Assembly: GCA_963695195.1 (NCBI GenBank)
Contig: CAVOGE010000007.1
Location: 408,494-472,493 of the forward strand
Reading direction: 5' to 3'
Length of the DNA stretch: 64,000 nt
Source: an uncultured Chloroflexia bacterium
Lineage (GTDB): Bacteria; Chloroflexota; Limnocylindria; QHBO01
This document shows positions 1 through 64,000 of this stretch, piece after piece (position 1 is the stretch's first letter; each line of letters opens with the position of its first letter). The position numbers were made by a program, and so were the translations under genes. The notes beneath the pieces were generated by a model. It ran no database searches. It saw nothing but the letters and a program-made list of their open reading frames with translations, and was not told the DNA's origin.

Positions 1-412
1 TCGCGCGCACCTGGTTGTTCCGCGGATCGTGGGTCAACTCGGCCAGCCCCAGCGCCTCGAGGAGCGGTGGCAGATACATCCCGAAGCGGCCGCGGTACCC
101 CTTGCGAAGGCCGTACCAGCCACCAACCGGATTCGTCTCCGACCGACCCCACGCTTCGACGGTGCCATCCGCGGCGGCTTTCTGTTCATCGGCTGCGCCC
201 AGCGGCATCCAGTCGCCGTGGGCCTTGAGCATGGCATGCAGGTCCTCGATGCAGCGCAGGTGGTACCTCAGCTGCGTCGAGCCCACCTGGCAGACGAGCG
301 CCGGCGGATCGGCCGTCTCGTCGCGCCACATCTGGTACTCCGACGTACCCGGCGCGGTCTTCAGATTCCAGGGATTGTCACGGGTGCCCTCACCCGCGGT
401 TGCGTTGGCCAT
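1..412 (-). CDS. hypothetical protein, 3' end truncated by window edge (begins MANATAGEGTRDNPWNLKTAPGTSEYQMWRDE...)
   Basis: Minus-strand frame stays open from the ATG at 412 to the window start. It is absent from the ORF track because it has no stop. Amino-acid composition is balanced, unlike the Arg/Pro-rich + strand shadow ORFs 15..608 and 29..601. Confidence 0.45.
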   Translation of the reverse strand, partial: MANATAGEGTRDNPWNLKTAPGTSEYQMWRDETADPPALVCQVGSTQLRYHLRCIEDLHAMLKAHGDWMPLGAADEQKAAADGTVEAWGRSETNPVGGWYGLRKGYRGRFGMYLPPLLEALGLAELTHDPRNNQVRA

Positions 413-486
413 CGGCCTGCCCTCCGCTGCTTTCCAGGACGTTGTCGCTGCCCACCCATTGGCACCCGGGATGCGCTGCGCGCCCC

Positions 487-924
487 TCAGACGACGGCAA
501 CGATACCGCAGCAGACGGAGACGGCGAGTGAGACCGGGGCCCAGAGCCGCTCGCGCGGTGACCGAGAGATGGCATTTGCCACGGTGCCGAGCACGAAGTA
601 GCCCGTGACGACCCAGATCGCAGCTCCCAGCAGCGAGGCCGGAAGCGGTGTGGCGGCGATGAGTCGGGCCGCGGCGAGAACGACCCACGCGAGCGCGACC
701 AGCAGGAGCGCCGAAACCCCGCTCGCGATGCGCAGTCTGACCGGCAGCCTCCCCTTACGCCCTCCGCCCCACGCCGCCTCACCCCATGGAGCCCCCAACA
801 GCAGCGCGATCTGGAACAGCACCACGATGCCGATCAGCAAGGCAGCGAGCACGGCGGCAATCTCCACCCCAGGAGTGTAGGTCCGAACCAGCGCGTGTGT
901 ACTGGGATATAGTTGCGCGAACAA
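487..924 (-). CDS. small integral membrane protein (4 predicted TM helices), unknown function
   Basis: 145-aa ORF with hydrophobic helices (LLIGIVVLFQIALLLGAPW, LLLVALAWVVLAAARLI, AAIWVVTGYFVLGTV) and a coherent composition. Confidence 0.5.
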   Translation of the reverse strand: MFAQLYPSTHALVRTYTPGVEIAAVLAALLIGIVVLFQIALLLGAPWGEAAWGGGRKGRLPVRLRIASGVSALLLVALAWVVLAAARLIAATPLPASLLGAAIWVVTGYFVLGTVANAISRSPRERLWAPVSLAVSVCCGIVAVV

Positions 925-948
925 TCATCAAGGGATCACGGGAGTGAC

Positions 949-1407
949 ATGCCCACCCAGTACGTCGAAACCAAGCCAGCAGCCCAGCCTGAGTCCGAGT
1001 GGGAGAAGGCGACACGGATCATGACCGAAGAGATCCGCGAACACGGCCACCCGCTCACAGGCTGGTTCGCCGGCGGGCAGGTGCTGCTGCTCAACACCGT
1101 CGGCGCCAGGTCCGGCACGGCAAGGATGGCTCCCCTCGCCTACACGCGCGACGGGGACCGATACGTCGTGACCGCGTCGAAGGGTGGGGCTCCGACCCAT
1201 CCAGGCTGGTATCACAACCTCGTTGCGAACCCGATTGCCACGATCGAGGTGGACCGCGAGGAGTTCCAGGCCCGCGCGAGCGTGGCCGGGGGTGGCGAGC
1301 GGCAGCGGCTATGGGATCAGCACGTTGCGGTCCACACCGGAATCGGCGATTACCCCAGGAAGACGACACGGATCATCCCGGTCGTCGTCCTTGAGCGGGT
1401 TGCCTGA
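949..1407 (+). CDS. nitroreductase-family deazaflavin (F420)-dependent oxidoreductase (DUF385/PPOX-like)
   Basis: Motifs GWFAGGQVLLLNTVGARSG, YVVTASKGGAPTHPGWYHNLVANP and ERQRLWD are typical of the actinobacterial F420H2-dependent reductase family. Start taken at the internal Met (MPTQYVETK). Confidence 0.8.
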   Translation: MPTQYVETKPAAQPESEWEKATRIMTEEIREHGHPLTGWFAGGQVLLLNTVGARSGTARMAPLAYTRDGDRYVVTASKGGAPTHPGWYHNLVANPIATIEVDREEFQARASVAGGGERQRLWDQHVAVHTGIGDYPRKTTRIIPVVVLERVA

Positions 1408-1453
1408 CGTTGCACATCAGCACGGACCGTGGTAGCTCCAACGGCTGATCTGC

Positions 1454-1826
1454 CTAGCGGCGGCCCGCCTCGAGATCGGCAAGCCGGGCACTGACCAGCG
1501 CCTCGACGAACGCGGCAGGGAGCGGCTTCTCAGGCGTGAAGTGGACGCTCCCCTTGGTGCGATCGAAGCCCTTCAGGGCCTCGGCATGTGCCTCCAGGAC
1601 GGAGCCGCTCAGCGGATAGAGGCTGCAATGCTCCTTCCAGCCGGCAAACGAGACGAGCAGGCGGCCTCGGACCTTGAAGGTGGGCATGCCGTAGCTGATC
1701 GTCTCAACCGCGTCCGGGGCCAATAACCGGATCTGCGTGCGCAACTTCTGGAGCGCGTCACGCTGGCTGACCGGCAGGGTCGCGAGGTAGGCGTCGATCG
1801 GTGCGTCGCTGGTCACGGTGGCCAAG
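1454..1826 (-). CDS. DUF1801 (YdhG-like) domain protein
   Basis: Only the 3' third of ORF 1454..2536 looks protein-like (DAYLATLPVSQRDALQKLRTQIRLLAPDAVETISYGMPTFKV...). The rest of that ORF is antisense to the next gene. Proposed TTG start at 1826 has GAGG 8 nt upstream. Confidence 0.65.
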
Positions 1827-1847
1827 AATACCTCGGCAGGTCCCCGG

Positions 1848-2681
1848 TCAGGCACCGGGATCGTCAACGCCTGCGAAGGCGCCGTCGATCTCGGGGAATG
1901 GGATCCCTCGGGCGAGTCCGGCGAACGTGCCGCGCTCGGCGATCTCCGTGGCGGCCTCGACGAATGCGCCCCAGGCCACCCGCGCGAGTCCCCCGCCCAC
2001 GCTGATTCGGCGGACGCCCAGGTCGGCGAGGGCCGCGACGGTGGTGAAGTCGCTGCCAACAAGGGCATTGACGGGCTTTGGGGCGACCGCGCTGACCACG
2101 GCTGCAATCTCATCGAGGGTCCCCAGGCGCGGTGCGTAGAGGCAATCGGCGCCGACGTCGGCATACGCCCGCAACCGACGGATCGTCTCGGCGAGGTCGG
2201 GGCGACCGACCACGAATCCCTCCGATCGCCCGGTGAGCAGCACCTGACCACCGTGGTCGTCGATCGCCTTCCTGGCGGCCCGGATTCGCGCGACGGACAA
2301 GTCGAAGTCGAGCAGCGGCTCCGATGGGTCACCGCTCGAATCCTCGATCGACAGCCCGGCGATGCCGGTCTCGATCGCCCGCGCCACGTTTGCGGCGACG
2401 CCGTCCGGCTGGACCGCGAAGCCACCCTCGAAGTCGGCATTGACGGGGACATCCACCGATCCAGCAACCACGCGCAGGTGCTCGAGCGCCTCGTCAAGGG
2501 TGACGTGGTTGTCGGACTTGCCCAGCGTCCACGCAAACCCCGAACTGGTGGTCGCCAGGGCCTTGAAGCCCATGCCAGCGAGGAGCCGGGCGCTGCCCGC
2601 GTCCCACGGGTTCGGGATCACGAAGCAGCCAGCCTGATGGAGAGTTCGGAACGTGTCGGTGAGGGGGGTCGGTGCCTGCAT
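1848..2681 (-). CDS. isocitrate lyase/PEP mutase family protein (2-methylisocitrate lyase / carboxyvinyl-carboxyphosphonate phosphorylmutase-like)
   Basis: 277-aa ORF with GCFVIPNPWDAGSARLL, ATTSSGFAW and GLSIEDSSGD motifs of the ICL/PEPM superfamily. Confidence 0.85.
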   Translation of the reverse strand: MQAPTPLTDTFRTLHQAGCFVIPNPWDAGSARLLAGMGFKALATTSSGFAWTLGKSDNHVTLDEALEHLRVVAGSVDVPVNADFEGGFAVQPDGVAANVARAIETGIAGLSIEDSSGDPSEPLLDFDLSVARIRAARKAIDDHGGQVLLTGRSEGFVVGRPDLAETIRRLRAYADVGADCLYAPRLGTLDEIAAVVSAVAPKPVNALVGSDFTTVAALADLGVRRISVGGGLARVAWGAFVEAATEIAERGTFAGLARGIPFPEIDGAFAGVDDPGA

Positions 2682-2944
2682 GGATGGAGGATACCGTTAA
2701 GCACCTCTGGCGGGTGCTCGGTCCAAGGTGGGCCGTCGACGACAGCGAGCTGGTGTGGATCCTGCCCACCGCGACCGATTGGCGTACTGTGGCGAGTGGA
2801 CAAGCAGTCGCTTGGAGGGACCTCGAGGGCCGTTCGTGTTGACCTGAACATCTCTCTGGACGGCTTCGTGACAAGGACCGACCCGACGTCCGAAGACATA
2901 GCCGAGCGCGGCCGAGAGTGCCCAACCACCACAAGGAGTCGGAG

Positions 2945-3607
2945 ATGGCAACGCTGATCGTCGGAACGTTCCTCAGCCTCGACGGCGTCATGCAGGGCCC
3001 AGGTGGTCCGGATGAGGACCCGAACGAAGGGTTCGCGCTCGGCGGCTGGTCCGTCGGCTACTGGGACGAGGCCATGGGGTCGCTCATTACCAAGTGGACC
3101 CAGCAGGCCGCAGCGCTTCTCCTCGGCCGGACCACCTACGAGATCTTCGCGGCGCATTGGCCGAATGTTCCCGAGGACGACCCGGTTGGCAGGGTGCTGA
3201 ACCGGATCCCGAAATACGTCGCCTCCGCGACGTTGCAGGATCTCACCTGGAACAACTCGACCCTCCTCGCCACCCCGATCCCGACCGCTGTCGCCGCTCT
3301 GAAGGAGGAGTGGAGCGGCGAGATCCAGGTCCACGGCAGCGGCCGGCTGTTGCAGACGCTGATCGAGAACGATCTCGTCGATGAGTACCGCATCTGGACG
3401 TTCCCGGTCCTGCTCGGCAGCGGCAAGCGGCTGTTCGGGTCGGGCACGATCCCCGCCGGACTCCAGCTGATCGACAGCCGGTCGTCTTCAACTGGCGTCG
3501 TCATCGGCCGCTACCGCCGCGCTGGCGAGATCCTCGCTGGCTCGTTCGAGGTCGACGAGCGGGGCGGCGTCGAGGCCCTGTGGGCGAGCGACGACAAGGG
3601 TGATTGA
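2945..3607 (+). CDS. dihydrofolate reductase family protein (RibD C-terminal domain, YwjB-like)
   Basis: [21 protein letters not shown]...[18 protein letters not shown] is the hallmark of the DHFR-like/RibD_C family. Start moved to the Met after an RBS-like GGAG. Confidence 0.8.
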
Positions 3608-3774
3608 TCGGAGAGGCCGACGGTCAGGCCGAGGCTGGATGGCTCCATCTCGAAGGACCGCGGACGCTCGAGGTGTGCCGGCCGACTACACCGTACCCTG
3701 ACCGCCGCGGCGAAGGCGCGGAATTGGGACGCGGCCTTCGGGGCCGCCGTCGTCCGCGTGGACGAAGGTCAGTC

Positions 3775-3851
3775 TGGTCGGGGCGAGAGGATTTGAACCT
3801 CCGGCCTCATCGTCCCGAACGATGCGCGCTACCTGGCTGCGCCACGCCCCG
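3775..3851 (-). tRNA. tRNA-Pro (anticodon CGG)
   Basis: Reverse complement folds as a cloverleaf. Acceptor CGGGGCG/CGCCCCG, D-stem GCGC, anticodon stem CATCG/CGATG with loop TTCGGGA (anticodon CGG), T-arm GGAGG-TTCAAAT-CCTCT, 3' ACCA. Confidence 0.85.
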
Positions 3852-3910
3852 ACCGGCCATCACGAGGGGATGGGAGCCGAAGTCTACCAGCCGACCGTAC
3901 ACTGCGCCGC

Positions 3911-5077
3911 ATGGCCCGCTTTGAGGGGACCGATCGGCGCCTGATCGGCCTCACCCTGCTCGTGAAGCTGGGCGTCCTTATGGCCGGTGCACTGGCGTAC
4001 GCCATCTTCACCAACGGCACCATCGCCGGGCCGCACGGGGCGCTGGAGCTTTGGAACCGCTGGGACGCGCCGCATTACCTCGACCTGGTCGTCTTCGGGT
4101 ATCGGGCGGCCGATGCCGGCGACCTGGTGGGCCCGAACGGGTATCGGTCCATCTACCCCGGTGACCTTCCGTTGTACATCGTCTTCTTCCCGCTCTTCCC
4201 GTGGATCTCCACGCTCGTCAATGCCGCCGTCTATGACCCGCTGGTGAGCGCGTTCGCGGTCGCCACCGTGGCTTCCGTCTTCGTGGCGCCGCTGCTGTAC
4301 CGGCTGGTGCGGCACGACGAGGGTCCCGCCGTGGCGATGCGCTCGGCATGGTTCCTGCTCATCTTCCCGACCGCCTACTTCCTGCATATCCCCTACACCG
4401 AGGCGCTCTTCATGGCGCTCGTGCTCGGCTCCTTCCTGGCGGCACGGACGGAGCGGTGGTGGCTGGCCGGCCTCCTCGGGGGGCTCGCCGCCATGACACG
4501 GGTCAACGGCCTGATCCTCATCCCGGCCCTGGCTGCCGAGGCTGTCTGGCAGTGGCTCCAGCGTCCGCCGGAGGAGCGGCGGATCCGTCCGGAATGGCTG
4601 GCGATCGGGCTGGTCGGGGTCGGGTTCGGCGTCTACCTGGGACTCAACCAGGTCGTCTACGGTGACCCGCTCACCTTCATGCGCGTCCAGAACGAGCACT
4701 GGTTCAAGTCACTCGCCCCGCCGTGGCACGGGATCGCGTCGGTCTGGGGCTGGGTCTCGAACGAGAACCTCGATTACGCCCTGATGATCGGTTGGATGGA
4801 GCTCCTCTTCATCGGCATCGGCCTGGCTGGGACGATGCATGCCGCCTTCCGGTTGCGGCCGTCGATGTTCGCCTGGATGGCCGGCAACTGGGTCCTCTTC
4901 GTCTCCACCTCGTTCGTGGTGAGTGTGCCGCGCTACTCGCTGACCTTGTTCCCGCTCTTCGTCTCGATGGCGATGCTCGCCGAGCGCCGATGGGTACTGA
5001 TCTCCCTCTCTGGGGTCAGCCTGGCCGCGATGGCCTACTTCGCCGGCCGCTTCGCCAACGGAGTCTGGGCGTTCTGA
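3911..5077 (+). CDS. GT-C fold membrane glycosyltransferase (PIG-V / DUF2029-like mannosyltransferase family)
   Basis: 388 aa, about 10 TM helices. An aromatic-rich loop follows TM1 ([12 protein letters not shown]), as in polyprenyl-phosphate-sugar-dependent GT-C enzymes. Family assignment rests on architecture and memory of homologs. Confidence 0.6.
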
Positions 5078-5706
5078 TGCGCGGACCCATGCGCGTGCTG
5101 GCTGTCGCCTCGACCCTTGGCCTGCTCTTGGTCGCGTGCGCACCGGCGGGCAGCGGTTCGCGCATTGGGCTCGGAACCGATGGCGGCGGGATCGCCTGGG
5201 GCGATGGCGACTACGGCGTCGTGCTGATCCACGACACCGGCACCGATGCGGCTGCCTGGGACGCGGTCGCCGTCACGATGGCCGAGCAGGGGATGACCGC
5301 GCTTGCGCCGGATGGGACCGACGCCGCCGCCGTGCGAGCGGCCATCGGCTACCTGCGGGATGAGCGTGGCCTTGAGCGCGTTGCGTTGGTCGCAGCGGGG
5401 AGTGGTGGGGCTGCGGCGCTGGTCGTCGGCCGGGAGTCACCCGATCTGGTCGATCAGCTGATCCTCATCTCCGTGCGGGGCGACGCCGCGACCGTGGCCG
5501 AGCTGGGCGACTTCCCAAAACTGTTCGCCGCCTCGTCAGGAGAGGCTGCCGCGGCTGCGGCAGAGGCGATGACCGGCGCCGCGCCGGGCCTGTGGAACGC
5601 CCTCTTCCTGGCCCCGGGATCGGCGAGCGGGCACGCGATCTTCGACTCGGATGGCGGGGACGAGCTCCTGGATGCGGTCCTCCGTCGGCTCGACGAGCGG
5701 CGCTAG
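5077..5706 (+). CDS. secreted alpha/beta-hydrolase-fold lipoprotein
   Basis: ATGA overlap with the upstream gene. Signal peptide and lipobox (LLLVACAPAG). VVLIHDTGTDAAAW and LVAAGSGGAAAL are hydrolase-like elements. Confidence 0.5.
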   Translation: MRGPMRVLAVASTLGLLLVACAPAGSGSRIGLGTDGGGIAWGDGDYGVVLIHDTGTDAAAWDAVAVTMAEQGMTALAPDGTDAAAVRAAIGYLRDERGLERVALVAAGSGGAAALVVGRESPDLVDQLILISVRGDAATVAELGDFPKLFAASSGEAAAAAAEAMTGAAPGLWNALFLAPGSASGHAIFDSDGGDELLDAVLRRLDERR

Positions 5707-5729
5707 CGGGGCTCATCGGCGCCGACCGC

Positions 5730-5850
5730 CACGGGGTGGCTACAACGGCCACCTTTGGGCTGAGCTTGGTCCCTGGACGGCCGATTGGCCACCCGAGGGC
5801 TCCCCGTGGCCACGCAGAGCGGTCATCTTGGCCGTTGTAGCCACCCCGTG
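5730..5850. repeat. perfect 22-bp inverted repeat pair (5730-5751 / 5829-5850) flanking a 77-bp spacer; MITE-like or structured regulatory element
   Basis: CACGGGGTGGCTACAACGGCCA is exactly reverse-complemented by TGGCCGTTGTAGCCACCCCGTG. An inner GGCCAC...GTGGCC hairpin lies in the spacer. Confidence 0.6.
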
Positions 5851-6033
5851 ATTGCGGGCTCGGGGCCACGCCGGGTTGCGTCCACCTCCGACCGGGACGC
5901 TCGACATCGTGATCGGCGGGCAAACGAAAGCCCCGGAGGAACCGCGGCGACCGTTGATGTGATCTCCAGTCGGCCAGCTGCCCCTCCGGGACGAGAGAAG
6001 CATGCCGCGCGGGGGATGCGGCCACAAGAGTGG

Positions 6034-6073
6034 TTATCCACAATCGATTGGACCGATCCCCGAGTTATCCACA
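6034..6073 (+). promoter_or_regulatory. two direct GTTATCCACA boxes (DnaA-box consensus TTATCCACA) 31 bp apart upstream of the cupredoxin gene
   Basis: Exact 9-mer TTATCCACA at 6034-6042 and 6065-6073. An AT-rich 10-mer recurring exactly in a 70% GC background is unlikely by chance. Confidence 0.35.
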
Positions 6074-6144
6074 GGGAATCCGCAGGCGTGCAGCCGCGCG
6101 CTCCACTGCTAGCATCCGCACGGCTGACAGGAAGGAGCCGAGGC

Positions 6145-6666
6145 ATGAGACAGGAAGGTCAGTTCACTCGCACCACGGGACGCCATGCCATTGCGGTCGG
6201 CGTCCTGCTTGCCGCCTCGTTGGTGCTGGCGGTGGCAGCCGGTCCGGCCCGCGCCGCCGATGCGGAGTGGGTGGACATCGTCGACTTCGCTTTCAGCCCC
6301 GCAACGATCACCATCAGCGTTGGCGACACGGTCACCTGGACGAATCGCGACAGCGTGGAGCACACCGCGACGGGCGCGGCCGGCGCGCCACAGCCCTTCG
6401 ACACCGGACTGCTTGGGACCGATCGGGGCGGGTCCGTCACCTTCACGGCTCCGGGCCGGTACGACTACTTCTGCGCCCCGCACCCGACAATGACGGGGAC
6501 CGTCGTGGTCGAACCGGCCGGGGCAGTACAGGTGCCAAACGCGGCATTGCCGCAGCCCCCTGGCGCCGGCGGAGCCGGTACCTACCGTGGGGTCGGCGTG
6601 CTGCTCGTGCTGACGCTGGTTGCGGCGGGGACCGTGGCTGTCCGACGCAGAGGTCGCGCCGGCTAG
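6145..6666 (+). CDS. cupredoxin (plastocyanin/pseudoazurin-like type-1 blue copper protein) with C-terminal membrane anchor
   Basis: GAAGGAG RBS before the ATG at 6145. Signal peptide present. Type-1 copper ligand pattern VEHTATG...YDYFCAPHPTMTG (His, Cys, His, Met). Hydrophobic C-terminal tail. Confidence 0.85.
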   Translation: MRQEGQFTRTTGRHAIAVGVLLAASLVLAVAAGPARAADAEWVDIVDFAFSPATITISVGDTVTWTNRDSVEHTATGAAGAPQPFDTGLLGTDRGGSVTFTAPGRYDYFCAPHPTMTGTVVVEPAGAVQVPNAALPQPPGAGGAGTYRGVGVLLVLTLVAAGTVAVRRRGRAG

Positions 6667-6667
6667 C

Positions 6668-8296
6668 TCACGCGCCCAGCGACCGAGCCTGCAGGGCGCA
6701 CAGCGCCTCGACCGCGTCGGGCGTTGGTAGCGGGATGCTGCCGGCAAGGTGCCCGTCGGGGCGGATCAGGAAGGCGCGGGGTCCGGCCGCCCCGTAGGCG
6801 CGCCGGATCTCGCCGTGCGGGTCGGTGAGCACGGTGACGCCGGCCAGGGCGCCGCTCGCGCCCAGCACCGCCACCCGGCAGCCGGCCGACCACGACAGTC
6901 GGGATGCTCGGACCGCCGCATGTGCTGCCGCCTGCTGATCGTCGAGGACGAGAAGCCCCACGAAGCCGGCCCCGAACAGGTCGCGCAGGCGACTGACCGG
7001 TGTCTCCCCGCTGAGGGCGCCGCACCGGGCGTCGGGCGCCACCGCCCCGTGGACCGGAAGGCGAGCGTCATCCCCCCGACCGGCCACGATCGGCGAGGCG
7101 GCGTAACTGAACGGCTCCGCCAGGTGCCCCGAATTGACCCTGCGTCGCAGGCGCTTCGTGCGCACGCTCCCGCGCAGGATGGCGTTGCGCATCGCCCGCG
7201 CGATCGGCCCGCGCGGGACCATGAAACGCATCGTGGCGTCGGTGACGGCCAGGTTCTCCAGTGCCGCGGCGCGTCGCTCGGCCCCGTAGCTGTCCAGCAG
7301 CGCATCGGGCGCCCGGCCGGCGACCACGGCGGCCAGTTTCCAGGCGAGATTCTCGGCGTCGTCCGCCCCCGAGTTGAGACCGCGCGCGCCGAACGGGCTC
7401 ACCTGGTGGGCGGCGTCGCCCGCCAGGAAGACCCGGCCGATCCGGAATCGGTCAACCAGGCGCTGGTGGAATCGGTACGCGGTCGCCCAGACCAGCTCGT
7501 ACTCGGTGGTCGGACCGATCACCCTGCGGATTCGGCGATCGAGCCTGCCGCTGGACCGCTCGGCGTCAAGATCGGTCCCGGAGGGGACCTGCCAGTCGAT
7601 CCGCCAGACATCATCGGGCTGGGGATGGATGAGGACCTGGCGACCGGGGTTCCACGGCGGGTCGAAGAAGAAGCGCCGCTCGCGCGGGAAGGGCAGCTTG
7701 GCGCGGATGTCGCAAATCAGGAACAGGTCGGGGTGCGAGTGCCCGGGGAACCCCATCCCGAGCAGGTGACGGACCGATGAATGGGCGCCATCGGTACCCA
7801 CCAGGTAGCCGACCCGCAGCGAGGCCGGGCCGTGCGGTGCGTCGCACGCCACCGTGACGCCATCGGGATCCTGGGTGACGGCGGTGACGCGGTGGCCCCA
7901 GCGCAGGTCAATGCTGGGGAGCTCACCCAGCCGCGCGAGGAGCATCGCCTCGACCTCGGTCTGGTTGATGTTGACGAACGGCGGGAAGTGCTCGTCGCCC
8001 GCCCCGGGAAGCCGGATGGCGAACAGCTCGCGGTTGCGGAAGTAGGTCCGCCCCACGTCCCACTGCACCCCGCGCTCCGCGACCGCCTCCCCCACCCCCA
8101 GGCGGGCCCATGTCTCGAGCGTCTCGCGCTGCATGCAGAGCGCCTTGCTCCCCTCGCCGGTGTGGTGCGGATGCTGCTCGAGCAGGACGACCGATACACC
8201 CTGCTGCGCCAGCCGTCCGGCGAGCGTCATCCCGACCGGGCCAGCGCCGACCACTCCCACCTGGGCGTCTACGTCGCTCTGCGTTCCCGCGGGCAC
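6668..8296 (-). CDS. FAD-dependent aromatic-ring monooxygenase (PheA/TfdB/MhpA family)
   Basis: N-terminal GVVGAGPVGMTLAGRLAQQG dinucleotide-binding motif. GTDGAHSSVR and GRVFLAGDAAHQVSPFGARGLNSGADDAENLAWKL motifs. C-terminal thioredoxin-like domain. 542 aa. Confidence 0.9.
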   Translation of the reverse strand: MPAGTQSDVDAQVGVVGAGPVGMTLAGRLAQQGVSVVLLEQHPHHTGEGSKALCMQRETLETWARLGVGEAVAERGVQWDVGRTYFRNRELFAIRLPGAGDEHFPPFVNINQTEVEAMLLARLGELPSIDLRWGHRVTAVTQDPDGVTVACDAPHGPASLRVGYLVGTDGAHSSVRHLLGMGFPGHSHPDLFLICDIRAKLPFPRERRFFFDPPWNPGRQVLIHPQPDDVWRIDWQVPSGTDLDAERSSGRLDRRIRRVIGPTTEYELVWATAYRFHQRLVDRFRIGRVFLAGDAAHQVSPFGARGLNSGADDAENLAWKLAAVVAGRAPDALLDSYGAERRAAALENLAVTDATMRFMVPRGPIARAMRNAILRGSVRTKRLRRRVNSGHLAEPFSYAASPIVAGRGDDARLPVHGAVAPDARCGALSGETPVSRLRDLFGAGFVGLLVLDDQQAAAHAAVRASRLSWSAGCRVAVLGASGALAGVTVLTDPHGEIRRAYGAAGPRAFLIRPDGHLAGSIPLPTPDAVEALCALQARSLGA

Positions 8297-8320
8297 GCTC
8301 CGATGATAGGCGCTAGGCCG

Positions 8321-9280
8321 TCAGCTGGCCGTCAGCTGGTCCCAGACCTCGCGGTCGCGCTCCACCGTCCAGATCCGCGGGTGGTCGATACCGTCGAGTT
8401 CATCCCACGCCCGCTGCACATTGAACGGCATGGTGTGCTCGAAGATCGGGAAGCGGCCGTACCTCGCTTCGAGCGCTTCGCGGGTGGACCGATACGCCTG
8501 GGCCGGCGTGCCGCCGCCATCCTTCACGGCCCGAGTGCCGTCCAGGACGGCCGAGAGGAAGGCGCGGGTGTCCTCGATGGCCCGCTTGACGGCCGATGCT
8601 CCCCGGACAACCGGGCCGCGGCCACCGACGAGCTGCTTGGCGCCGAGCGCAGCCACGGCGTCGAGGGTGGTGCTGCGCCACTCCCCGATGTGCGCGTCAC
8701 CCATGTAGGGAGCCGCCTGGGCCTCGACAAGATCCCCGGCGAAGCAGATGCGCTCGTCGGGCAGCCAGACCACGATGTCGCCGGCCGTGTGGCCCCGCCC
8801 CAGGTACCGCAGTTCGACCGCGCGGCCACCCACCTCCATCGCCAGCACGTCGGTGAAGGTGTGCGTCGGACGCGTCAGGCCGGGGATCGTCTCGGCGCCG
8901 GCAAAGAGGCGTGGCATCCGCGCCGCCTCGCTGGCCCAGTCCTCGTTTCCTCGCTCCTCGATCCATGCGGCGGTGTTGGCGTGGGCGATGATCTTGGGCG
9001 CGTTGAAGGCCGCCGCGCCCAGCACGCGCACGGCGTGGTAGTGGGTCAGCACCAGGTCGCGGAACGGGAGGTCGGTGAAGGTCCGGATCACGTCGATCCA
9101 GCGCTGCGCCATCACCGGCGTGGCGCGCGCCTCGATGGCGAGCAACGCATCGGTCCCGACAATGCACCCGACGTTGGGGTCACCCTGCGCGGTGTAAGCG
9201 TAGACGCCCTCCGCCAACTTCTCGAGGGTGGCCGCCTTTTCCTGGAGATCCGCGGATGAGGCGAAGGGCTTGCTGCTCAC
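8321..9280 (-). CDS. MBL-fold metallo-hydrolase family protein (degenerate HxHxDH motif)
   Basis: YLGRGHTAGDIVVWLPDERICFAGDLVE is an MBL-type beta-strand/metal-site region. The first motif is THYHAVR rather than the canonical HxHxDH. GTG start chosen where the protein-like sequence begins; the upstream part of ORF 8321..9607 is Arg/Pro junk. Confidence 0.55.
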   Translation of the reverse strand: MSSKPFASSADLQEKAATLEKLAEGVYAYTAQGDPNVGCIVGTDALLAIEARATPVMAQRWIDVIRTFTDLPFRDLVLTHYHAVRVLGAAAFNAPKIIAHANTAAWIEERGNEDWASEAARMPRLFAGAETIPGLTRPTHTFTDVLAMEVGGRAVELRYLGRGHTAGDIVVWLPDERICFAGDLVEAQAAPYMGDAHIGEWRSTTLDAVAALGAKQLVGGRGPVVRGASAVKRAIEDTRAFLSAVLDGTRAVKDGGGTPAQAYRSTREALEARYGRFPIFEHTMPFNVQRAWDELDGIDHPRIWTVERDREVWDQLTAS

Positions 9281-9348
9281 GTCGTGATGATACGAGTCGG
9301 TAAGTCGTGGATAACGGCGCGATAACGTGCGGTGCCCATGCTGGCGCG

Positions 9349-9567
9349 ATGGGCAGGCGACTCCGCGACACCTCCCTGACCCTCCGTATCGACCCCGACG
9401 TGGTGCTGTGGGCACGCATGCGCGCTCTTCGCTCGGGCACGAGCGTGAACCAGATGGTGCGACAGTTCCTGGAGGAGTACGCAGCCGTGCCGTCGGGCTT
9501 CTGGGAGGGTCTGCCGCCGCCGTGGGATTCCAGTGAGCAGTCGGCTTCGGCGGCTTCGCCTGACTAG
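9349..9567 (+). CDS. small ribbon-helix-helix (CopG/Arc-like) DNA-binding protein, possible orphan antitoxin-type regulator
   Basis: SLTLRIDPDVVLWARMRALRSGTSVNQMVRQFLEEYA has a beta-strand followed by two helices, the RHH pattern. No toxin partner is visible. Confidence 0.35.
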   Translation: MGRRLRDTSLTLRIDPDVVLWARMRALRSGTSVNQMVRQFLEEYAAVPSGFWEGLPPPWDSSEQSASAASPD

Positions 9568-9596
9568 GACGGCGTCGGCCTGGCCCACCGGCCCTC

Positions 9597-9790
9597 GTCA
9601 GGGGCATTCATGCACCCGTGCAGTCGTGCAGTCGTGCTGCACGAACGGTCCTGACAGTGGCGCCAGGGCGACACCGCCGGCCCGCCGGCTTCTGTCAGGG
9701 GCATTCATGCACCCGTGCAGTCGTGCAGTCGTCCTGCACGAACGGTCCTGACAGTGGCGGGGGCTACCGCCGCCGGCCCGCCAGCCGGCT
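9597..9790. repeat. tandem duplication (2 x 97 bp, ~90% identical) of a nested-palindrome element at the convergent RHH/serA junction
   Basis: Unit 1 spans 9597-9693 and unit 2 spans 9694-9790. Each unit holds GTCAGG...CCTGAC around an inner CGTGCAG...CTGCACG palindrome. Unit 2 ends at the serA stop codon. Confidence 0.7.
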
Positions 9791-11387
9791 ACAGCGCCGG
9801 CAGCTGCACCACGCGCACGCGGATCATGCCGGGCACGGATGCCAGTCGCTCGAGCAGCGCACCCGACACGTCCTGGTCGACGCTGACGAACATCAGCGCC
9901 TCGCCGGCGGGCGACAGCCGCGACAGCTCGAGCGACGAGATGTTGACGCGCGCCTCGGCCAACGCGCTGCCAACGGCACCCACGATCCCCGGCTGGTCAT
10001 GGTGACGGGTGATCAGGATGGTGCCGGCCAGATCGGCATCAGTCTCGAAGCCGTCCAGGCTCGCCAGCCGCGGACGCCCGCGGGAGGTGGAGCCGGCCAA
10101 TCGCACGGCGCCCTTCCCCTCGCCGAGTTCGAGGGTGAGGAGCGAGGACCACGGGTCGGCGACATCGGTGCGGTTCTCGTGGACGGTGAGGCCGCGCTCA
10201 GCGGCGACGAGGTCGGCGTTGACCGCGTTGACCCGCTGATCGGTGATCGGCTCGAGCAGGCCGGCCAGCACCGCGGTGCGCATCGGGGTGCCGTCCCAGG
10301 CGGAGATCTCGCCCGCATAGGTCAGCGTAAGGGTGTCTGCGGGCGCCGGCACGAGTTGCCTGCCCAGGATCGCCAGTCGGCGGGCGAGCTCGACGAATGG
10401 ACGCAGCTGCGGGGCAACGCCAGCCGCGACCGGCGGGGCGTTCACCGCGTACGGCGGCGTCACGCCGGAGAGGGCAAGCAGCACCTGCTCCGCCACCTCC
10501 AGGCCGGCGCGTGCCTGGGCTTCCGCCGTGGACGCGCCCAGGTGCGGGGTCAGCACCGTGTTCGGCGCGCTGCGGAGGGGGTTGTCGGGAGCCATCGGTT
10601 CGGCCGAGTAGACATCGACGGCCGCGCCCGCCAAGCGTCCCTCGTGCAGCGCTTCCGCCAGGGCATCCTCGTCGACCAGTCCGCCCCGAGCCACGTTCAG
10701 CAGGACGGTGCCGGACTTCATGGTCGCGAACTGCGCACGACCGATGAGTCCGCGCGTCTCCGGCGACAGCAGCACGTGGACGGTAACCACGTCCGATGCC
10801 GCCAGCAGCTCCGGCAGACCGACGAGCGTCACGCCCTGCTCTGCCGCTTGCTCCGCGGTGAGAAAGGGGTCGTAGGCGATCACCTGCATCTCGAACGCCG
10901 CAGCTCGCCGCGCGACCGCCTTCCCGATCTTCCCCAGGCCGATAACGCCGAGCGTCTTCCCCCGCAGTTCGGCGCCGATGTAGGTGGCCCGCTCCCACTC
11001 ACCGCGACGGACCGATGCGTCCGCCGTCGGGATGCGCCGCATGAGCGAGAGCATGAGCGCCATGGTGTGCTCGGCCGCCGCAGTGGTGCTTCCGGTCGGG
11101 GCGTTGACCACCATCACGCCGGCGTGGGTGGCGGCGTCCAGGTCGACGCGGTCGGTGCCAACCGATCCCACGCCGACCACCGACAGGCGGGGCGCGGCGG
11201 CCGCCAGCAGCTCCGCGTCCACACGCGTCTGGGAGCGAACGATCAGCGCGTCCCAGCCACCCCCCTCGGATAGCGCCGCGAGCAGCTCAGCGCGGGGCGG
11301 GCGGTTGCGGAACGACGTCTCGTGCGCGGCGGTGAGCAGGTCGATGCCGGCCTGCGCGATCGGCTCGGCAACCAGGATGCGGGGCAT
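9789..11387 (-). CDS. serA: D-3-phosphoglycerate dehydrogenase (long form with ASB and ACT domains)
   Basis: 532 aa. NAD-binding GVIGLGKIGKAVARR. Catalytic region LLNVARGGLVDEDAL...TPHLGASTAEAQ. C-terminal ACT domain (ILITRHHDQPGIVGAVGSALAEARVNIS). Confidence 0.95.
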   Translation of the reverse strand: MPRILVAEPIAQAGIDLLTAAHETSFRNRPPRAELLAALSEGGGWDALIVRSQTRVDAELLAAAAPRLSVVGVGSVGTDRVDLDAATHAGVMVVNAPTGSTTAAAEHTMALMLSLMRRIPTADASVRRGEWERATYIGAELRGKTLGVIGLGKIGKAVARRAAAFEMQVIAYDPFLTAEQAAEQGVTLVGLPELLAASDVVTVHVLLSPETRGLIGRAQFATMKSGTVLLNVARGGLVDEDALAEALHEGRLAGAAVDVYSAEPMAPDNPLRSAPNTVLTPHLGASTAEAQARAGLEVAEQVLLALSGVTPPYAVNAPPVAAGVAPQLRPFVELARRLAILGRQLVPAPADTLTLTYAGEISAWDGTPMRTAVLAGLLEPITDQRVNAVNADLVAAERGLTVHENRTDVADPWSSLLTLELGEGKGAVRLAGSTSRGRPRLASLDGFETDADLAGTILITRHHDQPGIVGAVGSALAEARVNISSLELSRLSPAGEALMFVSVDQDVSGALLERLASVPGMIRVRVVQLPAL

Positions 11388-11418
11388 GCTCCGAGTCTAG
11401 CGGCCCGGTGCGGGGAAC

Positions 11419-12177
11419 CTATGGCGCCCCAACGTAAGTCACCGTGACCTTGACGACCCGCAGGTCGATGCCAGCGGAGCCAGTGAGGGAGCAACGGGCT
11501 TGGTAGGCGTAGATGGCATTGTCGATGGGCGGGCCGCTGATCGTGGTGTCGACGAGCGTGGTGTAGCCGGGGGTGGCGGCTCCTCCGGAGCTCGGGGTGG
11601 AGGCCAGACCTGCCACGACGCCGTCTGACGTGACCCGCTGGAGACTGCACAATGTCCCGTAGGTGGCGGTGTTGTCGTACACGTCGCCCGCGAAGGCGGT
11701 GAGGGTGGCGCCATCGGGCAGGTGCACCGCGCAGGTCAGGGAGTCGATGCCAGAGGTCAGGTAGCGCTCGGCGAAGGTGCCGCCCAGGTAGCCGGTCGTG
11801 CTCATTGTGGGTGCCATGTCGTTGCCGGCGCAGCTGTAGTGCTGGGTCTGGTCCTTGCGCGCAAACTGGGACGAATCGATCCCATCGAGCTTGTCGGCGT
11901 TGACCACCGGGGTCTTGCCCGCAGCCAGCGCACCCAGCCGGTTCATGAAGGCCGCCATCTCGGCGCGGGTCACGTTGCGATCCGGACAGTACTTGCCGCC
12001 ACCACAGCCACTGGTCACCCCGGCATTGGTGATGGCCGCGATGTCAGCGTGGAACGGGTTGGAGTTGGGCACATCGCTGTACTGGTGGCTGGCCAACACG
12101 CCGAGCGGGAAGGCGACCAGGGTCAGGCTCAGGGCCAGTACCGCGACCGCACGACGAGACGAGATGGATCGACGCAT
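11419..12177 (-). CDS. secreted SLH-like domain protein (single N-terminal SLH, variable C-terminal domain)
   Basis: Signal peptide, then YSDVPNSNPFHADIAAITNAGVTSGCGGGKYCPDRNVTRAEMAAFMNRLGA, which matches the SLH pattern (F.D..., I..L...GI..G, VTRAEMA, F..RL). Paralog of 14115..14912. Confidence 0.75.
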   Translation of the reverse strand: MRRSISSRRAVAVLALSLTLVAFPLGVLASHQYSDVPNSNPFHADIAAITNAGVTSGCGGGKYCPDRNVTRAEMAAFMNRLGALAAGKTPVVNADKLDGIDSSQFARKDQTQHYSCAGNDMAPTMSTTGYLGGTFAERYLTSGIDSLTCAVHLPDGATLTAFAGDVYDNTATYGTLCSLQRVTSDGVVAGLASTPSSGGAATPGYTTLVDTTISGPPIDNAIYAYQARCSLTGSAGIDLRVVKVTVTYVGAP

Positions 12178-12282
12178 TCGGACACTCCGCAGTCCGGACA
12201 GGCGCGGGCCGTCGTGGCGATCAGCCGATGGTGACGTCAGGCCGGGATCGTGAGCGTCATTGTGGGGCCCGGGTCAACGTGG

Positions 12283-13989
12283 TCATAGCGCCCGATGCAG
12301 GAAGGCCGCCATCTGCTCGCGGGTGACGTTGCCCAGCGGGCAGTACAGGCCCGGCCCACAGCCGGAGGTGATGCCAGCTGCGCGGAAGGCGTTGATATCC
12401 GCTTCGTGGACGCTCGTCTCGTCATCGCTGAAGTAGTCGGTGGCAGTCGGCGGGAGGTCCATGGCGCGCACCAGGAATGAGGCCATCTGGGCACGGGAGA
12501 CGTTCGCCAGCGGGCAATACAGTCCGTCGCCGCAGCCGGTGGTGATCCCGGCGTCCGCCAGCGCGTTGATATCGGCCTCGTGGATGCTGGTCTCGTCATC
12601 GGGGAAGTAGTCGGTAGCGGTGGGTGGCAGCTTCAGGGCGCGCACCAGGAACGAGGCCATCTGGGCGCGGGAGACATTGGCCAGCGGGCAATAGTAGCCC
12701 CCGCCGCAGCCGGTGGTGATGCCGGCGTAGTAGAGCCAGTTGATGTCGTCGAGGAACGGCGAGGTGGTGACGTCGCCGAACGGCGGCGCCACGACGCGGT
12801 AGAGCGCGCCACCCAGGTGCGTGGCGTACAACTCGCCGCCCTCGCTCTCGCCGAACGAGCTGATGTTGAGCGACACCTGGCGGCGCTCTGTCGCCGCACT
12901 GCCACCGACCGGGATGGTCCACAGGCGTCCCGAGCAGTAGTCGGCGAAGACGTACTCGCCGAGCAGGTCCGGCTGCGTCGTTCCGCGGTACACGAAGCCG
13001 CCGGTCACCGAGCATCCGAGGCTGTGGCTGTACTCGGCGATCGGCAGCGTCAGCCCGGACTGGTTGCACGAGCCCGACGCGTAGCAGTGCGCGCCCTCCA
13101 TGACGTTCCAGCCATAGTTACGCCCGCCGGGATCGGCGAGCGCTTCTCGGTCGATCTCCTCCCAGCTGCCCTGGCCGACATCGCCGATCCACAGTGCCCC
13201 GGTCGATCGGTCGAAGCTGAAGCGCCAAGGGTTTCGGAGGCCGGAGGCCCAGATCTCCTCGAGCTCGGGGCCGCCGACGAATGGGTTGGTTGCCGGGATG
13301 GCGTACGTGCCGAAGGTGCCGTCACCGGAGCCGTCGACGTCGATGCGGAGGATCTTGCCCAGCAGCGTGGCCGTCGACTGCCCGTTGTCATCCGGGTCGC
13401 CACTGCCCCCGCCATCGCCGGTGCCGATGTACAGGTAGCTGTCAGAGCGAAAGGCGAGCTGTCCGCCGTTGTGGTTGCTGTTGGCGCTGTGCTCAATCCG
13501 CATGAGGAACTGCTCCGTCGCGCTGCTCGCCGCGGCAAGCCCGATGTTCGCCGTAAAGCGCGAGACGACCAGGTCGCCATCGGCCCTGGTGTAGTACACG
13601 TAGAAGAACCGGTTCGTCGTGAAGTCCGGATGGAAGGCAAGCCCCAGCAGGCCGCGCTCACCGCCCGCCAGGACGCGGTGGGTGATGTCGAGGAACGACC
13701 CGGCCTGCACTTTGCCGTTGAGCACCACCCGGATCCGGCCAGGGCGCTCCACCACGAAGAGGCGACCCGATCCGTCGCCCGCGTTGGTGACCGCGACCGG
13801 CGATGAGAGGCCTGTGGTGACCAGCTGCAGGTCGAGCTGATTCGCCGCCAGCGCCACCGGGGCGGCGGCGGCGATCGCGGGCTGCGGCTCCGGACGGGCT
13901 GCGACCGCCGGTGGCGTGGCCATCACAAGACCCAACAGCGCGAGCCCGATTGCAGCTTGCGAGCCGGGGCGACTGCCAGTGGGTCTCAT
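12283..13989 (-). CDS. PQQ-dependent soluble sugar (glucose/sorbosone) dehydrogenase beta-propeller fused to three C-terminal SLH-like repeats
   Basis: GSDH-family motifs NHNGGQLAFRSDSYLYIGTGDGGGSGDP and GLRNPWRFSFD. Three repeats of ...GITTGCG.G.YCPLANVSRAQMASFLVRAL at the C-terminus. Signal peptide present. Confidence 0.85.
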   Translation of the reverse strand: MRPTGSRPGSQAAIGLALLGLVMATPPAVAARPEPQPAIAAAAPVALAANQLDLQLVTTGLSSPVAVTNAGDGSGRLFVVERPGRIRVVLNGKVQAGSFLDITHRVLAGGERGLLGLAFHPDFTTNRFFYVYYTRADGDLVVSRFTANIGLAAASSATEQFLMRIEHSANSNHNGGQLAFRSDSYLYIGTGDGGGSGDPDDNGQSTATLLGKILRIDVDGSGDGTFGTYAIPATNPFVGGPELEEIWASGLRNPWRFSFDRSTGALWIGDVGQGSWEEIDREALADPGGRNYGWNVMEGAHCYASGSCNQSGLTLPIAEYSHSLGCSVTGGFVYRGTTQPDLLGEYVFADYCSGRLWTIPVGGSAATERRQVSLNISSFGESEGGELYATHLGGALYRVVAPPFGDVTTSPFLDDINWLYYAGITTGCGGGYYCPLANVSRAQMASFLVRALKLPPTATDYFPDDETSIHEADINALADAGITTGCGDGLYCPLANVSRAQMASFLVRAMDLPPTATDYFSDDETSVHEADINAFRAAGITSGCGPGLYCPLGNVTREQMAAFLHRAL

Positions 13990-14059
13990 GGGGCGCCCAC
14001 TCTACATCCGGGTTGCCAGTTGAAAGGGTCGAGGATGCGGGGGATGCAGCCGATCATCG

Positions 14060-14094
14060 AGAAGGAGCGCCCCCGCGTCGGGAGCGCTCCTTCT
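14060..14094 (-). terminator. stem-loop (11-bp perfect stem, 13-nt loop) immediately downstream of SLH gene 14115..14912
   Basis: AGAAGGAGCGC-ccccgcgtcggga-GCGCTCCTTCT. No U-tract follows, which is usual at this GC content. Confidence 0.4.
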
Positions 14095-14114
14095 CATCGG
14101 GAACCAAAGGCAGC

Positions 14115-14912
14115 CTAGGGCGCCTCTTTCACCGGCTTGGAGGCATCGTGCGGACTCAGGATGATCAGGCACGACAGGAACGGGGTGTTCCCCGCGCCGT
14201 CAAACGGAATGTACTCGACCATCAGGCTCGACTGGAGGATGTTCAGGTCGGCCCCGATGCTCCCGAACTCGAAGTCGACGGTGTAGGTCGCAGCGTCGCA
14301 CACCCGGTAGCCACCGGACGAGTTGCACGTCGTCTCATCCAGGACGGCGCCGCCGGAGACCCACTGGGTATCGACCCATCGATTCGAGCCCGACACCGCA
14401 CTGTTGTCGACCTCGAGCCAGCAGTTGGCGTCGTCGGTTCCGCCGGACGTTTCGTTATAGACGTACGACGTCCCGGTGATCATCAGGTACCCCCAGCCCG
14501 GGGTCGTGATGGTCGTCGTCAAGCGACCGCTGGAAGCCGCATCGCCGTCAACGGTGGTGGTGTTGTTGCTGGTGTAGGCGAGGCGGTTGAGCTCGTTGGC
14601 ACTCCAGCCATCGACCTTGGTGGCATTGACCACCGGGGTCTTGTTCGACGCCAGCGCACCCAGCCGGTTCATGAAGGCGGCCATCTCGGCGCGGGTCACG
14701 TTGCGATCAGGACAGTAGTTGCCGCCACCACAGCCGGATGTCACGCCGGCATTGGTGATGGCCGTGATGTCCCCGTGGAACGGGTTGCTGTCGGGGACGT
14801 CGCCGTACTGGTGGGTCGCCAGGGCCCCCAGCGGGAAGGCGACCAGGGCGACCACCATCGCGAGCGCGGCCAGGGCGCGCGGTCGGCGGCGGGATGGTCG
14901 GGGATCGGGCAT
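14115..14912 (-). CDS. secreted SLH-like domain protein, paralog of 11419..12177 with a different Ser/Thr/Gly-rich C-terminal domain
   Basis: AAGGAGGA RBS before the ATG at 14912. The first ~95 aa are near-identical to the paralog (YGDVPDSNPFHGDITAITNAGVTSGCGGGNYCPDRNVTRAEMAAFMNRLGALA). The C-terminus is unrelated. Confidence 0.75.
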   Translation of the reverse strand: MPDPRPSRRRPRALAALAMVVALVAFPLGALATHQYGDVPDSNPFHGDITAITNAGVTSGCGGGNYCPDRNVTRAEMAAFMNRLGALASNKTPVVNATKVDGWSANELNRLAYTSNNTTTVDGDAASSGRLTTTITTPGWGYLMITGTSYVYNETSGGTDDANCWLEVDNSAVSGSNRWVDTQWVSGGAVLDETTCNSSGGYRVCDAATYTVDFEFGSIGADLNILQSSLMVEYIPFDGAGNTPFLSCLIILSPHDASKPVKEAP

Positions 14913-14984
14913 CGCTGAAATCTCCTCCTTCGTCCGGGCGGCTTGCTGCTTCGCGCAGCGGAGTTGCATCGTATCGTGGCGGGC

Positions 14985-16403
14985 ATGCACGAAGCACCCT
15001 TCTCGCGCAGGTTCCCTGTCCGTGTACTACCGCGCTCCGCGCTGGTGCTGCTCCTCGCCGCGATGGCCGCCGTCGCCGTCGGCGATCTACTCGAGGTCGT
15101 GGCACGGCTGCGCATGGGCCTGGACGCCAGCGTAGGAGGGGGAGGACTCGCATTGACGCTGGCGGCCGTGCTGGCCTCGGCGCTGCTGATCCTGTGGCTC
15201 ACGCGGCGTCCCGTGCGGGATCGTCTCGACCCCGCCGCCCTGCTGGTTGGCCTGGGGCTGTTGCTTGCATTGAGAGTCGTGGCGGTGCTCCTCGTGGACG
15301 CACCCCTGATCGTGGATTGGCGCCGTTATCACGAGCTGGCAGTCAGCATCTCGCAGGGCGGCGACTGGTTCGCCAGTCGACCGAGCGGCTACGCGCTGCT
15401 AGTCAGCGTCGGTTACCGGGTCTTCGGCCCGAGCCCTGCGGTTGGCGAGTGGCTGAACGTGGGGCTTGGATTGGCGAGCGGCCTGCTCATCTACGCTGTG
15501 GCACTGCGAGCGGCGGGGTCCCGTGCGGCAGGCGTGGCCCTGCTGCTGTACGCCGTCGCCCCAGCCGAGATCCTGATGACCCCCGTCCTGGGCACCGAAA
15601 TCGCATACGGAACCGTCCTCGTCGGCGTCGCCTGGGTGCTCCTGGCCGCTCCACTCTCCGTCGTCCGAGCCGCCGTCGCCGGCGCGGCGCTCGGTGCCTC
15701 CCAGTACGTGCGCGCCACAAGCCAGGTGCTGGCACCCGTTCTGGCGATCGGGGCCGGGTGGCTGGCAGCCCCGGGCCGGCGCCTGCTGATCGGCCTTGCC
15801 TTCGCGGCGTCATTCGCCGCCGTGCTCCCACCCGTGGTCGTGACCAACATGGAGCGCGGCTCGGGTCCTTCTCTCTCGACCTCGTCGTTTTCGGCGTGGC
15901 AGCTGCTGATCGGCACCAACCAGGAGCACGACGGGCGCTTCAACCCGGACGACGTTGCGCTGGTGGGCGGAGAAGCGGCCCTGGGGACGGCGGAGGCCGA
16001 GCGCATCGCGCTGAGAGTTGCCCTGGAGAGGATCGGCGAGGACCCGGTCGGCACGCTCGGCCTGGTTGTGCGCAAGTTCCCCGTCGTGTGGGGTGACGCC
16101 CACTACGGCGCTCGCTGGGCGCTGTACGAAGACCCGGCCCAGGAGCCACAGACGACGCAGGCGTTCGTGCTGCTCAGTCAGCTCGCCTGGGCGGTGGTCG
16201 CGGCACTCGCCGCGGTGGGTGCCTGGCGCGGACGCGCCGGCTCGGCGCAGACAGTGGCGCTGCTGGGTGCGATCCTTGCCGTCTTCGTGCTGGTCCATGC
16301 CCTCGGCGAGGCGAATCCCCGCTACCACGCACCGCTGGTGCCGATCTTCAGCGTGCTGGCCGGTATCGGCGCGGCCAACTTGCTGGCGAACCGGGAGAGT
16401 TAG
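14985..16403 (+). CDS. GT-C membrane glycosyltransferase, PMT/ArnT-like (GT39/GT83 family)
   Basis: Multi-TM protein with the first-loop DxxRYxExA motif (DWRRYHELAVSISQG) typical of polyprenyl-P-sugar-dependent PMT/ArnT transferases. The 3' end overlaps the SLH beta-helix gene by 4 nt. Confidence 0.7.
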   Translation: MHEAPFSRRFPVRVLPRSALVLLLAAMAAVAVGDLLEVVARLRMGLDASVGGGGLALTLAAVLASALLILWLTRRPVRDRLDPAALLVGLGLLLALRVVAVLLVDAPLIVDWRRYHELAVSISQGGDWFASRPSGYALLVSVGYRVFGPSPAVGEWLNVGLGLASGLLIYAVALRAAGSRAAGVALLLYAVAPAEILMTPVLGTEIAYGTVLVGVAWVLLAAPLSVVRAAVAGAALGASQYVRATSQVLAPVLAIGAGWLAAPGRRLLIGLAFAASFAAVLPPVVVTNMERGSGPSLSTSSFSAWQLLIGTNQEHDGRFNPDDVALVGGEAALGTAEAERIALRVALERIGEDPVGTLGLVVRKFPVVWGDAHYGARWALYEDPAQEPQTTQAFVLLSQLAWAVVAALAAVGAWRGRAGSAQTVALLGAILAVFVLVHALGEANPRYHAPLVPIFSVLAGIGAANLLANRES

Positions 16404-18649
16404 CGGAAGGCGCGGTGCAGGAAGGCGGCCATCTGGCCACGGGTGACCAGCCCCTTGGGGCAGTAGGTCGTGGCCGTGCAGCCACTGGTGATGCCCGCCG
16501 CTGCGATGGCGTTGATCGCCGCCTGGTGGATGCTCGCGGAGTCATCGGTGAAGAAGTCAGTGGCCGACGGTGGCAGATGCAATGCCCGGGCGAGGAATGA
16601 GGCCATCTGCTCTCGGGTGACCGATGCGGTCGGGCAGTAGAGGCGCGTCCCGCAGCCGCTGGCGACGCCGGCCGCGGCGACGCGGTTGATATCGGCCTCG
16701 AACATGGATCCGTCGTCGTCATCGAAGGCGTCGGGCGCGCTTCCTGCCAGGCCGAGCGCCCGCGACAGGAATGCTGCCATCTGCCCGCGCGAGACCACCG
16801 CGTCCGGGCAGTATCGGTCTGGCGCGCACCCGCTGGTGATGCCGGCGTCGGCGATCCAGATGATGTCGTCCCGGAAGATCGAGTTGGCGATGTCGATGAA
16901 TCCGTCCGCCCATTTGGCGCCAACCGGGGTCCCACCAACGCCTGCGGAGTACTGGAACGAGTTGCTGCCCACGGTCAGGAAGCCAGGATCGGAGGTGAGC
17001 GTGCTCAGGTAGCCAGGCGGCTGGTAGTTCACGGCGGTGGCGCTCGGGCTGCCGAGCAGGTCCGCGCCGGTGTTGCCGTACAGGCCGCTGTGGTCGAGTG
17101 TCGCCGAGTTGCCGGTCACCAGCCAGACGCCGTAGCCACGGTTGCCGGTGACGAGCGTGTGGTTGATGGTGATGCTCGACGGCGCGACCTGGTAGCCGCC
17201 GATCTTGACCCCTTCGGCCCGGTTCCACCAGATCGTGTCGTGGTCGAGCGTCTTGTTGCTCGTCCCACGATCGACCATGACGCCGATCCCGTTGTCCCAG
17301 TACAGATTCCGTGACGACGTGAGGCGGCCGGCGCCGGAACCGTTGTATCCGTCGAACAGGTACAGGCCGAATCGACGGTTTCCCCAGACCTCGTTGCGCT
17401 CGACCAGCGTGTCCTGCACCGCCGGCATGCTCGATGCCTCCTGGGTGACATGGACCCCGACATCGTTGCCCCAGATGCGGTTTTCGCTCACCGTGGTGGT
17501 GCGCGCGCCATTGGCCACCGTGATCCCCGACGCGTTGTTGTAGGCGCTGCCGGTCGGATTGAAGTCCTGGTCGTGGAGGTCGTTGCGGCAGACGAGGTTG
17601 CCGCTGGTCGTACCCGTGTAACTGCTTCCCGAGACGGGGCCCTGCACCTTGATCCCCTGGAGCCCGTTGTCGTGGACGTCGTTGTCGCAGACGGTGGCGC
17701 CGGTGGTGCCCTCGTCGAGCTTGATCGCCTGGAGCGTGTTGAAGGCAGCCTCGTTGCGCTGGATGAGTGCACCGGTCGCAGGGTCAGCGCCCGAGCCTGT
17801 CTGCTCGCCGGAAACGGCCACCCCCATGTACAGGTTGCCGATCAGCCGGTTGTCGGATGCCTCGCCGTTATCGACCCCCTTGGCGAAGGCGATCCCATTG
17901 GCCGAGTGCCGGACCTCGAAGCCGCGCACCGCGACGTTATTGACGGGGTAGCGGCCGTCGAAGTAGAAGGCGTTGCGCACGATGACATCGATCCGATGGC
18001 TTCCCGGATTCGCGGCGGGCACGGTCGAGAGATACAGCTGCTTGGCCGCCGAATCCCACCAGTAGCCGCCGAGGCCGCTCGCCGCCCGGGAATTCAGCGC
18101 GGACAGGCTGGTCTGCTCCCAGAGCCAGGTCGTCTCGTCCTGGAAGACGGCCGTCTTGATCGAGCCGCTCGAGGTCGGGAAGCCGAACGGCGCAGTCGTC
18201 CAGGGCGTCTTCCAGACACCAGCCGTTCCGGTCGAGGACCAGCTCTTGCCGGGTGCCGGGGCGGCATCGGCGCCGGACACGACCGGCCGCGTGTATCCGC
18301 TGCTGGTGCCGTTGTAGCCGTATGCCTCGAATGCAATCGGCGCACTCACGCTGCCATACCGGTCCCAACTGGGCGGCACGGGTCGCTCGCGGTAGACGTA
18401 GTCGGCATAGCCGACAACCTGGATCGTCCAGCCGGCGGCAGACCCCGCCGGCAGGCTGCTGGCGGCTTTGCTGATCGTCTTGAAGGCCGATCCCAGGCTC
18501 GTCCCGGCGTCGCTGTCACTGCCGGTCTTGCCGTCCACGTAGAAGGTGCCGCCGGCAGCTGCGGCCGCGGGGGGCGGTGCAACCGCAAGCAGCGTCGCCA
18601 TCAGCGCGACGGCGGAGAGCAGGGAGACACAACGGCGAACGGCAGCCAT
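16400..18649 (-). CDS. secreted right-handed parallel beta-helix (pectate-lyase-like, PbH1 repeats) protein with three C-terminal SLH-like repeats
   Basis: Signal peptide. Repeated N.(V/I)W.N..G... beta-helix rungs (NRIWGNDVGVHV, NEVWGNRRFGLYL, NLYWDNGIGVMV, TIWWNRAEGVKI). C-terminal 3x ...AGITSGC....YCP..VTR.QMA.FL.RA. Confidence 0.8.
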   Translation of the reverse strand: MAAVRRCVSLLSAVALMATLLAVAPPPAAAAAGGTFYVDGKTGSDSDAGTSLGSAFKTISKAASSLPAGSAAGWTIQVVGYADYVYRERPVPPSWDRYGSVSAPIAFEAYGYNGTSSGYTRPVVSGADAAPAPGKSWSSTGTAGVWKTPWTTAPFGFPTSSGSIKTAVFQDETTWLWEQTSLSALNSRAASGLGGYWWDSAAKQLYLSTVPAANPGSHRIDVIVRNAFYFDGRYPVNNVAVRGFEVRHSANGIAFAKGVDNGEASDNRLIGNLYMGVAVSGEQTGSGADPATGALIQRNEAAFNTLQAIKLDEGTTGATVCDNDVHDNGLQGIKVQGPVSGSSYTGTTSGNLVCRNDLHDQDFNPTGSAYNNASGITVANGARTTTVSENRIWGNDVGVHVTQEASSMPAVQDTLVERNEVWGNRRFGLYLFDGYNGSGAGRLTSSRNLYWDNGIGVMVDRGTSNKTLDHDTIWWNRAEGVKIGGYQVAPSSITINHTLVTGNRGYGVWLVTGNSATLDHSGLYGNTGADLLGSPSATAVNYQPPGYLSTLTSDPGFLTVGSNSFQYSAGVGGTPVGAKWADGFIDIANSIFRDDIIWIADAGITSGCAPDRYCPDAVVSRGQMAAFLSRALGLAGSAPDAFDDDDGSMFEADINRVAAAGVASGCGTRLYCPTASVTREQMASFLARALHLPPSATDFFTDDSASIHQAAINAIAAAGITSGCTATTYCPKGLVTRGQMAAFLHRAFR

Positions 18650-18721
18650 GCACAGATGGTGGACCCCATCGGTGGCAGAGCCAACGGTACAAGGCGGTCA
18701 GCGCGGGTAGGACCGTTGGCG

Positions 18722-19918
18722 CTACCGAATCGGGTGGCCGAGGCCCTCGATCAGGTCGAGCAGCTTGGTCCGCTGGCCCGGCCAGCCCATCTGGTGGGCG
18801 GCTGCACGACCGCCTCGCCGGTACGCGGCGCGGACCTCCGGGTCGGCCATCTCGGCGATCGCGTCGGTCAACTCCTCGACCGACCGGCCGCTGACCAGGC
18901 GCACCTGGTCCGCAAGGTGTCGCCGCAACATGGCCGTCGCGGTCACGACCACCGGGACTCCGAGGGTCACGTACTCGAGCACCTTTGTCGGCAGGCCGTC
19001 CTCGGAGAATGACGAAGGCCGATAGGGCGCCACGCCAACGTCGATCCGCGCCGTGAATGCCTCGAGATCGTCGTGCGAAAAGGTACGCCGGTCGAAGTCG
19101 ATGACGTCTGCCGCCCTCGACTTCGAGATGATCGTCTCCAGCTCGTCCGCGAAGTCGCCGTCCCCAAGGATCGAGAGCGTGACGAGCACGCCACGCGCAC
19201 GAAGGGCGGCCACGGCGTGCACCGCCTGGTCGACGCCGAACCGCTCCACGATCGTCCCGTGGTGCCCGAGGCGCAGCGGCTGATCCACCGTGGGCGGTCC
19301 GGCGGCGTACGGCTCCTCCGCCCGACGATCCCCCACGGGCAGCCAGTCGTCGGCATCGGGCGCGTTCCAGACCCCGACCACGTGGGTGCCGTCGCGTGCC
19401 ATCTCGGCGAGCCGCTCGGCGTAGATGTCGTGGATCGTGATCAGGGCGTCGGCGAACCGCACGCTGCGCCGCTCGATCCGCTCAATGAGCCACCCGGCCG
19501 CCCCCCGACCCCCGAACTTGGCCTGGTAGAGGTCCGATGTCAGGTCGTGGATGTCGAGCACGACCGGCAGCCCACGCATGCGCGCGACGAGGGCGGCGAA
19601 GACCAGAAAGTCCGGAGGGTTATTGACGTAGACCACGTCCACGCGGCGCCGAAGCACCCTCCCGGTCACCGCGCCAAATGCGCGCGTCGTAACGGCGAGA
19701 TACGCAAGCAGGTAGGCAATGCGGCTGGCGCCCCGATACTTGCGAGCACCGAGCGAAACAAGGGTCACGCCATCCCGCCGCGCGGCGTCGACGGAGTGCT
19801 CGTCGACGAGCGCAGCCACCTCCACCTGGTAACCAGCCCCCGCGAGGGCGCGTGCGTGCCGGCGCACCCGTGAGTCACGGGCATAGGCTTCGTAGACGAT
19901 CAGAAGGACGCGTCGCAC
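18722..19918 (-). CDS. glycosyltransferase family 4 (GT-B)
   Basis: GT4 C-terminal motif region (PSSFSEDGLPTKVLEYVTLGVPVVV). Start set at the GTG giving VRRVLLIVYEAYARD, divergent from wecB. The 5' half of ORF 18722..20584 is junk. Confidence 0.75.
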   Translation of the reverse strand: MRRVLLIVYEAYARDSRVRRHARALAGAGYQVEVAALVDEHSVDAARRDGVTLVSLGARKYRGASRIAYLLAYLAVTTRAFGAVTGRVLRRRVDVVYVNNPPDFLVFAALVARMRGLPVVLDIHDLTSDLYQAKFGGRGAAGWLIERIERRSVRFADALITIHDIYAERLAEMARDGTHVVGVWNAPDADDWLPVGDRRAEEPYAAGPPTVDQPLRLGHHGTIVERFGVDQAVHAVAALRARGVLVTLSILGDGDFADELETIISKSRAADVIDFDRRTFSHDDLEAFTARIDVGVAPYRPSSFSEDGLPTKVLEYVTLGVPVVVTATAMLRRHLADQVRLVSGRSVEELTDAIAEMADPEVRAAYRRGGRAAAHQMGWPGQRTKLLDLIEGLGHPIR

Positions 19919-19988
19919 GGGATCTCGAGTATAAGCGCGCCCATGGACCACGCCCTGCTGTGCGCGGCGCAGGGCATACTTCCGGGCG

Positions 19989-21110
19989 ATGACCGACTCA
20001 GCCCCACACCCCATCGCGGTCTTCTTCGGGACGCGACCGGAGGTCATCAAGCTGGCACCGGTGATCCTCGAACTCCGCGCGCGGAAGGCGCCGACCGTGG
20101 TAGTGACCACTGGGCAGCACCGCGAGCTGGTCGATGACCTCCTCGACCTGTTTGGGATCAGCGTGGACGAGGACCTGAACCTGATGCGGCCTCGCCAGTC
20201 GATCGACCACGTGCTGGCCGGTGCGGTGACCGGGATCGGTCGCGCGCTGGAGCGATACACACCGCGCGCCGTCATCGTCCAGGGCGATACGACGAGCGCA
20301 CTCGGCGCCGCGCTCTCCGCGTTCCACCGCCACCTCCCGCTCGCCCACGTGGAGGCCGGCCTCCGATCGAATGACCTGGCCCTCCCGTTCCCCGAGGAGT
20401 TCAACCGGCGGGTGACGAGCCTTGTGGCGAGGTGGCATTTCGCACCGACCGATGCGGCAGCCGAGAACCTGCGACGCGACGGCGTCGGAGGCGAAATCTG
20501 CGTGACCGGCAACACCGTGGTGGATGCGCTGCGCCTGATCGAGGGGCGCGGCGTCCCGATGTCACAGGGAGCGGCGGACTTCATCGGCGACGCCCCCTTG
20601 CTGTTGGCGACGGCTCATCGCCGAGAGTCGTGGGCACGCGGCATTGCGGCCATCGCCGGTGCGCTCGCTGACGTGCTCGACGCGACGCCGGACTTGCGCC
20701 TCGTCTTCGTGACGCATCCAAACCCGGTCGCCCGCCGGCCGGTCGAACAGGCACTCGGGCATCACGATCGGGCGATGGTCGTTGATGCGGTCGCCTACTC
20801 GGAATTCATCGCCCTGCTGCGACGAGCAACCCTGATCGTCAGTGATTCTGGCGGCGTGCAGGAGGAAGGGCCGACGCTCGGCATCCCCGTCCTGGTTACC
20901 CGCGCTGTCACCGAGCGGCCCGAAGGGCTGGATGCGGGAGCGGTGCGGCTGGTCGGCACCGATCGGGCCACGATTCGCGACACGACGCTGGCGCTGCTGG
21001 GCAACCCCGCGGCGCGCGCCGAGATGTCGAATGCCGGCCGTACCGTCTATGGCGATGGCCACGCGGCCGAACGCATCGTCGACGTCCTGCTGGGCAAGGC
21101 GGCGTGCTGA
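19989..21110 (+). CDS. wecB: UDP-N-acetylglucosamine 2-epimerase (non-hydrolysing)
   Basis: [43 protein letters not shown] and the C-terminal YGDGHAAERIVDVL are all hallmarks of the WecB/MnaA family. Confidence 0.9.
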   Translation: MTDSAPHPIAVFFGTRPEVIKLAPVILELRARKAPTVVVTTGQHRELVDDLLDLFGISVDEDLNLMRPRQSIDHVLAGAVTGIGRALERYTPRAVIVQGDTTSALGAALSAFHRHLPLAHVEAGLRSNDLALPFPEEFNRRVTSLVARWHFAPTDAAAENLRRDGVGGEICVTGNTVVDALRLIEGRGVPMSQGAADFIGDAPLLLATAHRRESWARGIAAIAGALADVLDATPDLRLVFVTHPNPVARRPVEQALGHHDRAMVVDAVAYSEFIALLRRATLIVSDSGGVQEEGPTLGIPVLVTRAVTERPEGLDAGAVRLVGTDRATIRDTTLALLGNPAARAEMSNAGRTVYGDGHAAERIVDVLLGKAAC

Positions 21111-22471
21111 ACGAGCCGGCTGAGGGCGATGCACGGGACGCCGAACGCGCCGAGGTCCGCTCGTTCGGGGGTGCGGTCGTCCAGCTGACGGTGGTCCGCA
21201 TCGGTTCGGTGGTTGCCGGATTTCTGGCGAGCGTGCTCGCCGCACGCCTGATCGGTGCCGACGGTCTCGGGCTTGCCGGATCGGCGTTCACCATTGCCAC
21301 CGCCGGTGCGTTGCTGTCCAGCGGCGGACTGAACATCGCGGCCATCTACTTCCTCGGCCGCCGGCCCGGCGAACAGGGGCAGGTCGTCGCACGCACGCTC
21401 ACGCTTGGTGTGGGGGCAGCGGTGCTGGCGGTCCTGGTCGTGCTGGGCGCAGGGCTGGCGTTGCGCACGGTCGTCCTCGGCGAAGCGGACGGCACCGTAT
21501 TGCTGGCTGCCGCCGCACTGGCGGCCACGATCCTGACGTTCGAGCTGATCGGTGGGCTCCTGCTCGGCCTTCATCGTCGCACCGCGTACATCGTGGTCCA
21601 GGCGACCGAGGCGATCGGGTCACTGGCGCTGACCGCATTACTGCTGCTCATCGTGGATCGCTCCGCGGCGAGTTATCTCGCCGCGGCGGCACTCGGCTAC
21701 GCCGGCGGCGCACTGATCGCCTGGGTGGCGATACGCCGTCACGTGGGGCCCATCCGTCCTGACTTCGCGCCCGCCTTCGCGCGGGAGGCGCTGGGCATGG
21801 GTTTGCGCGGACAGGTTGGCAACATCCTCCAGTACCTCAGCCTGCGGCTCGATCTCGTGCTCGTCGCCGCCCTCCTCGACCTGCGAGCGGCGGGGATCTA
21901 CTTCGTCGCGGTGCGCGTCAGCGAGGTGGTGACCCAGGTCGCAACCTCGGCGTCCGCATTCCTCTTCCCGCAGGTGGCGGCGCAGACCGAGCGCCGCTCG
22001 ACGCGCGTCACCGAACAGATCACGCGCCTGACGCTGGTGACGGTGGTGGCCGGCGGACTCATCCTCGCGGCCGTGGCTGAGCCGCTGCTGCGTCTCGCCT
22101 TCGGCGATGAGTTCGCGACCGGCGCCGACGCCGTGCGGATTACGCTGCTCGCCATGCTGCCGTTGACACTCACCCGTCTGATCGCCGGCGATCTGAAGGG
22201 CCGCGGCCGACCCGGACTCGTTTCGTGGGCCGCCTTCGTCGGCCTGGTCGCCACCGTGTCGCTCGACCTCGTCCTCATCCCACGGCTGGGAATCGTCGGC
22301 GCGGCGCTTGCCTCCCTGCTCAGCTACGCGGCCGGCGCCGCGTTCATGCTCGGTGCCTACCGCCGCCTGACCGGTTCACGGATCGGCGCCCTGGTGCCGC
22401 GCCTCGGCGACCTGCGGGTGCTGGTCGATCTGGCCTGGGCCGGCGGGCGTCGTCGAGGTGACTCCCGTTGA
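21104..22471 (+). CDS. oligosaccharide flippase (Wzx/MOP superfamily; CsaA-like)
   Basis: 455 aa, about 12-14 TM helices, polysaccharide-biosynthesis-protein topology. Overlaps wecB by 7 nt and csaB by 4 nt. Confidence 0.8.
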   Translation: MLNEPAEGDARDAERAEVRSFGGAVVQLTVVRIGSVVAGFLASVLAARLIGADGLGLAGSAFTIATAGALLSSGGLNIAAIYFLGRRPGEQGQVVARTLTLGVGAAVLAVLVVLGAGLALRTVVLGEADGTVLLAAAALAATILTFELIGGLLLGLHRRTAYIVVQATEAIGSLALTALLLLIVDRSAASYLAAAALGYAGGALIAWVAIRRHVGPIRPDFAPAFAREALGMGLRGQVGNILQYLSLRLDLVLVAALLDLRAAGIYFVAVRVSEVVTQVATSASAFLFPQVAAQTERRSTRVTEQITRLTLVTVVAGGLILAAVAEPLLRLAFGDEFATGADAVRITLLAMLPLTLTRLIAGDLKGRGRPGLVSWAAFVGLVATVSLDLVLIPRLGIVGAALASLLSYAAGAAFMLGAYRRLTGSRIGALVPRLGDLRVLVDLAWAGGRRRGDSR

Positions 22472-23535
22472 ACGGGCGGGTGCGAGCTGTCGCGCTCGGC
22501 TACCAGGGTTTCGGCAACGTCGGCGACGAGGCCATCCTGGCGGGCATCGAGGAGCTCCTCAGCGACAGCCACGTGGAGGTCGTGGCGGTGGTGGGCGGTC
22601 ATGAGCAGATCCCGGCGTACCCTGCGGCTCGCCGCATCGCGACGCGCCGGATGCGCCCGAACCTCGCTTCACTCCGCGCGCTCAGTCGTGCCCGACTCCT
22701 GCTGGTGAGCGGTGGCGGGCTGCTGCACGACCACTGGGTCACCGTGGTGCCGACCTATCTCGCCTGGATGCTCCTGGCCCGCCTGACGGGGACACGTGTC
22801 GTATGGGTCGGCGTGGGCGTCGGGCCGCTCGACCGACCGATACTGAGGCGCATGGCCGGCTGGGCGCTCCGGCTTGCCGCATGCGTGACGGTGCGAGATC
22901 CCGAATCGGCACTGCTCGTGGCCAGGATCGCACCACGCGTGAAGGTGACCGTCGTCCCGGATCCTGCGCTGCTCATGGCCCCGCCTGCGGCTCGACCGAG
23001 GAGCGGGATCGGCTTCGTGGTGCGCGGGCCGACTCCCGGGCGCGACGGCGAAAGCGACGAGATGATTGGTGGCCTCGCCAGGGCCGCAGCGAACGCGGGA
23101 AAGGGCGATGTCCGTCTGCTCACGTTTGGCGGCCCGCGGGATCGCGCCTTCGCCGACGCGGTTCGAGGACTGGCGGCGCAGGACGGCAGCACCCTGCCGA
23201 TCGAGGAGCTCGGCCCTGACCCGCGCCAGGCGCTGGAGGTGCTGGCTGGGCTGCAAGCGGTCGTAACCGTGCGACTGCATGGTCTCCTGCTGGCGGCGCT
23301 CGCGGGCACCCCGGCGGTCCCGATCGCCTATGACGACAAGGTCGCGAGCATGGCCCGCCACCTGGGCCTCCACGAAGCCTGCCAGCCAGTCACGGGACTC
23401 ACCGGGCACGGCATCACTGCCGCGCTTGCCTCCGTCCAGACCGAAAAGCAACGAGAACTGGTGGCAGGTCGCTTGATCGAGATCCGATCGAACGCTGCCT
23501 TGCTCCGGCGCCTGATCGAGGCGGCAGCCCAGTGA
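22468..23535 (+). CDS. csaB: polysaccharide pyruvyl transferase (PF04230; CsaB family)
   Basis: N-terminus LGYQGFGNVGDEAILAGI matches the CsaB start (GYYGF.N.GDEAIL). Size is 355 aa. Sits directly after wecB and the flippase, as in the Bacillus csaAB arrangement. Confidence 0.8.
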   Translation: MNGRVRAVALGYQGFGNVGDEAILAGIEELLSDSHVEVVAVVGGHEQIPAYPAARRIATRRMRPNLASLRALSRARLLLVSGGGLLHDHWVTVVPTYLAWMLLARLTGTRVVWVGVGVGPLDRPILRRMAGWALRLAACVTVRDPESALLVARIAPRVKVTVVPDPALLMAPPAARPRSGIGFVVRGPTPGRDGESDEMIGGLARAAANAGKGDVRLLTFGGPRDRAFADAVRGLAAQDGSTLPIEELGPDPRQALEVLAGLQAVVTVRLHGLLLAALAGTPAVPIAYDDKVASMARHLGLHEACQPVTGLTGHGITAALASVQTEKQRELVAGRLIEIRSNAALLRRLIEAAAQ

Positions 23536-24704
23536 CGGACGCATCCGCGACACTGCCCACCCGTGTGGACGTGCTGCTGGCGGTCGGCTATGACCCGGAC
23601 GTTCGCGTGCGACGCATCACGCAGGCACTCGCCGGCGCCGGGTGCCGGGTGAGGATCCTGGCCTGGGATCGTGACGGCACGCGCCCCACGGCCGAGGGCG
23701 ATGGGCCAGTCAGTGTCAGGAGGGTTTCAGTGAGAAGTCGCTGGGGTCGCGGCTGGACGCAGGTCTTCGCCCTTCCCCGGCTCTTCATCCGCTACCTCGC
23801 CGCCGTGCGCCGCCGCCGACCGGACGTGCTGCACGCCGTCGACCTGCCGATGCTCGTTGCGGCCGTGCTGATCGCCCCCTTCGCCGGGCGTCCGCGAATC
23901 GTGTATGACGCCTTCGAGGTGTATCGGTTGATGGTCAGCCACCGGCTGCCGACCCCGATCCTGTGGGCGATCGGCCTGCTCGAGCGGCGGCTGCCGCGCC
24001 GGGCTCAGCTGGTGGTTACTCCGGGCGAGCGCCGACGCGCGTACTTCGCCAGGCTCGGCGTCAGTTCGATCTCGATCCCCAACTGGGTCGATCCGCCCCC
24101 AGTCCGACCGGATCGCGCCGCAGCCCGCGGTGATCTGCAGATCCCGCCAGACACCTTCTGCGTGGCCTACGCGGGCGCGCTCAACGAGGCCCGTGACGTC
24201 GACGCCCTGCTGCGCCACGCTCGGCGCAGGCCGGACCACCTGGTGATCATCGCCGGGACCGGGGAAGACGAGCCGCGTCTCCGGACCATGGCTGCGGACC
24301 TGCCGAACGTGCGCCTGGCCGGCTGGCTGGCCGACCCGTCGGGCCTGCTTGCCGCGGCGGATGCGATGTACTACGCGCTGCGGCCAGACCACCCGTATGC
24401 GGCACTGGCGGCGCCGAACAACCTGTACGTCGCCATCGCGCACCAGGTCCCGCTGGCGTATCGCGCGCAGGGTGAACTCGCCGAGGTCGGCGAGCAGCAC
24501 GAGATCGGGGTGCCATTCAGCGACGACGAGTCACTTGATGCCGCCCTCGACCAGCTGGCCGACCCGCAGGTCAATGGTCGCGTCCGCGGCAGCCTGGCAG
24601 AGCTCGGCGAGAGCTACCGCTGGGAGATCGCCGCCGAGCGGCTGGTCCGCGTGTACCCGATGAACGGGAGCGCCGCGAGCAGCGCCACGCCGAAGGGACC
24701 GTAG
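23532..24704 (+). CDS. glycosyltransferase family 4
   Basis: ATGA overlap with csaB. GT-B architecture with a C-terminal E-x7-E-like region. Confidence 0.7.
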   Translation: MTDASATLPTRVDVLLAVGYDPDVRVRRITQALAGAGCRVRILAWDRDGTRPTAEGDGPVSVRRVSVRSRWGRGWTQVFALPRLFIRYLAAVRRRRPDVLHAVDLPMLVAAVLIAPFAGRPRIVYDAFEVYRLMVSHRLPTPILWAIGLLERRLPRRAQLVVTPGERRRAYFARLGVSSISIPNWVDPPPVRPDRAAARGDLQIPPDTFCVAYAGALNEARDVDALLRHARRRPDHLVIIAGTGEDEPRLRTMAADLPNVRLAGWLADPSGLLAAADAMYYALRPDHPYAALAAPNNLYVAIAHQVPLAYRAQGELAEVGEQHEIGVPFSDDESLDAALDQLADPQVNGRVRGSLAELGESYRWEIAAERLVRVYPMNGSAASSATPKGP

Positions 24705-26101
24705 CCGCCGACCGCAAACGATTGGGTGACGGTGAGCGCCAGGATGCCGAGCCACCCGGCGACAAACCAGCCGCGCGGTATGCGTCGCGCTCGCCGGGCC
24801 GCAGCGACCAGGGGGAGCAGGAGGAGAGCACCGAACGCGGTCACGCCCAACGCCCCGGCTTTCAGCGCCACCGTCAGGTAGGCGTTATCCACCCCTGGCT
24901 GCTTGCCGATGGTGTGCGCTCTCGACTCGTTGTAGGCGAATCGAACGTCGACCAGCTGGCCGAAGCCATTGCCAAGCAACGGCGCGTCGGCGATCACCCG
25001 CATCGCGTTGAGGTAGGTCGCGAATCGTCCACCCGAAGCCACCGAGCCGATGATCACCGTGATGTCCGACTGTTCATCGCCAAAGGTGATCCGATCGAAC
25101 GGATCCTCCGGCGTGGAGGAGGACGAGCTTCCGACAACGGTCCAGGTGCGCGGCGTCCCGAGCCTGCTCACGCCGATGCCGCCAACAAACCCGACGAGCA
25201 GCGCCAGGGCCACCGCCGCGGAGGTGCGCCATGGGGGCATGCTCCAGCTTCCGCGGCGCCGACCGTCGAGGAGGTGCGCGGCACCGACGAGCAGCACGAC
25301 CGTGATGGTCACCAGCAGCGAGGTCCGGGTGAGGGTCAGCACCTGGGCCGAGAAGAGGAGCGCAAGCCAACCGACACGCCAGCTGACAGGGTGCCGGAGC
25401 AGCCCCCAGGTCGCGTAACCGACGGCAGGCACGAGGAAGATGCTGTTGCCGAACTGCATGCGCAGGGTGCCGCGGTCGTACGTCAGCGCGGAGAACTTCA
25501 GCCCGCCCTCGATAACCGGCCCGACAGCGGTCGCCACGACGACGATTGCCAGCGCCGTCGCCCCCAACAGCAGGCCGCGCACCAATGCAGCACGGCTCGT
25601 CCCGCTCAATACGGCCAGCGGAGCGGCGGCGTAGAACGCCCACCAGCGGGCGTCGCGCAGCACGTCTCGCATCGCGAAATCGCCGAGTGTTCCACCTGCC
25701 AGCGCAGCGGCACCCACGAGCAGGAGCACGCCGCTGGCAACGACGAACGCAGTGGCGCCGGGGAGCGCAAGGCGATCGCGGATTCGGGCCCGGTCACGTA
25801 CGACCCCAACCGTCGCGCCGGCCAGGGCGAGCCCGATCGCGAGGTCCGGAGGCCGAATCGGAAAGCCGGCCACCAGCCAGGGCGTCACGTCGGCTCCCCG
25901 TCCGTAGGGCAGCGCGATCGCGACAAGCAGGCCAGCAGGCAACCAGCCAAGGCGCCGATCTGCTGCAAGGCCCACGGTGGCCACGCCTGCCAATCCGACC
26001 GCTGGCCACCAGGCTGGCAGGCCCACCACACTTGCGGCAGCCAGGAAGAGAGCAACCCAACCGATCAGGGGCAAACGGGCACGGACAAGTGCGCTGCTCA
26101 T
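24614..26101 (-). CDS. O-antigen ligase / Wzy-type polymerase family membrane protein
   Basis: Polytopic protein with a large periplasmic loop (PF04932-like). Start set at MSSALVRARL (26101). The upstream part of ORF 24614..26416 is junk. The 3' end overlaps the convergent GT4 by ~90 nt. Confidence 0.65.
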   Translation of the reverse strand: MSSALVRARLPLIGWVALFLAAASVVGLPAWWPAVGLAGVATVGLAADRRLGWLPAGLLVAIALPYGRGADVTPWLVAGFPIRPPDLAIGLALAGATVGVVRDRARIRDRLALPGATAFVVASGVLLLVGAAALAGGTLGDFAMRDVLRDARWWAFYAAAPLAVLSGTSRAALVRGLLLGATALAIVVVATAVGPVIEGGLKFSALTYDRGTLRMQFGNSIFLVPAVGYATWGLLRHPVSWRVGWLALLFSAQVLTLTRTSLLVTITVVLLVGAAHLLDGRRRGSWSMPPWRTSAAVALALLVGFVGGIGVSRLGTPRTWTVVGSSSSSTPEDPFDRITFGDEQSDITVIIGSVASGGRFATYLNAMRVIADAPLLGNGFGQLVDVRFAYNESRAHTIGKQPGVDNAYLTVALKAGALGVTAFGALLLLPLVAAARRARRIPRGWFVAGWLGILALTVTQSFAVGGYGPFGVALLAALPFIGYTRTSRSAAISQR

Positions 26102-26108
26102 CTCCGAC

Positions 26109-27266
26109 TCACGAGCCGAACTGCGGCGGGCTTGGCTCCCAGTCGTGATACGTGCCATCTGAGCCCCTCGAGTAGAACCGGATTCCATAGCGTCGGAGCT
26201 CGTTCGCGAGACGCGCTGAGAGGTCGTCGGCGACTCCAGCGACACGGCGACGAGCCGGATCGAAGATCGTCCAGCCGTCGGCCACCGGCGCGCCCACGGC
26301 CTCCATGATCGCCAAGACGCGGCGCCCACCCGGATCGGTTTCCACGGCGGCCTCCGCCGAAGACCCTGCCGCCAGGTAGACGGCACCGGATGTTGCGAGC
26401 GACACCAGCCCCTCACGACTCACCGGCACGGCATCGACGCCGAGGACCTGGGCGTACGCGGACAGGAACGACTCGAAGAACGTCGCTCGGGCCTCGTCAG
26501 AGATCGGCCGTGGATAGGCGTTCTCGCGGATGACCCGGGCCGGAGAACCGGCGGCCAGGGCGCCATCGGGGATATCGGAAGTGACCAGCGAGTTGACTCC
26601 GATGACGCAGTTGCGCCCGATGCGCACGCCCGGGTTGATGGTTGCCCCTGGCACCCAGCTGAAGTCGCCGATCTCGACACCGGCAAAGGCAGCCGGGAAG
26701 CCCTGGAGCCGCGAGGGGTAGGCGCCATGGGTGTAGATCGCGGTTCGCGTCCCCAGGCCGACCTCGTGCCCGATCACCACCGGACGTGCGGTGTTGATCA
26801 GGGCATGGGTACCGATGTGCAGGAAGTGGCCCGCGTCAAGGCGCGAGGCGTTTTCGAATGCGGATCCGCCGCCGATCTTGGCCTGCGGCAACATCCACAG
26901 CTCCTGGCCGATGTGCACCTGCCGGCCCGAGATCTCGCCGCCCTCGCCGACCGTGCCAGAGGCGCCGATTCGCAGCTCGTCGAGCACGCGCATGGTCGTG
27001 TACCGCATCACCCGGACATCGGTGCCGATGCTGATCCCGCCGCCCTCGATCCGTACCGACCGGCCGATCAGCGCTCGGTCCCCAATCGTCAGCCGGCTCG
27101 CACTGATCCTGACCCCGGGCATGGTCCGGAAGTCGTCGGCATCGGAGAATCCGATCCGCGCGCCGGAGCCGATCTCGATCTCGTCGGCCTCGATGACCAC
27201 GTCGTCCCCGAAAACCACATCGGCAGCGATGCTCACCCGGGTTGCACGAATGGTCGGCTCAGCCAT
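26109..27266 (-). CDS. left-handed beta-helix (hexapeptide-repeat) acyl/acetyltransferase-like protein with C-terminal extension
   Basis: Repeated [LIV]G...[LIV]G hexapeptide runs (IGSGARIG, IGDRALIGRSVRI, IGTDVRV, VGLGTRTAIY, RIGRNCVIGVNSLV). Confidence 0.65.
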   Translation of the reverse strand: MAEPTIRATRVSIAADVVFGDDVVIEADEIEIGSGARIGFSDADDFRTMPGVRISASRLTIGDRALIGRSVRIEGGGISIGTDVRVMRYTTMRVLDELRIGASGTVGEGGEISGRQVHIGQELWMLPQAKIGGGSAFENASRLDAGHFLHIGTHALINTARPVVIGHEVGLGTRTAIYTHGAYPSRLQGFPAAFAGVEIGDFSWVPGATINPGVRIGRNCVIGVNSLVTSDIPDGALAAGSPARVIRENAYPRPISDEARATFFESFLSAYAQVLGVDAVPVSREGLVSLATSGAVYLAAGSSAEAAVETDPGGRRVLAIMEAVGAPVADGWTIFDPARRRVAGVADDLSARLANELRRYGIRFYSRGSDGTYHDWEPSPPQFGS

Positions 27267-27286
27267 GGGTCTTCTCCGCGAGCTGG

Positions 27287-27931
27287 CTACATGACAACGG
27301 TCCGGATCACCTCGAAGGCTTCAGCCGCCGGCTGGTCGATCTGCAGGCCGCGAACGGCGGCGAGCGAGGCGATGAAGTCAGGCTGCAGGTACGGGCGAAA
27401 TGCCTGCGATCGATAGGCAGCCGCGTGACGGATCTTCACTTCCATGTGTCGCTCCTCGAGGCGGATGAAGCAGGCGTGCTGGAACGAGATGGTGTTCATC
27501 GGCAGTTCGTAACCGAGCATGGTGGCGTGCTTGAATGCCCGAAGCCCTTCGCGGGCCACGACTTCATGGTCCTGGTGCATGTCCGACATGGCCGGCACGA
27601 AGACGATCTGGGGGTCGATGCGCCGGCGCAGGGTCACGAGCTCCTCGAGGATCTCCTGCCGCCGGGACGGGAAGTGACGCACCTTGAAGTCGAAGAGGGT
27701 GAAGCGCTCCTCGGGGATGCCGAGCACGGCGATGGCATCGCGCACCTCGCGCTTCAGGACGTCGCGGTCCCAACCCTCCGGAACCGACTCCTCGCAGGGG
27801 CTGAAGCAGGCGTAATGGACCTCGGCGCCCGCCTCGACCAGACGGGCGATGGTGCCGGCACAGCCGAACTCGTCGTCGGTGTGGGCGCCGAGTACGAGCG
27901 CCCGGCCGGTGAGATCGATCAGCTGCGCCAC
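27287..27931 (-). CDS. PIG-L/LmbE family N-acetylglucosaminyl deacetylase
   Basis: ALVLGAHTDDEFGCAG and DMHQDHEVVAREG are the zinc-binding signatures of the PIG-L family. Confidence 0.85.
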   Translation of the reverse strand: MAQLIDLTGRALVLGAHTDDEFGCAGTIARLVEAGAEVHYACFSPCEESVPEGWDRDVLKREVRDAIAVLGIPEERFTLFDFKVRHFPSRRQEILEELVTLRRRIDPQIVFVPAMSDMHQDHEVVAREGLRAFKHATMLGYELPMNTISFQHACFIRLEERHMEVKIRHAAAYRSQAFRPYLQPDFIASLAAVRGLQIDQPAAEAFEVIRTVVM

Positions 27932-28003
27932 CTACAGGATGCGGATGCGTGGCCGATGATACCGGAGCCAACGACGCGGCCTGGTCTTCGCCCGTGCTTC
28001 GCC

Positions 28004-28303
28004 TCAGGTCAGGAGCGCGATCACCGTCGTGGCAGCAACGTAGACCAGCGCACCGCCGGCGGTGACAAGCATCCGCAGGCTCCATGACATGCGGGTGTCG
28101 GAGAGGAGCAGATACGACAGCGGACCGACCAGGGGCAGGAACATGACCGCGGCGCCCCACAGCAACCGGTCTCGCTCGGTCATCTCCTCGCGGCGCATCA
28201 GGTCCCACAGCGACAGGACCACCCACGTGGCGTACAGCACGACCGGGTAGGTGGACGTGTAGAAGCTGGACAGGGCGGTGACCGCCTGCTCAAGCAGCGC
28301 CAT
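28004..28303 (-). CDS. small membrane protein with PLD-nuclease N-terminal-like (PLDc_N) motif
   Basis: WVVLSLWDLMRREEMTERDRLLWGAAVMFLPLVGPLSYLLL resembles PF13396 (W..W.D...W....P..G...Y). Confidence 0.5.
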   Translation of the reverse strand: MALLEQAVTALSSFYTSTYPVVLYATWVVLSLWDLMRREEMTERDRLLWGAAVMFLPLVGPLSYLLLSDTRMSWSLRMLVTAGGALVYVAATTVIALLT

Positions 28304-28422
28304 GCCGGTCGTTCCCTCCTATTGCGTGCGAGCTGGCGGCCCGGGCCCGGACAGTAGCACGCCTCCGCGGCGCGTCTTCGGGTTGATCGGCGATCCCAGA
28401 CTGCCTAGAGTGGCAGCACACG

Positions 28423-29829
28423 ATGATCCGACGACACCTGATGACGCTGCGCCTCGCCCTGATGCTCGGCGACGGCGTCAGTGCGGCAGCGGTGTTCCTG
28501 ATCATCTCATTCCTCCGCTTCGGTGACGGGGCGTGGCTGGCGTTCTCCAGGCGCGGCATCGATCTCCGCCTTGCCGCCATCGTGTTCGGTATCGGCTGGG
28601 TGGTCACCCTGTGGTACCACGGGCTCTATCGATTGCGTGTCCGTCTGCAACTCCGGACCGAAGCGAAGGACATCGCGCGTTCGACGGTCATCTTCGCCGC
28701 GATCACGCTCGCTTCCCTCTTCGTGATCCACCGGGACGACGTCAGCCGGCTCTTCCTGCTCGCGATCTTCGTGGTCCAGCCGCTGGTCACCTTTGTTGAG
28801 CGCAGCCTCCTGCGCTTCGCATTCAGCAGCCTGCGTCGACGCGGCCACAACTTGCGCTACATGCTGGTGGTCGGCAGCGGACGGCTGGCGCAGGACTTCG
28901 CGGATCTGGTCGAGGCCCATCCCGGCCTGGGCATCCGCGTGATCGGCCATCTCGCGGTCCCTGGCGAGGGGAGCCCGGTGGTGACACGCCCTATCCTGGG
29001 CAACGTCGCGGAGATCGAGGATATCTTCCACGGCCGCGTGGTCGACGAGGTGGCCGCGTGTCTCGCGCCGGCGTCGGCCGGCCACCTGGAATCGATCGCC
29101 GCACTGGCCGCCGAGGAGGGCAAGACGGTTCGGATTCCGGTCGACCCGCACGCCGGCGCGATCCTGAACGCACGTGAGGAAGAGTTCGAGGGCATGCTCG
29201 TCCGGTCCCTCGTTCACGACGGACATCGCGAGGTGGGGCTCGTGATCAAGCGCGTGATCGACATCGTGGCAGCGGCTGCGGGGCTCATCGTGCTCAGCCC
29301 GCTGCTGCTCGTCACCGCCCTGGTGATTCGGCTGCGCGATGGCTCGCCAGTTCTCTTCCGGCAGACGCGCGTGGGGCTGCATGGACGGCCGTTTACCATC
29401 ATCAAGTTCCGCTCCATGGCTCCCGATGCCGAGCGGCGACTGCATGAGGTGGCGCACCTCAATGAGCGCCGCGGCGCGGCGTTCAAGGCCACCAATGATC
29501 CGCGCATCAGCCCGCTGGGCCGGATCCTGCGCAAGACGAGCCTCGACGAGCTGCCGCAGCTGTGGAACGTGCTCCGCGGGGAGATGAGCCTGGTCGGGCC
29601 GCGGCCGCCGCTCCCGTCCGAGGTGCTCGAGTACGACATCTGGCACCGCCGCCGACTGAGCATGAAGCCCGGCATCACCGGTCTCTGGCAGGTCGAATCG
29701 CGCCACGAGGCGAGCTTTGACCGCTGGGTCGAACTCGATCTCAGCTACATCGACCGGTGGACGCTCTGGCTCGACCTGAGCATCCTGCTCCGCACCATGC
29801 CGAGCGTGCTGATGGCCCGCGGGCGCTGA
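28423..29829 (+). CDS. undecaprenyl-phosphate hexose-1-phosphate transferase (WbaP/CpsE-type priming glycosyltransferase)
   Basis: N-terminal TM domain, central Rossmann-like domain, and the conserved C-terminal sugar-transferase domain (RPFTIIKFRSM...[21 protein letters not shown]...GITGLWQV). Confidence 0.9.
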   Translation: MIRRHLMTLRLALMLGDGVSAAAVFLIISFLRFGDGAWLAFSRRGIDLRLAAIVFGIGWVVTLWYHGLYRLRVRLQLRTEAKDIARSTVIFAAITLASLFVIHRDDVSRLFLLAIFVVQPLVTFVERSLLRFAFSSLRRRGHNLRYMLVVGSGRLAQDFADLVEAHPGLGIRVIGHLAVPGEGSPVVTRPILGNVAEIEDIFHGRVVDEVAACLAPASAGHLESIAALAAEEGKTVRIPVDPHAGAILNAREEEFEGMLVRSLVHDGHREVGLVIKRVIDIVAAAAGLIVLSPLLLVTALVIRLRDGSPVLFRQTRVGLHGRPFTIIKFRSMAPDAERRLHEVAHLNERRGAAFKATNDPRISPLGRILRKTSLDELPQLWNVLRGEMSLVGPRPPLPSEVLEYDIWHRRRLSMKPGITGLWQVESRHEASFDRWVELDLSYIDRWTLWLDLSILLRTMPSVLMARGR

Positions 29830-29923
29830 GGCGCCCTTGGTGTCGGGCTGGGAGTAGCACGCGATCAAGGCGCCCCGGGTCGCTTGCCTCCCTCTGTGTT
29901 CGTGGGACGCACGTTCGGGAGGA

Positions 29924-29947
29924 GTAAGCCACGCCAGCGTGGCTTAC
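29924..29947. terminator. perfect 10-bp-stem/4-nt-loop hairpin (GTAAGCCACG-ccag-CGTGGCTTAC) about 95 nt after the priming transferase gene
   Basis: Seen directly. Flanked by an inverted and a direct copy of the CCCACGAAC motif. Confidence 0.4.
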
Positions 29948-29948
29948 T

Positions 29949-30021
29949 GCGGCATCCCACGAACGCTGGCCTGCGTTTCTGGCTTCGTTACTGCAGAGCG
30001 TGCGCGCCACGAGCTTTGGCC
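29949..30021 (+). promoter_or_regulatory. 73-bp bipartite motif, copy A (box GCGGCATCCCACGAACGCTGGCC, 26-nt spacer, box GCGTGCGCGCCACGAGCTTTGGCC), 3' of the XRE gene
   Basis: Same-length unit with both boxes conserved relative to copy B at 30857..30929. The spacer has diverged. An inverted copy of the second box lies at 29898-29916. Confidence 0.5.
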
Positions 30022-30033
30022 CGGGTGGCCTCC

Positions 30034-30756
30034 TCAGCGCTGTCCGCGCGACCGCCCCACGCGCTGGCGCCCGGCTATCCATCGGGTCCGGCCGGCCGCG
30101 CCGGGCGGAATCCAGAGCAGCCATCGGTGATCACCCGCTGGCGCGCGCAGCCATCGTCGGATTGCGACCGCATCGATCTCGAAGCCGACGAAAAGTGAAG
30201 GGTGCTTTCCGACGCGCTCACGGTTGAGCGATGTGCCCGCGACGGCCAGCAGCGCCGAGATGGCCGCCGGATACCAGCCGCGGGCTCGGGCGATCGATCG
30301 CGCGAGGCGCAGGCGGACATTGAGCGAGCCGAGGAGCTGCTGCAGATCCACGAGATCGGACTTGACCTCGGCGACCACGAGGCTGCGCGTGGCCTGGTGG
30401 AATCCAAGGAGATCGATCCGGCCTCTGTCGCCCGACATGCTGAAGCTCGCCTCTGCCTCGACCAGCCAGCCGGCTCGCCGGAGGAACCCGGCCAGGTGTT
30501 CGACGATGGCCGCGTGCTCGTCGTCAAGGAGGTGCACCACCTCGCCCCCACGCCCGACCAGGCCGATGTCGGCGCGCAGACCGAGTGCGGCTGCGTGGCT
30601 GCGGATCGTGTGCAGGTGGAGCGAGGCGAGCTTGCCGGCCTCGATCCGCGAAATGGTCGATCGCGAGAGCTTCGCTTCGTCCGCCACGTCCTGCTGACGC
30701 AGGCCCTTCCGGATGCGGGCCATCCTTAGGACGCGGCCAGCGACATTGTCGTGCAT
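30034..30756 (-). CDS. XRE-family (Cro/C1-type HTH) transcriptional regulator with uncharacterised C-terminal domain
   Basis: N-terminus GRVLRMARIRKGLRQQDVADEAKLSRSTISRIEAGK is a textbook HTH_XRE. Start set at the internal Met (30756). The 5' half of ORF 30034..31335 is junk. Confidence 0.75.
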   Translation of the reverse strand: MHDNVAGRVLRMARIRKGLRQQDVADEAKLSRSTISRIEAGKLASLHLHTIRSHAAALGLRADIGLVGRGGEVVHLLDDEHAAIVEHLAGFLRRAGWLVEAEASFSMSGDRGRIDLLGFHQATRSLVVAEVKSDLVDLQQLLGSLNVRLRLARSIARARGWYPAAISALLAVAGTSLNRERVGKHPSLFVGFEIDAVAIRRWLRAPAGDHRWLLWIPPGAAGRTRWIAGRQRVGRSRGQR

Positions 30757-30856
30757 GCGGCGAGTCTGTGGGGCGGCCGTTATCGGCTCGTTACCCTCGG
30801 CTTGTGCCCGTGGTGCGCACGCTCCGCGTGGTGCCAGCCTGCGGATGCCCCGCAAT

Positions 30857-30929
30857 GCCGCATCCCACGAACGCTGACCGTGTAGGCGAGCGGGTCTGCC
30901 GGAGAACGTGCGCCCCACGAACGCTGGCC
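30857..30929 (+). promoter_or_regulatory. 73-bp bipartite motif, copy B, in the divergent XRE/ppa promoter region
   Basis: GCCGCATCCCACGAACGCTGACC, 26-nt spacer, ACGTGCGCCCCACGAACGCTGGCC. Ends 1 nt before the first candidate ppa ATG. Confidence 0.5.
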
Positions 30930-30930
30930 G

Positions 30931-31515
30931 ATGGCCAGCCCAACTCGCATACTGCTGGCCATGGCCGATGCGCATCCGATCCCCGTCCCGCGCGACCCGA
31001 TCGAAGTGACCGTCGAGATCCCCTCGGGCAGCCGCAACAAGTACGAGTACGACCACCGCAGGCATCGGTTCGTCCTCGACCGCGTTCTGTACAGCAGCGT
31101 TCACTACCCCTGCGACTACGGGTTTATCGAGGGCAGCCTGGCCGATGACGGCGACCCGCTCGACGTGCTGGTGATCATCAGTGAGCCGACCTTTCCCGGC
31201 TGCGTCGTGCGGGCGCGGCCGATCGGCGTCCTGGACATGAAGGACGACAAGGGCCACGACTACAAGATCCTGGCGGTGGCCAACGACGACCCGCGCTGGG
31301 AGGAGACCGACGCGCTGGAGGACCTGAGCCCGCACCGGCTACGCGAGATCGAGAACTTCTTCCGGACCTACAAGGAGCTCGAGGGCCGCCAGACCGATGT
31401 CTCCGGTTGGCTCGGGGTGGGCGACGCGTGGCGGATCATCAACTCGGCCCTGGAGTCAGGAGTGCGCGGCACCGATTCGGAGGGCGAGGCGGCCAGCCCG
31501 GGAATCTGGCGCTGA
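30931..31515 (+). CDS. ppa: inorganic pyrophosphatase (family I)
   Basis: EIPSGSRNKYEYD, DPLDVLVI and ILAVANDDP motifs. Start may instead be the Met at 30961. Confidence 0.9.
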   Translation: MASPTRILLAMADAHPIPVPRDPIEVTVEIPSGSRNKYEYDHRRHRFVLDRVLYSSVHYPCDYGFIEGSLADDGDPLDVLVIISEPTFPGCVVRARPIGVLDMKDDKGHDYKILAVANDDPRWEETDALEDLSPHRLREIENFFRTYKELEGRQTDVSGWLGVGDAWRIINSALESGVRGTDSEGEAASPGIWR

Positions 31516-31542
31516 GCGTGTGACCGGACGGCGGCCCCTATC

Positions 31543-32673
31543 ATGGCCGCCGTGCAGCCGCGACCGATCCGAATCGCCTACCTGGCGGACCCGAACAGCG
31601 TCCACACCCGACGCTGGATCGGTTTTTTCGCCGAGCGCGGGCACGAGGTGCATCTGCTGGTTGGGACCGATGACGACGTGCGCCCAGGATTGGGTGCGCG
31701 CGTGCGGCTGCACCGATACCGCCGATTCGGCGCGCGGAGGGTCCCCTTCCTGTCGTCGCTCCAGGGCCGACGCGCATTGCAGTCGCTGCTCGCCGCGATC
31801 CGGCCCGACGTGCTGCACGCCCATTACCTGTCGCGGTTTGGATGGCAGGCGCGCCTCTCCGGCTTCCACCCGTACGTGGTCACGCCCTGGGGGTCGGACC
31901 TGTTCGTCACGCTGCCGCGATCGCTGCGTGCCCGGCTGTGGGGGCGCGCGACGCTCCGGGCTGCTGACCTGGTGACCGTGGTCTCGAGGCAGATGCACCA
32001 GGCCGTCCTGACGGCGGGGGCGCGACCCGAGCGCGTGGAGCGTGTCCAGTTCGGGGTCGACACCCGACGATTCTCGCCGGCGCCGGAAGACGTCGCGCGC
32101 CCGGCGAGCGAAGCGATTCCCACGGGCCGGTTCATCTTCTCGCCGCGCACCATCCGGCCCCTGTACCGTCACGAGACGGTGATCGAGGCCCTCGCGGCGA
32201 TCCCCTCGGACGTGCTGGTCGTGATGACCGCTCGGGGGGCCGATCCTGCCTACCGTCAGCAGCTCGAGGCACAGGCGGCGAGCGCGGGCGTCGCCGAGCG
32301 GATCCTGGTCGAGGCGGAGATCGACGACGATCGGATGCTGGCGCTCTATCGCGCGTGTGTCGCGGTTGTCAGCGTGCCGGAGAGCGACGGACTCCCCGTG
32401 ACGCTGCTCGAAGCTATGGCCTGCGGGACCCCGGCGGTGGTCAGTGACCTCCCTGCAGTCCGCGAGATCCTGCAGGACGTGACTCCCCAGTTGATCGTCC
32501 CGGTCGGGGATGCGGCGGCGGTCGCGGCAGCGCTCGGTACAGTCCTCGAGATGAGCGCGGTCGAACGCCGGGCAGTGGGTGACACACTCCGCGGGCTGGT
32601 CGTCGACGAAGCCGACCAGGAGACCAACATGCTGCGCATGGAGCTACTCTACCGGGGACTGGCTGAGGAATGA
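31543..32673 (+). CDS. glycosyltransferase family 4
   Basis: GT-B protein with a PESDGLPVTLLEAMACGTPAVVSD (EX7E) C-terminal motif. Confidence 0.8.
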   Translation: MAAVQPRPIRIAYLADPNSVHTRRWIGFFAERGHEVHLLVGTDDDVRPGLGARVRLHRYRRFGARRVPFLSSLQGRRALQSLLAAIRPDVLHAHYLSRFGWQARLSGFHPYVVTPWGSDLFVTLPRSLRARLWGRATLRAADLVTVVSRQMHQAVLTAGARPERVERVQFGVDTRRFSPAPEDVARPASEAIPTGRFIFSPRTIRPLYRHETVIEALAAIPSDVLVVMTARGADPAYRQQLEAQAASAGVAERILVEAEIDDDRMLALYRACVAVVSVPESDGLPVTLLEAMACGTPAVVSDLPAVREILQDVTPQLIVPVGDAAAVAAALGTVLEMSAVERRAVGDTLRGLVVDEADQETNMLRMELLYRGLAEE

Positions 32674-34019
32674 CGAAGCAGGGCCAGTTCGGCAACCGCG
32701 TGGCCGGCGTCTTCGCCACGCGAATCACGCAGTTCGTGATCGGTTTCGCGACCTCGTTTCTCATGGCGCGCCTCCTCGGGCCGGAGGGCCGCGGGGCGTA
32801 CTACCTGGTGGTGCTGACCCCGGCGATGCTGTTCGCCCTGGGGCAGTTCGGCCTCCCATCAGCGGTGAACTTCTTCGCCGGCCGCGGTCGATCCGGACGC
32901 TCGCTGCATCGGATGTCGCTGCTGCTCGCCGGCGTCCTGGCGGCGGCGCTGCTCGCCATCACGCTCCCCGCTCTGCCCCTGCTGACCGAGTCGATCCTGC
33001 GTGCCGCGCCATCGGACCTCCTCCCGCTGGCGCTCATCTCGCTGCCCCTCCAGTTCGTGGCGGCGTTCGGCGGTGCGCTGCTGATCGGCCGCCAGACGAT
33101 GGCCCGCTACAACGTGATCCTCATCGGACAGTCGATCGGCACGCTGGTGAGCGTCGTGATCCTCGTCGGCGTGATGCGTTTGGGCGTAGCCGGCGCCGTG
33201 ATCGGCAACCTGGTGGTGGCCGGGGTCGGAGCGTTGGCGATCACGCTGGAGGCCCGTCGGGCGACCGCACGCGATCCCGAAGCGCGCCCGGTGCGTATCG
33301 GCGAGCTGGCGGGCTACGGCCTGCGGTTGTACCCAGCCTCGCTGAGCTCATTCTTCAGCTATCGAGCCGACATCTTCCTGCTCGGCGCTCTGCTCGGGGA
33401 CGCAGGCGCGATTGGCCTGTACAGCATCGCGGTCAGCCTCGCGGAGCTGACCTTCTTCGTCCCCGACTCGGTCAGCACCGTCTTCTTCCCGAGGGTCGCC
33501 GCGGCAGCGCGAGCCAGCGCCGACGAGATGACGCCGGTCGTCAGCCGCTTCACGGTGATGGTCACGGCGATCTCGGTGATCGGCCTCGTGCCAGCAGCCT
33601 TCGTGCTCGTCCTCGTCGTGCTGCCGGCCTTCGCGGGCAGCCTTCCGGCCTTCCTCGTCATCCTGCCGGGGATCCTGGCGCTGAGTGTTGCCAAGGTGCT
33701 CTCGAGCTACATCAGCGGCCTCGGCCTGCCGGCGCCGGTGGCCACCGCCTCGGTGATCTCGCTGGTCATCAATGTGGCCGCAAACCTGCTGCTCATTCCG
33801 ACGTGGGGCATCGTCGGCGCATCGGCTGCATCCCTGATCTCCTACACGGTCCAGGCCGTCATCCTGCTCGGCATGGCGACTCGCCTCACCCACCGCGGAC
33901 CGGCCGCCTTCCTGATCCCCGGACGCGAAGAGGTGCGACGCCTCCGCGACGGCATGACCGGACTCCTCGGCACCATGCGACGTCGGAACGCCGACGCGGA
34001 TTCGGGTGGAGACCGATGA
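32670..34019 (+). CDS. oligosaccharide flippase (Wzx/MOP superfamily), second copy
   Basis: 449 aa, polytopic, polysaccharide-biosynthesis-protein family. ATGA overlaps on both sides. Confidence 0.8.
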   Translation: MTKQGQFGNRVAGVFATRITQFVIGFATSFLMARLLGPEGRGAYYLVVLTPAMLFALGQFGLPSAVNFFAGRGRSGRSLHRMSLLLAGVLAAALLAITLPALPLLTESILRAAPSDLLPLALISLPLQFVAAFGGALLIGRQTMARYNVILIGQSIGTLVSVVILVGVMRLGVAGAVIGNLVVAGVGALAITLEARRATARDPEARPVRIGELAGYGLRLYPASLSSFFSYRADIFLLGALLGDAGAIGLYSIAVSLAELTFFVPDSVSTVFFPRVAAAARASADEMTPVVSRFTVMVTAISVIGLVPAAFVLVLVVLPAFAGSLPAFLVILPGILALSVAKVLSSYISGLGLPAPVATASVISLVINVAANLLLIPTWGIVGASAASLISYTVQAVILLGMATRLTHRGPAAFLIPGREEVRRLRDGMTGLLGTMRRRNADADSGGDR

Positions 34020-35359
34020 CGGAGCGCCGCCTCATGGTCGTCACGTACTTCTTCCCGCCGGTCGGCGGGATCGGAGTGCAGCGAACGCTCAAGCACATCA
34101 CCTACCTGCCCGATGCAGGATGGACCCCGGTCGTGATCGCACCCCTGGGAGCCGCCTACCGGGTGATGGACCCGGCGTCGGTGGGCGATCTGCCCGATGG
34201 ACTCGAAGTCCACCGCAGCCTCTGCTACGAACCCGCTCGCTTCCGGGCTCAGCTGCGAAAGGCCCTTTGTGCCGCACGGCGACGCCTGTCGCCGGGCACC
34301 GGGCGAGGTGTTGGGACGGCGGCGGTGGCGGGGGGAGGCCGCCCATCGGGCGGCCTGAACGGCGCCTGGGCCCGCGCAGTCCGCTTTCTCTTCTTTCCGG
34401 ACGACCAGGTGGCGTGGATCCCGTTCGCCGTCCGATCCGCGTTGCGGGCGCATCGCCGGAGCCCGGTGAAGGCGATCTACTCCTCATCGCCGCCCGTGAC
34501 CTCCCACCTCGTCGCGGGACTGGTGAAGCGTCGCATCGGAGTGCCGTGGATCGCCGATTTCCGCGACCCGTGGATCGGCAACTCGTTCGCCCAACCCCTC
34601 GGCTCCGGACATCGGCGGCTCCAGGCGCGCCTCGAACGCTGGATCGTACGCACCGCCGATCGGGTCGTCTTCGCGACGCCGGGCCTGCGGGATCGATACC
34701 GGTCGCGCTACCCGGCGGAAGCCAAACGCTTTGTGGTGATCCCGAACGGATATGACGCCGCGGAACTCGCCGACATCAAGCCGATTCCACGGTCGGACCC
34801 ACAGGTCCTTCGCCTGGTCTATACCGGGAGCGTATACGGGGAACGCGAGATGACCGTCTTCCTGGCGGGACTCGACGCCGCGCTGGCGCGGCGGCCCGAC
34901 CTGCGGGAGCGCCTGCGGGTCGAGTTCATCGGCTGGATGACCGATGCCAACCGGCGGGCCGCGGAGGACGCCGTACCGAGCCTCGCGCCGGTCCTGGAGC
35001 TGTCCGGGCAGGTCCCGCGCGCCGAGGCGCTGGCCCGGCTGCAGGGCGCCGATGCGGCACTCCTGCTGCTGGCCGACGGGGCGGACCGCGACCTGTTCGT
35101 GGGCGGAAAGCTGTTCGAGTACCTCGGCCTCGACCGGCAGGTGCTGGCCGTGGTGCCGCAGGGCGACGCGCGTCGACTGCTCGGCGAGCTGGACTGGGGG
35201 ATCGTCGCCGATCCCGAGCCGGACGCGATCGCCGCAGCCCTCGAGCGGCTCGTGGAGACCCCGCCTCCAGATCGGAAGGCGGATCCGGAGGGTCGCTACC
35301 AGCGACGCGCCCTGGCGGCGCAGCTCGGGACGCTTCTGGATGAGGTGGCGGTCCCCTAG
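34016..35359 (+). CDS. glycosyltransferase family 4
   Basis: MTERRLMVVTYFFPPVGGIGVQRT N-terminus is typical of GT4. Only this part of ORF 32579..35359 is a gene in this frame. Confidence 0.8.
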   Translation: MTERRLMVVTYFFPPVGGIGVQRTLKHITYLPDAGWTPVVIAPLGAAYRVMDPASVGDLPDGLEVHRSLCYEPARFRAQLRKALCAARRRLSPGTGRGVGTAAVAGGGRPSGGLNGAWARAVRFLFFPDDQVAWIPFAVRSALRAHRRSPVKAIYSSSPPVTSHLVAGLVKRRIGVPWIADFRDPWIGNSFAQPLGSGHRRLQARLERWIVRTADRVVFATPGLRDRYRSRYPAEAKRFVVIPNGYDAAELADIKPIPRSDPQVLRLVYTGSVYGEREMTVFLAGLDAALARRPDLRERLRVEFIGWMTDANRRAAEDAVPSLAPVLELSGQVPRAEALARLQGADAALLLLADGADRDLFVGGKLFEYLGLDRQVLAVVPQGDARRLLGELDWGIVADPEPDAIAAALERLVETPPPDRKADPEGRYQRRALAAQLGTLLDEVAVP

Positions 35360-36204
35360 GCGACGCTCGACCAGAGGGCGGCGAGGGCATCGTCGAGGGA
35401 GCGTCGAGGAGTCCAGGCCAGCAGCGTGGCTGCCCGGCGGATGTCTGCGACCTGCCATGGCACCACCTCGGAGCGCGGTGAGCCCGCGGCAACTTCGCGG
35501 ATCGGTCCTGCATAGCCCGCGATCTCAGCCAGGGCCATGACCAGCTCCCGTGCGGTCGCGCCGCGACCGGAGCCGATGTTCACCACCTGCCCGTCGGCCC
35601 CCGGCTTGAAGCACGCCGCGACCACCGCCTCGGCCACGTCGCGGGCATCCACGAAGTCGCGCGTCGCATCGAGTGCGCCGAGTTCCACCTGCCCTCCCGC
35701 GTCGAGTGCGCGGCGGATCAGCGCCGCCGCGTTGCCCGGCAGGCTCGCCGAGGCCATCCCGGCGCCCACCGGATTGAAGACGCGCAGCACCGTGGCAGCG
35801 AGCCGACCCGCACGTGCCGCCGCCAGGACCGCTTCGGTCGCCGCCAGCTTCGTTGTGCCGTAGTCGCTCACCGGGTGCGCCGGATGCTGCTCCGGGATCG
35901 GCGTGCCGGGCACTCCCGCCCCGTACTCCGCAGACGAGCCGATCTGGATCAGCCGTGCGCCGACTCCGCTCATCTCGTCCAGGAGCTGCACAACGAGATG
36001 CAGATTGGCCGCCTCCAGGTCGGGCCGCGTGCCGTGGGTTGCCCCGGCGCAGTTCACCACCGCCGCGGGCGCGGCGCCAAGCAACTGGTCTCGAAGGGGC
36101 GTTGCGCGCCTGAGCACCACCACCTCGTGGCCGGCCGCTGTCAGGCCGCGCTGCACATGGGTGCCCAGGAAGCCACCGGCACCGAGCAGGGCGACCGGCG
36201 GCAT
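35356..36204 (-). CDS. NAD-dependent epimerase/dehydratase (SDR family NDP-sugar modifying enzyme)
   Basis: VALLGAGGFLGTHV Rossmann motif. YGTTK catalytic Y-x3-K. Start at the Met giving MPPVALLGAGG, with ATGA coupling to the upstream gene. Confidence 0.8.
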   Translation of the reverse strand: MPPVALLGAGGFLGTHVQRGLTAAGHEVVVLRRATPLRDQLLGAAPAAVVNCAGATHGTRPDLEAANLHLVVQLLDEMSGVGARLIQIGSSAEYGAGVPGTPIPEQHPAHPVSDYGTTKLAATEAVLAAARAGRLAATVLRVFNPVGAGMASASLPGNAAALIRRALDAGGQVELGALDATRDFVDARDVAEAVVAACFKPGADGQVVNIGSGRGATARELVMALAEIAGYAGPIREVAAGSPRSEVVPWQVADIRRAATLLAWTPRRSLDDALAALWSSVA

Positions 36205-36205
36205 C

Positions 36206-36943
36206 TCAGCCGGTCGGCAGCAGGAGCGAGGCGACCGCGTCGATCTCGTCGTTGGCGCGCTCATAGTCCTCGGGACGGCCGATATCGAGCCAGTACCCGT
36301 CGAATCGGTAGCTGCGCGGCCGCCTTCCCTGTCGCAGCAGGTCGAGCACCAGCTCGTCGAATCCGAACGGCTCGCCGCGAGGGTATCCAGCCAGGGTGTC
36401 GTGCGAGATGCCATACGCGCCCATGCTGACCGCGTAGTCGAGGGTCGGCTTCTCCCGGAACCCGCTCACCTCGCTCCCCTCCAGCTCGAGTACGCCGAAG
36501 TCGACCTCCACTCGCCGATGGAACGTGGCGATCGTCAGGGGTGCGCCCGAGTCGGCGTGATCGGCGAGCACGGCGGCGAAGTCGAGGTCGGTGAGGATGT
36601 CTCCGTTCAACACCAGGAAGTGCTGCGGCAGTTGGTCGAGGATCTGGATCACCGGCCCGATCGTCGAGAGCGGCTTCGCTTCCGCCGCGTAGTCGACCTC
36701 GAGCCCCCACCTCGACCCATCACCGACGAACTCCCGAATCTGCGCGCCCAGGTGGCCGATGGCGATCGTCACCCGAACGAAGCCACGCCGTGCCAGCTGC
36801 CGCAGGAGGATGCCGAGCACCGGCCCTTCGCTACCGATCGGGACAAGCGGCTTTGGCAGCGACGAGGTCAGGGGTCGCAATCGGGTACCCATGCCGCCCG
36901 CCAGCACCACCGCATGGGGCCGGGCGGTGGTCGAAATCGTCAT
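36206..36943 (-). CDS. sugar-phosphate nucleotidyltransferase (NTP_transferase family)
   Basis: HAVVLAGGMGTRLRPLTSSLPKPLVPI is the canonical G-x-G-T-R-L nucleotidyltransferase signature. Confidence 0.8.
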   Translation of the reverse strand: MTISTTARPHAVVLAGGMGTRLRPLTSSLPKPLVPIGSEGPVLGILLRQLARRGFVRVTIAIGHLGAQIREFVGDGSRWGLEVDYAAEAKPLSTIGPVIQILDQLPQHFLVLNGDILTDLDFAAVLADHADSGAPLTIATFHRRVEVDFGVLELEGSEVSGFREKPTLDYAVSMGAYGISHDTLAGYPRGEPFGFDELVLDLLRQGRRPRSYRFDGYWLDIGRPEDYERANDEIDAVASLLLPTG

Positions 36944-36947
36944 CGGC

Positions 36948-37943
36948 TCAGACGTTGTAGGCATCCGGCCGATAGCGGGCCAGGTTCGACGGGTCGGAGA
37001 ACCAGGCGATAGTGACGGCGAGTCCCTCTTCGAGCGTGCGGCGGGGTGTCCAGCCGGTGGCCGATTGCATCGCGCTGAAATCGCAGACAAGGCGCATCAC
37101 CTCGGAGTCGACAGGGCGCATCCGTTCCTCCGCCGCGGCGACCCGCAGCGGGCGCCCCATCTGCGCGGCCACGGCTGCCGCGAGGTCACCGATCGAGATC
37201 TCGCGCCCGGTCCCCGAGTTGAGCACCTGCCCGGCAACTCGCTCGAGCGGGGCGTTCCCGACCGCCACGAATGCCTGGGCGGTATCGGTGACGTAGGTGA
37301 AATCGCGCGTCGGCGCCACCGCCCCGAGCTGCACCTCAGCCTGCCCCGCGGCGAGCTGCGAGATGATCGTCGGGATCACCGCGCGCGCCGATTGGCGCGG
37401 ACCAAAGGTGTTGAACGGTCGCAGGGTGACCACCGGTAGGGCGAAGCTGAGAACGTAGCTCTCGGCGAGCTTGTCGGCCGCGATCTTGGAGGCTGCGTAT
37501 GGCGACTGTGCCTGCAGCGGGTGATTCTCGTCGATCGGCACGCTGCGAGCCGTCCCGTACACCTCGGAGGTCGACGTGTGCACCACGCGTGGCGTGCCAT
37601 GGCGACGCGCTGCCTCGAGGACGTTCAGCGTCCCGCCGGCATTCGTCTCCAGGTACGAGCGTGGAGCGCGATACGAATACGGGATCGCGATCAGCGCGGC
37701 CAGGTGATAGACGACCTCGACGTCGGCGACGAACTCGTCGACCGAGTTCGGGTCTCGCACATCGCCCAGGACCACATCCACCGATCTCATCGCCTCGGGC
37801 GACAGGCTCTCGAGCCAGCCCCACGAGGCGAACGAGTTGTACTGCACCATGGCCCGCACGCGATCGCCGCGAGCGACGAGCGCCTCAACCAGGTGCGACC
37901 CGATGAAGCCTTCAGCGCCAGTGACGGCGACGAGCGTGGGCAG
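36948..37943 (-). CDS. NAD-dependent epimerase/dehydratase family protein (UDP-sugar 4-epimerase/dehydratase-like), probable non-canonical CTG start
   Basis: YAASK catalytic motif. The Rossmann motif VTGAEGFIGSHLVEALV is in frame but lies upstream of the first ATG/GTG/TTG (37859). A CTG at 37943 with GGAG 8 nt upstream would restore a full-length protein. Confidence 0.7.
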   Translation of the reverse strand: MPTLVAVTGAEGFIGSHLVEALVARGDRVRAMVQYNSFASWGWLESLSPEAMRSVDVVLGDVRDPNSVDEFVADVEVVYHLAALIAIPYSYRAPRSYLETNAGGTLNVLEAARRHGTPRVVHTSTSEVYGTARSVPIDENHPLQAQSPYAASKIAADKLAESYVLSFALPVVTLRPFNTFGPRQSARAVIPTIISQLAAGQAEVQLGAVAPTRDFTYVTDTAQAFVAVGNAPLERVAGQVLNSGTGREISIGDLAAAVAAQMGRPLRVAAAEERMRPVDSEVMRLVCDFSAMQSATGWTPRRTLEEGLAVTIAWFSDPSNLARYRPDAYNV

Positions 37944-38019
37944 GGTGGTACTCCGTGATGCTCAGGTTCGGAGGAGGTCCACCTAGTATGCCATCGGCCG
38001 TGCCGCGGGCCCCGGTCGC

Positions 38020-39384
38020 CTAGAAGGCCTCCAGGTAGCGGTCGACCTCCCAGCGGGTCACCTGCATCCGGTACTCGTCCCACTCCTCGGTCTTGGCCTC
38101 CACGAAGCGCTCGAAGACGTGCTCGCCCAGGGCGTCGGCGATGACCGCGTCGTTCTTCAACTCGTCGAGAGCCTCGCGCAGGGTGCCGGGCAGCTGCCGG
38201 ATCTTGCGACTCTCCAGCTTGGCGGCATCGAAGTGGTAGAGGTTCTCCTCGACCGGATCGGGCGGCGTCAGCTTGCGCGCGACGCCATCGAGCCCCGCCG
38301 CGAGCATGCAGGCGAACGCCAGGTAGGGATTTGCGGCGGGGTCGGGGCAGCGCAGCTCGATGCGGGTGCTGTTGAGGTGACCCTTGCTGATCTGCGGGAT
38401 GCGGATCAGGGCGGAGCGGTTGATGCGCGCCCAACCGATGTAGACCGGCGCCTCATACCCGGGGACGAGCCGCTTGTAGCTGTTCACCAGCGGAGCGAGA
38501 ACGGAGATCATGCCGCGCGCGTGCTCCAGCGTCCCGGCGATGTAGCTGCGCGCCAGCGACGACAGCCCGTACGGATCGGTCGCGTCGGCGAACGCGTTCC
38601 TGGCCTTCTTCACGTCCCACAGGCTCTGGTGGGTGTGCATCCCCGAGCCATTGATCCCGAAGAACGGCTTCGGCATGAACGTGGCGTAGAGGCCGTTTCG
38701 CGCGGCGACGGCCTTCAGCGTGGTCTTGAAGGTGACCGCGTTGTCGGCGGTGCGAAGCGCATCGGCGTACTCGAAGTCGATCTCGTGCTGGCCGGTTGCG
38801 ACTTCGTGATGCGCCGTCTCGACCTTGATCCCGAAGGCCTCCAGGTCGTTCATCATCTCTTTGCGGACATCGGTCCCCAGGTCGCTCGAGAGATCAAAGT
38901 AGCCGGCGGCGTCGTGGGGCAGCGCCTCGACCGATCCGTTGCCGCGCTTCAGGAGGAAGAACTCCAGTTCCGGCCCGGTGTTGAGGACGTAACCCAGCTT
39001 CCGGGCTTTCTCGATCTGGCGACGCAGGACCCAGCGCGGGTCGCCGGGGAATGGATCACCGTTCGGGGTGAAGACGTCGCAGATGACCCGAGCGGCTCCC
39101 GTCGCGATCGACTTGCCGGCGGCGTCGAAGCCAGGCTCCCACGGCACCTCGGCGAATGTCGCAAGGTCCGGGACCAGGAACATGTCCGATTCTGCGATCC
39201 GGGCGAACCCCTCGACGCTGCTGCCGTCGAACCACTTCCCGTGCTCGGCCGCTTCTTCCAGTTGGTGCATCGGTACCTGCACCGATTTCACCTGGCCGAC
39301 GATGTCGGTGAACTGCAGGTTGATGAAGCGCAGGTTGCGCTCCTCGGCAAGCTTCAGTGCGGCGGCGAGCTCCTTGGTGGCCAT
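38020..39384 (-). CDS. glnA: glutamine synthetase (type I-like, GlnA family)
   Basis: 454 aa. GPELEFF, NGSGMHTHQSLW and the SYKRLVPGYEAPVYIGWARINRSALIRIP signatures. Confidence 0.9.
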   Translation of the reverse strand: MATKELAAALKLAEERNLRFINLQFTDIVGQVKSVQVPMHQLEEAAEHGKWFDGSSVEGFARIAESDMFLVPDLATFAEVPWEPGFDAAGKSIATGAARVICDVFTPNGDPFPGDPRWVLRRQIEKARKLGYVLNTGPELEFFLLKRGNGSVEALPHDAAGYFDLSSDLGTDVRKEMMNDLEAFGIKVETAHHEVATGQHEIDFEYADALRTADNAVTFKTTLKAVAARNGLYATFMPKPFFGINGSGMHTHQSLWDVKKARNAFADATDPYGLSSLARSYIAGTLEHARGMISVLAPLVNSYKRLVPGYEAPVYIGWARINRSALIRIPQISKGHLNSTRIELRCPDPAANPYLAFACMLAAGLDGVARKLTPPDPVEENLYHFDAAKLESRKIRQLPGTLREALDELKNDAVIADALGEHVFERFVEAKTEEWDEYRMQVTRWEVDRYLEAF

Positions 39385-39501
39385 GGGGACTCCTTACCGA
39401 TGATGGACCTGGGCGGTACGGAGCAGGCTATCGGCCGCCCGGGCTGAGCGCATCCCCCAGGCGGCGGCCCGTCTACGCGACTTGTTGTGCAGTCTGCACA
39501 A

Positions 39502-40536
39502 CTACCTCAGCGGGACTGCGGAGCGCTCCGCATCCGCCAGGATGCGGAGGGCGTCAGCGGGGCGCCGCGGGTCGATCCCCCGTTCTGCTCGAACGGCTCG
39601 GAGACGGTAGAGGACCGTATTGCGGTGAACGCCGAGGGCGCGGGCGGCTGGCGCGATGCGGCCGTTCGCGCGGGCCACCGCCAGCAGGGTCTCGCCAAAT
39701 CGTTCTGCCGGAGCGGCCGAATCGAGTCCGCCCGGTGCCGACGGTCGGTCGGGGACACGAGACCCCGCCCCAGGTGCGGCCCGACGAAGAAGCGCGCGCA
39801 AGGTGATTCCGAGGGCATCCAGCGCGACCTCGTCGACCGCGGCGAACGGGAGGTCGTCGAAGAGCCAGACCGCCGCACCCGACTGAACGCGACGCTCCAT
39901 CAACCAGAGGCCATCCCGGCTGCGGCGGGTGCTCGCGCTGCGAGTCGATGTGCCGCCGAGCAGTCTCGCCTGTGTCGCGGCGAATCGCGCGGCCAGGGCG
40001 CGCCCGGCCGGTCGCGGATGAAGGCTGCGCAGCTCGCCATCCGCGACGATGGCCACGCCGCGACGGATGCGCGCCGCCACCAGGCCGGCGACCGCCGCCG
40101 GATTGGGGTCGGCCAGCGCGACCTCGGCCGATGCCAGGCGCAATGCTGCGCCGAACTGAGCCAGGTGCGTCTGCTCGTCGCCGAGATATGCGACGAGCCC
40201 CTCGGACAGGTACGAGGCCGTCCTGGCGCTGGCGAGGATCGGCAGCCGATCACCGACAGGCTCGGGCCGCGGCGCGGCGTGTCCGCCGGCGAGGAAGAGT
40301 GCCACGGGCGCCAGGCCCGCCGCGTGCAGGGTCCCGAGGAACTCGTCGAGCGGTCGGCCGGCGAGCAGCACGGCGTCGACCACCAGGAGCTCACCGTCGA
40401 CTCGCGGCGGGAGGTGCGGCGCCATCGCTCGGGTTCGTAGAATGCCGCGCACCGGTTGAGCCACCGCCCCCACGGACCCCGAGACGAGCCGCGCCTCGGG
40501 GTCGACCGCACGCCAGAGGTCGATGACGCTGGTCAT
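39502..40536 (-). CDS. PucR/CdaR-family transcriptional regulator (C-terminal HTH)
   Basis: C-terminal ETLLAVARANGRIAPAARALGVHRNTVLYRLRAVRAERGIDP is the PucR C-terminal HTH. Sits beside glnA, as is common in actinobacteria. Confidence 0.7.
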   Translation of the reverse strand: MTSVIDLWRAVDPEARLVSGSVGAVAQPVRGILRTRAMAPHLPPRVDGELLVVDAVLLAGRPLDEFLGTLHAAGLAPVALFLAGGHAAPRPEPVGDRLPILASARTASYLSEGLVAYLGDEQTHLAQFGAALRLASAEVALADPNPAAVAGLVAARIRRGVAIVADGELRSLHPRPAGRALAARFAATQARLLGGTSTRSASTRRSRDGLWLMERRVQSGAAVWLFDDLPFAAVDEVALDALGITLRALLRRAAPGAGSRVPDRPSAPGGLDSAAPAERFGETLLAVARANGRIAPAARALGVHRNTVLYRLRAVRAERGIDPRRPADALRILADAERSAVPLR

Positions 40537-40549
40537 TGGCAGGGCGAGC

Positions 40550-41734
40550 TCAGCGGGCGGCCCCGGCGGCAGCCGCGGCCAGATCGGCGATCAGATCGTC
40601 GGGATCCTCCAGGCCGATCGAGACCCGGACCATCCCGGGGCTCAGCCCGGCGTCGGCGAGCTGCGCGTCATCGAGTTGGCGGTGCGAGGACGAGGCGGGA
40701 TGGCTGCACAGGGTCTCTGCCGAGCCCAGGCTGGTGGCGTGAACCGCCACCGAGAGCAGGTCGAGGAAGCGCTCGCCGGCCGCTCGTCCACCGATCACTT
40801 CCAGGGCCAGCATGCCGCCGGCCATCCCGTCGCGGAGCTCGCGCGTGGCGAGTTCGTGCTGCGGGTGTGATGTAAGGCCGGGGTAGCGGATGCGCTCCAC
40901 GCCGGGCGCCCCTTCGAGGGACTCGGCGACCGCGAGCGCATTGGCGCTGTGGCGGTCCATCCGGAGGGCCAGTGTCTTGAGGCCACGGAGCGCGAGGAAT
41001 GCCTCGAACGGAGCGGCATTCCCCCCGACGTTGATGACGATCTCGCGGGCGGCGGCGACCCTGTCGGCACTGCCCAGGATGGCACCGCCGGTCAGGTCCG
41101 AGTGCCCCCCGATGTACTTCGTGGTCGAGTGCACCACCACGTCGGCGCCGAGCCCCAGCGGGTTGCACAGGTACGGGGATGCGAAGGTGTTGTCCACGGC
41201 GAGGGGAATGTCACGGGCGTGAGCCAGGGTCGCCAGTGCGGCGATATCCGCCATGGCAGTGGTCGGATTGCTGATCGTCTCCGCCCAGACGAGCCCGGTG
41301 CGATCGCTGATCGCCGCAGTGACGGCGTCGAGATCGGTCATGTCCACCGCCCGGACGCTGATACCGGAGCGCGCGAGTACCGTCCGAGCCAGCCCGACCA
41401 TGCCGCCATAGACAGCGCCGGGGATCAGCAGCTCGTCACCGGTTTGCAGGATCGAGAGCACGGCGCCGTGGATCGCGGCCATCCCCGACGCCGTCACGTG
41501 TGCGGCCTCAGCCCCCTCAAGCTCGGTCAGTGTCTCCTCGAGCGCAGCGTGGGTGGGGTTGGAGTAGCGAGTGTACGAATGGCCCGGCCGCGAGAACTCG
41601 AGCAGCTCGGCCAGCTCGAGGGCTGAAGCAACCTCGAAGGTGCTGGTCTGGTAGATCGGGACGTTCACCGGTGCCTGAGGTACCGCAGGCATGCGGCTGG
41701 CAGCGCGAATCGCGCGAGTGGCGAAGCCGGGCAT
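40550..41734 (-). CDS. Cys/Met-metabolism PLP-dependent enzyme (cystathionine gamma-synthase/gamma-lyase family)
   Basis: VNVPIYQTSTF plus VVHSTTKYIGGHSDLTGGA (PLP-lysine region). Confidence 0.85.
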   Translation of the reverse strand: MPGFATRAIRAASRMPAVPQAPVNVPIYQTSTFEVASALELAELLEFSRPGHSYTRYSNPTHAALEETLTELEGAEAAHVTASGMAAIHGAVLSILQTGDELLIPGAVYGGMVGLARTVLARSGISVRAVDMTDLDAVTAAISDRTGLVWAETISNPTTAMADIAALATLAHARDIPLAVDNTFASPYLCNPLGLGADVVVHSTTKYIGGHSDLTGGAILGSADRVAAAREIVINVGGNAAPFEAFLALRGLKTLALRMDRHSANALAVAESLEGAPGVERIRYPGLTSHPQHELATRELRDGMAGGMLALEVIGGRAAGERFLDLLSVAVHATSLGSAETLCSHPASSSHRQLDDAQLADAGLSPGMVRVSIGLEDPDDLIADLAAAAAGAAR

Positions 41735-41780
41735 GATCGGCCGAGTCTAGCAGGGCACCCCGTGGGTCACGCCTGTACGA

Positions 41781-43154
41781 CTAGGGCTGCACCTCCGGCG
41801 GGACCGTCGGCTCGGCGAGCAACGACTCGCCAACGGCGCGGATGGCCTCGAAGTCCGGGATGAGGATGTAGCCCGCGGACGAGAATGGATCTGCCCGCAT
41901 GTACTCGGGCGGCTGCAGGACGATCCGCTCCAGCCGCGACATGTCCGCCTCCTGGACCGCCTGCGCCAGTAGAGCGAAGCGGTTGCCCGGCACATCGGTG
42001 GCGATCGTGTTCTTTACCGCGTCGAGCAGCGCCGGAAGGGTCAGCAGCAGATTGCCCGCTGTCAGCTGCTCCCGAAGGGCGGTCAACAACTGCTGCTGGC
42101 GATCGGCCCGCGTGAAATCGCTGTCGCCGACGCCCTTGCGTGAACGGACGAAGGCGAGCGCCGTGCGGCCGTCCATGTGATACGTCCCGGGCTGGAGGTA
42201 GAACCCGACGCGTTTCCCGTACTCGTCGTTGTAGGTCGGGTCATTGATCGCGCGGGTGACGGTGATGTCCACGCCCCCGATGGCATCCACTGCATCCTTG
42301 AAGCCGAGCAGGTTGATCGCCGCGAAGTAGTGGATCGGCACGCCGAGCAACCTCCCGATGGTCGCCTTGAGCGTCCCGACGCCACCCAGCGGGAACTCGT
42401 CTGGCCGTGCGTCGGCATAGGCCATCAGCGAGTTCAGCTTCCGGTTGTAGGGCTGCCCGCTCGGAAGCAGCACCCCGTACAGGTCGCGGGGGATGGAGAC
42501 CATGGCGGACCGCGTCCCGTTGGTGTCGAGACTGACCACAAGCATGGTGTCAGTTAAGGCGGTTGTCCGCCCGGGCGCGCTGTCCACACCCACCAGGAGC
42601 ACATTGACGCGCTCGCCCGCGTCCACGTCCGGCTGCCCCGACGGCTCGGGCAGCCCCGAGAAGATCGGCAACGCGTGATCGAGGTCACCGCCCGATCCGC
42701 CGAGGGCGACGGCGTCGAGGGTGTCGATCGCCTTCACCGCATACCACGCCGGAACGAGGTGCATGCCGAGCGTGGCTGCCACGAGCAGGCCGGTCATCCA
42801 GGTCGTCCAGTGCCGCCGGGCGGCTCCCGCGTGATGGCCATGCGCCTGCATCACTGCCACGAGGCGCCACCCGAGCAGGGCAAGATCGAGCACGATCAGG
42901 CCGACCAGGAAGCGAATGTCAAAGAGCCGCGCGAGCAGTCCGGACCCCACGACCGCCAACGCGCCAACCACCGCGGCGACCAGCAGGAATGCCGGCGCGG
43001 CCAGAATCCAGGCGAGTCCGGACTCGCCGTTGTACGCCTGGCCGAGCCCCGGGAAGAGAAAGGACAGGAACGCCGCCAGCGAGGCGCGCGGGTTCGCATC
43101 CGGCGACCGCGGATCGAGACCAGTCGTGATTGTCGGTGTCACAGGGAGCGCCAT
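41781..43154 (-). CDS. LCP (LytR-CpsA-Psr) family cell-wall glycopolymer ligase
   Basis: N-terminal TM region, then the LCP core (VNVLLVGVDS...RTDTMLVVSLD...SIPRDLYV...VRSRK...DFTRADRQQQLL). Confidence 0.85.
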   Translation of the reverse strand: MALPVTPTITTGLDPRSPDANPRASLAAFLSFLFPGLGQAYNGESGLAWILAAPAFLLVAAVVGALAVVGSGLLARLFDIRFLVGLIVLDLALLGWRLVAVMQAHGHHAGAARRHWTTWMTGLLVAATLGMHLVPAWYAVKAIDTLDAVALGGSGGDLDHALPIFSGLPEPSGQPDVDAGERVNVLLVGVDSAPGRTTALTDTMLVVSLDTNGTRSAMVSIPRDLYGVLLPSGQPYNRKLNSLMAYADARPDEFPLGGVGTLKATIGRLLGVPIHYFAAINLLGFKDAVDAIGGVDITVTRAINDPTYNDEYGKRVGFYLQPGTYHMDGRTALAFVRSRKGVGDSDFTRADRQQQLLTALREQLTAGNLLLTLPALLDAVKNTIATDVPGNRFALLAQAVQEADMSRLERIVLQPPEYMRADPFSSAGYILIPDFEAIRAVGESLLAEPTVPPEVQP

Positions 43155-43198
43155 GGTGCCACAAGGTCGATGCGCGCAAAGGCGCTAGCATCGGACGC

Positions 43199-44347
43199 AT
43201 GCAACGCCTGCGCTCTCTCGGCCGTGGCCCGATCATCGGAGCAGGCGCGATCCTCGTGGCCGTGATCGCGGGAGCAATCGCGCTCGCGGTGGTCGCGCGA
43301 GGCCCGGGGCCGACGCCGACGCCGAGCCCGAGCTCGTCTCCGCTCCCGACCGCAAGTCCCACCCCGAGTCCGACGCCGGACCCGACTCCAGAGCCCACAG
43401 AGGCACCGCCCGCGGCCCTCTGCCCGCTGAGCGGACTCGGCGTTGCCGACCCGCTCCTGATCGAACGGGTAACGCTCGCCGTATCGATCGACAACCATCC
43501 GGGGGCGCGGCCCGGGCGCAACCTGACCCTTGCCGACCTGATCGTCGAGGCACCCGTTGAGGGCGACTCGACGAGATTCACGGCCCTGTACCTCTGCCAG
43601 CCGACTGCGGGGCTGACCGGGCCGGTCCGAAGCGGGCGCTATTACCACATCGACCTGTGGCAGGACCTGCATGTCCTGCCGGTCTTCTTCGGCGCCAGCT
43701 GGGAGACACTCGCGCGACTGGATGGAACCGGGCTGCCGTACGTCAACGGGATCACCGGGGCGTGGCCGTGGTTCAGTCGCGCCGGTACCCACGTCGCGCC
43801 GCACAACCTGTACCTGGACCTGGAGGCGATCCGCAGCGCGGTGGGATCGAACGTGCGGCTCGGCGTCCTCGCCGCACGCGCGGGGACGCTTCGCCCGCCG
43901 TTCACCTTTGACCCGGCCGTAGTGCTGCCCGTCGGCCGCCCCGTCTCCGACCTCGAGATCCGCACCAGCTCGTACTGGCGTTTCGGATGGAGCTGGGATG
44001 CCGCGCTGGACGCGTGGCGGCGCAGTGACGGGGGGAGGCCGATCGTCGACGAGATCAGCCTCGAGCCGGTGACGGCGGCGCACGTGCTCGTACAACGCGT
44101 CGTGCAGGAGATCGTCTACGACGATCCCGATCCGGGTGGCAATCCCCGGCGCTACCAGCACCTGGTCGGCAGCGGAACGGGCACGCTGTACAGCGGAGGG
44201 CGGGCGATCGACCTGCTCTGGTCACGGCCCGCAGCGGCCGACGGGACCCGCTGGACCTACGAAGAGAGCGGCGACCCTGTGGTGCTCCCCCCGGGCGTTA
44301 TCTGGTGGGAGATCGTGCCGACCGGTGCGGGATTGACTGAGTCCTGA
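43199..44347 (+). CDS. DUF3048 (YerB-like) domain lipoprotein
   Basis: Pro/Thr/Ser-rich linker, then VSIDNHPGARPGRNLTLADLIVEAPVEGDSTRFTALYL, the conserved DUF3048 core. Confidence 0.7.
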   Translation: MQRLRSLGRGPIIGAGAILVAVIAGAIALAVVARGPGPTPTPSPSSSPLPTASPTPSPTPDPTPEPTEAPPAALCPLSGLGVADPLLIERVTLAVSIDNHPGARPGRNLTLADLIVEAPVEGDSTRFTALYLCQPTAGLTGPVRSGRYYHIDLWQDLHVLPVFFGASWETLARLDGTGLPYVNGITGAWPWFSRAGTHVAPHNLYLDLEAIRSAVGSNVRLGVLAARAGTLRPPFTFDPAVVLPVGRPVSDLEIRTSSYWRFGWSWDAALDAWRRSDGGRPIVDEISLEPVTAAHVLVQRVVQEIVYDDPDPGGNPRRYQHLVGSGTGTLYSGGRAIDLLWSRPAAADGTRWTYEESGDPVVLPPGVIWWEIVPTGAGLTES

Positions 44348-44360
44348 TCCCGAGCCAGAA

Positions 44361-45812
44361 CTAGGCGCTGTCGCTGCGCGCGGGGGCCGAGAGAAAGGCG
44401 TCCATCGCGCGGCGAATCTGGTGGTCGGGATCCATGTTCAGCCGCGCCGCGGCGATCTGTCGCCGGACGTCACTCGGGTCGGGCTCAGATTCGTCGTGGA
44501 TCTGCGGCGAGAACTCGAGGGCCGAGCCGTTGTGTGACGGGGCCGCCACCGCGATCGGCTCCCGATCGGCGAGGGCTGTAAGACGGACCGGCTCCACGGC
44601 GAATGTGGGCTCGGGCGGCAATGGCCTGGCAGGTCGCGGTGGTCGAGGGTTGCCGCTCACCTGGTTCTTGCCGAGTGACTTGGCCTGGTACATGGCTCGG
44701 TCGGCGGCGAGCATCAACTCCTCGGCGGTCGCTCCGTCCTCGGGGTAGGAGACGAGGCCGATGCTGGCGGAGGCCTCTGGCTCGCCATTGCGCGAGACGC
44801 CGATCGCCTCCACGCCCTCACGGATCTTCTCGGCCACCACGAAGGCGCCGATGAACTCTGTCTCGGGCAGCAGGACCAGGAACTCGTCCCCGCCGTAGCG
44901 GTAGGCCGAGTCGACCGTCCTGATCGAACTGCGGATCACGCGGGCCAGCCCCCGAAGCACCTCGTCGCCGCGCAGGTGGCCCATCGCGTCGTTGATCGCC
45001 TTCAGCCCGTCGAGATCGACCATCAGCAGGCAGAATCCACGACCGCTGCGGCGTGTTCGCTGGACCTCCTGCTCCAGGGTCGGGTGCAGCTGCCCACGGT
45101 TGAAGAGCCCGGTCATGGGATCCATCTGGGACAGCTCGAGGACGCGCTGGCGCATCCGCCGCTCGCCACTTGCATAGACCCCAGCCACGTAGGCGAGAAT
45201 CCACAGCGACCCAAGATTGATCCCGATGCGGAGCAGATCGGCGCCGACAAATGCGCCGCGCGCCGGGTCGAGCAGTAGCACGCCCAGGTACGCCAGGGAG
45301 GCGGCCGCGGCCACAAGGAGACCGGCCAGACTGCCCAGGGTCAGCGCGACGGCGACGGCGACCAGGTGGTAGCCGAATGCAAAGGGCGACGCGCCGTGTC
45401 CGGTCAGGAGCAGGAGCCCGCTGACGAAGGCGAGGCCACCCACGATCTCAACCAGGACCACCGGACGCGTTCGCCAGTGCGCCGGAACGAGTTCATGAAC
45501 AAGCAGGACCAGGGCGGCCGCGCCACCTCCGAGTCCGAAGATCGCGGCGCGGGTGTCCGGATACGCATTCGTCGTGCCGATCCCGACCAGGATGCCGGCA
45601 ATCGCGACCCACCACGCCACGCGAAGCATCCCGGCATAGCCCGGTTCGGCCACCTGCCTGTCGGCGGGCACAGCGTCGGCCGCCAACGGCACGGGCGCGC
45701 CACGTCGCCCACGCAGGACGGCCACGAGCGCGCCGATGCCGACAAGCGCGGCCGCCGCCGCAGAGACGCTGATGAAGATGATCTCGGGTTCCACGGTCCT
45801 CACATTGGGCAC
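44361..45812 (-). CDS. membrane-anchored diguanylate cyclase (GGDEF domain)
   Basis: About 6 N-terminal TM helices, then MDPMTGLFNRGQL...LLMVDLDGLKAINDAMGHLRGDEVL...RYGGDEFLVLL (GGDEF active site). Confidence 0.85.
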   Translation of the reverse strand: MPNVRTVEPEIIFISVSAAAAALVGIGALVAVLRGRRGAPVPLAADAVPADRQVAEPGYAGMLRVAWWVAIAGILVGIGTTNAYPDTRAAIFGLGGGAAALVLLVHELVPAHWRTRPVVLVEIVGGLAFVSGLLLLTGHGASPFAFGYHLVAVAVALTLGSLAGLLVAAAASLAYLGVLLLDPARGAFVGADLLRIGINLGSLWILAYVAGVYASGERRMRQRVLELSQMDPMTGLFNRGQLHPTLEQEVQRTRRSGRGFCLLMVDLDGLKAINDAMGHLRGDEVLRGLARVIRSSIRTVDSAYRYGGDEFLVLLPETEFIGAFVVAEKIREGVEAIGVSRNGEPEASASIGLVSYPEDGATAEELMLAADRAMYQAKSLGKNQVSGNPRPPRPARPLPPEPTFAVEPVRLTALADREPIAVAAPSHNGSALEFSPQIHDESEPDPSDVRRQIAAARLNMDPDHQIRRAMDAFLSAPARSDSA

Positions 45813-46015
45813 GACCAGCCGCCGGTGTGACGCAGGCGGACCTCAGCCCTCCCGCTCGCCAGTGTAGGGGTCGGGCGACGACATGCGCAAAGGTACTAAC
45901 CACACTCGAACAACCTTCTGGCGCATGGATGCACCACCTTGCTCGGAGGGCCGGAGCGTGCCGTTTGCTAGAATCAAGCCCCGCCAGCCTCCCCGACGTC
46001 CCATTTGCAGGTGCC

Positions 46016-47437
46016 ATGACGGACCGTCCGCGCTCCGCTGCGATCGGCGCTCTCCTCTCGTTCACCTTCCCCGGGCTCGGCCAGGCGTACGTCGGCCAAC
46101 GCCGAGCGGCGTTGCTCTTCGCCGGGCCGACTGCTTTGGTGGTCCTGGGCTCAATCCTCGCAGCGATCGTGCTCGGAGAGCAGTTCCTCAACCAGCTCCT
46201 CTCGGCACCAGTGCTCGTAGGCCTGCTGGTGGCGAACATGGCGCTCATGGCGTGGCGACTCGGCGCCATCGGCCATGTGGGCCTGCGTCGGGACCACAGC
46301 CACGGGACACGACGCGCGATGTCCGTCGTCCTGGTGGTCGCGCTGCTGGCCACCACGGTCGGCATGCACGCGTGGGCCGGGATGCTCATCGGGCAGCTGA
46401 ACGAATCGCTGGGCGAGGTCTTCCCCGGCGGGAACGGCCAGGCGGGTGTGCCGCCCGGCGGTGGCGGCCCGTTGAACCGGCCGACGTATCGGTGGGACGG
46501 AACCGACCGAATCACGTTCCTGCTGCTTGGCATCGACTCGGGTCTGGGGCGCGACGAGGCGCTCACCGACACGATCCTGGTGGTCAGCGTGGACCCGGTG
46601 GCCGGCTCGGCGATCATGGTGTCGGTTCCGCGTGACACCGGTTTCGTGCCGCTCCCGGATCGGTCCATCTACCTCGATGGGCTGTACCCCAACAAGATCA
46701 ACGGACTCTCGACCGAGGCGAGCGGCGCGCCCGAGGTCTGGTGCCCCGGCGAGGTGATCGCTCCCGGCCAATGCGGCCTGCGCACCCTCGAGCGGGCGAT
46801 CGGGCTCTACCTGGGGATCTCGATCCAGTACTACGCCACGGTGGACCTGCAGGGCTTCGCCGACCTGATCGACGCAGTGGGCGGGGTGACCCTGTGTCTG
46901 CCCGGTCCGATGATCGACCCGGAGTACGGCGGTCCAACCTGGACAGGCGTCGGGATCGAACTGCCAGGCGGCTGTGAGCATTACGACGGCGTTCACGCGC
47001 TCGCATATGCTCGTGTCCGGAAGGGATGGATCGAGCTCCCCGACGGCACGCGCGAGTACCAGAACGACTTCCTGCGATCGGAGCGACAGCAGAAGGTGCT
47101 CCTCGAGCTGCGCCGGGAATTGGCGAAAGCCGACCTGATCTTCGAGTTTCCGGCGATCGTGCGCGCCATCGGCAGCACCGTCGAGACCGACTTTCCCCGG
47201 TCGCTTGCGGGCGACCTCGCGAGCCTGCTGCCGCTCATCACCGGGCCCGACATCAAGCGCGTGGTGCTCGGTTACCCCGAGTACGTCGACCCGCCCCTGG
47301 AGCCACTGATCAACTACCTCCTGATCCCTCGCCGTGAAGACGTTCGGGCGGAGATGCAGCGGCTCTTCGGGCAGGAACTCGAGGGCTGGTACCTCGGCAG
47401 CGAAGCCGAAGGCCCGCCCGCCGGCGGCGCCGGCTAG
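46016..47437 (+). CDS. LCP (LytR-CpsA-Psr) family ligase, second paralog
   Basis: Shares the FPGLGQAY N-terminal motif and the LCP core (ITFLLLGIDSG...DTILVVSVD...SVPRDT...ARVRKG) with 41781..43154. Start at the internal Met at 46016. Confidence 0.8.
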   Translation: MTDRPRSAAIGALLSFTFPGLGQAYVGQRRAALLFAGPTALVVLGSILAAIVLGEQFLNQLLSAPVLVGLLVANMALMAWRLGAIGHVGLRRDHSHGTRRAMSVVLVVALLATTVGMHAWAGMLIGQLNESLGEVFPGGNGQAGVPPGGGGPLNRPTYRWDGTDRITFLLLGIDSGLGRDEALTDTILVVSVDPVAGSAIMVSVPRDTGFVPLPDRSIYLDGLYPNKINGLSTEASGAPEVWCPGEVIAPGQCGLRTLERAIGLYLGISIQYYATVDLQGFADLIDAVGGVTLCLPGPMIDPEYGGPTWTGVGIELPGGCEHYDGVHALAYARVRKGWIELPDGTREYQNDFLRSERQQKVLLELRRELAKADLIFEFPAIVRAIGSTVETDFPRSLAGDLASLLPLITGPDIKRVVLGYPEYVDPPLEPLINYLLIPRREDVRAEMQRLFGQELEGWYLGSEAEGPPAGGAG

Positions 47438-48532
47438 ATGCCCAGGTCAGGGCCGGGCGGCGAGGCCGCCACGGTGGGGCGCCCACGGCTGCTGCTGCTG
47501 GCTATGTACCGCCTCGACGACGCTGCGAGCGGTCCGACCGTGCGGATCTCGGCGATCCGTGACGCACTCGCGGAGCGGGTCGATCTCGACGTCGTCTCGG
47601 GGACGCGCGCGGATCGGGCGGGAGCCCTGCTGCGCTATGCCGCGCGCGGGCGGCCGCGGGGCCTGGCAGGCATCTATGTCGAGAGCTCAACGAGCCTGCC
47701 CGGGCCGATCGATCTGACCTTCATGGCCTGGGCACGGACCCGCCGGATACCGGTGCTGACCTACGTCCGCGACGCATACCAGCTCTTCCCGGAGTACTAC
47801 CCGACGACCTCGCTGAAGCGTCGCCTTGCCCGCGCCGCGTTCCGACCGGCGATGCGAGCGCTGCGGCGCGCGTCGACGACGCTGGCGTTTCCCTCGCGCG
47901 GCCTTGCCCGGGTGGTGCTCGGCGCTGGCCCCGAGGCGGAGCGGGCGGTTCTGCTCCCGCCCGGTGCCCGACTGCCGGCCGTCGATCCGGTCGATCCAGC
48001 CGCGCGCGGCGTCCTGTACGTCGGGAGCCTCGCCCACGAATCGAGCGGTGGCTCGGTCCTGCTGGAGGGCGTTCGGCTGGCGCGTGAGCGAGGACACGCG
48101 GTCGAGCTGATCTGCGTCGCGCCGCCCCATGATCGTCCCCCTGGACCGCACCCGGGGTGGCTCAGAATGGTGACGGCCCGCGGGCCCGAGATCATCGGAC
48201 TGCTTCCGGAGGTGCTGCTGACGGTGTCACCTCGGCCGGCGACGGCCTACAACGACCTGGCGGTGCCGATCAAGGTGATGGAGTACCTCGGCTATGCCCG
48301 GCCGGTCGTGGTGACTGATGCGACCGAAACGGCCGCGATCGTGCGCGCCGCGGAGTGCGGACTGGTCGTCCCGGACTCCGCCGCCGGCCTAGCCGATGGG
48401 ATCGGCGCGATCGCCGGAGCGACCGCTCAGCAGATCGAATCGTGGGGAGCGGCGGCCCGACTGGCCGCCACGAACAACTCGTGGGGGGCACGCGCGGAGA
48501 GCGTTCTGCGCGAGCTCGGCGTGGCGGGCTGA
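47438..48532 (+). CDS. glycosyltransferase (GT-B, GT4-like)
   Basis: Starts immediately after the LCP stop. C-terminal half has GT4-like topology (VLYVGSLAHESSGG...PIKVMEYLGYARPVVVTD). Confidence 0.6.
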   Translation: MPRSGPGGEAATVGRPRLLLLAMYRLDDAASGPTVRISAIRDALAERVDLDVVSGTRADRAGALLRYAARGRPRGLAGIYVESSTSLPGPIDLTFMAWARTRRIPVLTYVRDAYQLFPEYYPTTSLKRRLARAAFRPAMRALRRASTTLAFPSRGLARVVLGAGPEAERAVLLPPGARLPAVDPVDPAARGVLYVGSLAHESSGGSVLLEGVRLARERGHAVELICVAPPHDRPPGPHPGWLRMVTARGPEIIGLLPEVLLTVSPRPATAYNDLAVPIKVMEYLGYARPVVVTDATETAAIVRAAECGLVVPDSAAGLADGIGAIAGATAQQIESWGAAARLAATNNSWGARAESVLRELGVAG

Positions 48533-48537
48533 GCGCC

Positions 48538-50001
48538 TTGGTGGGGCATCCGCGGCGCCCGGCAGTCGCGGCACCGCTGACGATCGGTGCGGCCGTCGGA
48601 TTGGCGCTCCTGGTCATCGCAGGGTCGCAGGCCTCGACGGCGATCATGGCCGCCGCGGCCGTGGGGCTGGTCGTGGTGGCGTCGGCCGCGTCCCTTGCAT
48701 GGCCCCGAGCGGTCCTGATGGCTGTCGCGCTTTCGCCAATCCTGGATCGCTACCTGATCCCCGGGCCGTCGTCGCCAGGGGCAGAGATCCTGACCCACTT
48801 CCTGTCAGAGGCCCTGCTGGTCGGCGTCGGCGGCGTACTCATCGTGCAGGCATGGCGGAGGGGCACGCTGCGGACCGCGCTGGCCCATCCGACCATCGGG
48901 CTGGGGCTCGGATTCGTGCTCCTGTCGGTAGGGTCGGCCGTGTTGAACGCGGTGCCCGGCGAACAGGCCGTGGCCGGAATCGGCTTCACCATCGACGCGG
49001 TCGGCCTGTTCGTACTGGCGCGGATCGTTGGTTTCACACCGCTCCAGGCGAGGCATGCGATCGGGTGGCTGGTGGGCATCGCCCTTCTGGCGGCTGTTGT
49101 CACCACGGCGCAGGCAGTCCTCTCACCCCACCTGCTCGGCTTCTCCTCCCTTCAGGGCCGGTACGGCGAGGTCTACCGCCTTGCCGCCTTCTTCGGGGAT
49201 CCGAACACGCTGGCAGCGTTCCTGTCTGCCGCGATCCCGTTCACGCTCTTCGCCGCAACCGGTCTGGGAGCAGCACGCGGCCGCCGCCTAGCCCTGGCCG
49301 GCGCGACGCTGCTGGTCCTGGCGCTATGGCTGTCGTTCTCTCGAGGCGGGTGGCTGGGTGCAGTCGGCGGCTTCGCCCTTGCCTCGTTCCTGCTCGATCG
49401 CCACGCCCTGAGACTCGGGCTCGCCGTGGTGCTGGTCACGCTGGTGGCCGCCATGCTGATGCCCCGGGATCTGCTGTGCGATACCTGCGAGGAGCGCCCC
49501 GACCTGCTCGGCTCCACCTTCGGCCGCCTCGACACCGTTGGTGAGGGGCGTGACCTGCGCACGCTCTTCGCCCTCAACGCGCTTCCGATCATCGGCGACC
49601 ATCCCGTGCTCGGCGTGGGGCCCGGCAGATACGGGGGAGCGGCGGCGGACATCTTCGGGACGCCGGTCTATGCGGAGTACGAAACCGATGAGCTCTTCGT
49701 GAATCCCACCCAGCGCACCGTCGACGACTTCTGGCTGCACCTGGTGGTCGAGGGCGGCGTCGCTGGACTCGTCGTATTCGGCGGGATGATCGGAGCGACG
49801 CTGCGGCCGATGCTGCGCGTCGCCCGCACCGCGGCCGGCTCGCGACGCCTGTTGCTGGCCGGTAGCGTGGGAGCGATCGCGGCGCTCACCATCAACTCGC
49901 TGACCACCATGCTGCTCGAGGCGAACAGCATGGCGTTCCTCTTCTGGCTGCTCCTCGGGATCGGTTCGCTGCTCGCGGTGGTATCCGACCGGGAGGGCTA
50001 G
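48538..50001 (+). CDS. O-antigen ligase / Wzy-like family membrane protein, second copy
   Basis: Polytopic. WLSFSRGGWLG is the conserved Wzy_C-type motif. A TTG/GTG start lies just after the upstream stop. Confidence 0.65.
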   Translation: MVGHPRRPAVAAPLTIGAAVGLALLVIAGSQASTAIMAAAAVGLVVVASAASLAWPRAVLMAVALSPILDRYLIPGPSSPGAEILTHFLSEALLVGVGGVLIVQAWRRGTLRTALAHPTIGLGLGFVLLSVGSAVLNAVPGEQAVAGIGFTIDAVGLFVLARIVGFTPLQARHAIGWLVGIALLAAVVTTAQAVLSPHLLGFSSLQGRYGEVYRLAAFFGDPNTLAAFLSAAIPFTLFAATGLGAARGRRLALAGATLLVLALWLSFSRGGWLGAVGGFALASFLLDRHALRLGLAVVLVTLVAAMLMPRDLLCDTCEERPDLLGSTFGRLDTVGEGRDLRTLFALNALPIIGDHPVLGVGPGRYGGAAADIFGTPVYAEYETDELFVNPTQRTVDDFWLHLVVEGGVAGLVVFGGMIGATLRPMLRVARTAAGSRRLLLAGSVGAIAALTINSLTTMLLEANSMAFLFWLLLGIGSLLAVVSDREG

Positions 50002-50711
50002 AACTGCCGGCCGGTGATGATCTGCCCGAGCGTGCGGAAGATGAGTTGCAGGTCGAACCAGAAGGAGCGCCGGTCGATGTAGGCCAGGTCGAGCGCGACC
50101 CCTTCATCGAAGCTGACCTTCCCCCAGGCGGTCGCCTGCCACAGGCCGGTCAGCCCAGGGATGACCGACAGGCGGCGCAGATGGCGCTCCTCGTAGACCT
50201 CGACCTCGTACGGGATCGGCGGGCGGGGCCCGACCAGGCTCATCTCGCCGCGCACGATGTTGATCAGCTGGGGCAGTTCGTCGAGGTGCGATCGGCGCAG
50301 AAAGGCGCCCAGCCGCGTGACACGCGGGTCCGCCGCGATCGGAACCCAAACCGCCTCGGAGCGTCCAGGACCGGTCGGTTCCATCTCGGCGCCATCGCGG
50401 CGGATCAGGTCACGGACGTGCGCCTGGTGGCTCTGCTGATCCGCAGCAGAGAACATGCTCCGGAACTTGTAGACCGTGAACGGACGTCCACCCAGGCCCA
50501 GGCGCTGCTGGCGGAAGAGGATCGGGCCGCCCGACTCGATGATGATGGCCACCGCGACCGCGACCAGGACCGGCGAGACGAGCACCAGTCCAAGGGATGC
50601 GGCAACGACGTCCAGGGCGCGTTTCGCGGCCCGATAGCCGAGCGGCGTTGGCGCGACCGGCACCGACACCGATGCGTCCGGTCCCCCGCGCACGCGGGAC
50701 TCCGAGGCCAT
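49998..50711 (-). CDS. short-form bacterial sugar transferase (WcaJ/PglC-like polyprenyl-phosphate hexose-1-P transferase)
   Basis: Single N-terminal TM, then [11 protein letters not shown]...[21 protein letters not shown]...PGLTGLWQ. The 5' part of ORF 49998..51053 is junk. Confidence 0.85.
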
Positions 50712-50741
50712 CAGCGCGTGGACTCCTCCATCAATGCGTGG

Positions 50742-50818
50742 TGGTCGGGGCGGCCCGATTCGAACGGGCGACCTCCTGCTCCCAAAGCAGGCGCGCTGCC
50801 AGGCTGCGCCACGCCCCG
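50742..50818 (-). tRNA. tRNA-Pro (anticodon UGG)
   Basis: Reverse complement CGGGGCG-TG-GCGC-AGCCTGGCAGCGC-G-CCTGC-TTTGGGA-GCAGG-AGGTC-GCCCG-TTCGAAT-CGGGC-CGCCCCG-ACCA forms a complete cloverleaf. Confidence 0.85.
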
Positions 50819-51083
50819 CCGTTTCGCGCTCAGTATCGCCGGGTCGCACCGGTGAGCGGGCCGCAATGCTCGCACACCCGCTGCGCTGGCGCTGGATCAG
50901 CCGGCCAGAGGCCTGGGCGCCGGCCAGTTCCCGGTCCACCTGCACGCAGAAGTTGGCGATTGACGCCGGTGGGTGGGCCGCATACTGTCCGCACGTCGCG
51001 CGACTTGCACCGGCGCCGCCAACGGATCTGTTGGGGTGTTCCGCCGTCGCCACGATCGAGCGATGCGGAGGACAGTGTCGACC

Positions 51084-51560
51084 ATGCGCCTTACCCGGTT
51101 CCCGGCTCTCATCGCGGTTCCACTCCTCGCGCTCATGCTGGCAGCCTGCAGCGCCGGAAGCCCCTCGCCCTCAACGGACGATGGTGGCGGCGGCGGAGGC
51201 GGCGAGAGCACGCCGGCAGCCACGCCCGACAACGGTGGCGGGGGCGGCGGCGACGTCGAGCAGGTGGCCGAAGATCTCGTTCCCCCGAACTCTTCGCAGC
51301 TCAGCCAGACGAATTCCGAGGGTGTCATCTGGACCGTGTACGAGTCCACGGACTCACCCGAATCGCTGAAGAACTTCTACGAGAACGCGATTCCCCAAAC
51401 AGGAATGCAGGTCTTCAGCACCTCGACCGTGGAAGACACCTACTCGTGGGTCTTCGCCCAGGACGACGGTTCGTCGTTCGGCGGGTCGGTCACGGTTGGC
51501 CCGGCGTCGGATGGCGGCAGCGGCTCGTCGGTCATCGTGATCGTGAGTGACGGCGGCTGA
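51084..51560 (+). CDS. hypothetical Gly-rich lipoprotein
   Basis: Signal peptide and lipobox (LALMLAACSAG), poly-Gly linkers, and a small C-terminal domain. Confidence 0.45.
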   Translation: MRLTRFPALIAVPLLALMLAACSAGSPSPSTDDGGGGGGGESTPAATPDNGGGGGGDVEQVAEDLVPPNSSQLSQTNSEGVIWTVYESTDSPESLKNFYENAIPQTGMQVFSTSTVEDTYSWVFAQDDGSSFGGSVTVGPASDGGSGSSVIVIVSDGG

Positions 51561-51671
51561 TCGCACCTCGCTTCCCGTAGGGCGCTAACGCCCGGTGGTT
51601 CATCCGCCGGGCGTTAGGTATCGAGCTCGACCCCGTCGCGCCGGTCAACGCCTCCTGCGTTGCGGGCCCGG

Positions 51672-52832
51672 TCACTGCCGCGCCGCGAGTCGCTCCACGA
51701 TCTCCACGTAGCGGGCAGCCTGGGCGACCCAGTCATACGCGGCCGCCTGGCGTCGGGCTTCGCTGCCAAGTGCGGCCGCGGCGCGGGGATCGGCCGCCAG
51801 CCCCACGATGGCGGCGGCCAGCGCGCCGGGATCAGCGCCGGGCACGAACCGCATGGCGTCGTCCGTGAAATGAGCGCGGAAGGTGGCGAGATCGCTGGCG
51901 ATCACCGGCGTGCCCATGGCAGCCAGCTCGAGCAGCTTGGTTGAGAGGGAGTACTGCAGGTACGGCTCGGGGAGGGTCGGCACCAGGCCGACATCCGCGC
52001 CGGCGATCAGTGCCGGCAGGTCGTCCATCGCCACCGGTCCGTTGATTCTCACGCGGTCCGCAGTGCCGGTTCGCGCTACGGATCGCTCCAGCGCTTCGCG
52101 ATGCGGCCCGTCCCCATAGATGTCGAGGCGAAGTGGAAGGGCATCGCCGATGCGGGCGACCGCCTCCACCAGCACCTCACTGCCGTAGATCCGCTGCAGG
52201 CTCGAGTGGTGGATCAGCCGCAGCTCGCCATCCTCCATGAAGCCCCGGCGCGGGTGGCGCGACGGGTCGAAGAGGCGAGGATCGGCGCTATTCATGACCA
52301 CCGAGATCCTGTCCGGCGAAACGCCGCGCCTGATCGACAGCTGTCGCAGCGGCTCGTGCACGGTGATCAGCTCATCGGCAACCGCGGCCGAGGCGCGAGC
52401 GGCCAGGGCAACCAGCGGCAGCAATGCGCGTCGCGCTCCGCTCCCGAAGCGGTCGCGATAGAACTCGGGCATGTCCTCGTGGAGGTCGAGCAGCAGCGGC
52501 ACACCGCCGAGGCGCAACGGCGCCGCCGCAAAGGCAAGGACGTCCGGAACGGTCGCCACCTGCACCAGCCGATAGCGCCGCCGCCGGTGCTCGCGCGCCA
52601 GCCTGACCGCTGCGATCCCGCCAAAGGCCAGGTACTCGGCGAGATGGCCGGCCAGCCCGACGACGCCGCGCCGCACGGGGAGGCGGATCACGCGAACCGA
52701 TTCGATCAGCTCCTCGGCCTCCTCGCCGTCGGCGCGCAGGACGAACAGGTCGACCTCGTGACCGGCACGGACCAGCGCATCGGTCTGTCGACGCAGGCGC
52801 GGATCGCCGGGATAGACCGCGTGGGCGACCAT
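51672..52832 (-). CDS. glycosyltransferase family 4
   Basis: MVAHAVYPGDPRLRRQTDAL N-terminus and a C-terminal GT4 region. The start may instead be the TTG at 52847. Tightly coupled to mazG. Confidence 0.75.
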   Translation of the reverse strand: MVAHAVYPGDPRLRRQTDALVRAGHEVDLFVLRADGEEAEELIESVRVIRLPVRRGVVGLAGHLAEYLAFGGIAAVRLAREHRRRRYRLVQVATVPDVLAFAAAPLRLGGVPLLLDLHEDMPEFYRDRFGSGARRALLPLVALAARASAAVADELITVHEPLRQLSIRRGVSPDRISVVMNSADPRLFDPSRHPRRGFMEDGELRLIHHSSLQRIYGSEVLVEAVARIGDALPLRLDIYGDGPHREALERSVARTGTADRVRINGPVAMDDLPALIAGADVGLVPTLPEPYLQYSLSTKLLELAAMGTPVIASDLATFRAHFTDDAMRFVPGADPGALAAAIVGLAADPRAAAALGSEARRQAAAYDWVAQAARYVEIVERLAARQ

Positions 52833-52843
52833 CGCGAGGCGGC

Positions 52844-53983
52844 TCAACGTGACTTCACCTCGTTCCAGAGCTGGTCCTTCTCGTCGGAGTCGAGCTCGGC
52901 GAGCGCCAGGCCGCGCTCCGCGGCGAGCGCCTCGACGCGGGCGTAGCGCTCGACCCAGCGGTGGTTGGCCGCCCGAAGAGCCTCCTCCGGGTCGAGCTTC
53001 ATCCAACGCGCCAGATTGACCGCCGCGAAGATGACGTCACCGAATTCGTGCAGTCGCTCGTCGCGGCCCGCGTCGCCTTCGGTCGCCGCCGCCTGGTGCA
53101 GCTCGTCGAGCTCCTCCGCGACCTTCTCCCAGACGCCATCGATCGCGGGCCAGTCCCAGCCGAGCGAGGAGGCTCGCTCCTGGATCTCGCGACTGGCCGC
53201 CAGGGCGGGCAGGGCGCGGGCGACGCCGGCGAAGGCGGACGGCTCGTGGCCGGCATCGGTCCGCTCGGCGGCCTTGATCGACTCCCAGTTGCGCAGAACC
53301 TCCTCGGCGCCGCTCACCTCCACGTCCCCGAAGACGTGCGGGTGACGCCGGATGATCTTGGCGCCGAGGGTGCGATAGACATCGGTCAGGTCGAAGGTGC
53401 CGTCCTCCGCGGCGAGCTGCGCGTGCAGGATGATCTGCAGGAACAGGTCCCCAAGCTCCTCGATGAGCTCGGCCGGTCCCCCGTGCTCGATCGCGTCGAC
53501 CAGCTCATACGCCTCCTCGAGCACAAACGGGCGCAGGCTGGCGTGCGTCTGCTTTCGATCCCACGGACAGCCGTTCGGCGCGCGCAGACGCGCTGAGATG
53601 GCGGCCATGCCGTGCGGCGAGGCGAGGTTGTCGACCAGGGGCAGGGGCGGCACCAGCCAGTGACGGGCAGCCAACTCGGGGTCGGCGAGGGCATGAAGTG
53701 GCGAGGTCAACCCCTCCGGCAGGGCGCGCAGCACGTGTCCCGGCGGGTAGAGGGCGGCCAGCACCGCGAGAGCACTGGCCCGTGCATGGCGCCCTGGCAG
53801 AACGGAACCTCGGGCTTCATCCTGCTGCGGCGAGGCCGATGCGTCAGCGGCGAGCAGAACGAGCGGGATCGACGGATCGAAGGCGAGGGCGGACAGTCGA
53901 GCCACCGATACCACCTGGATCCCGTCGGCCGGGTCGAGCCCGGCCGCCGCAAGGAGCTCATCGACGCCGGTTGACGACGTCAC
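52844..53983 (-). CDS. mazG: nucleoside triphosphate pyrophosphohydrolase MazG (two-domain form)
   Basis: EEAYELVDAIE and a second LGDVIFAAVNLARW motif are MazG-type all-alpha NTP-PPase repeats. Confidence 0.8.
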   Translation of the reverse strand: MTSSTGVDELLAAAGLDPADGIQVVSVARLSALAFDPSIPLVLLAADASASPQQDEARGSVLPGRHARASALAVLAALYPPGHVLRALPEGLTSPLHALADPELAARHWLVPPLPLVDNLASPHGMAAISARLRAPNGCPWDRKQTHASLRPFVLEEAYELVDAIEHGGPAELIEELGDLFLQIILHAQLAAEDGTFDLTDVYRTLGAKIIRRHPHVFGDVEVSGAEEVLRNWESIKAAERTDAGHEPSAFAGVARALPALAASREIQERASSLGWDWPAIDGVWEKVAEELDELHQAAATEGDAGRDERLHEFGDVIFAAVNLARWMKLDPEEALRAANHRWVERYARVEALAAERGLALAELDSDEKDQLWNEVKSR

Positions 53984-53994
53984 GCTTCCCGACC

Positions 53995-55722
53995 TCAGGC
54001 GGCGCTGGATGCCGTGAAGTCAGGATCGACCCAGATCTGGGAGCTGGACCGCACCTCGGCGATCCACCGCGTGAAGCCGGACTGGCGCACGCGTTCGATC
54101 TGCTGCTTCGGCACCCAGCGAAGGTCGGAACTGTCGACGAGTTTGAAGATCCAGAACCCGTTGCCAGTCTCGATGACGTCGCTGATCTGATTCGGCGTCG
54201 TCATCTCGAAGATGGCGTGGCTGCGGTCCTCCTCGAGCTGGTACGGGATCACCCACCCGAGTTCGCCGCCCTTGGCGGCGGTGCTGCTGTCCTCGCTCTG
54301 CTCCCTTGCCAGCTGGGCGAAGGCCTCAGGGTCGTCACGCAACTGTTCCACCAGCCTGTCCGCCTGGTCCTGCGCAGTCGTGCGCGTATCGGTGACCTGG
54401 ATGACGTGGTAGCCGAACTGCGTCTTCACCGGCTCGCTCACCTCACCGACTGTCAGGTCGGCGATGGCAGCCTCGAATTCGGCCACGAAGTTGCCGGAGG
54501 TCGGGTCATACCAGCCCAGGTCGCCCCCTTTCGATCGGCTCCCCGGGTCGTCACTGTCGGCGGCGATGACATACCAGTCGGCATCGGGCTCGAGTGCGTC
54601 GTCTCGGAAGCCGTTCGCGCGCGCCAGCGCGGCAGCCCATTGATCCTCGGTCGCCGCGCTCTGGTCATCGGCGCCGGGGATCGGCTGCGCCAGGTAGTGG
54701 CGCACGCGCTGCTTCGGAATCGGGACGCCCTGGTCGGCGGCGATGAAGATCTGGGACACGTTCCGCTGTGGCTGGTAGCGGACCATCACGACATTCTCGA
54801 AGTGCTCGCGGAACTTCTGGCGCAGCAGTTCGCTGCGCACGTAGGCGCGATACTCGGCCTCGGTCACCCCGGCTCCCGACAGCAGATCGATCAGCGGCTG
54901 GTCCGGTCCGGCAGGGCGGCGCTCGTCGAGTCGCAGGATGTGGTAGCCGGTGTCGTCCCTGGTCGGGCCGAGCAGGTCGCCGGCCGTGGCGTTCGCATCG
55001 GTTACTTCGGCGAAGTAGTCCGCATACTGGAAATCGGCCTCCTGGATCCAGCCGATGAGGCCATCAAACGCGGCGGCAGGGTCGTCGGACCTGTCGCGGG
55101 CGACGGTCGCGAAGTCGGCGCCGCCCTGGAGCTCGGCGAAGATGGCGCCCGCCTCCCCCTCGGCGCGCGCCCAGTCAGCATCGGTCGGCGTGTCGCCGGC
55201 CTGGGCGTCGTCCGGCAGCGCGTCCACGCTGACCACCGACAGCTTGATGCGCTCCTGCAGCGATCGCCGGCGTGTGATCTCGGCATCCAGCTCGGCGTCG
55301 GATATGGTCAGGCCGTACTTGCCGGCGGCGTGCTCCAGGGCATTGCCGAGCACGAGCGACTCTGTCGCCGTCCCGGCGAGAGCCTGCAGCTGATCCGTGA
55401 CGACGCTCAGCTGCTGGTTGATGATCGAGTCGCGCGTTCCGCCCAACTGGCCCTGCAGATCAAGGCCGGCGGCCTGGAGCTCCGATCCGATCGCGTCCAT
55501 CCGCTTGGTGAGGTCGTCGACGGTGTAGGCATCGCCGTTGGCATAGGCCACCTGGCGCAGGTGAGCGGCGTAGTGATCGTTCCAGACGGTCGCCCCGAAG
55601 ATGCCGACCGCGACCGCGATGGCTACCGCAAAGCCGCCGATGACCAGCTGCTGGCTGCGCAGCTCGTCCTGCCAGCGCGGACGGTGTTTTCGGTCGAGGA
55701 CCGGTCGGCTACGAAAGGACAT
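53995..55722 (-). CDS. membrane-anchored peptidyl-prolyl cis-trans isomerase (parvulin; SurA/PrsA-like)
   Basis: N-terminal TM, long chaperone-like region, and a parvulin core near the C-terminus (GGDLGWYDPTSGNFVAEFEAA...FGYHVIQV). Confidence 0.8.
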   Translation of the reverse strand: MSFRSRPVLDRKHRPRWQDELRSQQLVIGGFAVAIAVAVGIFGATVWNDHYAAHLRQVAYANGDAYTVDDLTKRMDAIGSELQAAGLDLQGQLGGTRDSIINQQLSVVTDQLQALAGTATESLVLGNALEHAAGKYGLTISDAELDAEITRRRSLQERIKLSVVSVDALPDDAQAGDTPTDADWARAEGEAGAIFAELQGGADFATVARDRSDDPAAAFDGLIGWIQEADFQYADYFAEVTDANATAGDLLGPTRDDTGYHILRLDERRPAGPDQPLIDLLSGAGVTEAEYRAYVRSELLRQKFREHFENVVMVRYQPQRNVSQIFIAADQGVPIPKQRVRHYLAQPIPGADDQSAATEDQWAAALARANGFRDDALEPDADWYVIAADSDDPGSRSKGGDLGWYDPTSGNFVAEFEAAIADLTVGEVSEPVKTQFGYHVIQVTDTRTTAQDQADRLVEQLRDDPEAFAQLAREQSEDSSTAAKGGELGWVIPYQLEEDRSHAIFEMTTPNQISDVIETGNGFWIFKLVDSSDLRWVPKQQIERVRQSGFTRWIAEVRSSSQIWVDPDFTASSAA

Positions 55723-55821
55723 GGGGGCAGCGCGTTCTCCGCAGGGCGGGAGAGGATGGCGTCAACATCGGGCGAGGCGCCATGCTAGCCGAAGAGGGCC
55801 ATTCCTGCCATCGCCGACGCC

Positions 55822-56598
55822 TCAATGGGAGCGGCGAACGGCGTCGCGCATCGCCTCCCAGCGCAGGCGGAGGACGAGCACCAGCGCCTCGCCGACGATC
55901 CCACCGCGCATCTTCGAGCGGCCGGCAACACGCTCCCGAAAGATGATGGGGACCTGGACGATCTTCGCGCCGCGACGGTGCGCCCACCAGGTCGTCTCGA
56001 CCTGGAAGCCATATCCACTCGCGCTCGACTCGCGCAGCCGAACTGCTTCCAGCACCTCTCGACGCCAGGCCTTGAAGCCGCCGGTCAGGTCGCGATATGG
56101 GAGGAGCAGCACCGTCCGCGCGAAGAGCGTGCCGGCCCGGCTGATCAGTTGGCGGTAGAGCGGCCAGCCGACCGTCCCACCGCCAGGCAGGTAGCGCGTG
56201 CCGAGCACCAGATCCGCATCGTTCATGAGCGGCGTCAGGAGGCGCGGCAGATCGGCAGGGTCGTGGCTGAAGTCGGCATCCATCTGCACCACCGCCCGCG
56301 TCCCGGGACGGTCGAGCGCCCAGCGGAATGCGTCGCGGTAGGCCACCGCCAGGCCTTCCTTGGCCGATCGGTGCAGAACCACGACGCGGGGTTCGTCAGC
56401 GGCCAGCGCATCGGCCAGCTCCCCGGTCCCGTCCGGCGAGCTGTCGTCCACCACCAGCACGCTCGCCTCTGGCAGGGCGGCCAGCACGGCGGTGACGAGT
56501 CCCTCCAGGTTCTCGCGCTCGTTGTAGGTGGGCACGACTACGACCACGCCGCTCCCCGCGGCAAGTCCGACGCGACGCTGCACGCCCTCCATGGTCAA
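55822..56598 (-). CDS. polyprenol-monophosphomannose synthase (GT2; Ppm1/DPM1-like)
   Basis: VVVPTYNERENL, VLVVDDSSPDGT and VQMDADFSHDP are GT2 DXD-region signatures of dolichyl/polyprenyl-phosphate mannosyltransferases. Confidence 0.8.
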   Translation of the reverse strand: MTMEGVQRRVGLAAGSGVVVVVPTYNERENLEGLVTAVLAALPEASVLVVDDSSPDGTGELADALAADEPRVVVLHRSAKEGLAVAYRDAFRWALDRPGTRAVVQMDADFSHDPADLPRLLTPLMNDADLVLGTRYLPGGGTVGWPLYRQLISRAGTLFARTVLLLPYRDLTGGFKAWRREVLEAVRLRESSASGYGFQVETTWWAHRRGAKIVQVPIIFRERVAGRSKMRGGIVGEALVLVLRLRWEAMRDAVRRSH

Positions 56599-57869
56599 CG
56601 GCCGATGCCGAGGTAAGCCACGCCGGCAGCCTCGACGCTGGTACGGTCCAGCGCGTTACGGCCGTCGATCAGCAGCTCCAGCTCCGGGATCTCCCGCAGG
56701 TCGATCGACCGGTAGGCGTCGTGGCCGGCCTGCACGATGGCGCCGCGCACCGGCACTGGCGCGCCCAGATCGTACGGCTCGAACCCGAGTGAGCGGATGT
56801 GCTCGTCCGAGAAGTACGGGTCGTGCCCGTAGACGATCGCCCCGGCGGCTCGCAGCTCGTCACGGATCTTGAAGGCCGAGCTGAAGGCATCCTCGCGAAC
56901 GTCAGCGCGATACGCGATGCCCAGCACCAGCACGCCGGTACCGTCGAGGGCGCCGATCCGATCACGAAGCTGGTCGACCGCCCAGCCTCCCATCTCCTCG
57001 TTGATCTGGCGCGCCAGGGGCGGGAGACGAAGGTCGGGCTCGTCGTTGAACAGGAAGTGGGGGTAGACCGGGATGCAGTGGCCGCCCACACCGACCCCGG
57101 GGGCGTGAATGTGGCTGAACGGCTGCGAGTTGGCGGCCGCGATCACCTCGGTGACGTCGATGCCGCGCCTCGCCGCATAGCGGGCGTACTCGTTGGCGAG
57201 CGCAATGTTCACGTCGCGGTAGGTCGTCTCGGCGAGCTTGGTCATCTCCGCGGTCTCGGCATTCGAGACGGCACGAACCTCGGTCCCCTCTGCCAGGGCG
57301 GACCGATAGAACTCGACTGCACGGCGCGTGCCTTCCGGACTCGTGCCGCCCACGATCTTCGGGTAGCGCTGGAGGTCCAGCAGGACCCGACCGACCAGGA
57401 CGCGTTCGGGCGAGAAGGCGAGGTGAAAATCGCGGTCGAGGTTGAGGCCGCTGCCGGCCTCGAGCATTGGGCCGAAGCGATCGCGGGTGGTGCCGACCGG
57501 CAGCGTCGTCTCGTAGATCACGATCGTCCCCGGCTGCAGGCCGGCCGCAATCTCGCGCGTGGCTGCGTCGATCGGCCCGAAGTCGATCTGGCGACGCTCG
57601 TCCACCACAACCGGGACGATGACGACCACGACGTCCGCCTCCCGCACACCCGCAGCGTCATCCGTCGTCGCACGCAGGCGGCCGGCGGCCACGAGCCCGG
57701 GCACCTGTGTCGTCAGTGCGGGCTCATCGTCGTGCGGAGACTCACCGCGGTTGATCGCATCGACGATCCACGCGGCCACGTCACAGCCGATCACGTCGTG
57801 GCCGCGGCCGGCGTACTGGACGGCGAGCGGAAGGCCGATATGGCCGAGCCCGACGACCGCGACCTTCAC
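56595..57869 (-). CDS. UDP-N-acetyl-D-hexosamine 6-dehydrogenase (UDP-glucose/GDP-mannose dehydrogenase family; WbpA/WecC-like)
   Basis: MKVAVVGLGHIGLPLA Rossmann motif and a GGHCIPVYP catalytic Cys region. 424 aa. Confidence 0.9.
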   Translation of the reverse strand: MKVAVVGLGHIGLPLAVQYAGRGHDVIGCDVAAWIVDAINRGESPHDDEPALTTQVPGLVAAGRLRATTDDAAGVREADVVVVIVPVVVDERRQIDFGPIDAATREIAAGLQPGTIVIYETTLPVGTTRDRFGPMLEAGSGLNLDRDFHLAFSPERVLVGRVLLDLQRYPKIVGGTSPEGTRRAVEFYRSALAEGTEVRAVSNAETAEMTKLAETTYRDVNIALANEYARYAARRGIDVTEVIAAANSQPFSHIHAPGVGVGGHCIPVYPHFLFNDEPDLRLPPLARQINEEMGGWAVDQLRDRIGALDGTGVLVLGIAYRADVREDAFSSAFKIRDELRAAGAIVYGHDPYFSDEHIRSLGFEPYDLGAPVPVRGAIVQAGHDAYRSIDLREIPELELLIDGRNALDRTSVEAAGVAYLGIGR

Positions 57870-58912
57870 GCCAGCACCTCCCGCAGCTCGTCGCCGGCAA
57901 CGACACGCCCATCGCGGGCGGAATCGACCATCGCTCGCGCCAGCAGGAGGGCGACCATCGCCTCGTGCGGGTCGACCGGCGGCGGCCCGTCCTCGCGCAC
58001 CGCGCGCGCGAACTCGGACAGCTCCACCACCAGCGGCTCCTGGCGGCGAATCACTCGACGCGTCATCTCGCCCTCCGCGACCGATGCCACGCCTGCCGCC
58101 CCTCCGTTCCCGCTGAGCCGCCGCGCATCTGGATTCGGATAGAAGACCAGATCCTGGGCGAGATAGTCGGCGACGTACATGCCGCGCTCGCCGGTGACGC
58201 TCAGGGTGCGGACCTTGGTCGGCGTGAGCCAGTTGATATCGAGCACGCCGACCGCGCCATTCGCAAATTTCATGAGCCCCACGAAGAGGTCCTCGTGATC
58301 GGTGTGGATGCGCTGCTCGGTCTCGGCATAGAGGCGGACCGGGTCCGAGCCGAGCAGGAATCGCATCACATCGAGATCATGCGGCGCCAGGTCCACCACC
58401 ACGCCGACGTCGCGGATGCGAGCGGGGAAGGGGCCGAGCCGCGTGGCGCGGATCTCAAAGATGCGCCCGAGCTCACCTGCCGCCAACCGCCGTCGCAGTT
58501 CCAGGATCGCCGGGTTGAAACGCTCGATGTGCCCGACGGTCAGCATCCGGCCAGCGCGCCTGGCAGCATCCATCATCTGCTCGGCCTCTGCGCGGCTGGC
58601 GGCGATCGGCTTCTCGACGAGAACGTGGGTGCCGGCTCCCAGCGCCGCGAGCGCAATCGGCAGGTGGAGCGAGGTCGGAGCCACGATGCTCAGCAGGTCG
58701 AGCGACGTGGAGGCAAGCATCTCCTCGGCCGAGGCGTAGCCCTCCGCCGCGCGGCCCTGGGTCGCTCGACGGACTGCCTCCGGCTCAGGATCGGCGACGG
58801 CGACCAGCTCGACCCCGTCGACCGCCTCGTCCCACACGCGCACGTGGTTGCGACCCATCATGCCAAGGCCGACCACGCCGGCCCGCAACGCTCGCGAGCC
58901 AGAGCCGCTCAT
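57866..58912 (-). CDS. Gfo/Idh/MocA family oxidoreductase (WbpB-like UDP-GlcNAcA 3-dehydrogenase)
   Basis: RAGVVGLGMMGRNHVR N-terminal Rossmann motif and an EKP motif (VLVEKPIA). Start at the Met giving [21 protein letters not shown] coupling on both sides. Confidence 0.85.
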   Translation of the reverse strand: MSGSGSRALRAGVVGLGMMGRNHVRVWDEAVDGVELVAVADPEPEAVRRATQGRAAEGYASAEEMLASTSLDLLSIVAPTSLHLPIALAALGAGTHVLVEKPIAASRAEAEQMMDAARRAGRMLTVGHIERFNPAILELRRRLAAGELGRIFEIRATRLGPFPARIRDVGVVVDLAPHDLDVMRFLLGSDPVRLYAETEQRIHTDHEDLFVGLMKFANGAVGVLDINWLTPTKVRTLSVTGERGMYVADYLAQDLVFYPNPDARRLSGNGGAAGVASVAEGEMTRRVIRRQEPLVVELSEFARAVREDGPPPVDPHEAMVALLLARAMVDSARDGRVVAGDELREVLA

Positions 58913-61152
58913 GCCTTGGCCCCGTCGATGGGACCGAGCTTGGCCGCGACCTCGTTGACCGCGGCGATCACCGTCTGCGCCTCCGCATCGGAAAGGGAGG
59001 GATGAACCGGAATCGACACGACCTGGTCGGTCAGCCGCTCGGCCACCGGGTAGTGCTGCTCGCCGTAGCCCAGCGCCACGAACGGCTTCTGATGATGGAC
59101 CGGGATCGGGTAGTAGATGCCTGTCCCGACGCCGCGCTCGCGGAGTTGCTCGACGAACTCGTCTCGGCGGTTCACCCGAATCGTGTACTGATGGTAGACG
59201 TGCGTGACCCCGGGCTTCACCCACGGGGTGATCACGCCGCGCAGTTCGGCGTCGTAGCGCGCGGCGATCGCGCGGCGACGCTCGTTGTAGCCGGCCAGCT
59301 TGGGTAGCTGGCCGAGCCCGATGGAGGCGTGGATATCGGTCATGCGGAAGTTGTAGCCGACCGTGTCATGGTGGTAGCGCACCTTCATCCCGTGTTCGCG
59401 CAGGAGCCGCGCGCGATCCGCCACGTCGCCGTCCGCCGTGGTCAGCATGCCCCCCTCGCCGGTGGTCATGTTCTTGGTCGGGTAGAACGAGAAGCATCCC
59501 GCTCCCCAGGTACCCGAGCGGCGATCCGCGATGGCGGCACCGTGGCTCTGGCACGCGTCCTCCACCACCGCCAGGCCGTGGCGGTCGGCGATGGCGGCGA
59601 TGGCCGTCATGTCGGCCGGCTGCCCATACAGGCTGATCGGCATGATCGCCCTGGTGCGCGGCGTGATGGCGGCCTCGACAAGGGCCGGATCGATGTTGAA
59701 GGTCGTCTCCTGCACGTCGACGAAGACCGGAGTCGCGCCGGTGTAGAGGATGCTGTTGGCGCTGGCGATGAAGGTGAACGGGACGGTCACGACCTCGTCG
59801 CCGGGACCGATGCCGTAGCCCAGCAGGGCGAGGTGCAGCGCGGTCGTGCCCGAACTGGTGGCTACCGCGTGCGGGGTCCCGATGAACTCGGCAAAGCGCT
59901 CCTCGAGCTCGCGGACGCGCGCGCCCTGGGCGAGCGCGCCGGAACTGAGCGCGCTCCAGACCAGGTCCTTCTCCTCGTCGCCCATCTGCGGGCGTGCGAT
60001 CGGGATCACGATGTGGATGCCTCCGTTGGGTGCGACGGGATGCCGACCGGCAGCCGAGCCTCGCGTCGGTGGTGATGTCGTTCGAGAGCTGACACGATAC
60101 GGTCCCGCGGCGTTGCCGTCGCCGAACAGGTCAGGACGTGCCCGCCCGCGATCCATGGCGAGCGCGTCGGCCAGGACCTCCCGCAGCCCGGCCGGATCGT
60201 TACCGATCACGCGATTCCAGCCAGCGGCCACCGTCTCGGGCCACTCGGTCTCGGTGCGCAGGGTGAGGCATGGGACGCCGGCCAGGTACGCCTCCTTCTG
60301 CACGCCGCCGGAGTCGGTGAGGATCGCCGATGCGGAGCGCTCCAGGGCAACCATCTCGAGGTAGCCGACCGGCGGCACCGCGACGATGCCGACCCCCAGT
60401 GCCAGGCCAGCGCGCTCCATGCTCGCGCTCGTCCGGGGGTGCATCGGGAAGAGCACCGACCGGTCGCCCGCCGCCGCCGCGATGCTGTCCAGCCAGGCTG
60501 CGAGACGCTCGGGATCGTCCACGTTCTCGGCGCGGTGGAGCGTCAGCAGCAGGTAGCCGGGTCGGTCACGTGCGGCGGAAGGCACCTGGTCACCTGACCG
60601 GCTCTCGGCCCAGCGATAGGCGTCGACCATCACGTCACCGACGTATTCGGAGCGCGCGGCGAGGCCCTCGACGGCGAGGTGTGCCATCGCCGTCTGGGTC
60701 GGAGCCAGGAGCAGGTCGGCAAGGTGGTCGGCGACGACGCGGTTTCGCTCCTCGGGCATCTCCCGGTTGAATGAGCGGAGCCCCGCCTCGACGTGGGCGA
60801 GCCACGGCCGGGATCCGTCGGGGTACGCGATCTTGGATGCGGCAACCGCGGCGGCCAGCGTCGAGTTCGTGTCGCCGTAGACCAGGACGCCATCGGGGCG
60901 GTGCTCGCCGATGATCGGCTCCAGGCGGCGCAGCATCTCGGCGGTCTGGGCCCCGTGCGACCCGCTGCCGACCTCAAGGTTGACGTCGGGCTCAGGCATC
61001 TCCAGGTCACGGAAGAAGGCCGCGCTCATGGCGTCGTCGTAATGCTGTCCGGTGTGCACCAGCAGCTCGTCGTGCGAGCGCCGCAGCGCGCGACTCAGCG
61101 GCGCCGCCTTGATGAACTGCGGCCGCGCGCCCACGACCGTCAGGACCCTCAT
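58909..61152 (-). CDS. bifunctional fusion: UDP-GlcNAc 2-epimerase-family domain (WbpI-like) + DegT/DnrJ/EryC1/StrS sugar aminotransferase domain (WbpE-like)
   Basis: One stop-free frame. The N-domain runs from [19 protein letters not shown] to [10 protein letters not shown] (Epimerase_2). A ~25-aa Ser/Pro linker follows. The C-domain starts [15 protein letters not shown] and contains the PLP-lysine region ([15 protein letters not shown]). The upstream 200 codons of ORF 58909..61776 are junk. Confidence 0.75.
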
Positions 61153-61754
61153 CCCCCGGCCTCGCCGGCGCGCGGAGGGAAGTGCGTCCCGCAGCGGGGG
61201 CATGGGCCATGGAAAGCCGCGCCGTCCTCTCCATCGCGCAGCGGCTGACCGCACGGGCAGGCGCTCCCGACTCGGCGTGCAGGATTGCCGACGGCCAGCT
61301 CGTAGTCGGCCAGGTCGCGCGTCACCACGCTGCCGGAGCCGACCATCGCCCAGCGCCCGATCGTCACGCCCGGCAGGATGGTGCTGTTGGCGCCCAGGGC
61401 CGCCCCGGCTCGGACCAGGGTGGGGCTCACCTCCCAGTCGGCATCGGTCTTGAGGGTGCCGTCCGGGTTGACCGCGCGCGGCACCTTGTCGTTGGTGAAG
61501 CAGACGTGCGGACCGATGAAGACACCATCCTCCACGGTCACCCCTGCGTAGGCGCTCACGTTGTTCTGGATCTTCACCCGGTCGCCTATGACCACGCCGG
61601 CGTCGACGTAGACGTTCTTGCCGATGACGCAGTCCGACCCGATCTGCGCGCCCTCGCGTACCTGTGCGCCATGCCAGATGCTCGTGCCGCTGCCGATCGA
61701 GGCGGTGTCTGCCACGTCGGCGCTCGGGTGGATGCGCGCAGGACGGTTGTTCAT
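61149..61754 (-). CDS. hexapeptide-repeat N-acetyltransferase (WbpD-like UDP-3-amino-sugar N-acetyltransferase)
   Basis: [43 protein letters not shown] is left-handed beta-helix. ATGA overlap with the fusion gene. Confidence 0.8.
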
Positions 61755-61785
61755 GCGTGCTCCATTGGGGCGGCAATTGTATCCA

Positions 61786-62415
61786 TCAGCCGTGGTCCCC
61801 GGCCACGCCAGGATCATCAAGGAGCTGTCGGAGGCGCGGAAGCGCATCTGCCACTGCGCGGCCGCGATGCGAGATCGCATCCTTCTCCACCTCCGGCAAC
61901 TCGGCCGTGGTGACGCCGCTCGGGAGCAGGAAGATCGGGTCGTAGCCAAAGCCGGCCCGGCCTCGCCGTTCGGTCGCCAATGTCCCCTCGACCACGCCGC
62001 TGAAGAGCTCGACTCGAGGGTCGCGCGGCGTCCCATCCGGGCCTGAACCGGGGACAGCCAGCGCAAGCCAGCAGACCATGCGCGCGCGGCGGTCCACGGC
62101 TCCCGTGACCGCCTCCAACAGCTGGTCCGGGTCACCACCTACTCGGCCGAACCGGGCGCTCCTCACCCCGGGACCCCAGGCGAGCGCCGCCACCTCGATC
62201 CCCGAGTCATCCGCGAGTGCGGGAAGGCCCGATCCGCGAGCGTAGGCAACCGCCTTGGCCGCTGCATTCTCGGCGTAGCTGTCGTGCGGTTCCGGGACGT
62301 CAAGGTGGAGGCCCAGCTGCTGCGGGGTCACGATGCTCCCGGAGATCTCGCCGAGGAGTCGAGCGAACTCGCGCTGCTTGCCGACATTGGTGGTGGCCAG
62401 CAGGAGCCTGCTCAC
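61786..62415 (-). CDS. rdgB: non-canonical purine NTP pyrophosphatase (RdgB/HAM1)
   Basis: [14 protein letters not shown] and FGYDPIF...[16 protein letters not shown] motifs. GTGA overlap with rph. Confidence 0.85.
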
Positions 62416-63146
62416 TCGGACGCGGGAGCCTCGATGGCCGCCTGCTGGAGTGCGAAGAGCTGGCGGATCCCGCCACCCGCGAGGTCGAGGAGCTGGTTCA
62501 TATGCTCGCGGCTGAAGGAGTGCTGCTCCCCGGTCCCCTGCACTTCGATGAATCGGTCGTCGTCGGTCATGACGACGTTGAAATCCACCTCGGCGGTCGA
62601 GTCCTCTGCGTAGTCGAGGTCGAGCAGCAACTGTCCGCCGGAGATCCCCACGCTGACCGCCGCGACCTTGCCGACCAGCAGGTGCCCCATCCCGAACTTG
62701 GTGAGCGCGCGTGCCAGGGCGACGTATGCGCCGGTGATGCTCGCCGTGCGCGTTCCGCCGTCCGCCTGGATCACGTCGCAGTCGAGGGTGATGGTCCGCT
62801 CGCCGAGGCGCGGCAGGTCGATGCACGCGCGCAGCGATCGTCCGATCAGTCGCTGGATCTCGTGGGTTCGACCCCCGATCCGCCCGGTCTGGGCCTCGCG
62901 CTGGCTCCGCTCGGTCCCCGCCCGCGGCAGCATGCTGTACTCAGCAGTGATCCAGCCCTTGCCCTTGCCGCGCATCCAGCCCGGAACGCGATCCTCGATG
63001 GTGGCGGCACAGATGACGCGCGTGTCGCCCACTCGGATGAGGACCGATCCCTCGGCGAACTTGAGGTAGTCGGGCACGATCTTGACCGGGCGCAGCTGGT
63101 TGACAGCGCGCCCCTCGGCACGACGCGATGCGGCGATGGAGGTCAT
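62412..63146 (-). CDS. rph: ribonuclease PH
   Basis: Highly conserved across the full length ([19 protein letters not shown]...[18 protein letters not shown]...). Confidence 0.95.
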
Positions 63147-63225
63147 GACGCCGATTCTACGCGCCGCGCCCCCCGGTGCGGTTCGCCGCGAGGGGCCGGG
63201 GATGCGCTACCGTCAGGCCCGAGCC

Positions 63226-64000
63226 ATGCGTCCCCTTCGCCTGCTGGTCATCAGCGCCCGCTATCCGACATCCGACCGCCCCGCGGCCGGGGCGTTCGTG
63301 CGCGACCGCCTGGCCGATCCTGCGATCACCACCACGGTGATCGCGCCACGCGACTATGCGCACGCGGGTTGGCGCCGCTACCTGTCCATGACCTGGGCAG
63401 CGCTGGCGCGGCGCGGCCGCTATGACGGTGTCGAGGGACACTTCGTGGTGCCCGCCGGCGCGGTGGCCTTGCTGGCGGCCCGGGTCCGTCGCCTTCCGCT
63501 GGTGGTCTTCGCGCACGGCAGCGACGTGCGCGAGATCGCCCACCGCGGCCGGGCAATGCGGTGGCTGGCACGCCGGGTGATCCGCGGTGCCGACGCGATC
63601 GTTGCCAACTCGGAGGACACGGCTGCGCTGGTACGTGCACTCGGTGGCGACCCGATCGTCATCGCGCCGGGCGTCGACCGGGCGCGCTTCCACGTGCTGC
63701 CGCGTCCAGCCACGCGGCGGGTTCTCTACCTGGGCGGCGACCTCTCGTCCAAGGGCATCGAAACGGCCCGCGCACTGGCCGACACCCTGCTCGGACCGGG
63801 AATTCGCGAGGTCGATCCGGCGGAGGTGCCGGAGCTGATGGCGTCACACGACGTGGTGCTGGTCCCATCCCAGGCGGAGGGGTTCGGCCTCGTTGCCGCC
63901 GAGGCGATCGCCGCGGGCCGCTGGGTGGTGGCCAGCGACACCGGCGGGCTGCGTGACGTGGTGCGTGACGGAGTCAGCGGAACGCTGGTGCGCGACGGCG
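63226..64000 (+). CDS. glycosyltransferase family 4, 3' end beyond window
   Basis: MRPLRLLVISARYP start. SQAEGFGLVAAEAIAAGRWVVASDTGGLRD (EX7E region). No stop before the window end, so it is absent from the ORF track. Confidence 0.7.
   Translation, partial: MRPLRLLVISARYPTSDRPAAGAFVRDRLADPAITTTVIAPRDYAHAGWRRYLSMTWAALARRGRYDGVEGHFVVPAGAVALLAARVRRLPLVVFAHGSDVREIAHRGRAMRWLARRVIRGADAIVANSEDTAALVRALGGDPIVIAPGVDRARFHVLPRPATRRVLYLGGDLSSKGIETARALADTLLGPGIREVDPAEVPELMASHDVVLVPSQAEGFGLVAAEAIAAGRWVVASDTGGLRDVVRDGVSGTLVRDG

Follow-up and report, generated by a model that had tools for sequence, protein, structure and literature searches.

A GT-C-fold glycosyltransferase gene among SLH-protein and SCWP genes in an uncultured Chloroflexota genome

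Genes of the locus

The window (the whole stretch of DNA analysed, 64,000 nucleotides) comes from the high-GC genome of an uncultured member of the Chloroflexota, whose relatives are labelled Candidatus Limnocylindria. It holds two genes for GT-C-fold glycosyltransferases, here called GT-C1 (14985..16403, + strand, 472 residues) and GT-C2 (3911..5077, + strand, 388 residues), together with four SLH proteins between 11.4 and 18.7 kb and a DPM1-like GT2 at 55822..56598. A sequence-only reading had treated the span 3911..16403 as one unit, but metabolic genes (an FAD monooxygenase, a gene of the metallo-beta-lactamase fold and serA) split GT-C2 from GT-C1.

GT-C1 is flanked by two SLH genes, as had been stated. 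On one side lies a secreted protein whose one SLH domain is N-terminal (14115..14912, - strand; Pfam SLH; custom SLH HMM, 90.9 bits), and on the other a surface protein with a right-handed beta-helix and, at the C-terminus, three SLH repeats (16400..18649, - strand; Pfam Beta_helix and SLH), the stop codon of which does overlap the TAG of GT-C1 at 16401-16403. The other two are a GSDH (glucose/sorbosone-dehydrogenase-like) beta-propeller with three C-terminal SLH repeats (12283..13989, - strand; Pfam GSDH, 149 bits, and SLH) and a further secreted protein that has one SLH domain, at its N-terminus (11419..12177, - strand; Pfam SLH; custom SLH HMM, 92.8 bits). The head-to-tail co-transcription of GT-C1 with SLH genes that had been proposed is impossible, because GT-C1 and its SLH neighbours face opposite ways: the beta-helix/SLH gene is convergent with GT-C1 and the upstream SLH gene is divergent from it. 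The latter starts at the ATG at 14912, which is preceded by a GGAGGAG ribosome-binding site, and not at 14990; it therefore does not overlap GT-C1, and the two starts are separated by 72 bp.

The two single-SLH proteins had been described as having Ser/Thr/Gly-rich C-terminal domains. These domains are enriched in Ser plus Thr (22%; the figure for 20 cytoplasmic proteins of the window is 10%), but they are neither low-complexity nor Pro-rich, with a sequence entropy equal to background and 4% Pro. In composition they resemble secreted domains of the usual kind rather than Pro/Thr-rich linkers for O-mannosylation. The neighbouring SLH proteins differ in their passenger domains (GSDH, beta-helix and small domains), which are unrelated, and what the proteins have in common is the SCWP-binding module and not one glycosylation target.

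Pyruvylated SCWP is the ligand of SLH domains. A csaA/csaB/mnaA/Wzy/PGT cluster, missed in the earlier reading, lies beside the SLH genes and GT-C1, and its first gene is one gene past GT-C1. This gene codes for a GT4 glycosyltransferase (18722..19950, - strand; Pfam GT4 and GT1 domains), the start of which is approximate, with relatives at two loci (L007 and L008) of 402-441 residues. It is followed on the + strand by an MnaA-like UDP-GlcNAc 2-epimerase, which would give UDP-ManNAc (19989..21110; Pfam Epimerase_2, 310 bits), a CsaA-like Wzx-type flippase with 10 hydrophobic segments (21104..22471; Pfam Polysacc_synt), the end of which overlaps the start of a CsaB-like polysaccharide pyruvyl transferase (22468..23535; Pfam PS_pyruv_trans, 104.5 bits), and a second GT4 glycosyltransferase assigned by Pfam (23532..24704). 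The Wzy_C-domain membrane protein at 24614..26416 (- strand) may be a polymerase or a ligase, and it is also a candidate O-oligosaccharyltransferase. Its Wzy_C score of 30.5 bits is just under the threshold of 31.7, and the domain is present in the L007 and L008 orthologs; its true start is probably internal, because the relatives have 511-514 residues. Further along are a hexapeptide-repeat acyltransferase (26109..27266, - strand; Pfam Hexapep), a PIG-L family de-N-acetylase (27287..27931, - strand; Pfam PIG-L, 71.8 bits) and an initiating polyprenyl-phosphate phosphoglycosyl transferase, PGT (28423..29829, + strand; Pfam Bac_transf, 234 bits). Two LytR-CpsA-Psr (LCP) glycopolymer-to-peptidoglycan ligases are encoded at 41781..43154 (- strand; Pfam LytR_cpsA_psr, 117 bits) and 45827..47437 (+ strand; Pfam LytR_cpsA_psr, 88.6 bits). 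Two additional Wzx/Wzy/PGT polysaccharide clusters are found elsewhere in the window.

Fold and family of the GT-C proteins

Structure comparison assigns the GT-C fold to GT-C1 with high confidence. ArnT is the top match, and AglB and ALG12 also rank above the Pmt structures. In Pfam, GT-C1 matches neither PMT (PF02366) nor PMT_4TMC (PF16192), and PMT_2 is below threshold. By sequence GT-C1 thus does not qualify as a GT39 Pmt enzyme, and in structure it stands closer to both ArnT and AglB than it does to Pmt. GT-C1 belongs to a lineage-restricted, Chloroflexota-centred clade in the PMT_2/ArnT-like superfamily. ArnT (GT83, the undecaprenyl-phosphate-L-Ara4N:lipid A transferase) is larger than GT-C1 and has a periplasmic domain; GT-C1 has no ArnT-level match in NCBIfam or Pfam, and no lipid A or arn genes are present among the window genes scanned. 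The extracytoplasmic region of GT-C1 is small and lacks a carbohydrate-binding domain, and the WWDYG-type motif and large periplasmic domain of oligosaccharyltransferases are absent from it.

The DxxRY loop motif noted earlier is present as D111-W-R-R-Y115, but the family pattern is really D/E-x-x-x-Y. Of 64 family members, 63 have an acidic residue at position 111 and 46 retain Y115, and neither arginine of the motif is conserved. Residues R243, K364 and R446 are invariant, and E205 is a second acidic residue. In the predicted N-in topology D111 faces the outside of the cell. A Cu_amine_oxidN1 domain, which in surface proteins of Firmicutes is a module associated with the wall, forms the C-terminus of three distant family members.

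GT-C2 is highly conserved in Limnocylindria-type Chloroflexota. Its sole Pfam match is PMT_2 (27 bits), and its structure was modelled with moderate quality (pLDDT 69). The protein had been called PIG-V-like. Unlike the small GT-C mannosyltransferases PIG-V/Gpi18 (GT76) and PimE (GT87), however, it does not match PF04188, its GT87 score is not significant (10 bits, E 0.64), and there is no glycan, glycolipid or SLH gene context around it in the window. GT-C2 is a separate GT-C protein.

Conservation of the neighbourhood in relatives

GT-C1 is indeed physically associated with SLH genes, and the association has been conserved in evolution, which bears out this part of the earlier proposal. An SLH gene adjoins the GT-C gene in 10 of 10 loci with orthologs of at least 47% identity, and again in one lineage at about 36% (L022). 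Relatives of 62% and 88% identity share the gene order SLH/GT-C/beta-helix-SLH/GT4/MnaA/Wzx/CsaB/GT4/Wzy. At three loci (L001, L003 and L004) the intervening genes differ, yet an SLH gene still adjoins the GT-C gene. The flanking SLH proteins carry passenger domains that vary from locus to locus.

At 38% identity (L021) the GT-C gene is situated directly 3' of csaB on the same strand, with a gap of 18 bp; this locus has csaB and a GSDH-like gene, and no SLH repeat was found there. At about 36% (L022 and L023) it lies behind an epimerase-GT-Wzx-CsaB series on the same strand, with a gap of 139 bp and a convergent SLH gene. The same-strand order of csaB followed by GT-C therefore occurs in two independent divergent lineages (L021; L022/L023). 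An LCP gene is located downstream of the GT-C gene at L017, and a family member of 23% identity sits amid GT4, Wzy_C, GtrA and WecG genes. Envelope-related neighbours are absent at five of the nine distinct loci of 35-41% identity (L005, L006, L014, L024 and L016, the last with a pyrophosphatase as sole candidate neighbour; L015 was left out of the annotation). A GT-C gene amid SLH genes, or fused into a csaB operon as in the relatives, was not found described in the literature searched.

Donor and acceptor of GT-C1

The DPM1/Ppm1-like GT2 (55822..56598, - strand; Pfam Glycos_transf_2) has no transmembrane segment. Among proteins of solved structure its best match is a Dol-P-Man synthase from Pyrococcus (5mlz, E 5e-37), and its NCBIfam AglJ and PpgS matches are far under the cut-offs. 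Judged by these similarities it is a candidate polyprenyl-phosphate-sugar synthase. The role of mannose-donor maker given to it earlier fits this likeness, but the gene, the sole one of its kind in the window, is 39 kb from GT-C1 and is translationally coupled to a UDP-ManNAc dehydrogenase-like NDP-sugar dehydrogenase gene (56595..57869, - strand; NCBIfam TIGR03026, 316 bits), the stop of which overlaps its start. A tblastn search of loci L001-L021 (L022-L025 being outside the search) found no DPM1-like GT2 beside the GT-C relatives. No GtrA-type flippase gene is present in the window, which has two Wzx-type genes.

The PMT_2-type GT-C enzymes GtsC, GtlB, GttB, CsdD, CsdF and GacL target SCWP, teichoic acids and wall polysaccharides (PMC8035078). 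Among characterised systems the nearest analogue of GT-C1 is GtsABC of B. anthracis, in which the PMT_2-type GtsC galactosylates the SLH-binding SCWP and not the S-layer proteins (PMC8035078). Shared features are a PMT_2-type GT-C membrane enzyme, SLH proteins that would be anchored to an SCWP that is pyruvylated, contains ManNAc and is built through Wzx/Wzy and CsaB, a GT-A-type polyprenyl-phosphate-sugar synthase in the genome region, and LCP ligases. In contrast to GtsC, which was compared by description only, GT-C1 does not reach the PMT_2 threshold of Pfam and is part of a clade centred on Chloroflexota; the window has no gtsABC-like operon, with the GT2 remote and no GtrA-type flippase found. 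The anchoring genes resemble B. anthracis sap-eag-csaAB and Paenibacillus alvei SpaA/CsaB/MnaA in their TRAE-type SLH motifs, in MnaA, in a csaB that adjoins a Wzx-like csaA, and in SLH genes that adjoin polymer genes (PMC6030368, PMC6081394, PMC11464976). They differ in a host that is not a Firmicute, in the single SLH repeat of two of the four SLH proteins, and in the GT-C gene amid SLH genes, which in relatives is fused into the csaB operon.

Gene context cannot tell an SCWP acceptor from an SLH-protein acceptor, because both gene sets adjoin GT-C1. We tentatively place GT-C1 in the SCWP pathway, with the SLH-binding polymer as the most likely target, and give this reading somewhat less than an even chance; against it, GT-C1 is outside the csaAB operon of the window (4.7 kb away, with two genes between, on the opposite strand). 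About half as probable is an acceptor outside SLH/SCWP, such as a membrane glycolipid, a lipoglycan or another polysaccharide of the window, the SLH adjacency then being synteny inherited in one lineage. The lipid acceptor of ArnT, the small external region of GT-C1 and the loci of 35-41% identity that lack envelope-related neighbours (about half) are consistent with it, and either additional polysaccharide cluster could equally provide the acceptor. However, the SLH linkage outlasts rearrangement in L001, L003 and L004, and the csaB-to-GT-C operon order recurs in lineages of 36-38% identity.

The earlier proposal, that a Pmt-like GT-C1 O-glycosylates Ser/Thr of the adjoining SLH proteins during secretion with a donor from the GT2 to yield S-layer-type glycoproteins, is unlikely. 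Like actinobacterial Pmt (GT39) with Ppm1, the window has a GT-C fold, a soluble DPM1/Ppm1-like GT2 that resembles a Dol-P-Man synthase, and adjoining secreted proteins with an about two-fold enrichment in Ser plus Thr; the conserved SLH flanks and the 72-bp divergent spacer also suit it. The proposed co-transcription and the Pmt class do not hold: GT-C1 lacks the PF02366 and PF16192 signatures, its top structural match has a lipid acceptor, and the GT2 shares its operon with a UDP-ManNAc-dehydrogenase-like gene and not with mannose-pathway genes. The composition of the Ser/Thr-rich regions and the variable passenger domains argue against it as well, as do the most divergent conserved partner, which is csaB in the same operon, the L021 locus with no SLH repeat, and the action of the characterised PMT_2 GT-C of an SLH/SCWP organism on the polymer (PMC8035078). 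Very improbable is an oligosaccharyltransferase- or ligase-like GT-C1 that transfers a flipped polyprenyl-diphosphate-linked pyruvylated unit en bloc and not a single sugar from a monophosphate donor, for example to cap the SCWP with a pyruvyl-ManNAc epitope or to modify protein. Its position directly 3' of wzx-csaB in L021 and L022 and the lack of linked GT-A or GtrA partners fit this, but GT-C1 has 472 residues, a short external region and none of the oligosaccharyltransferase features, and Wzy_C and LCP proteins are already there for polymerisation and ligation.

The cluster would make a pyruvylated, ManNAc-containing SCWP via the Wzx/Wzy route (PGT, GT4s, MnaA, CsaA-like flippase, CsaB and Wzy_C), and the LCP ligases would join it to peptidoglycan. 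As an enzyme of this pathway, GT-C1 would work on the external side of the membrane and draw a sugar from a polyprenyl-phosphate-sugar donor, for which the GT2 is a plausible but unlinked synthase; the acceptor would be the SCWP or, once flipped, its lipid-linked repeat unit. D111, in the first outward loop, and E205 may act on the acceptor and any metal, and R243, K364 and R446 may grip the donor phosphate. Such a scheme would correspond to the multi-component transmembrane glycosylation of Gram-positive bacteria, e.g. B. anthracis GtsA/GtsB/GtsC. From its gene content, the locus appears to be a cell-surface anchoring island in three parts: the four SLH proteins, the genes for a pyruvylated, ManNAc-containing SCWP and, further along, the LCP ligases.

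Gene neighborhood of GT-C#1

Because the G+C content of the window is 69%, genes were called by third-position GC. The membrane glycosyltransferase GT-C#1 is encoded on the plus strand at 14985..16403 and comprises 472 residues. Its start was placed at the ATG at 14985, as in the orthologs; the ORF list gives a TTG at 14943. The SLH gene upstream starts with an ATG at 14912 that is preceded by GGAGGAG, and 72 bp separate this start from that of GT-C#1 on the opposite strand, so that the two genes form a divergent pair. On the other side, the TAG of GT-C#1 (16401-16403) overlaps the TAA of a beta-helix/SLH gene (complement of 16400-16402), and this pair is therefore convergent. A sequence-only reading of the window had named GT-C#1, a second GT-C gene (GT-C#2), a GT2 gene and the SLH genes, all of which are present, and it had described the stop overlap correctly. 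However, its proposal that GT-C#1 is co-transcribed head-to-tail with the SLH genes is impossible, as one pair is divergent and the other convergent. A consensus scan of 13900..18800 gave no promoter-like sites, and terminator-like sites occurred at chance level.

With Pfam and a custom SLH HMM, the 64-kb window yields exactly four SLH proteins, whose genes all lie at 11.4-18.7 kb on the minus strand. Two contain a single N-terminal SLH repeat (11419..12177 and 14115..14912), one is a GSDH-type beta-propeller with three C-terminal SLH repeats (12283..13989), and one consists of a right-handed beta-helix followed by three C-terminal SLH repeats (16400..18649). The passenger domains of the four proteins are unrelated. 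The best PDB sequence matches for the single-SLH proteins are the Sap SLH domain and the single-SLH proteins 8bz2 and 8bys, each with three chains. When the small SLH proteins were searched against PHROGs and the PDB, the SLH module alone was matched, and the C-terminal domain gave nothing. OmpM and SlpA trimerize to form a three-SLH unit, and by analogy the proteins at 11419..12177 and 14115..14912 may trimerize and so rebuild a three-SLH binding unit. In both of them the SLH repeat is followed by a conserved segment, KTPVVNA[DT]K[LV]DG. All eight SLH repeats of the window share a conserved Cys pair in the motif G-C-x4-Y-C-P, situated between the two helices and immediately ahead of the TRAE-type motif; judging from this pattern, they may be a disulfide-stabilized SLH variant.

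The established ligand of SLH domains is pyruvylated beta-ManNAc, which is made with MnaA and CsaB, and in B. anthracis and P. alvei the csaA-csaB genes adjoin the S-layer genes (PMC6030368, PMC6081394, PMC11464976). In the window, SLH proteins, CsaB, a UDP-GlcNAc 2-epimerase and a Wzx-like CsaA are encoded together in one locus, so that the SLH genes are found at the expected place, beside the genes for the anchor polymer. A GT4 gene on the minus strand (18722..~19950) is followed on the plus strand by the epimerase MnaA (19989..21110, Epimerase_2 310 bits), a CsaA-like Wzx-type flippase (21104..22471, Polysacc_synt), a CsaB-type pyruvyl transferase whose gene overlaps that of the flippase (22468..23535, PS_pyruv_trans 104.5 bits) and a second GT4 (23532..24704). 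Genes for a Wzy_C protein (24614..26416), a hexapeptide acyltransferase (26109..27266) and a PIG-L deacetylase (27287..27931) lie on the minus strand, and one for an initiating phosphoglycosyl transferase (PGT) on the plus strand (28423..29829). GT-C#1 is embedded in this island of SLH and secondary cell wall polymer (SCWP) genes, the polymer genes of which the sequence-only reading had missed.

LytR-CpsA-Psr (LCP) ligases are encoded at 41781..43154 and 45827..47437, on either side of a DUF3048 gene and a GGDEF diguanylate cyclase (41781..47437). Nucleotide-sugar enzymes are also encoded further along the window, with two additional Wzx/Wzy/PGT-type polysaccharide gene sets (31543..34019 and 47438..51053). 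Cell envelope glycopolymer genes make up most of the 64 kb.

Family and fold of the GT-C proteins

The sole Pfam match of GT-C#1 is to PMT_2 (PF13231), with 16.9 bits versus a gathering score of 26.1. Its sequence does not bear out an assignment to GT39, as PMT (PF02366) and the C-terminal PMT_4TMC (PF16192) gave no match even at E ≤ 10. The GT87 and PIG-V models did not match at that cut-off either, and NCBIfam has no family for the protein. Word-indexed searches alone retrieved 17 relatives, and a wide profile used in the same way added few usable ones. In an exhaustive profile search, 514 cluster representatives passed E ≤ 1e-30, a number that rose to 7706 at the more relaxed E ≤ 1e-10. Of 64 sampled members of the HMMER-defined family, 46 match PMT_2 at E ≤ 0.001 and none matches PMT. 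The subthreshold match together with these family matches suggests, at the sequence level, that GT-C#1 forms a divergent clade within the large PMT_2/ArnT-like superfamily of bacteria. A distant and longer family member, P0271, does match PF02366 (26.6 bits). Three other distant members (P0213, P0251 and P0252) carry a C-terminal Cu_amine_oxidN1 domain (PF07833), and P0161 has an unassigned C-terminal extension of ~390 residues.

The loop motif that had been read as DxxRY is present in GT-C#1, but its family form is D/E-x-x-x-Y: 63 of the 64 members have an acidic residue at position 111, and 46 retain Tyr-115. The position of Glu-205 is likewise acidic in 63 of 64, and R243, K364 and R446, within a C-terminal E-x-x-x-R-Y-H motif, are invariant. 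The positive-inside pattern, with an Arg-rich N terminus and RRPVRDR between helices 2 and 3, suggests that Asp-111 is located outside the membrane. Like Pmt enzymes, GT-C#1 has the GT-C fold and an acidic, putatively catalytic residue in the first loop predicted to be extracytoplasmic. Single-sequence phmmer searches against the PDB returned nothing for GT-C#1 or GT-C#2, and the only match of the GT-C#1 family profile was a weak one to AglB (E 5e-4), in the region of the second acidic residue.

An AlphaFold2 model of GT-C#1 was calculated from 16 sequences (pLDDT 84, pTM 0.88), and the predicted structure confirms the GT-C fold. In the structural ranking, ArnT scores highest (21.3), followed by AglB (19.7), ALG12 (19.5) and GPI-MT-I (18.8). 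The Pmt structures rank lower (Pmt4 16.8, Pmt2 15.1), so that Pmt is not the nearest structural relative. The model does not tell lipid, protein and glycan acceptors apart.

GT-C#2 (3911..5077, plus strand, 388 residues) just passes PMT_2 with 27.0 bits. It had been labeled PIG-V-like, but does not match Mannosyl_trans2 (PF04188) at E ≤ 10; PF04188 is listed, without a stated strength, in the precomputed entries of some homologs with ~70% identity. The match to GT87 (PF09594) is below threshold and not significant, NCBIfam gives only a far-subthreshold match to "cell surface glycopolymer formation," and the GT-C#2 profile has no match in the PDB. Conservation is very strong: there are 1538 homologs, and more than 100 clusters have an identity of at least 65%. 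The names given to some of them include "Gpi18-like mannosyltransferase" and "glycosyltransferase family 39." The gene is flanked by RibD_C, lipoprotein-like and cupredoxin-like ORFs and metabolic genes. Between the lipoprotein-like and the cupredoxin-like ORF, none of the frames carries a third-position GC signal over ~450 bp (5706..6150), an unusually long stretch of non-coding DNA for such a compact genome. In a related locus, L001, GT-C#2 is still ~5 kb from GT-C#1. The two proteins are only remotely related (hhalign probability 51%), and unrelated metabolic genes lie between them, so that 3911..16403 was rejected as a single system. GT-C#2 is treated here as a separate, housekeeping-type GT-C without an evident functional tie to the SLH system.

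Conservation of the locus

A scan of genome contigs with a narrow-alignment profile yielded three loci with GT-C#1 relatives, and a scan of metagenomes yielded 10, mostly short. The relatives are labeled Candidatus Limnocylindria, Chloroflexota or Chloroflexia. In the loci L008 and L007, with GT-C identities of 88 and 62%, the order is SLH, GT-C, beta-helix-SLH, GT4, MnaA, Wzx, CsaB, GT4 and Wzy_C. At 47-50% identity (L001, L003, L004 and L013) the locus is rearranged: the convergent position of the beta-helix gene is taken by an FAD oxidoreductase gene, and the loci contain insertions of transposases or of a metallo-beta-lactamase-fold gene. The gene divergent from the GT-C on its upstream side is still an SLH gene, and further SLH genes flank the GT-C. 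The L004 contig (CAYWNR010000181.1) is labeled "uncultured Gemmatimonadaceae" and has the same SLH, GT-C, SLH and serA arrangement as the Limnocylindria-type loci, with 47-69% identity; it is probably mis-binned.

At greater distance, L021 (38% identity) has DUF5693, CsaB and GT-C genes on one strand, with the GT-C following csaB after an 18-bp gap, and then a convergent GSDH gene. In L022 and L023 (~36% identity) the epimerase, GT, Wzx, CsaB and GT-C genes share one strand in this order, and a single-SLH gene converges on the GT-C. Downstream of the L017 GT-C is an LCP gene. The neighbors are unrelated in L005, L006, L014, L016 and L024 (35-41% identity), and L009, which encodes a member with 23% identity, has GT4, Wzy_C, GtrA and WecG genes. 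Of the GT-C partners, csaB, in the same operon, recurs across the greatest evolutionary distance, and SLH genes come next.

Two further features concern L021. Its DUF5693 gene (499..3428) immediately precedes csaB and the GT-C and has their orientation, and a literature search on DUF5693 gave nothing relevant. Its GSDH-like gene (4843..6105), in which no SLH repeat was detected, is convergent with the GT-C; in the window the GSDH-like beta-propeller that accompanies GT-C#1 (12283..13989) is fused to three SLH repeats.

Putative donor and acceptor of GT-C#1

The GT2 gene (55822..56598, minus strand) had been taken for a Ppm1-type synthase of a lipid-linked mannose donor. The best solved relative of its product is the P. 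furiosus Dol-P-Man synthase (PDB 5mlz, E 5e-37, residues 18-253), and the best NCBIfam matches, AglJ, PpgS and Dol-P-hexose transferase, are polyprenyl-phosphate hexose or HexNAc synthases, all scoring far below the equivalog cut-offs. On these matches the protein is DPM1/Ppm1-like in sequence, but nothing in its operon partners indicates mannose: the stop of a UDP-ManNAc-dehydrogenase-like gene overlaps with its start, and it lies downstream of an ORF with 2-epimerase and DegT aminotransferase domains. This ORF (58909..61776, minus strand) encodes 955 residues, with the UDP-GlcNAc 2-epimerase domain at 234-557, the DegT-type domain at 597-940 and no assigned domain in the N-terminal ~230 residues; either a genuine fusion or two genes sharing a frame could account for it. 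The ORF and the dehydrogenase (56595..57869), taken together, suggest a route to an amino-uronic acid sugar. A tblastn search of loci L001-L021 found no copy of GT2. Among the window ORFs scanned there is no match to the GtrA-type flippase family (PF04138). The window has a single small multi-TM ORF, at 487..924 (minus strand); it encodes 145 residues with four hydrophobic segments and matches nothing in Pfam. If a GtrA-like flippase is encoded locally, this ORF would be the only candidate.

Tentatively, we propose that the acceptor of GT-C#1 is the predicted pyruvylated SCWP or the flipped lipid-linked repeat of this polymer. A direct precedent is known from B. anthracis, where the SLH-binding SCWP is alpha-galactosylated by GtsA (GT-A), GtsB (GtrA-type) and GtsC, a GT-C that has a PMT_2 domain; other PMT_2 GT-Cs (GtlB, GttB, CsdD, CsdF and GacL) target teichoic acids and wall polysaccharides (PMC8035078). 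As in systems of the GtsABC or CsbB-GtcA-YfhO type, GT-C#1 is encoded near putative acceptor polymer genes. As for potential partners, the DPM1-like GT2 is 39 kb away and has no transmembrane segment. The window has two Wzx-type genes, and a GtrA gene is found beside the relative in L009. An acceptor unrelated to the SLH/SCWP system is unlikely for GT-C#1, although it carries some weight.

The O-mannosylation of SLH proteins that the sequence-only reading put forward, or any O-glycosylation of them by GT-C#1, appears improbable. It keeps some standing because the adjacency to SLH genes is real and because genomic context does not separate it from action on the SCWP. Against it, GT-C#1 lies on the opposite strand to both flanking SLH genes. 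Ser and Thr indeed make up 22% of the C-terminal domains in the two single-SLH proteins, versus 10% of the cytoplasmic proteins of the window. With a sequence entropy at background and only 4% Pro, however, these domains do not resemble the Pro/Thr/Ala-rich linkers targeted by actinobacterial Pmt, and their composition appears typical of secreted beta-rich domains. That GT-C#1 transfers a glycan en bloc, like an oligosaccharyltransferase, is very hard to credit. If S-layer glycosylation occurs, each of the two Wzy_C proteins is a candidate no less plausible than GT-C#1. The WsaB/WsfB-type O-oligosaccharyltransferases of Firmicutes are members of the Wzy_C family.

The kind of system considered here is known, but a csaB-linked, Chloroflexota-centered GT-C clade below the Pfam threshold is not described in the literature searched, and a search for csaB together with GT-C gave nothing relevant. 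It is a doubtful proposition, though one worth stating, that this clade, coupled to csaB and SLH genes in Chloroflexota, performs a step of SLH display unseen in model organisms, either direct O-glycosylation of SLH proteins by a non-GT39 GT-C or extracytoplasmic creation or capping of the pyruvylated SLH ligand. The former, if true, would be a new bacterial route of S-layer glycosylation, distinct from the Wzy_C-type O-oligosaccharyltransferases of Firmicutes. For annotation, the label "Dolichyl-phosphate-mannose-protein mannosyltransferase" (PMT_2) does not count as evidence for protein O-mannosylation.

If GT-C#1 decorates the SCWP, multi-component transmembrane glycosylation, the SLH/SCWP case of which is so far established only in B. 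anthracis, would extend beyond Firmicutes to an uncultured class of Chloroflexota that is abundant in soil and freshwater. The csaB-linked GT-C clade would then become a marker of SCWP modification, and the SLH/CsaB module and the polymer genes would form one island in a phylum whose envelope architecture is debated.

Follow-up and report, generated by a model that had tools for sequence, protein, structure and literature searches.

The question raised by this locus is whether four SLH proteins and the glycan genes next to them form one system, in which the glycan genes supply the polymer that the SLH domains bind. An earlier note on this DNA had described such a locus. We identified the genes of the window, i.e. 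the whole 64-kb stretch analysed, from GC3-filtered open reading frames (ORFs) and searches with Pfam and NCBIfam profiles, and every gene named in that note was found at or near its reported place. The closest homologues of the window proteins came from Limnocylindria MAGs, and the priming transferase of the window falls in one cluster, at >=90% identity, with a protein assigned to a Chloroflexota bacterium. The host is an uncultured member of the Chloroflexota, probably of class Limnocylindria/Ellin6529. This lineage has no cultured isolate.

All four proteins described as secreted SLH proteins scored above the PF00395 gathering score (20.8), with eight repeats in total, and had signal-peptide-like N-termini as read from the translations. 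The two larger ones each end in an SLH triplet: a 568-aa protein (12283..13989, minus strand) with a glucose/sorbosone-dehydrogenase (GSDH) beta-propeller (PF07995, 149 bits; PF00395, 64.9 bits), and a 749-aa right-handed beta-helix protein (16400..18649, minus strand; PF13229, 57.2 bits; PF00395, 54.2 bits), the three repeats of which carry a Cys pair. The other two have a single repeat. In the 252-aa protein (11419..12177, minus strand; PF00395, 29.9 bits), a signal peptide is followed by an N-terminal Cys-pair SLH domain and, after a VVNADKLDG linker, by a jelly-roll beta-sandwich at the C-terminus; in the AF2 model this C-terminal domain had a pLDDT of about 97, with weak CBM6-like matches only, and the SLH part was of low confidence as a monomer. 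At least four paralogues of this protein are encoded on the same 1.87-Mb contig. The second small protein (14115..14990, minus strand; PF00395, 26.9 bits) is also its paralogue; this gene probably begins at 14912 and encodes 265 aa instead of the listed 291 aa. Its orthologue in a 94%-identical relative (L082) is called at 265 aa, the listed window ORF being overextended, and the related locus L014 has three paralogues of it. Located amid the SLH genes is a gene for a multi-pass membrane protein, weakly GT-C/PMT_2-like (14943..16403, plus strand; PF13231, 16.9 bits, below the gathering score), which is kept in L082 (446-aa call).

The SLH fold and its ligand-binding residues are conserved in the window proteins. 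A failure against PF00395 or an unrelated fold had been considered for the repeats; all four proteins passed the profile and an SLH fold was modelled. The triplet of the GSDH protein was predicted with a pLDDT of 96.3 and matched the SLH domains of Bacillus anthracis Sap (3PYW) with a TM score of 0.86 and an rmsd of 2.0 Å, and those of Paenibacillus alvei SpaA bound to 4,6-Pyr-ManNAc with TM scores of 0.71-0.76; in sequence, it also matched Sap SLH (6BT4, E 1e-14). In SpaA, the pyruvate ketal is bound by Arg43 and Gly29 (PMC6081394). Both residues are kept in all eight window repeats and subfamily-wide (Arg43 in 616 and Gly29 in 615 of 617 repeats), and the position of the stacking Trp13 of SpaA is occupied by Phe or His in the window. 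The motif G-[IV]-x-x-G-C-x5-C-P was present in each of the eight repeats, and no further copies were found elsewhere in the 64-kb window. The Cys pair, which flanks the loop directly after Gly29, is thus real; however, it is not distinctive, as had been proposed, since it marks a large subfamily in several phyla and was seen in 356 of 370 repeats among the best 120 of 1,661 database homologues.

Between the SLH genes and wecB lies, as previously described, a divergently oriented glycosyltransferase gene, GT4a (18722..~20047, minus strand; PF13579, PF13692, PF00534). Its product is 441 aa as called in L082, the listed window ORF being overextended, and has an orthologue with 52% identity in L001. 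The plus-strand operon consists of genes for 1) WecB/MnaA, a non-hydrolysing UDP-GlcNAc 2-epimerase for UDP-ManNAc supply (19989..21110; TIGR00236, 377.8 bits, cutoff 210), 2) a Wzx-type flippase (21104..22471; PF01943, 47 bits; PF13440, 40.6 bits), which has the place of CsaA in B. anthracis and overlaps both flanking genes with its start and stop, 3) a CsaB-like ketal-pyruvyl transferase (22468..23535; PF04230, 104.5 bits), and 4) GT4b (23532..24704; Pfam GT4 domains), whose sole PDB sequence match was a weak one to PimB'. Because start and stop codons overlap at all three junctions (GTGCTGA, TTGA and GTGA), the translational coupling that had been claimed for this run is plausible. The genes said to continue the run are present, but those for Wzy, LbH and PIG-L are on the minus strand, in an operon of their own that runs towards GT4b. 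It begins with a small PLDc_N membrane protein (28004..28303; PF13396, 30.7 bits; kept in L082 and L014), followed by a PIG-L family de-N-acetylase (27287..27931; PF02585, 71.8 bits), an LbH (left-handed beta-helix, hexapeptide) acetyltransferase (26109..27266; PF00132, with WcaF/WbbJ-like NCBIfam matches) and a Wzy/O-antigen-ligase-like (Wzy_C) polymerase (24614..~26158; PF04932, 30.5 bits, just below the gathering score of 31.7). The 3' ends of the last gene and GT4b overlap by 91 bp, and its orthologue in L082 (514 aa) matches Wzy_C. Beyond this operon is a large WbaP/WcaJ-type polyprenyl-phosphate sugar-1-phosphate priming transferase (28423..29829, plus strand; PF02397, 234 bits; PF13727; TIGR03025, 388.6 bits, cutoff 295.6).

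For the pyruvyl transferase, CsaB (TIGR03609) was the only strong family match: it gave 161.6 bits and covered positions 2-291 of the 301-position profile, as compared with 21-24 bits for WcaK models. This score falls below the curated equivalog cutoff (213.1 bits), and homologues from Bacillota, Thermotogae and Obscuribacterales scored 254-302 bits. In the tree, the enzyme was placed in a divergent Limnocylindria clade, on a long separate branch sister to canonical CsaB, with WcaK as a distant outgroup; clustering with exopolysaccharide enzymes was therefore not seen in this comparison against WcaK only. H271 of the invariant RLHG motif aligned with the Pvg1p His in 5AX7, a PEP-binding residue (PMC10435577). 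The earlier name CsaB is thus right as to family and too firm for a sub-cutoff member of a divergent clade, and the low score together with the long branch suggests that the acceptor specificity could differ.

Conservation of the neighbourhood was assessed in 21 related clade loci, with SLH genes counted within 10 kb. In all 21, wecB was found within 3 kb of csaB, and GT4b orthologues (50-60% identity) were beside csaB in nearly all. SLH genes lay within 10 kb of csaB in 15 of the 21, usually including the GSDH-SLH orthologue, so that the loss of synteny considered earlier was not observed. In at least 12 related loci, csaB is accompanied by the GSDH-SLH orthologue, with CsaB identities to the window down to about 40%; the SLH-csaB association therefore represents conserved synteny rather than chance. 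In L001, L003 and L018, the csaB cassette has the WbaP-type priming transferase as a neighbour. The cassettes of L018, L083 and L084 include a WecG/TagA-family gene that adjoins csaB; in the latter two it is located between wzx and csaB (TIGR00696, 136 bits). GT26 was not found in most clade loci; csaB-GT26 adjacency was observed in 28 of 62 loci from other phyla.

The earlier note had called the system complete. This is overstated: profile scans revealed no TagA/WecG (GT26) ManNAc transferase and Pfam scans no TagO homologue in the 64-kb window, and two candidate LCP (LytR-CpsA-Psr) ligases (41781..43154, minus strand; PF03816, 117 bits; TIGR00350, 112.8 bits; and 45827..47437, plus strand; PF03816, 88.6 bits; TIGR00350, 74.6 bits) lie outside 11419-29829, 12-18 kb downstream. 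The window also contains a second Wzx, a second Wzy-like protein, a second priming transferase, a second wecB and rml-like genes; the assignment of the priming transferase, Wzy and LCP proteins to this polymer is uncertain because of these further genes.

Taken together, it is probable that the locus is a biosynthesis and modification cluster for an SCWP-type glycopolymer, joined to four SLH proteins that dock on the polymer. The core coupling of ligand synthesis and anchoring is supported in silico by the SLH fold, the CsaB match, the synteny and the TagA/WecG genes of relatives, even though "complete" and "CsaB" were overstated. In the proposed route, WecB would provide UDP-ManNAc, the WbaP-type transferase would prime undecaprenyl phosphate, and the lipid-linked repeat would be assembled by GT4a and GT4b together with a ManNAc transferase that the window scans did not reveal. 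At the cytoplasmic face, the CsaB-like enzyme would transfer pyruvate from PEP to ManNAc as a 4,6-ketal. The unit would then be flipped by Wzx and polymerised by the Wzy-like protein, and the polymer would be de-N-acetylated and acetylated by the PIG-L and LbH enzymes and attached to peptidoglycan by an LCP ligase. We infer that the dehydrogenase and beta-helix proteins bind pyruvyl-ManNAc with their SLH triplets, via Arg43, Gly29 and an aromatic residue, and that the two small proteins, which have one SLH domain each, probably do so after trimerisation.

The cassette might instead make a pyruvylated exopolysaccharide or capsule, with the SLH genes as mere neighbours in an envelope island. The sub-cutoff CsaB score, the best family of the priming enzyme (the 'EPS_sugtrans' model TIGR03025) and the other glycan genes of the window would fit such an origin, as would the six of 21 clade loci with no SLH gene in the available DNA, although two of these six are contigs of less than 8 kb. 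We regard it as unlikely, given that the transferase scored 24 bits against WcaK-type and 162 bits against CsaB models, that the GSDH-SLH orthologue accompanies csaB so widely, and that all eight SLH repeats of the window lie inside 7.2 kb adjoining the operon.

A change of ligand, to another linkage or pyruvylated sugar or to modified peptidoglycan as for OmpM of Negativicutes, could be reflected in the Cys-pair subtype and the divergent, GT26-less cassette. Phe or His replaces Trp13; the two Cys that flank the post-Gly29 loop come and go as a pair (both are present in 600 repeats, neither in 16 and just one Cys in a single repeat); and the constant partner of csaB belongs to the GT4 family, whose enzymes are retaining. 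Such a change nevertheless seems quite improbable, as Arg43 and Gly29 are essentially invariant, csaB is linked to wecB in every locus of the clade and the operon still includes GT26 in three of them. Moreover, Cys-pair SLH genes of Anaerolineales and Acidobacteriota adjoin csaB homologues outside the divergent clade, so the Cys pair is not tied to the divergent enzyme. An outer-membrane tether, like OmpM/SlpA in Thermus and Deinococcus, in cyanobacteria and in diderm Firmicutes, is very improbable. OmpM-like proteins with SLH domains have been reported from Chloroflexi (PMC9388160), and in diderm Terrabacteria CsaB/SLH serves as the tether (bioRxiv 10.1101/2021.05.31.446380), but a beta-barrel porin is absent from all four SLH proteins, whose remaining domains are a beta-propeller, a beta-helix and a small jelly-roll; window scans revealed no Bam or LPS genes; and a monoderm envelope has been inferred for Chloroflexi, freshwater members included (PMC6169038).

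The earlier suggestion that the locus could document the SLH/pyruvyl-polymer mechanism in a new phylum is overstated. Beyond Firmicutes, SLH/CsaB is already known from experiments in Deinococcus-Thermus and Cyanobacteria and from bioinformatic work across Terrabacteria (bioRxiv 10.1101/2021.05.31.446380; PMC6801904), in addition to the Chloroflexi OmpM-like proteins mentioned above. One survey reported SLH/CsaB to be lost in Chloroflexi, and the Limnocylindria-like locus is therefore a modest correction.

The csaB-tagA-tagO-slhA-spaA cluster of P. alvei (with MnaA) likewise combines a CsaB-family gene with SLH genes and depends on UDP-ManNAc (PMC6081394, PMC6801904); it shares with the window the SLH-triplet fold and the Arg43/Gly29 elements, and with L083/L084 a TagA-family gene beside csaB. 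The window differs in that no TagA or TagO was found and priming is of WbaP type instead of TagO; in having two GT4, Wzx/Wzy, PIG-L and LbH with a divergent CsaB (162 versus a cutoff of 213 bits); in the Cys pair and Phe/His of its SLH repeats; and in SLH proteins that are enzymes or small lectin-like proteins rather than an identified S-layer protein. B. anthracis csaA-csaB resembles it in the Wzx-like gene directly upstream of csaB, the adjacent SLH genes and a proposed Wzx/Wzy-dependent route with polymer acetylation and de-N-acetylation (PMC6801904; PMC6081394). Sap SLH was also the best structural match of the window triplet, whereas the window comes from another phylum, has wecB within the operon and lacks a Sap/EA1-like lattice protein. 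Polymer acetylation in B. anthracis is by PatA/PatB, as opposed to the LbH type of the window.

CsaB/SlpA of Thermus thermophilus and CsaB/OmpM of cyanobacteria exemplify an SLH-recognised pyruvylated polymer outside Firmicutes (bioRxiv 10.1101/2021.05.31.446380). Their tether proteins must oligomerise because each polypeptide has one SLH domain, similar to what is suggested for the two small SLH proteins here, but the window has neither the coiled-coil-porin architecture nor a sign of an outer membrane. WcaK of colanic acid and other ketal-pyruvyl transferases of exopolysaccharides share with the window enzyme the PF04230 family and the Wzx/Wzy and WbaP/WcaJ-type pathway logic, whereas the neighbours in the window are SLH genes and wecB, not colanic-acid-type genes. 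The system is a well-known one, and the locus shows it in a somewhat varied form in an uncultured, Limnocylindria-like member of the Chloroflexota.

Since the G+C content of the window was about 69% throughout, genes were picked by third-position GC, and the ORFs so selected were identified by Pfam and NCBIfam scans. The gene content described in the earlier note was confirmed, with minor corrections of strand and gene boundaries, and the same gene order was seen in independent gene calls of a 94%-identical relative (L082). Pfam matches identified five proteins in a minus-strand block extending from 11419 to about 20047, namely four SLH proteins and a GT4 glycosyltransferase (GT4a, 18722–20047), which lies at the end of the block and diverges from wecB. 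The SLH proteins are 1) a 252-aa protein with one SLH repeat (11419–12177; PF00395, 29.9 bits), 2) a 568-aa glucose/sorbosone dehydrogenase (GSDH) beta-propeller with three C-terminal SLH repeats (12283–13989; 64.9 bits), 3) a second single-SLH protein (ORF 14115–14990, likely start 14912; 26.9 bits), and 4) a right-handed beta-helix protein of 749 aa with a C-terminal SLH triplet (16400–18649; 54.2 bits). A plus-strand gene for a membrane protein, weakly GT-C/PMT_2-like (14943–16403), is interleaved among them. The plus-strand operon consists of wecB (TIGR00236, 377.8 bits; cutoff 210), wzx (PF01943, 47 bits, and PF13440), a pyruvyl transferase gene (PF04230; 22468–23535) and a second GT4 gene (GT4b, 23532–24704), and all three of its junctions are start/stop overlaps (GTGCTGA, TTGA and GTGA). 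Converging on it is one minus-strand operon for a PLDc_N small membrane protein, a PIG-L protein, an LbH acetyltransferase and a Wzy_C-like protein, beyond which a large WbaP/WcaJ-type priming transferase is encoded on the plus strand (TIGR03025, 388.6 bits). The Wzy_C-like protein was marginal (30.5 bits vs a gathering score of 31.7), and its L082 orthologue matches Wzy_C. A Wzx/Wzy-pathway set of flippase, polymerase and polyprenyl-phosphate priming transferase is thus present in the window. It was also noticed that the 3′ ends of GT4b and the Wzy-like gene share 91 bp (24614–24704), an overlap that recurs in the L082 calls (12153–12243).

All four SLH proteins exceeded the PF00395 gathering score of 20.8, and their translations begin with signal-peptide-like N-termini. 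The C-terminal SLH triplet of the GSDH protein (12286–12807) is similar in sequence to the SLH domain of Bacillus anthracis Sap (6BT4, E 1.2e-14), and its AlphaFold2 model, built with a 55-sequence alignment, had a pLDDT of 96.3. Foldseek comparison of the model with the PDB gave Sap SLH 3PYW as the best match (TM 0.86, rmsd 2.0 Å), with TM values of 0.71–0.76 for the Paenibacillus alvei SpaA-SLH/4,6-Pyr-beta-ManNAc complexes and 0.70–0.79 for 6BT4 and the 6CW*/7SV* entries; the three-pronged spindle fold of the SLH trimer is accordingly predicted for the window triplet. Together, the Pfam scores, the Sap match and the model bear out the view that the repeats are true SLH domains. The residues known to bind the SLH ligand are Arg43 of the TRAE motif, Gly29 of the GIIxG motif and Trp13 (PMC6081394). 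Arg43 (in the motifs TRAE, SRAQ, TREQ, SRGQ and TRGQ) and Gly29 were each found in 8 of 8 window repeats, and among 617 non-redundant repeats of the subtype they were kept in 616 and 615, respectively. At the position of the stacking Trp13, all eight window repeats have Phe or His; across the subfamily it is F in 276, H in 255, Y in 37 and W in 19.

Each of the eight window repeats also contains the pattern G-C-x5-C-P, with a Cys directly after Gly29 and a second one six residues on. In the set of 617 repeats, both Cys were present in 600, neither in 16 and one only in a single repeat; such joint gain and loss is the pattern expected of a disulfide. The Cys pair had been proposed as a distinctive variant of this lineage, a proposal that we do not uphold, as it occurs in 356 of 370 repeats from the 120 best of 1,661 database homologues and in Anaerolineales and Acidobacteriota loci. 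Partner domains among those homologues include CAP, lysyl oxidase, GH18, GH25, M23 and others, and some of the homologues are from named Actinomycetota. In the loci L027, L029, L061–L063 and L080, from Anaerolineales, Thermoanaerobaculia, Bryobacterales and further Acidobacteriota, Cys-pair repeats lie a few kb from CsaB homologues, and the combination is therefore seen in Acidobacteriota as well as Chloroflexota. In a published survey, SLH/CsaB are described as practically absent from Gracilicutes.

The two small SLH proteins of the window (11419–12177 and 14115–14912) belong to a multigene family of secreted proteins of about 250 aa. The 1.87 Mb contig that carries the window encodes at least four others (P0257, P0266, P0311 and P0322), and three members lie beside csaB in the related locus L014. 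In each protein, a single SLH repeat is joined through a conserved KTPVVNADKLDG linker to a Cys-rich jelly-roll, in which four to five Cys are conserved. A phage tail-fibre origin of the VVNADKLDG linker was tested by a PHROGs scan of the small SLH proteins, in which no match was significant. One distant relative of the family has a phage tail-collar domain (PF07484). In the 252-aa protein, the lone SLH repeat was modelled as a monomer with low confidence, and the C-terminal domain of about 140 aa was modelled as a jelly-roll beta-sandwich (pLDDT about 97). We assigned no function to this domain because its Foldseek matches were generic CBM6/jelly-roll structures only (TM about 0.6 on target). 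Since SLH binding sites are assembled from three domains (PMC6081394), the single-SLH proteins probably trimerise.

The pyruvyl transferase had TIGR03609 (CsaB) as its sole strong match (161.6 bits, E 2.6e-47, profile positions 2–291 of 301), a score that is nevertheless under the curated cutoff of 213.1, and WcaK models gave 24.3 and 20.8 bits. For calibration, TIGR03609 scores of other homologues were used: those from Bacillota, Limnochordia, Thermotogae, Obscuribacterales and Zipacnadia scored 254–302, one from Actinomycetota 206, one from Nevskia 198, and the clade mate L002 scored 151.9. Placement relative to EPS enzymes was examined in a rough NJ tree of 81 sequences rooted on Escherichia coli WcaK, the sole EPS comparator. 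In it the window enzyme and those of the related loci L001–L018 (L017 dropped) formed one clade, sister to the other CsaB-like sequences, a placement that may be a long-branch effect. The motifs GNxGDEAIL, GGGxLxD, VRD, RLHG and YDxK are invariant in the clade, as are R143, R186, R269, H271 and K291 in a within-clade alignment of 29 sequences; in P. alvei CsaB, the catalytic or PEP-binding residues are R148, R207, H308 and K328 (PMC10435577). H271, in RLHG, aligned with the RLH motif of Pvg1p (5AX7), the His of which binds PEP (PMC10435577); this was the only PDB match of the enzyme by phmmer and, being insignificant (E 0.57), was used for that motif alone. No match was found among PLSDB plasmids by tblastn. 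Of the CsaB identity claimed for this enzyme, what stands is that CsaB is the only strong model and that WcaK falls outside as a distant outgroup, whereas formal membership at the curated cutoff does not. By sequence, the enzyme is closer to CsaB than to a WcaK-type EPS pyruvyl transferase, and on present evidence it appears to behave as a CsaB though below the membership cutoff.

By a pattern scan, 80 loci were retrieved from the GTDB species representatives. The 18 closest, with CsaB 40–52% identical, all come from MAGs of Chloroflexota, of which many bear the name Candidatus Limnocylindria. Together with three further contigs, these 18 were taken as the clade loci (n = 21). In the window, the four SLH genes all lie upstream of the csaB operon, no more than 8.6 kb from the wecB start. 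SLH genes were found within 10 kb in 15 of the 21 clade loci, usually including an orthologue of the GSDH-SLH gene, and two of the six loci without them are contigs of less than 8 kb; co-location of csaB with SLH genes is thus borne out. The proposed UDP-ManNAc supply likewise held, the wecB score being well over the TIGR00236 cutoff and wecB lying within 3 kb of csaB in all 21 loci. An orthologue of GT4b was also present in every one, nearly always adjacent. In L083 and L084, two of the clade loci, the operon reads wecB-wzx-GT26-csaB-GT4b-ppa, and the GT26 is of the WecG/TagA family (PF03808; TIGR00696, 136 bits vs a cutoff of 69), which includes the beta-ManNAc transferase building the CsaB acceptor in P. 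alvei (PMC6801904). A GT26 gene was also seen beside csaB in L018, and one directly adjoins csaB in 28 of 62 loci of other phyla. This adjacency links ManNAc to the CsaB family as a whole and especially to this clade. Loci with such csaB-GT26 pairs include L020, L031, L032, L038, L043, L048, L055, L060, L065, L068 and L076, among others, and the csaB-tagA pair is widely kept in Bacillota, cyanobacterial sister groups, Actinomycetota and candidate phyla. PDB sequence searches, made for clues to the donor sugars, yielded no more than a weak PimB′ match for GT4b and none for GT4a.

Genes for envelope glycans extend through much of the window. The region 31543–37859 encodes a GT4, a second Wzx, another GT4, an epimerase, an RmlA-like nucleotidyltransferase and a dehydratase, and 47438–51053 encodes a GT4, a clear second Wzy_C protein (51.8 bits) and a second, shorter Bac_transf priming enzyme. 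Two LCP (LytR-CpsA-Psr) ligases are encoded at 41781–43154 and 45827–47437, outside the range 11419–29829; between their genes (41781–47437) lie those for a GGDEF diguanylate cyclase and a DUF3048 protein. On the minus strand, a nucleotide-sugar dehydrogenase gene lies next to a GT2 gene (55822–57869), its best specific matches being UDP-ManNAc dehydrogenases, below cutoffs, and a 955-aa ORF (58909–61776) combines a second wecB (TIGR00236, 270 bits, above cutoff) with a DegT/PseC-like aminotransferase. In this ORF, an unassigned N-terminal extension of about 230 aa is present, and the epimerase comes first with the aminotransferase in frame and no stop between; the arrangement reflects a gene fusion or else an artefact of assembly. 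The second wecB and the UDP-ManNAc-dehydrogenase-like gene suggest a separate pathway for a ManNAcA-containing glycan. Rather than one locus, the window represents an envelope-glycan island. The LCP enzymes are candidate ligases that could plausibly attach the polymer to peptidoglycan; since the pathways of the window are duplicated, we infer the assignment of the priming transferase, Wzy and LCP to the pyruvylated polymer. Also in the window are genes for an F420H2-dependent quinone reductase (913–1407), an enzyme of the PEP-mutase/isocitrate-lyase superfamily (1848–2681) and a second PMT_2-like GT-C membrane glycosyltransferase (3911–5077; 27 bits, just above gathering).

Taken together, these in silico data make it likely that the locus joins synthesis of a pyruvylated polymer to the SLH proteins encoded beside it. 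Chloroflexi have been listed among the phyla with OmpM-like SLH proteins (PMC9388160), and an outer-membrane tether of the OmpM/SlpA type, in which an N-terminal SLH domain is followed by a coiled coil and a C-terminal beta-barrel porin, was considered; it was rejected because the four SLH proteins have no porin domain, their partner domains being a GSDH propeller, a beta-helix and a jelly-roll. Another possibility, which we regard as unlikely, is that the Limnocylindria cassette of divergent CsaB, wecB and GT4, usually without a TagA-type transferase, makes a pyruvylated epitope that differs in its chemistry from the 4,6-Pyr-beta-ManNAc of Firmicutes. The Cys-pair SLH subtype, with Phe/His for Trp13 and a putative disulfide staple, would then have co-adapted to read it. 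If true, it would be a second SLH-ligand 'dialect' in abundant uncultured soil and freshwater Chloroflexota, possibly also in Actinomycetota and Acidobacteriota.

Among named homologues, those nearest to the SLH proteins and to CsaB come from Candidatus Limnocylindria, and the G+C content of the window agrees with the 68.9% reported for the class (PMC10608941). A protein that falls into one cluster with the window's priming transferase at ≥90% identity is labelled Chloroflexota bacterium. The Ellin6529 or 'Eulabeiota' lineage has no extant isolate (bioRxiv 10.1101/2021.08.23.457424); the locus offers a first handle, with testable modules, on the cell envelope of an uncultured lineage. The SLH/pyruvyl-SCWP system is one of the main non-covalent routes among Terrabacteria for fixing proteins or outer membranes to the wall, and its distribution informs reconstructions of the diderm-to-monoderm transition. 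Dependence of SLH on CsaB is established in Firmicutes, Thermus and cyanobacteria, and their co-occurrence has been mapped across Terrabacteria (bioRxiv 10.1101/2021.05.31.446380; PMC6801904); a phylum-wide survey reported loss of both in the monoderm Chloroflexi/CPR/Dormibacteraeota clade (bioRxiv 10.1101/2021.05.31.446380). The window and 20 related loci constitute a conserved SLH/CsaB locus in Limnocylindria/Ellin6529, and CsaB homologues with adjacent SLH repeats occur in Anaerolineales too; these refine that picture and correct the absence reported for the Chloroflexi supergroup, which is the chief value of the finding. No description of SLH/CsaB in Limnocylindria was found in the literature searched, and related homologues from MAGs and metagenomes are already labelled SLH-domain proteins or CsaB in databases. 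Places where current curated models (TIGR03609) under-call the system are marked by the CsaB clade below the cutoff and by the SLH subfamily with the Cys pair.

In P. alvei, the system involves TagO priming and a TagA/WecG-family beta-ManNAc transferase, whereas the window locus has neither: within the 64 kb, no GT26 was detected by tblastn (E ≤ 1e-3) or as PF03808 in the Pfam scans, and these scans detected no TagO-type gene (PF00953). The earlier note had called the system complete, a term that is not justified because both genes are missing from the 64 kb, the LCP ligases moreover lying outside the range it gave (11419–29829). Compared with the known systems, the locus varies in 1) its sub-threshold, clade-specific CsaB, 2) a cassette that centres on wecB-csaB-GT4, is usually without GT26 and has WbaP-type priming, and 3) the Cys-pair SLH subfamily, while the remainder of it is an expected instance of known biology.

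Follow-up and report, generated by a model that had tools for sequence, protein, structure and literature searches.

A single SLH (S-layer homology) domain per chain is found in OmpM of Veillonella and other diderm Terrabacteria and in SlpA of Deinococcus and Thermus, and in both proteins a long coiled-coil stalk and an outer-membrane β-barrel follow it. Three such chains assemble, and their SLH domains together make a single unit that binds the wall at three equivalent sites (PMC10628300). The surface proteins Sap/EA1 of B. anthracis, SbsB and SpaA of P. alvei, anchored by SLH domains to a pyruvylated, CsaB-dependent wall polymer, have the classical three tandem repeats with a TRAE motif, and among them one anchor type bears many functional domains. 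In the T4 long tail fibre protein gp34, a triple-helical neck lies between α/β repeats (744–877) and a triple β-helix (900–1127) (PMC5537660); phage tail fibres end in TNF-like or jelly-roll knobs, and their tips are exchanged at conserved joints (receptor-binding-protein modularity). C1q/TNF-like trimers are also known from bacteria: BclA and ExsFA of the Bacillus exosporium, Chlamydia Pgp3 and a Photorhabdus TNF-like lectin.

We analyzed a 64-kb stretch of DNA (hereafter, the window) from an uncultured freshwater/soil bacterium of Candidatus Limnocylindria (Chloroflexota). Two of its genes, A and B, combine features of these systems. In the reading that we favor, at a probability of roughly 70%, they represent a secreted, modular single-SLH family whose homotrimers would anchor exchangeable lectin-like heads, the anchors being kept alike by selection and recombination.

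Two single-SLH genes with one anchor module and unrelated heads

Gene A (11419..12177, minus strand) is an ORF for a single-SLH secreted protein of 252 aa and gene B (14115..14912, minus strand) for one of 265 aa, and each is complete, with its own start, ribosome-binding site and signal peptide. The product of gene A (P0185) is 99% identical to P0001; database searches found its exact sequence on a 1,867,267-nt NCBI/ENA contig and homologs numbering in the hundreds. Gene B is 100% identical to P0067 over 265 aa, and its start is best placed at the ATG at 14912, 8 nt upstream of which lies a ribosome-binding site (AAGGAGGAG). As read from the sequence, the predicted signal peptide of A (aa 1–29, 12091..12177, minus strand; MRRSISSRRAVAVLALSLTLVAFPLGVLA, followed by SHQ) has a basic n-region, a hydrophobic core and a VLA-S cleavage-type site, and residues 8–30 are helical in the AF2 model; that of B (aa 1–32, 14817..14912, minus strand; MPDPRPSRRRPRALAALAMVVALVAFPLGALA, followed by THQ) is identical in P0074 of a relative, L001. 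Pfam PF00395 places the SLH domain at aa 33–75 of A (11953..12081, minus strand; E = 5.5e-7, 29.9 bits against a cutoff of 20.8) and at aa 36–78 of B (14679..14807, minus strand; E = 4.8e-6, 26.9 bits). Both exceed the gathering score, in line with the original prediction that one anchoring module is joined to different surface domains, and both contain a TRAE motif and a Cys pair (GCGGGKYCP in A). Next come the junction or neck, which in A (aa 88–109, 11851..11916, minus strand; KTPVVNADKLDGIDSSQFARKD) is a tail-fibre-type motif at the module boundary and in B (aa 91–110, 14583..14642, minus strand; KTPVVNATKVDGWSANELNR, read with the codon table) a degenerate neck motif, and then the head (A: aa 110–252, 11422..11850, minus strand, with four conserved Cys; B: aa 111–265, 14118..14582, minus strand).

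A repeat search and pairwise alignment returned a gapless direct repeat of 241 nt at 87% identity (11882..12122 in A, 14608..14848 in B), and no other repeat in the entire window exceeds 100 nt at ≥85% identity. The 5' module had been put at 277–287 nt and ~90% identity; it proved both shorter (~243 nt, because the signal peptides are unlike throughout the n-region and in part of the h-region) and less similar (87% overall by alignment). The first ~95 aa had been called near-identical; protein identity is 79% over 85 aa (67/85; BLASTP E = 2e-48), and residues 1–18 of A and 1–21 of B differ. In frame, the block comprises codons 19–99 of A and 22–102 of B and spans the signal peptide end (only the last 11 residues of that of A), the single SLH domain and the KTPVVNAxK(L/V)DG joint; it is neither a signal-peptide likeness nor low-complexity sequence. 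Protein identity reaches 89% across the 64-aa SLH core. At the DNA level, 228 nt align at 86.8% identity, with 80% at third codon positions and ~95% across the 87 nt that encode GCGGG...NRLGALA (counted from the codon table). Past the joint, as predicted, divergence is complete: BLASTP detects no similarity between A and B, and profile-profile comparison of the C-terminal families gives a probability of 1.2%. Neither sequences nor profiles relate the two heads.

The pair is not an assembly artefact, since an independent assembly, L002 (ENA), contains both genes, arranged alike. Could A and B simply be old paralogs that never recombined, their shared block kept alike by purifying selection in a GC-rich, codon-biased genome? 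GC3 is 85%, the block is 13% diverged, and the anchor is very conserved family-wide (64–65 aa, indel-free in 154 of 166 proteins, with 30 invariant columns in a module alignment of 24 sequences). Moreover, A:B identity is the same within the genome (86.8%) as between the window and L002 (86.8–87.3%), which indicates no A/B change since the split from the L002 lineage, and these within- and between-genome identities demonstrate no conversion tract between A and B themselves. Nor did the two copies of the block diverge recently: at third positions they are 80% identical, and B shows a similar 78% with the orthologous gene of a relative that has ~81% nucleotide identity. Against this explanation stands a codon test at the 67 positions where A and B agree in amino acid and synonymous codons exist: codons are identical at 52, against 34.4 ± 3.8 predicted by codon usage (z = 4.7), whereas five of six SLH repeats from neighbouring genes give z from −0.7 to 0.1 (the sixth, GSDH SLH3, gives 2.4). 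The excess argues for DNA likeness beyond protein conservation and GC3 bias, and together with the comparisons among relatives described below it makes a history free of recombination unlikely.

A tail-fibre-type joint outside a phage context

The original prediction had suggested, with little confidence, a tail-fibre likeness of the junction, and database searches bear it out. Exact matches to NADxLDGxD[ST]xQF occur at 39 IMG/VR loci, against roughly 0.01–0.1 expected by our estimate, and seven of eight sampled ORFs with the exact motif are PHROG tail-fibre proteins. A tblastn search with the junction peptide returned 706 records with gp34 of T4-like phages, the proximal subunit of the long tail fibre (best match E = 0.08, MNRLGALAAGKTPVVNADKLDGIDSSQFARKD aligned to MNRALQYFLPAKAKAVDSDLLDGIDSTQFVRRD); individual matches of A/B-type proteins to gp34 are all weak and non-significant (E 0.08–0.9). 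The gene A junction corresponds to AVDSDLLDGIDSTQFVRRD of T4-like gp34 and also matches PDB 5NXF/5NXH and phrog_972 positions 884–905, and the form common to the family and T4 gp34, (D/N)xDxLDGxDS(S/T)QFxR(K/R)D, lies at the position of the triple-helical neck. Gene B's own junction (NATKVDGWSANEL) is a degenerate version, and it is the point where likeness to gene A and to the L001 ortholog stops. Judged by these matches, the NADxLDGxDSxQF joint is a genuine phage tail-fibre motif, the probable counterpart of the T4 gp34 neck.

Both heads were modelled by AF2 with high confidence (pLDDT 93–98 for the C-domain of A), while the SLH part had a pLDDT of about 55 as a monomer. Head A is modelled as a CBM-like or fibre-knob-like β jelly roll: its best PDB fold matches are CBMs, and its BFVD matches are phage fibre, spike and collagen-like proteins. 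Head B is modelled as a jelly roll with a TNF/C1q-like fold.

One might then regard A and B as remnants of a prophage, tailocin or eCIS, that is, as tail-fibre tip genes of a mobile element and not envelope proteins of the host. Beyond the neck motif, structure searches place the head folds with phage RBPs, gp12 and needle proteins, and one family member, P0104, has a Pfam phage tail Collar domain. Yet A and B each have a signal peptide and an SLH wall anchor, and we know of no virion fibre with these; they are predicted to be exported and anchored on the producer's own wall, and unlike tail fibres they have neither a shaft nor a virion or baseplate attachment domain. No PHROG match of the whole proteins is significant. 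Both heads are absent from the 2.9 million IMG/VR contigs searched by tblastn, which leaves a direct phage origin unsupported. Among the flanking genes scanned, all of them housekeeping or polysaccharide genes, none is a phage structural gene, and synteny is kept across relatives 81–93% identical. A mobile-element origin is thus very improbable.

Head replacement and anchor homogenization among relatives

By sequence, A and B are members of a large family in Limnocylindria, made up of small, predicted secreted proteins of the cell envelope that consist of a signal peptide, one SLH domain, a (V)VNAxxLDGxDSxQF neck and a β-jelly-roll head of ~150 aa. Of the 183 homologs retrieved, 166 have the 64–65-aa anchor module, a lower bound for the database, and the C-terminal parts attached to it form at least 18 sequence clusters, the kind of additional cassette that the original prediction proposed to look for; the VVNAxxLDG joint is nearly invariant. 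A- and B-type heads also sit behind a membrane-anchored Gly/Ser-rich N-module, via the same NLNADLLDG joint, and one such protein is located in a polysaccharide locus.

Three comparisons show recombination within the family. First, a syntenic contig about 81% identical to the window (L001) retains the signal peptide and SLH module of B up to ...DGWS and continues into an unrelated Lcl_C-like domain; the alignment ends at window position 14602, right after DGWS, and likeness returns in the next gene. A head has therefore been replaced at an orthologous locus, between conserved flanks. Second, L083, a related contig, has five paralogs in tandem whose N-modules are essentially identical in DNA (100% across the anchors of the mosaics), with sharp breakpoints at differing positions. 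Recombination has thus homogenized the anchors of paralogs, its breakpoints falling at the neck or close to it. Third, the alignments show N-module similarity following the genome and not the head: the A anchor is 95% identical to P0002 and 89% to B, both paralogs in the same genome, but the proteins whose heads are most like that of A have anchors only 66–69% identical to it, and both anchor subtypes are found with head clusters C01–C05. In any case, for one module to precede two unrelated folds, at least one fusion or recombination must have taken place. For the family, a history without recombination is largely refuted by these findings and the codon excess, and the module has been, as proposed, a substrate for domain shuffling, over evolutionary time and in relatives.

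A constant 5' module with variable surface C-termini also resembles pilin/Vsp-type cassette systems, in which case heads would be switched by a programme: an expression locus with silent cassettes, a diversity-generating retroelement (DGR) or invertase shufflons. The tandem L083 paralogs would fit, as would the Lcl_C/C-type-lectin-like head of P0074, a fold that is a frequent DGR target. However, both window genes are complete, their shared block is only 87% identical, and tblastn across the window detected neither silent cassettes nor any additional or truncated copy of the anchor or of the two heads. The window has no inverted repeats ≥60 nt, and the neighbouring genes scanned encode a dehydrogenase, glycosyltransferase, epimerase and the like, with no recombinase or reverse transcriptase among them. 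Nothing, therefore, points to programmed variation, to which we assign very little probability.

A putative trimeric unit at the cell wall

The A-family profile matches Sap, SbsB and 8bys, 8bz2 and 8bym in the PDB ('S-layer homology domain-containing protein'), the last three of which we take to be OmpM. By analogy with OmpM and SlpA, a trimeric head and gp34-like neck may gather three chains, so that three single SLH domains would form a canonical three-SLH wall-binding unit and display a putative lectin-like or adhesin-like knob on the cell wall. Trimerization and ligands of the single-SLH proteins are both inferred. A/B proteins have no OmpM-like coiled-coil stalk and no barrel; their SLH domain is followed within about 25 residues by the tail-fibre-type neck and a soluble head. 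Compared with Sap/EA1, SbsB and SpaA, their chains have just a single SLH repeat, which is N-terminal, a Cys pair (GCGGGxYCP) and a length of only about 250 aa. No sequence similarity links the family to BclA/ExsFA, Pgp3 or the Photorhabdus lectin; it lacks the collagen-like stalk of the exosporium proteins, and its anchor is SLH instead of exosporium basal-layer proteins. The mosaic adhesive trimer (MAT) of Bdellovibrio differs in forming long fibres without SLH, for prey recognition by a Gram-negative predator (PMC10769870).

The same modular family might instead work as monomers or as mixed hetero-oligomers, different single-SLH paralogs co-assembling by way of their homogenized anchors to build a single three-SLH unit that presents up to three different heads. 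CBMs, the best fold matches of head A, are usually monomeric, the SLH part is of low confidence as a monomer, and the anchors of three of this genome's five paralogs are 88–95% identical, as co-assembly would favor. The other two have anchors only 72–77% identical, and TNF/C1q-type heads such as that of B and gp34-type necks are homotrimeric in all solved examples matched, so we consider these alternatives unlikely. Under the homotrimer reading, the anchor would be under strong purifying selection, since it must suit the wall polymer of its own lineage, and gene conversion or recombination among paralogs (at least five family members in this genome, A and B among them) would keep anchors similar within a lineage while heads diversify and are swapped. 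This combination of wall-polymer fit and paralog exchange would account for the near-identical 5' block.

Loci with a CsaB-type pyruvyl transferase and a ManNAc epimerase make the pyruvylated wall polymer that SLH domains bind. As with Sap/EA1, SbsB and SpaA, such genes adjoin the SLH cluster here, in a polysaccharide locus identified by Pfam (19989..24704, plus strand): a UDP-GlcNAc 2-epimerase (19989–21110; Epimerase_2, E = 1.6e-92), a Wzx-type flippase (21104–22471; Polysacc_synt), a CsaB-type polysaccharide pyruvyl transferase (22468–23535; PS_pyruv_trans, E = 1.2e-29) and a glycosyltransferase (23532–24704; GT4), all on the plus strand. We expect this locus to be the source of the SLH ligand. 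Two neighbours have the classical three SLH repeats, C-terminal in both: a glucose/sorbosone-dehydrogenase-like protein (12283..13989, minus strand; Pfam GSDH, E = 2.4e-43, and SLH) and a right-handed β-helix protein (16400..18649, minus strand; Pfam Beta_helix and SLH). Divergent from gene B lies a gene for a polytopic membrane protein with no Pfam match (14943..16403, plus strand), syntenic in L001 and L002.

About 20 nt past the gene B stop codon is a perfect 17-bp GC-rich hairpin without a U tract (14059..14095, minus strand; −46.4 kcal/mol and z = −3.8 on folding a 91-nt stretch), probably a transcript end or stabilizer. It gives spurious palindromic Rfam matches on both strands.

Genes A and B share one in-frame module

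Genes A (11419-12177, minus strand; a 252-aa ORF) and B (14115-14912, minus strand; 265 aa from an ATG preceded by a AAGGAGGAG ribosome-binding site) are spaced 1.9 kb apart. A longer, GTG-started ORF reaching to 14990 was considered for B and judged unlikely; the start was placed at 14912 because database protein P0067 is exactly the 265-aa form. A repeat search aligned 11882-12122 with 14608-14848 as an ungapped direct repeat of 241 nt at 87% identity, the sole long high-identity repeat within the window. The block lies in frame, covering codons 19-99 of A and 22-102 of B, and contains LVAFPLGxLA from the end of the signal peptide, one S-layer homology (SLH) domain and the junction KTPVVNAxK(L/V)DG. 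The original prediction of a real 5' block shared by genes with unrelated C-termini therefore stands, with its dimensions corrected from ~280 nt at 90% identity to ~243 nt at 87%.

The two proteins are 79% identical over 85 aa (E = 2e-48) and 89% identical over a 64-aa core, hereafter the anchor; the n-regions of their signal peptides are unlike. Beyond the ...DG that ends the junction, or joint, A and B have no alignable similarity, and profile-profile comparison of their C-terminal families (heads) gave a probability of 1.2% and no homology. Because of this result, the idea that the heads are far-diverged versions of one domain was rejected at the sequence level, although both are predicted to be jelly rolls.

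The similarity of the shared block extends to synonymous sites. The same codon is used at 52 of the 67 identical, degenerate amino-acid positions, compared to 34.4 +/- 3.8 expected from the codon usage of the window (z = 4.7); the codon test against six neighboring SLH repeats gave z-values of -0.7 to 0.1 for five and 2.4 for one. Third-position identity between A and B is 80%, about the same as that between B and its ortholog on contig L001 (78%). A recent conversion event between the two genes within this genome was rejected, because their identity to each other equals that measured across genomes with L002, an independent assembly. An assembly artefact was likewise ruled out, because L002 reproduces the gene arrangement.

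A family with one anchor and many heads

Two homolog searches recovered 183 homologous proteins of ~190-360 aa, mostly 230-270 aa, whose source organism is named Candidatus Limnocylindria (Chloroflexota) and which are annotated at source only as "S-layer homology domain-containing" or hypothetical. Exact copies of A and B, and also P0002, P0011 and P0056, are recorded on an NCBI/ENA contig of 1,867,267 nt, giving at least five family members in this genome, a Candidatus Limnocylindria MAG. The anchor module is 64-65 aa long in 166 of the 183 proteins, without indels in 154 of these 166, and VVNAxxLDG, located near residue 90, hardly varies. Sequences beyond the joint form at least 18 clusters, comprising the A-type, the B-type, another two large groups and numerous singletons. 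P0104, a singleton, contains a Pfam phage tail Collar domain (E = 1.4e-14), and P0074, from another head group, a Lcl_C/DUF1566-like domain (E = 0.0055).

Heads of both types, A and B, are also attached to another N-terminal module, in which an N-terminal membrane helix serves as anchor and is followed by a ~130-aa stretch rich in Gly, Ser, Thr and Asn. This module, for which no Pfam match was found, ends in ...PLxVNSxxxVxNLNADxLDG and is joined to the heads via the same motif, ...NLNADLLDGLNSSQFARKD.... P0035, P0048, P0050 and P0066 carry the A-type head in this form, and P0136 and P0138 the B-type head. One membrane-anchored copy, at 4799-5761 of locus L123, sits among polysaccharide-biosynthesis genes rather than in a prophage.

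When a genome collection was scanned with the anchor profile, ~10 true family loci were found among the matches listed, all from Chloroflexota or Limnocylindria; the other matches listed were generic SLH repeats with Cys residues, from taxa such as Acidobacteriota and Acidimicrobiia. An SLH variant with the Cys pair GCGGGxYCP, ~45-58% identical to the anchor, is widespread outside Chloroflexota (loci L013-L082), in metagenome-assembled genomes of Acidobacteriota, Thermoanaerobaculia, Acidimicrobiia and Gemmatimonadota. Among 1.84 billion representatives, the 64-aa anchor profile had 101,139 matches, and 134 of the best 150 contained 3, 6 or 9 SLH stretches; this ranking favors multi-repeat SLH proteins, whose scores add up, and is not a family count.

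Recombination of anchors and heads

The most direct view of a head exchange comes from L001, a 3.2-kb contig from another sample that is collinear with window positions 16447-13224 at ~81% identity. The match spans a membrane-protein gene, the intergenic region and the signal peptide and SLH module of B, down to window position 14602; it ends just past ...DGWS and resumes only at 13871, within the next gene. The product of the L001 gene, P0074, has B's exact signal peptide but the Lcl_C-like head. In L001 the head has been replaced at an orthologous locus, and the 5' breakpoint of the exchange lies at the joint.

A second contig, L083 (12.7 kb), carries five single-SLH paralogs whose anchors are codon-for-codon identical, synonymous sites included. 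Their identity breaks off sharply, at differing points: behind the signal peptide, behind VVNADKVDG or behind ...TVTG. As read from the sequences, these mosaics match the expectation for recent gene conversion or unequal exchange. Interspersed among the paralogs are genes at 2364-4466, 4573-7791 and 9530-10852, encoding an FAD-oxidoreductase with SLH, a 1072-aa protein without a Pfam match and a 440-aa protein that combines, oddly, weak matches to SLH and to the nuclease-type GmrSD_C.

Across the family, anchor and head do not share one history. In the proteins whose heads are most like A's (57-62% identity), the anchor shares just 66-69% identity with that of A. Within the same genome, P0002 shares 95% identity with A in its anchor and 44% in its head, and B combines an 89% identical anchor with an unrelated head. 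Both anchor subtypes (CPDRNVTRAEM and others) are found with head clusters C01-C05. Whole genes of the family also seem to have moved. L002 has the same gene order as the window at a background identity of 86-94%, yet gene A differs from it by only 2 mismatches across 11389-12190 (~800 nt), and the 975 nt from 13922 to 14896, covering B, a terminator-like hairpin and the opening codons of the neighboring glucose/sorbosone-dehydrogenase-like (GSDH) gene, contain zero mismatches. Because both stretches are sharp-edged and stand above the background, they point to recent movement of whole genes between lineages by homologous recombination.

Purifying selection alone, with no recombination, fails to account for the excess of shared codons, the swap in L001, the mosaics in L083 or the attachment of two unrelated folds to a single module. 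Variation programmed through silent cassettes, a diversity-generating retroelement (DGR) or a shufflon is unsupported: A and B are both complete and independently translatable, the 64-kb window contains no extra or silent head or anchor copies and no inverted repeats of ≥60 nt, and the scanned neighbor genes include no recombinase or reverse transcriptase. We assign a probability of roughly 90% to a modular, recombining family. The head swap in L001, the mosaics in L083 and the discordance between anchors and heads uphold the original proposal that one anchoring module is recombined onto different surface domains.

The joint as a tail-fibre motif

The junction had been noted earlier, as a weak suggestion, to resemble a motif of phage tail-fibre and surface proteins. 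In a tblastn search of a phage collection with the 38-aa junction peptide, the sole protein type matched was gp34, the long tail fibre proximal subunit of T4-like phages (706 records, best E = 0.08), where the aligned phage sequence reads ...SPYEMNRALQYFLPAKAKAVDSDLLDGIDSTQFVRRD... versus ...AEMAAFMNRLGALAAGKTPVVNADKLDGIDSSQFARKD... here. The A-family profile weakly matches the equivalent residues in two gp34 fragment structures, 5NXF and 5NXH (E ~0.8), and phrog_972 is matched at positions 884-905 with E = 0.13.

Because single gp34 and PHROG scores are individually weak, the motif was tested directly in IMG/VR. A degenerate DNA pattern for NADxLDGxD[ST]xQF had 39 exact matches, against 0.01-0.1 expected by chance (~1e-13 per position from information content, with an assumed collection size). 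Each of the 39 sites falls within a long open frame that contains fibre-like repeats. Of eight such frames sampled, seven matched tail-fibre PHROGs, with E-values down to 1e-69, and in viral contigs L092 and L113 the gp34 family aligns right at the motif. The form NADxLDGxDSxQF is exact in A and degenerate in B. The earlier suggestion was therefore correct. In T4 gp34, a triple-helical neck connects α/β repeats (744-877) to a triple β-helix (900-1127) (PMC5537660); by analogy, the joint is likely to be a three-fold neck.

As whole proteins, A gave only non-significant matches to tail-fibre PHROGs (E = 0.13-0.27) and B none. A prophage or tailocin remnant is an unlikely source of the motif in A and B: both proteins have signal peptides and SLH anchors, the neighboring genes scanned are chromosomal rather than phage and keep their synteny, and tblastn found neither A-type nor B-type heads in IMG/VR.

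Probable wall anchoring

Most knowledge of SLH anchoring comes from proteins carrying three repeats in tandem; more recently, the OmpM and SlpA porins, with one repeat per chain, have added to it. The SLH ligand is a CsaB-dependent pyruvylated wall polymer. A and B score 29.9 and 26.9 bits against Pfam SLH (PF00395; cutoff 20.8), and a PDB profile search matches SLH structures. Both have the TRAE-type ligand-binding motif, as VTRAEMAAF, and most family members have TREQ or TRAE. The SLH domain of both also contains the unusual Cys pair GCGGGxYCP.

A and B have one SLH stretch each and so differ from classical SLH proteins with three in tandem, an arrangement present in both SLH neighbors: the GSDH-like protein (12283-13989) and a β-helix protein (16400-18649) each have three C-terminal repeats by Pfam. 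The repeats in these two genes have a 174-nt period and are 64-76% identical in DNA, within and between genes. From 19989 on lies a polysaccharide locus encoding a UDP-GlcNAc 2-epimerase (Epimerase_2), a Wzx-type flippase, glycosyltransferases and a CsaB-type pyruvyl transferase (PS_pyruv_trans, E = 1.2e-29, 22468-23535), giving the genome the capacity for a pyruvylated secondary cell-wall polymer. Since such a polymer is the SLH ligand, the genomic setting fits a wall-anchoring function for A and B.

Head structure and proposed assembly

AlphaFold2 models built with family alignments gave pLDDT values of 93-98 for the C-terminal domains of A and B; for the SLH part of the single chain the value was ~55, which in these monomer models is compatible with trimerization and is not evidence for it. 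The A head, a predicted jelly roll with fold matches among carbohydrate-binding modules in the PDB, is a candidate CBM6/22/35/36-like domain. The modeled B head is a TNF/C1q-like jelly roll superposable on TNF/C1q family members; it has no sequence-profile membership in Pfam C1q/TNF, PHROG or PDB, and a PDB sequence search with the B-head profile returned no match.

In the proposed mechanism, the proteins would be exported and form homotrimers driven by head and neck, a reading that we hold to be slightly more likely than not. Three single SLH domains would then combine into a three-fold wall-binding unit, as three tandem repeats do in classical proteins, with the head displayed on the wall as a lectin-like or adhesin-like knob. 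In OmpM, a wall-binding unit is formed from one SLH per chain (PMC10628300). It is also possible that homogenised anchors allow mixed hetero-trimers. Our confidence in any particular ligand of the heads is lower than in homotrimers. Two effects may keep anchors uniform within a lineage, the need to fit its own wall polymer and conversion among paralogs; heads would diversify and be exchanged.

Parts of this arrangement are known: SLH anchoring with CsaB, modular tail fibres, the TNF/C1q-like bacterial knobs BclA, ExsFA and Pgp3, and the chimeric fibre family Bdellovibrio MAT. A and B share with OmpM/SlpA-type trimers a single N-terminal SLH per chain but lack the coiled-coil stalk and the C-terminal outer-membrane β-barrel. 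In the literature searched, a single SLH domain, a tail-fibre neck and a swappable head were not found together in small soluble Chloroflexota proteins. As a tentative picture, about which we remain more doubtful than confident, Limnocylindria might encode undescribed SLH-anchored "tail-fibre tips" of their own: single-SLH chains zipped threefold by a phage-type neck, bearing fast-exchanged trimeric receptor-binding heads, with anchors evolving in concert with the cell's own wall polymer and heads traded among paralogs, strains and a second, membrane-anchored stalk family.

The envelope of the phylum Chloroflexota is poorly known, and a large family of small, soluble single-SLH proteins, with tail-fibre necks and heads of TNF/C1q-like or lectin-like type, would extend the rule of three chains to one anchor to displayed adhesins in this phylum. 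In the tentative picture, the head repertoire could serve cell-cell or particle recognition. Heads could also imitate phage receptor-binding proteins or compete with them, acting as decoys or shields at the wall polymer, the presumed target of phages infecting these bacteria; if they do imitate them, the family would be relevant to how phages recognise hosts among abundant, uncultured bacteria of fresh water and soil. The family offers a clean natural case of modular evolution, one module being uniform in a lineage and the other swapped at a defined joint shared with phage fibres, and joint and anchor could help surface-display engineering. We consider its importance moderate, as it answers no long-standing question.

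Other features of the locus

Divergent from B, a plus-strand gene (14943-16403) encodes a 486-aa polytopic membrane protein without a Pfam match, possibly a ligase or polymerase of the wall polymer. The gene is syntenic in both L001 and L002, and is the most diverged one at the locus (86% identity to L002). About 20 nt past the B stop lies a perfect 17-bp GC-rich hairpin without a U tract (14059-14095, minus strand), which gives spurious palindromic miRNA matches in Rfam on both strands; promoter, terminator and Rfam scans returned nothing meaningful beyond it. Gene A has no such hairpin, and serA begins only 31 nt after it, so the two may be co-transcribed.

Two direct repeats of 81 nt (9582-9662 and 9679-9759; 93% identical, 97 nt start to start) contain GTGCAGTCGTGCAGTCGTGCTGCAC and have no Rfam match; they overlap the 5' end of the longest ORF of a metallo-β-lactamase-fold gene and reach the gap before serA. 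Finally, two 77-nt stretches at 3775-3851 and 50742-50818, 77% identical, resemble minus-strand tRNA genes.
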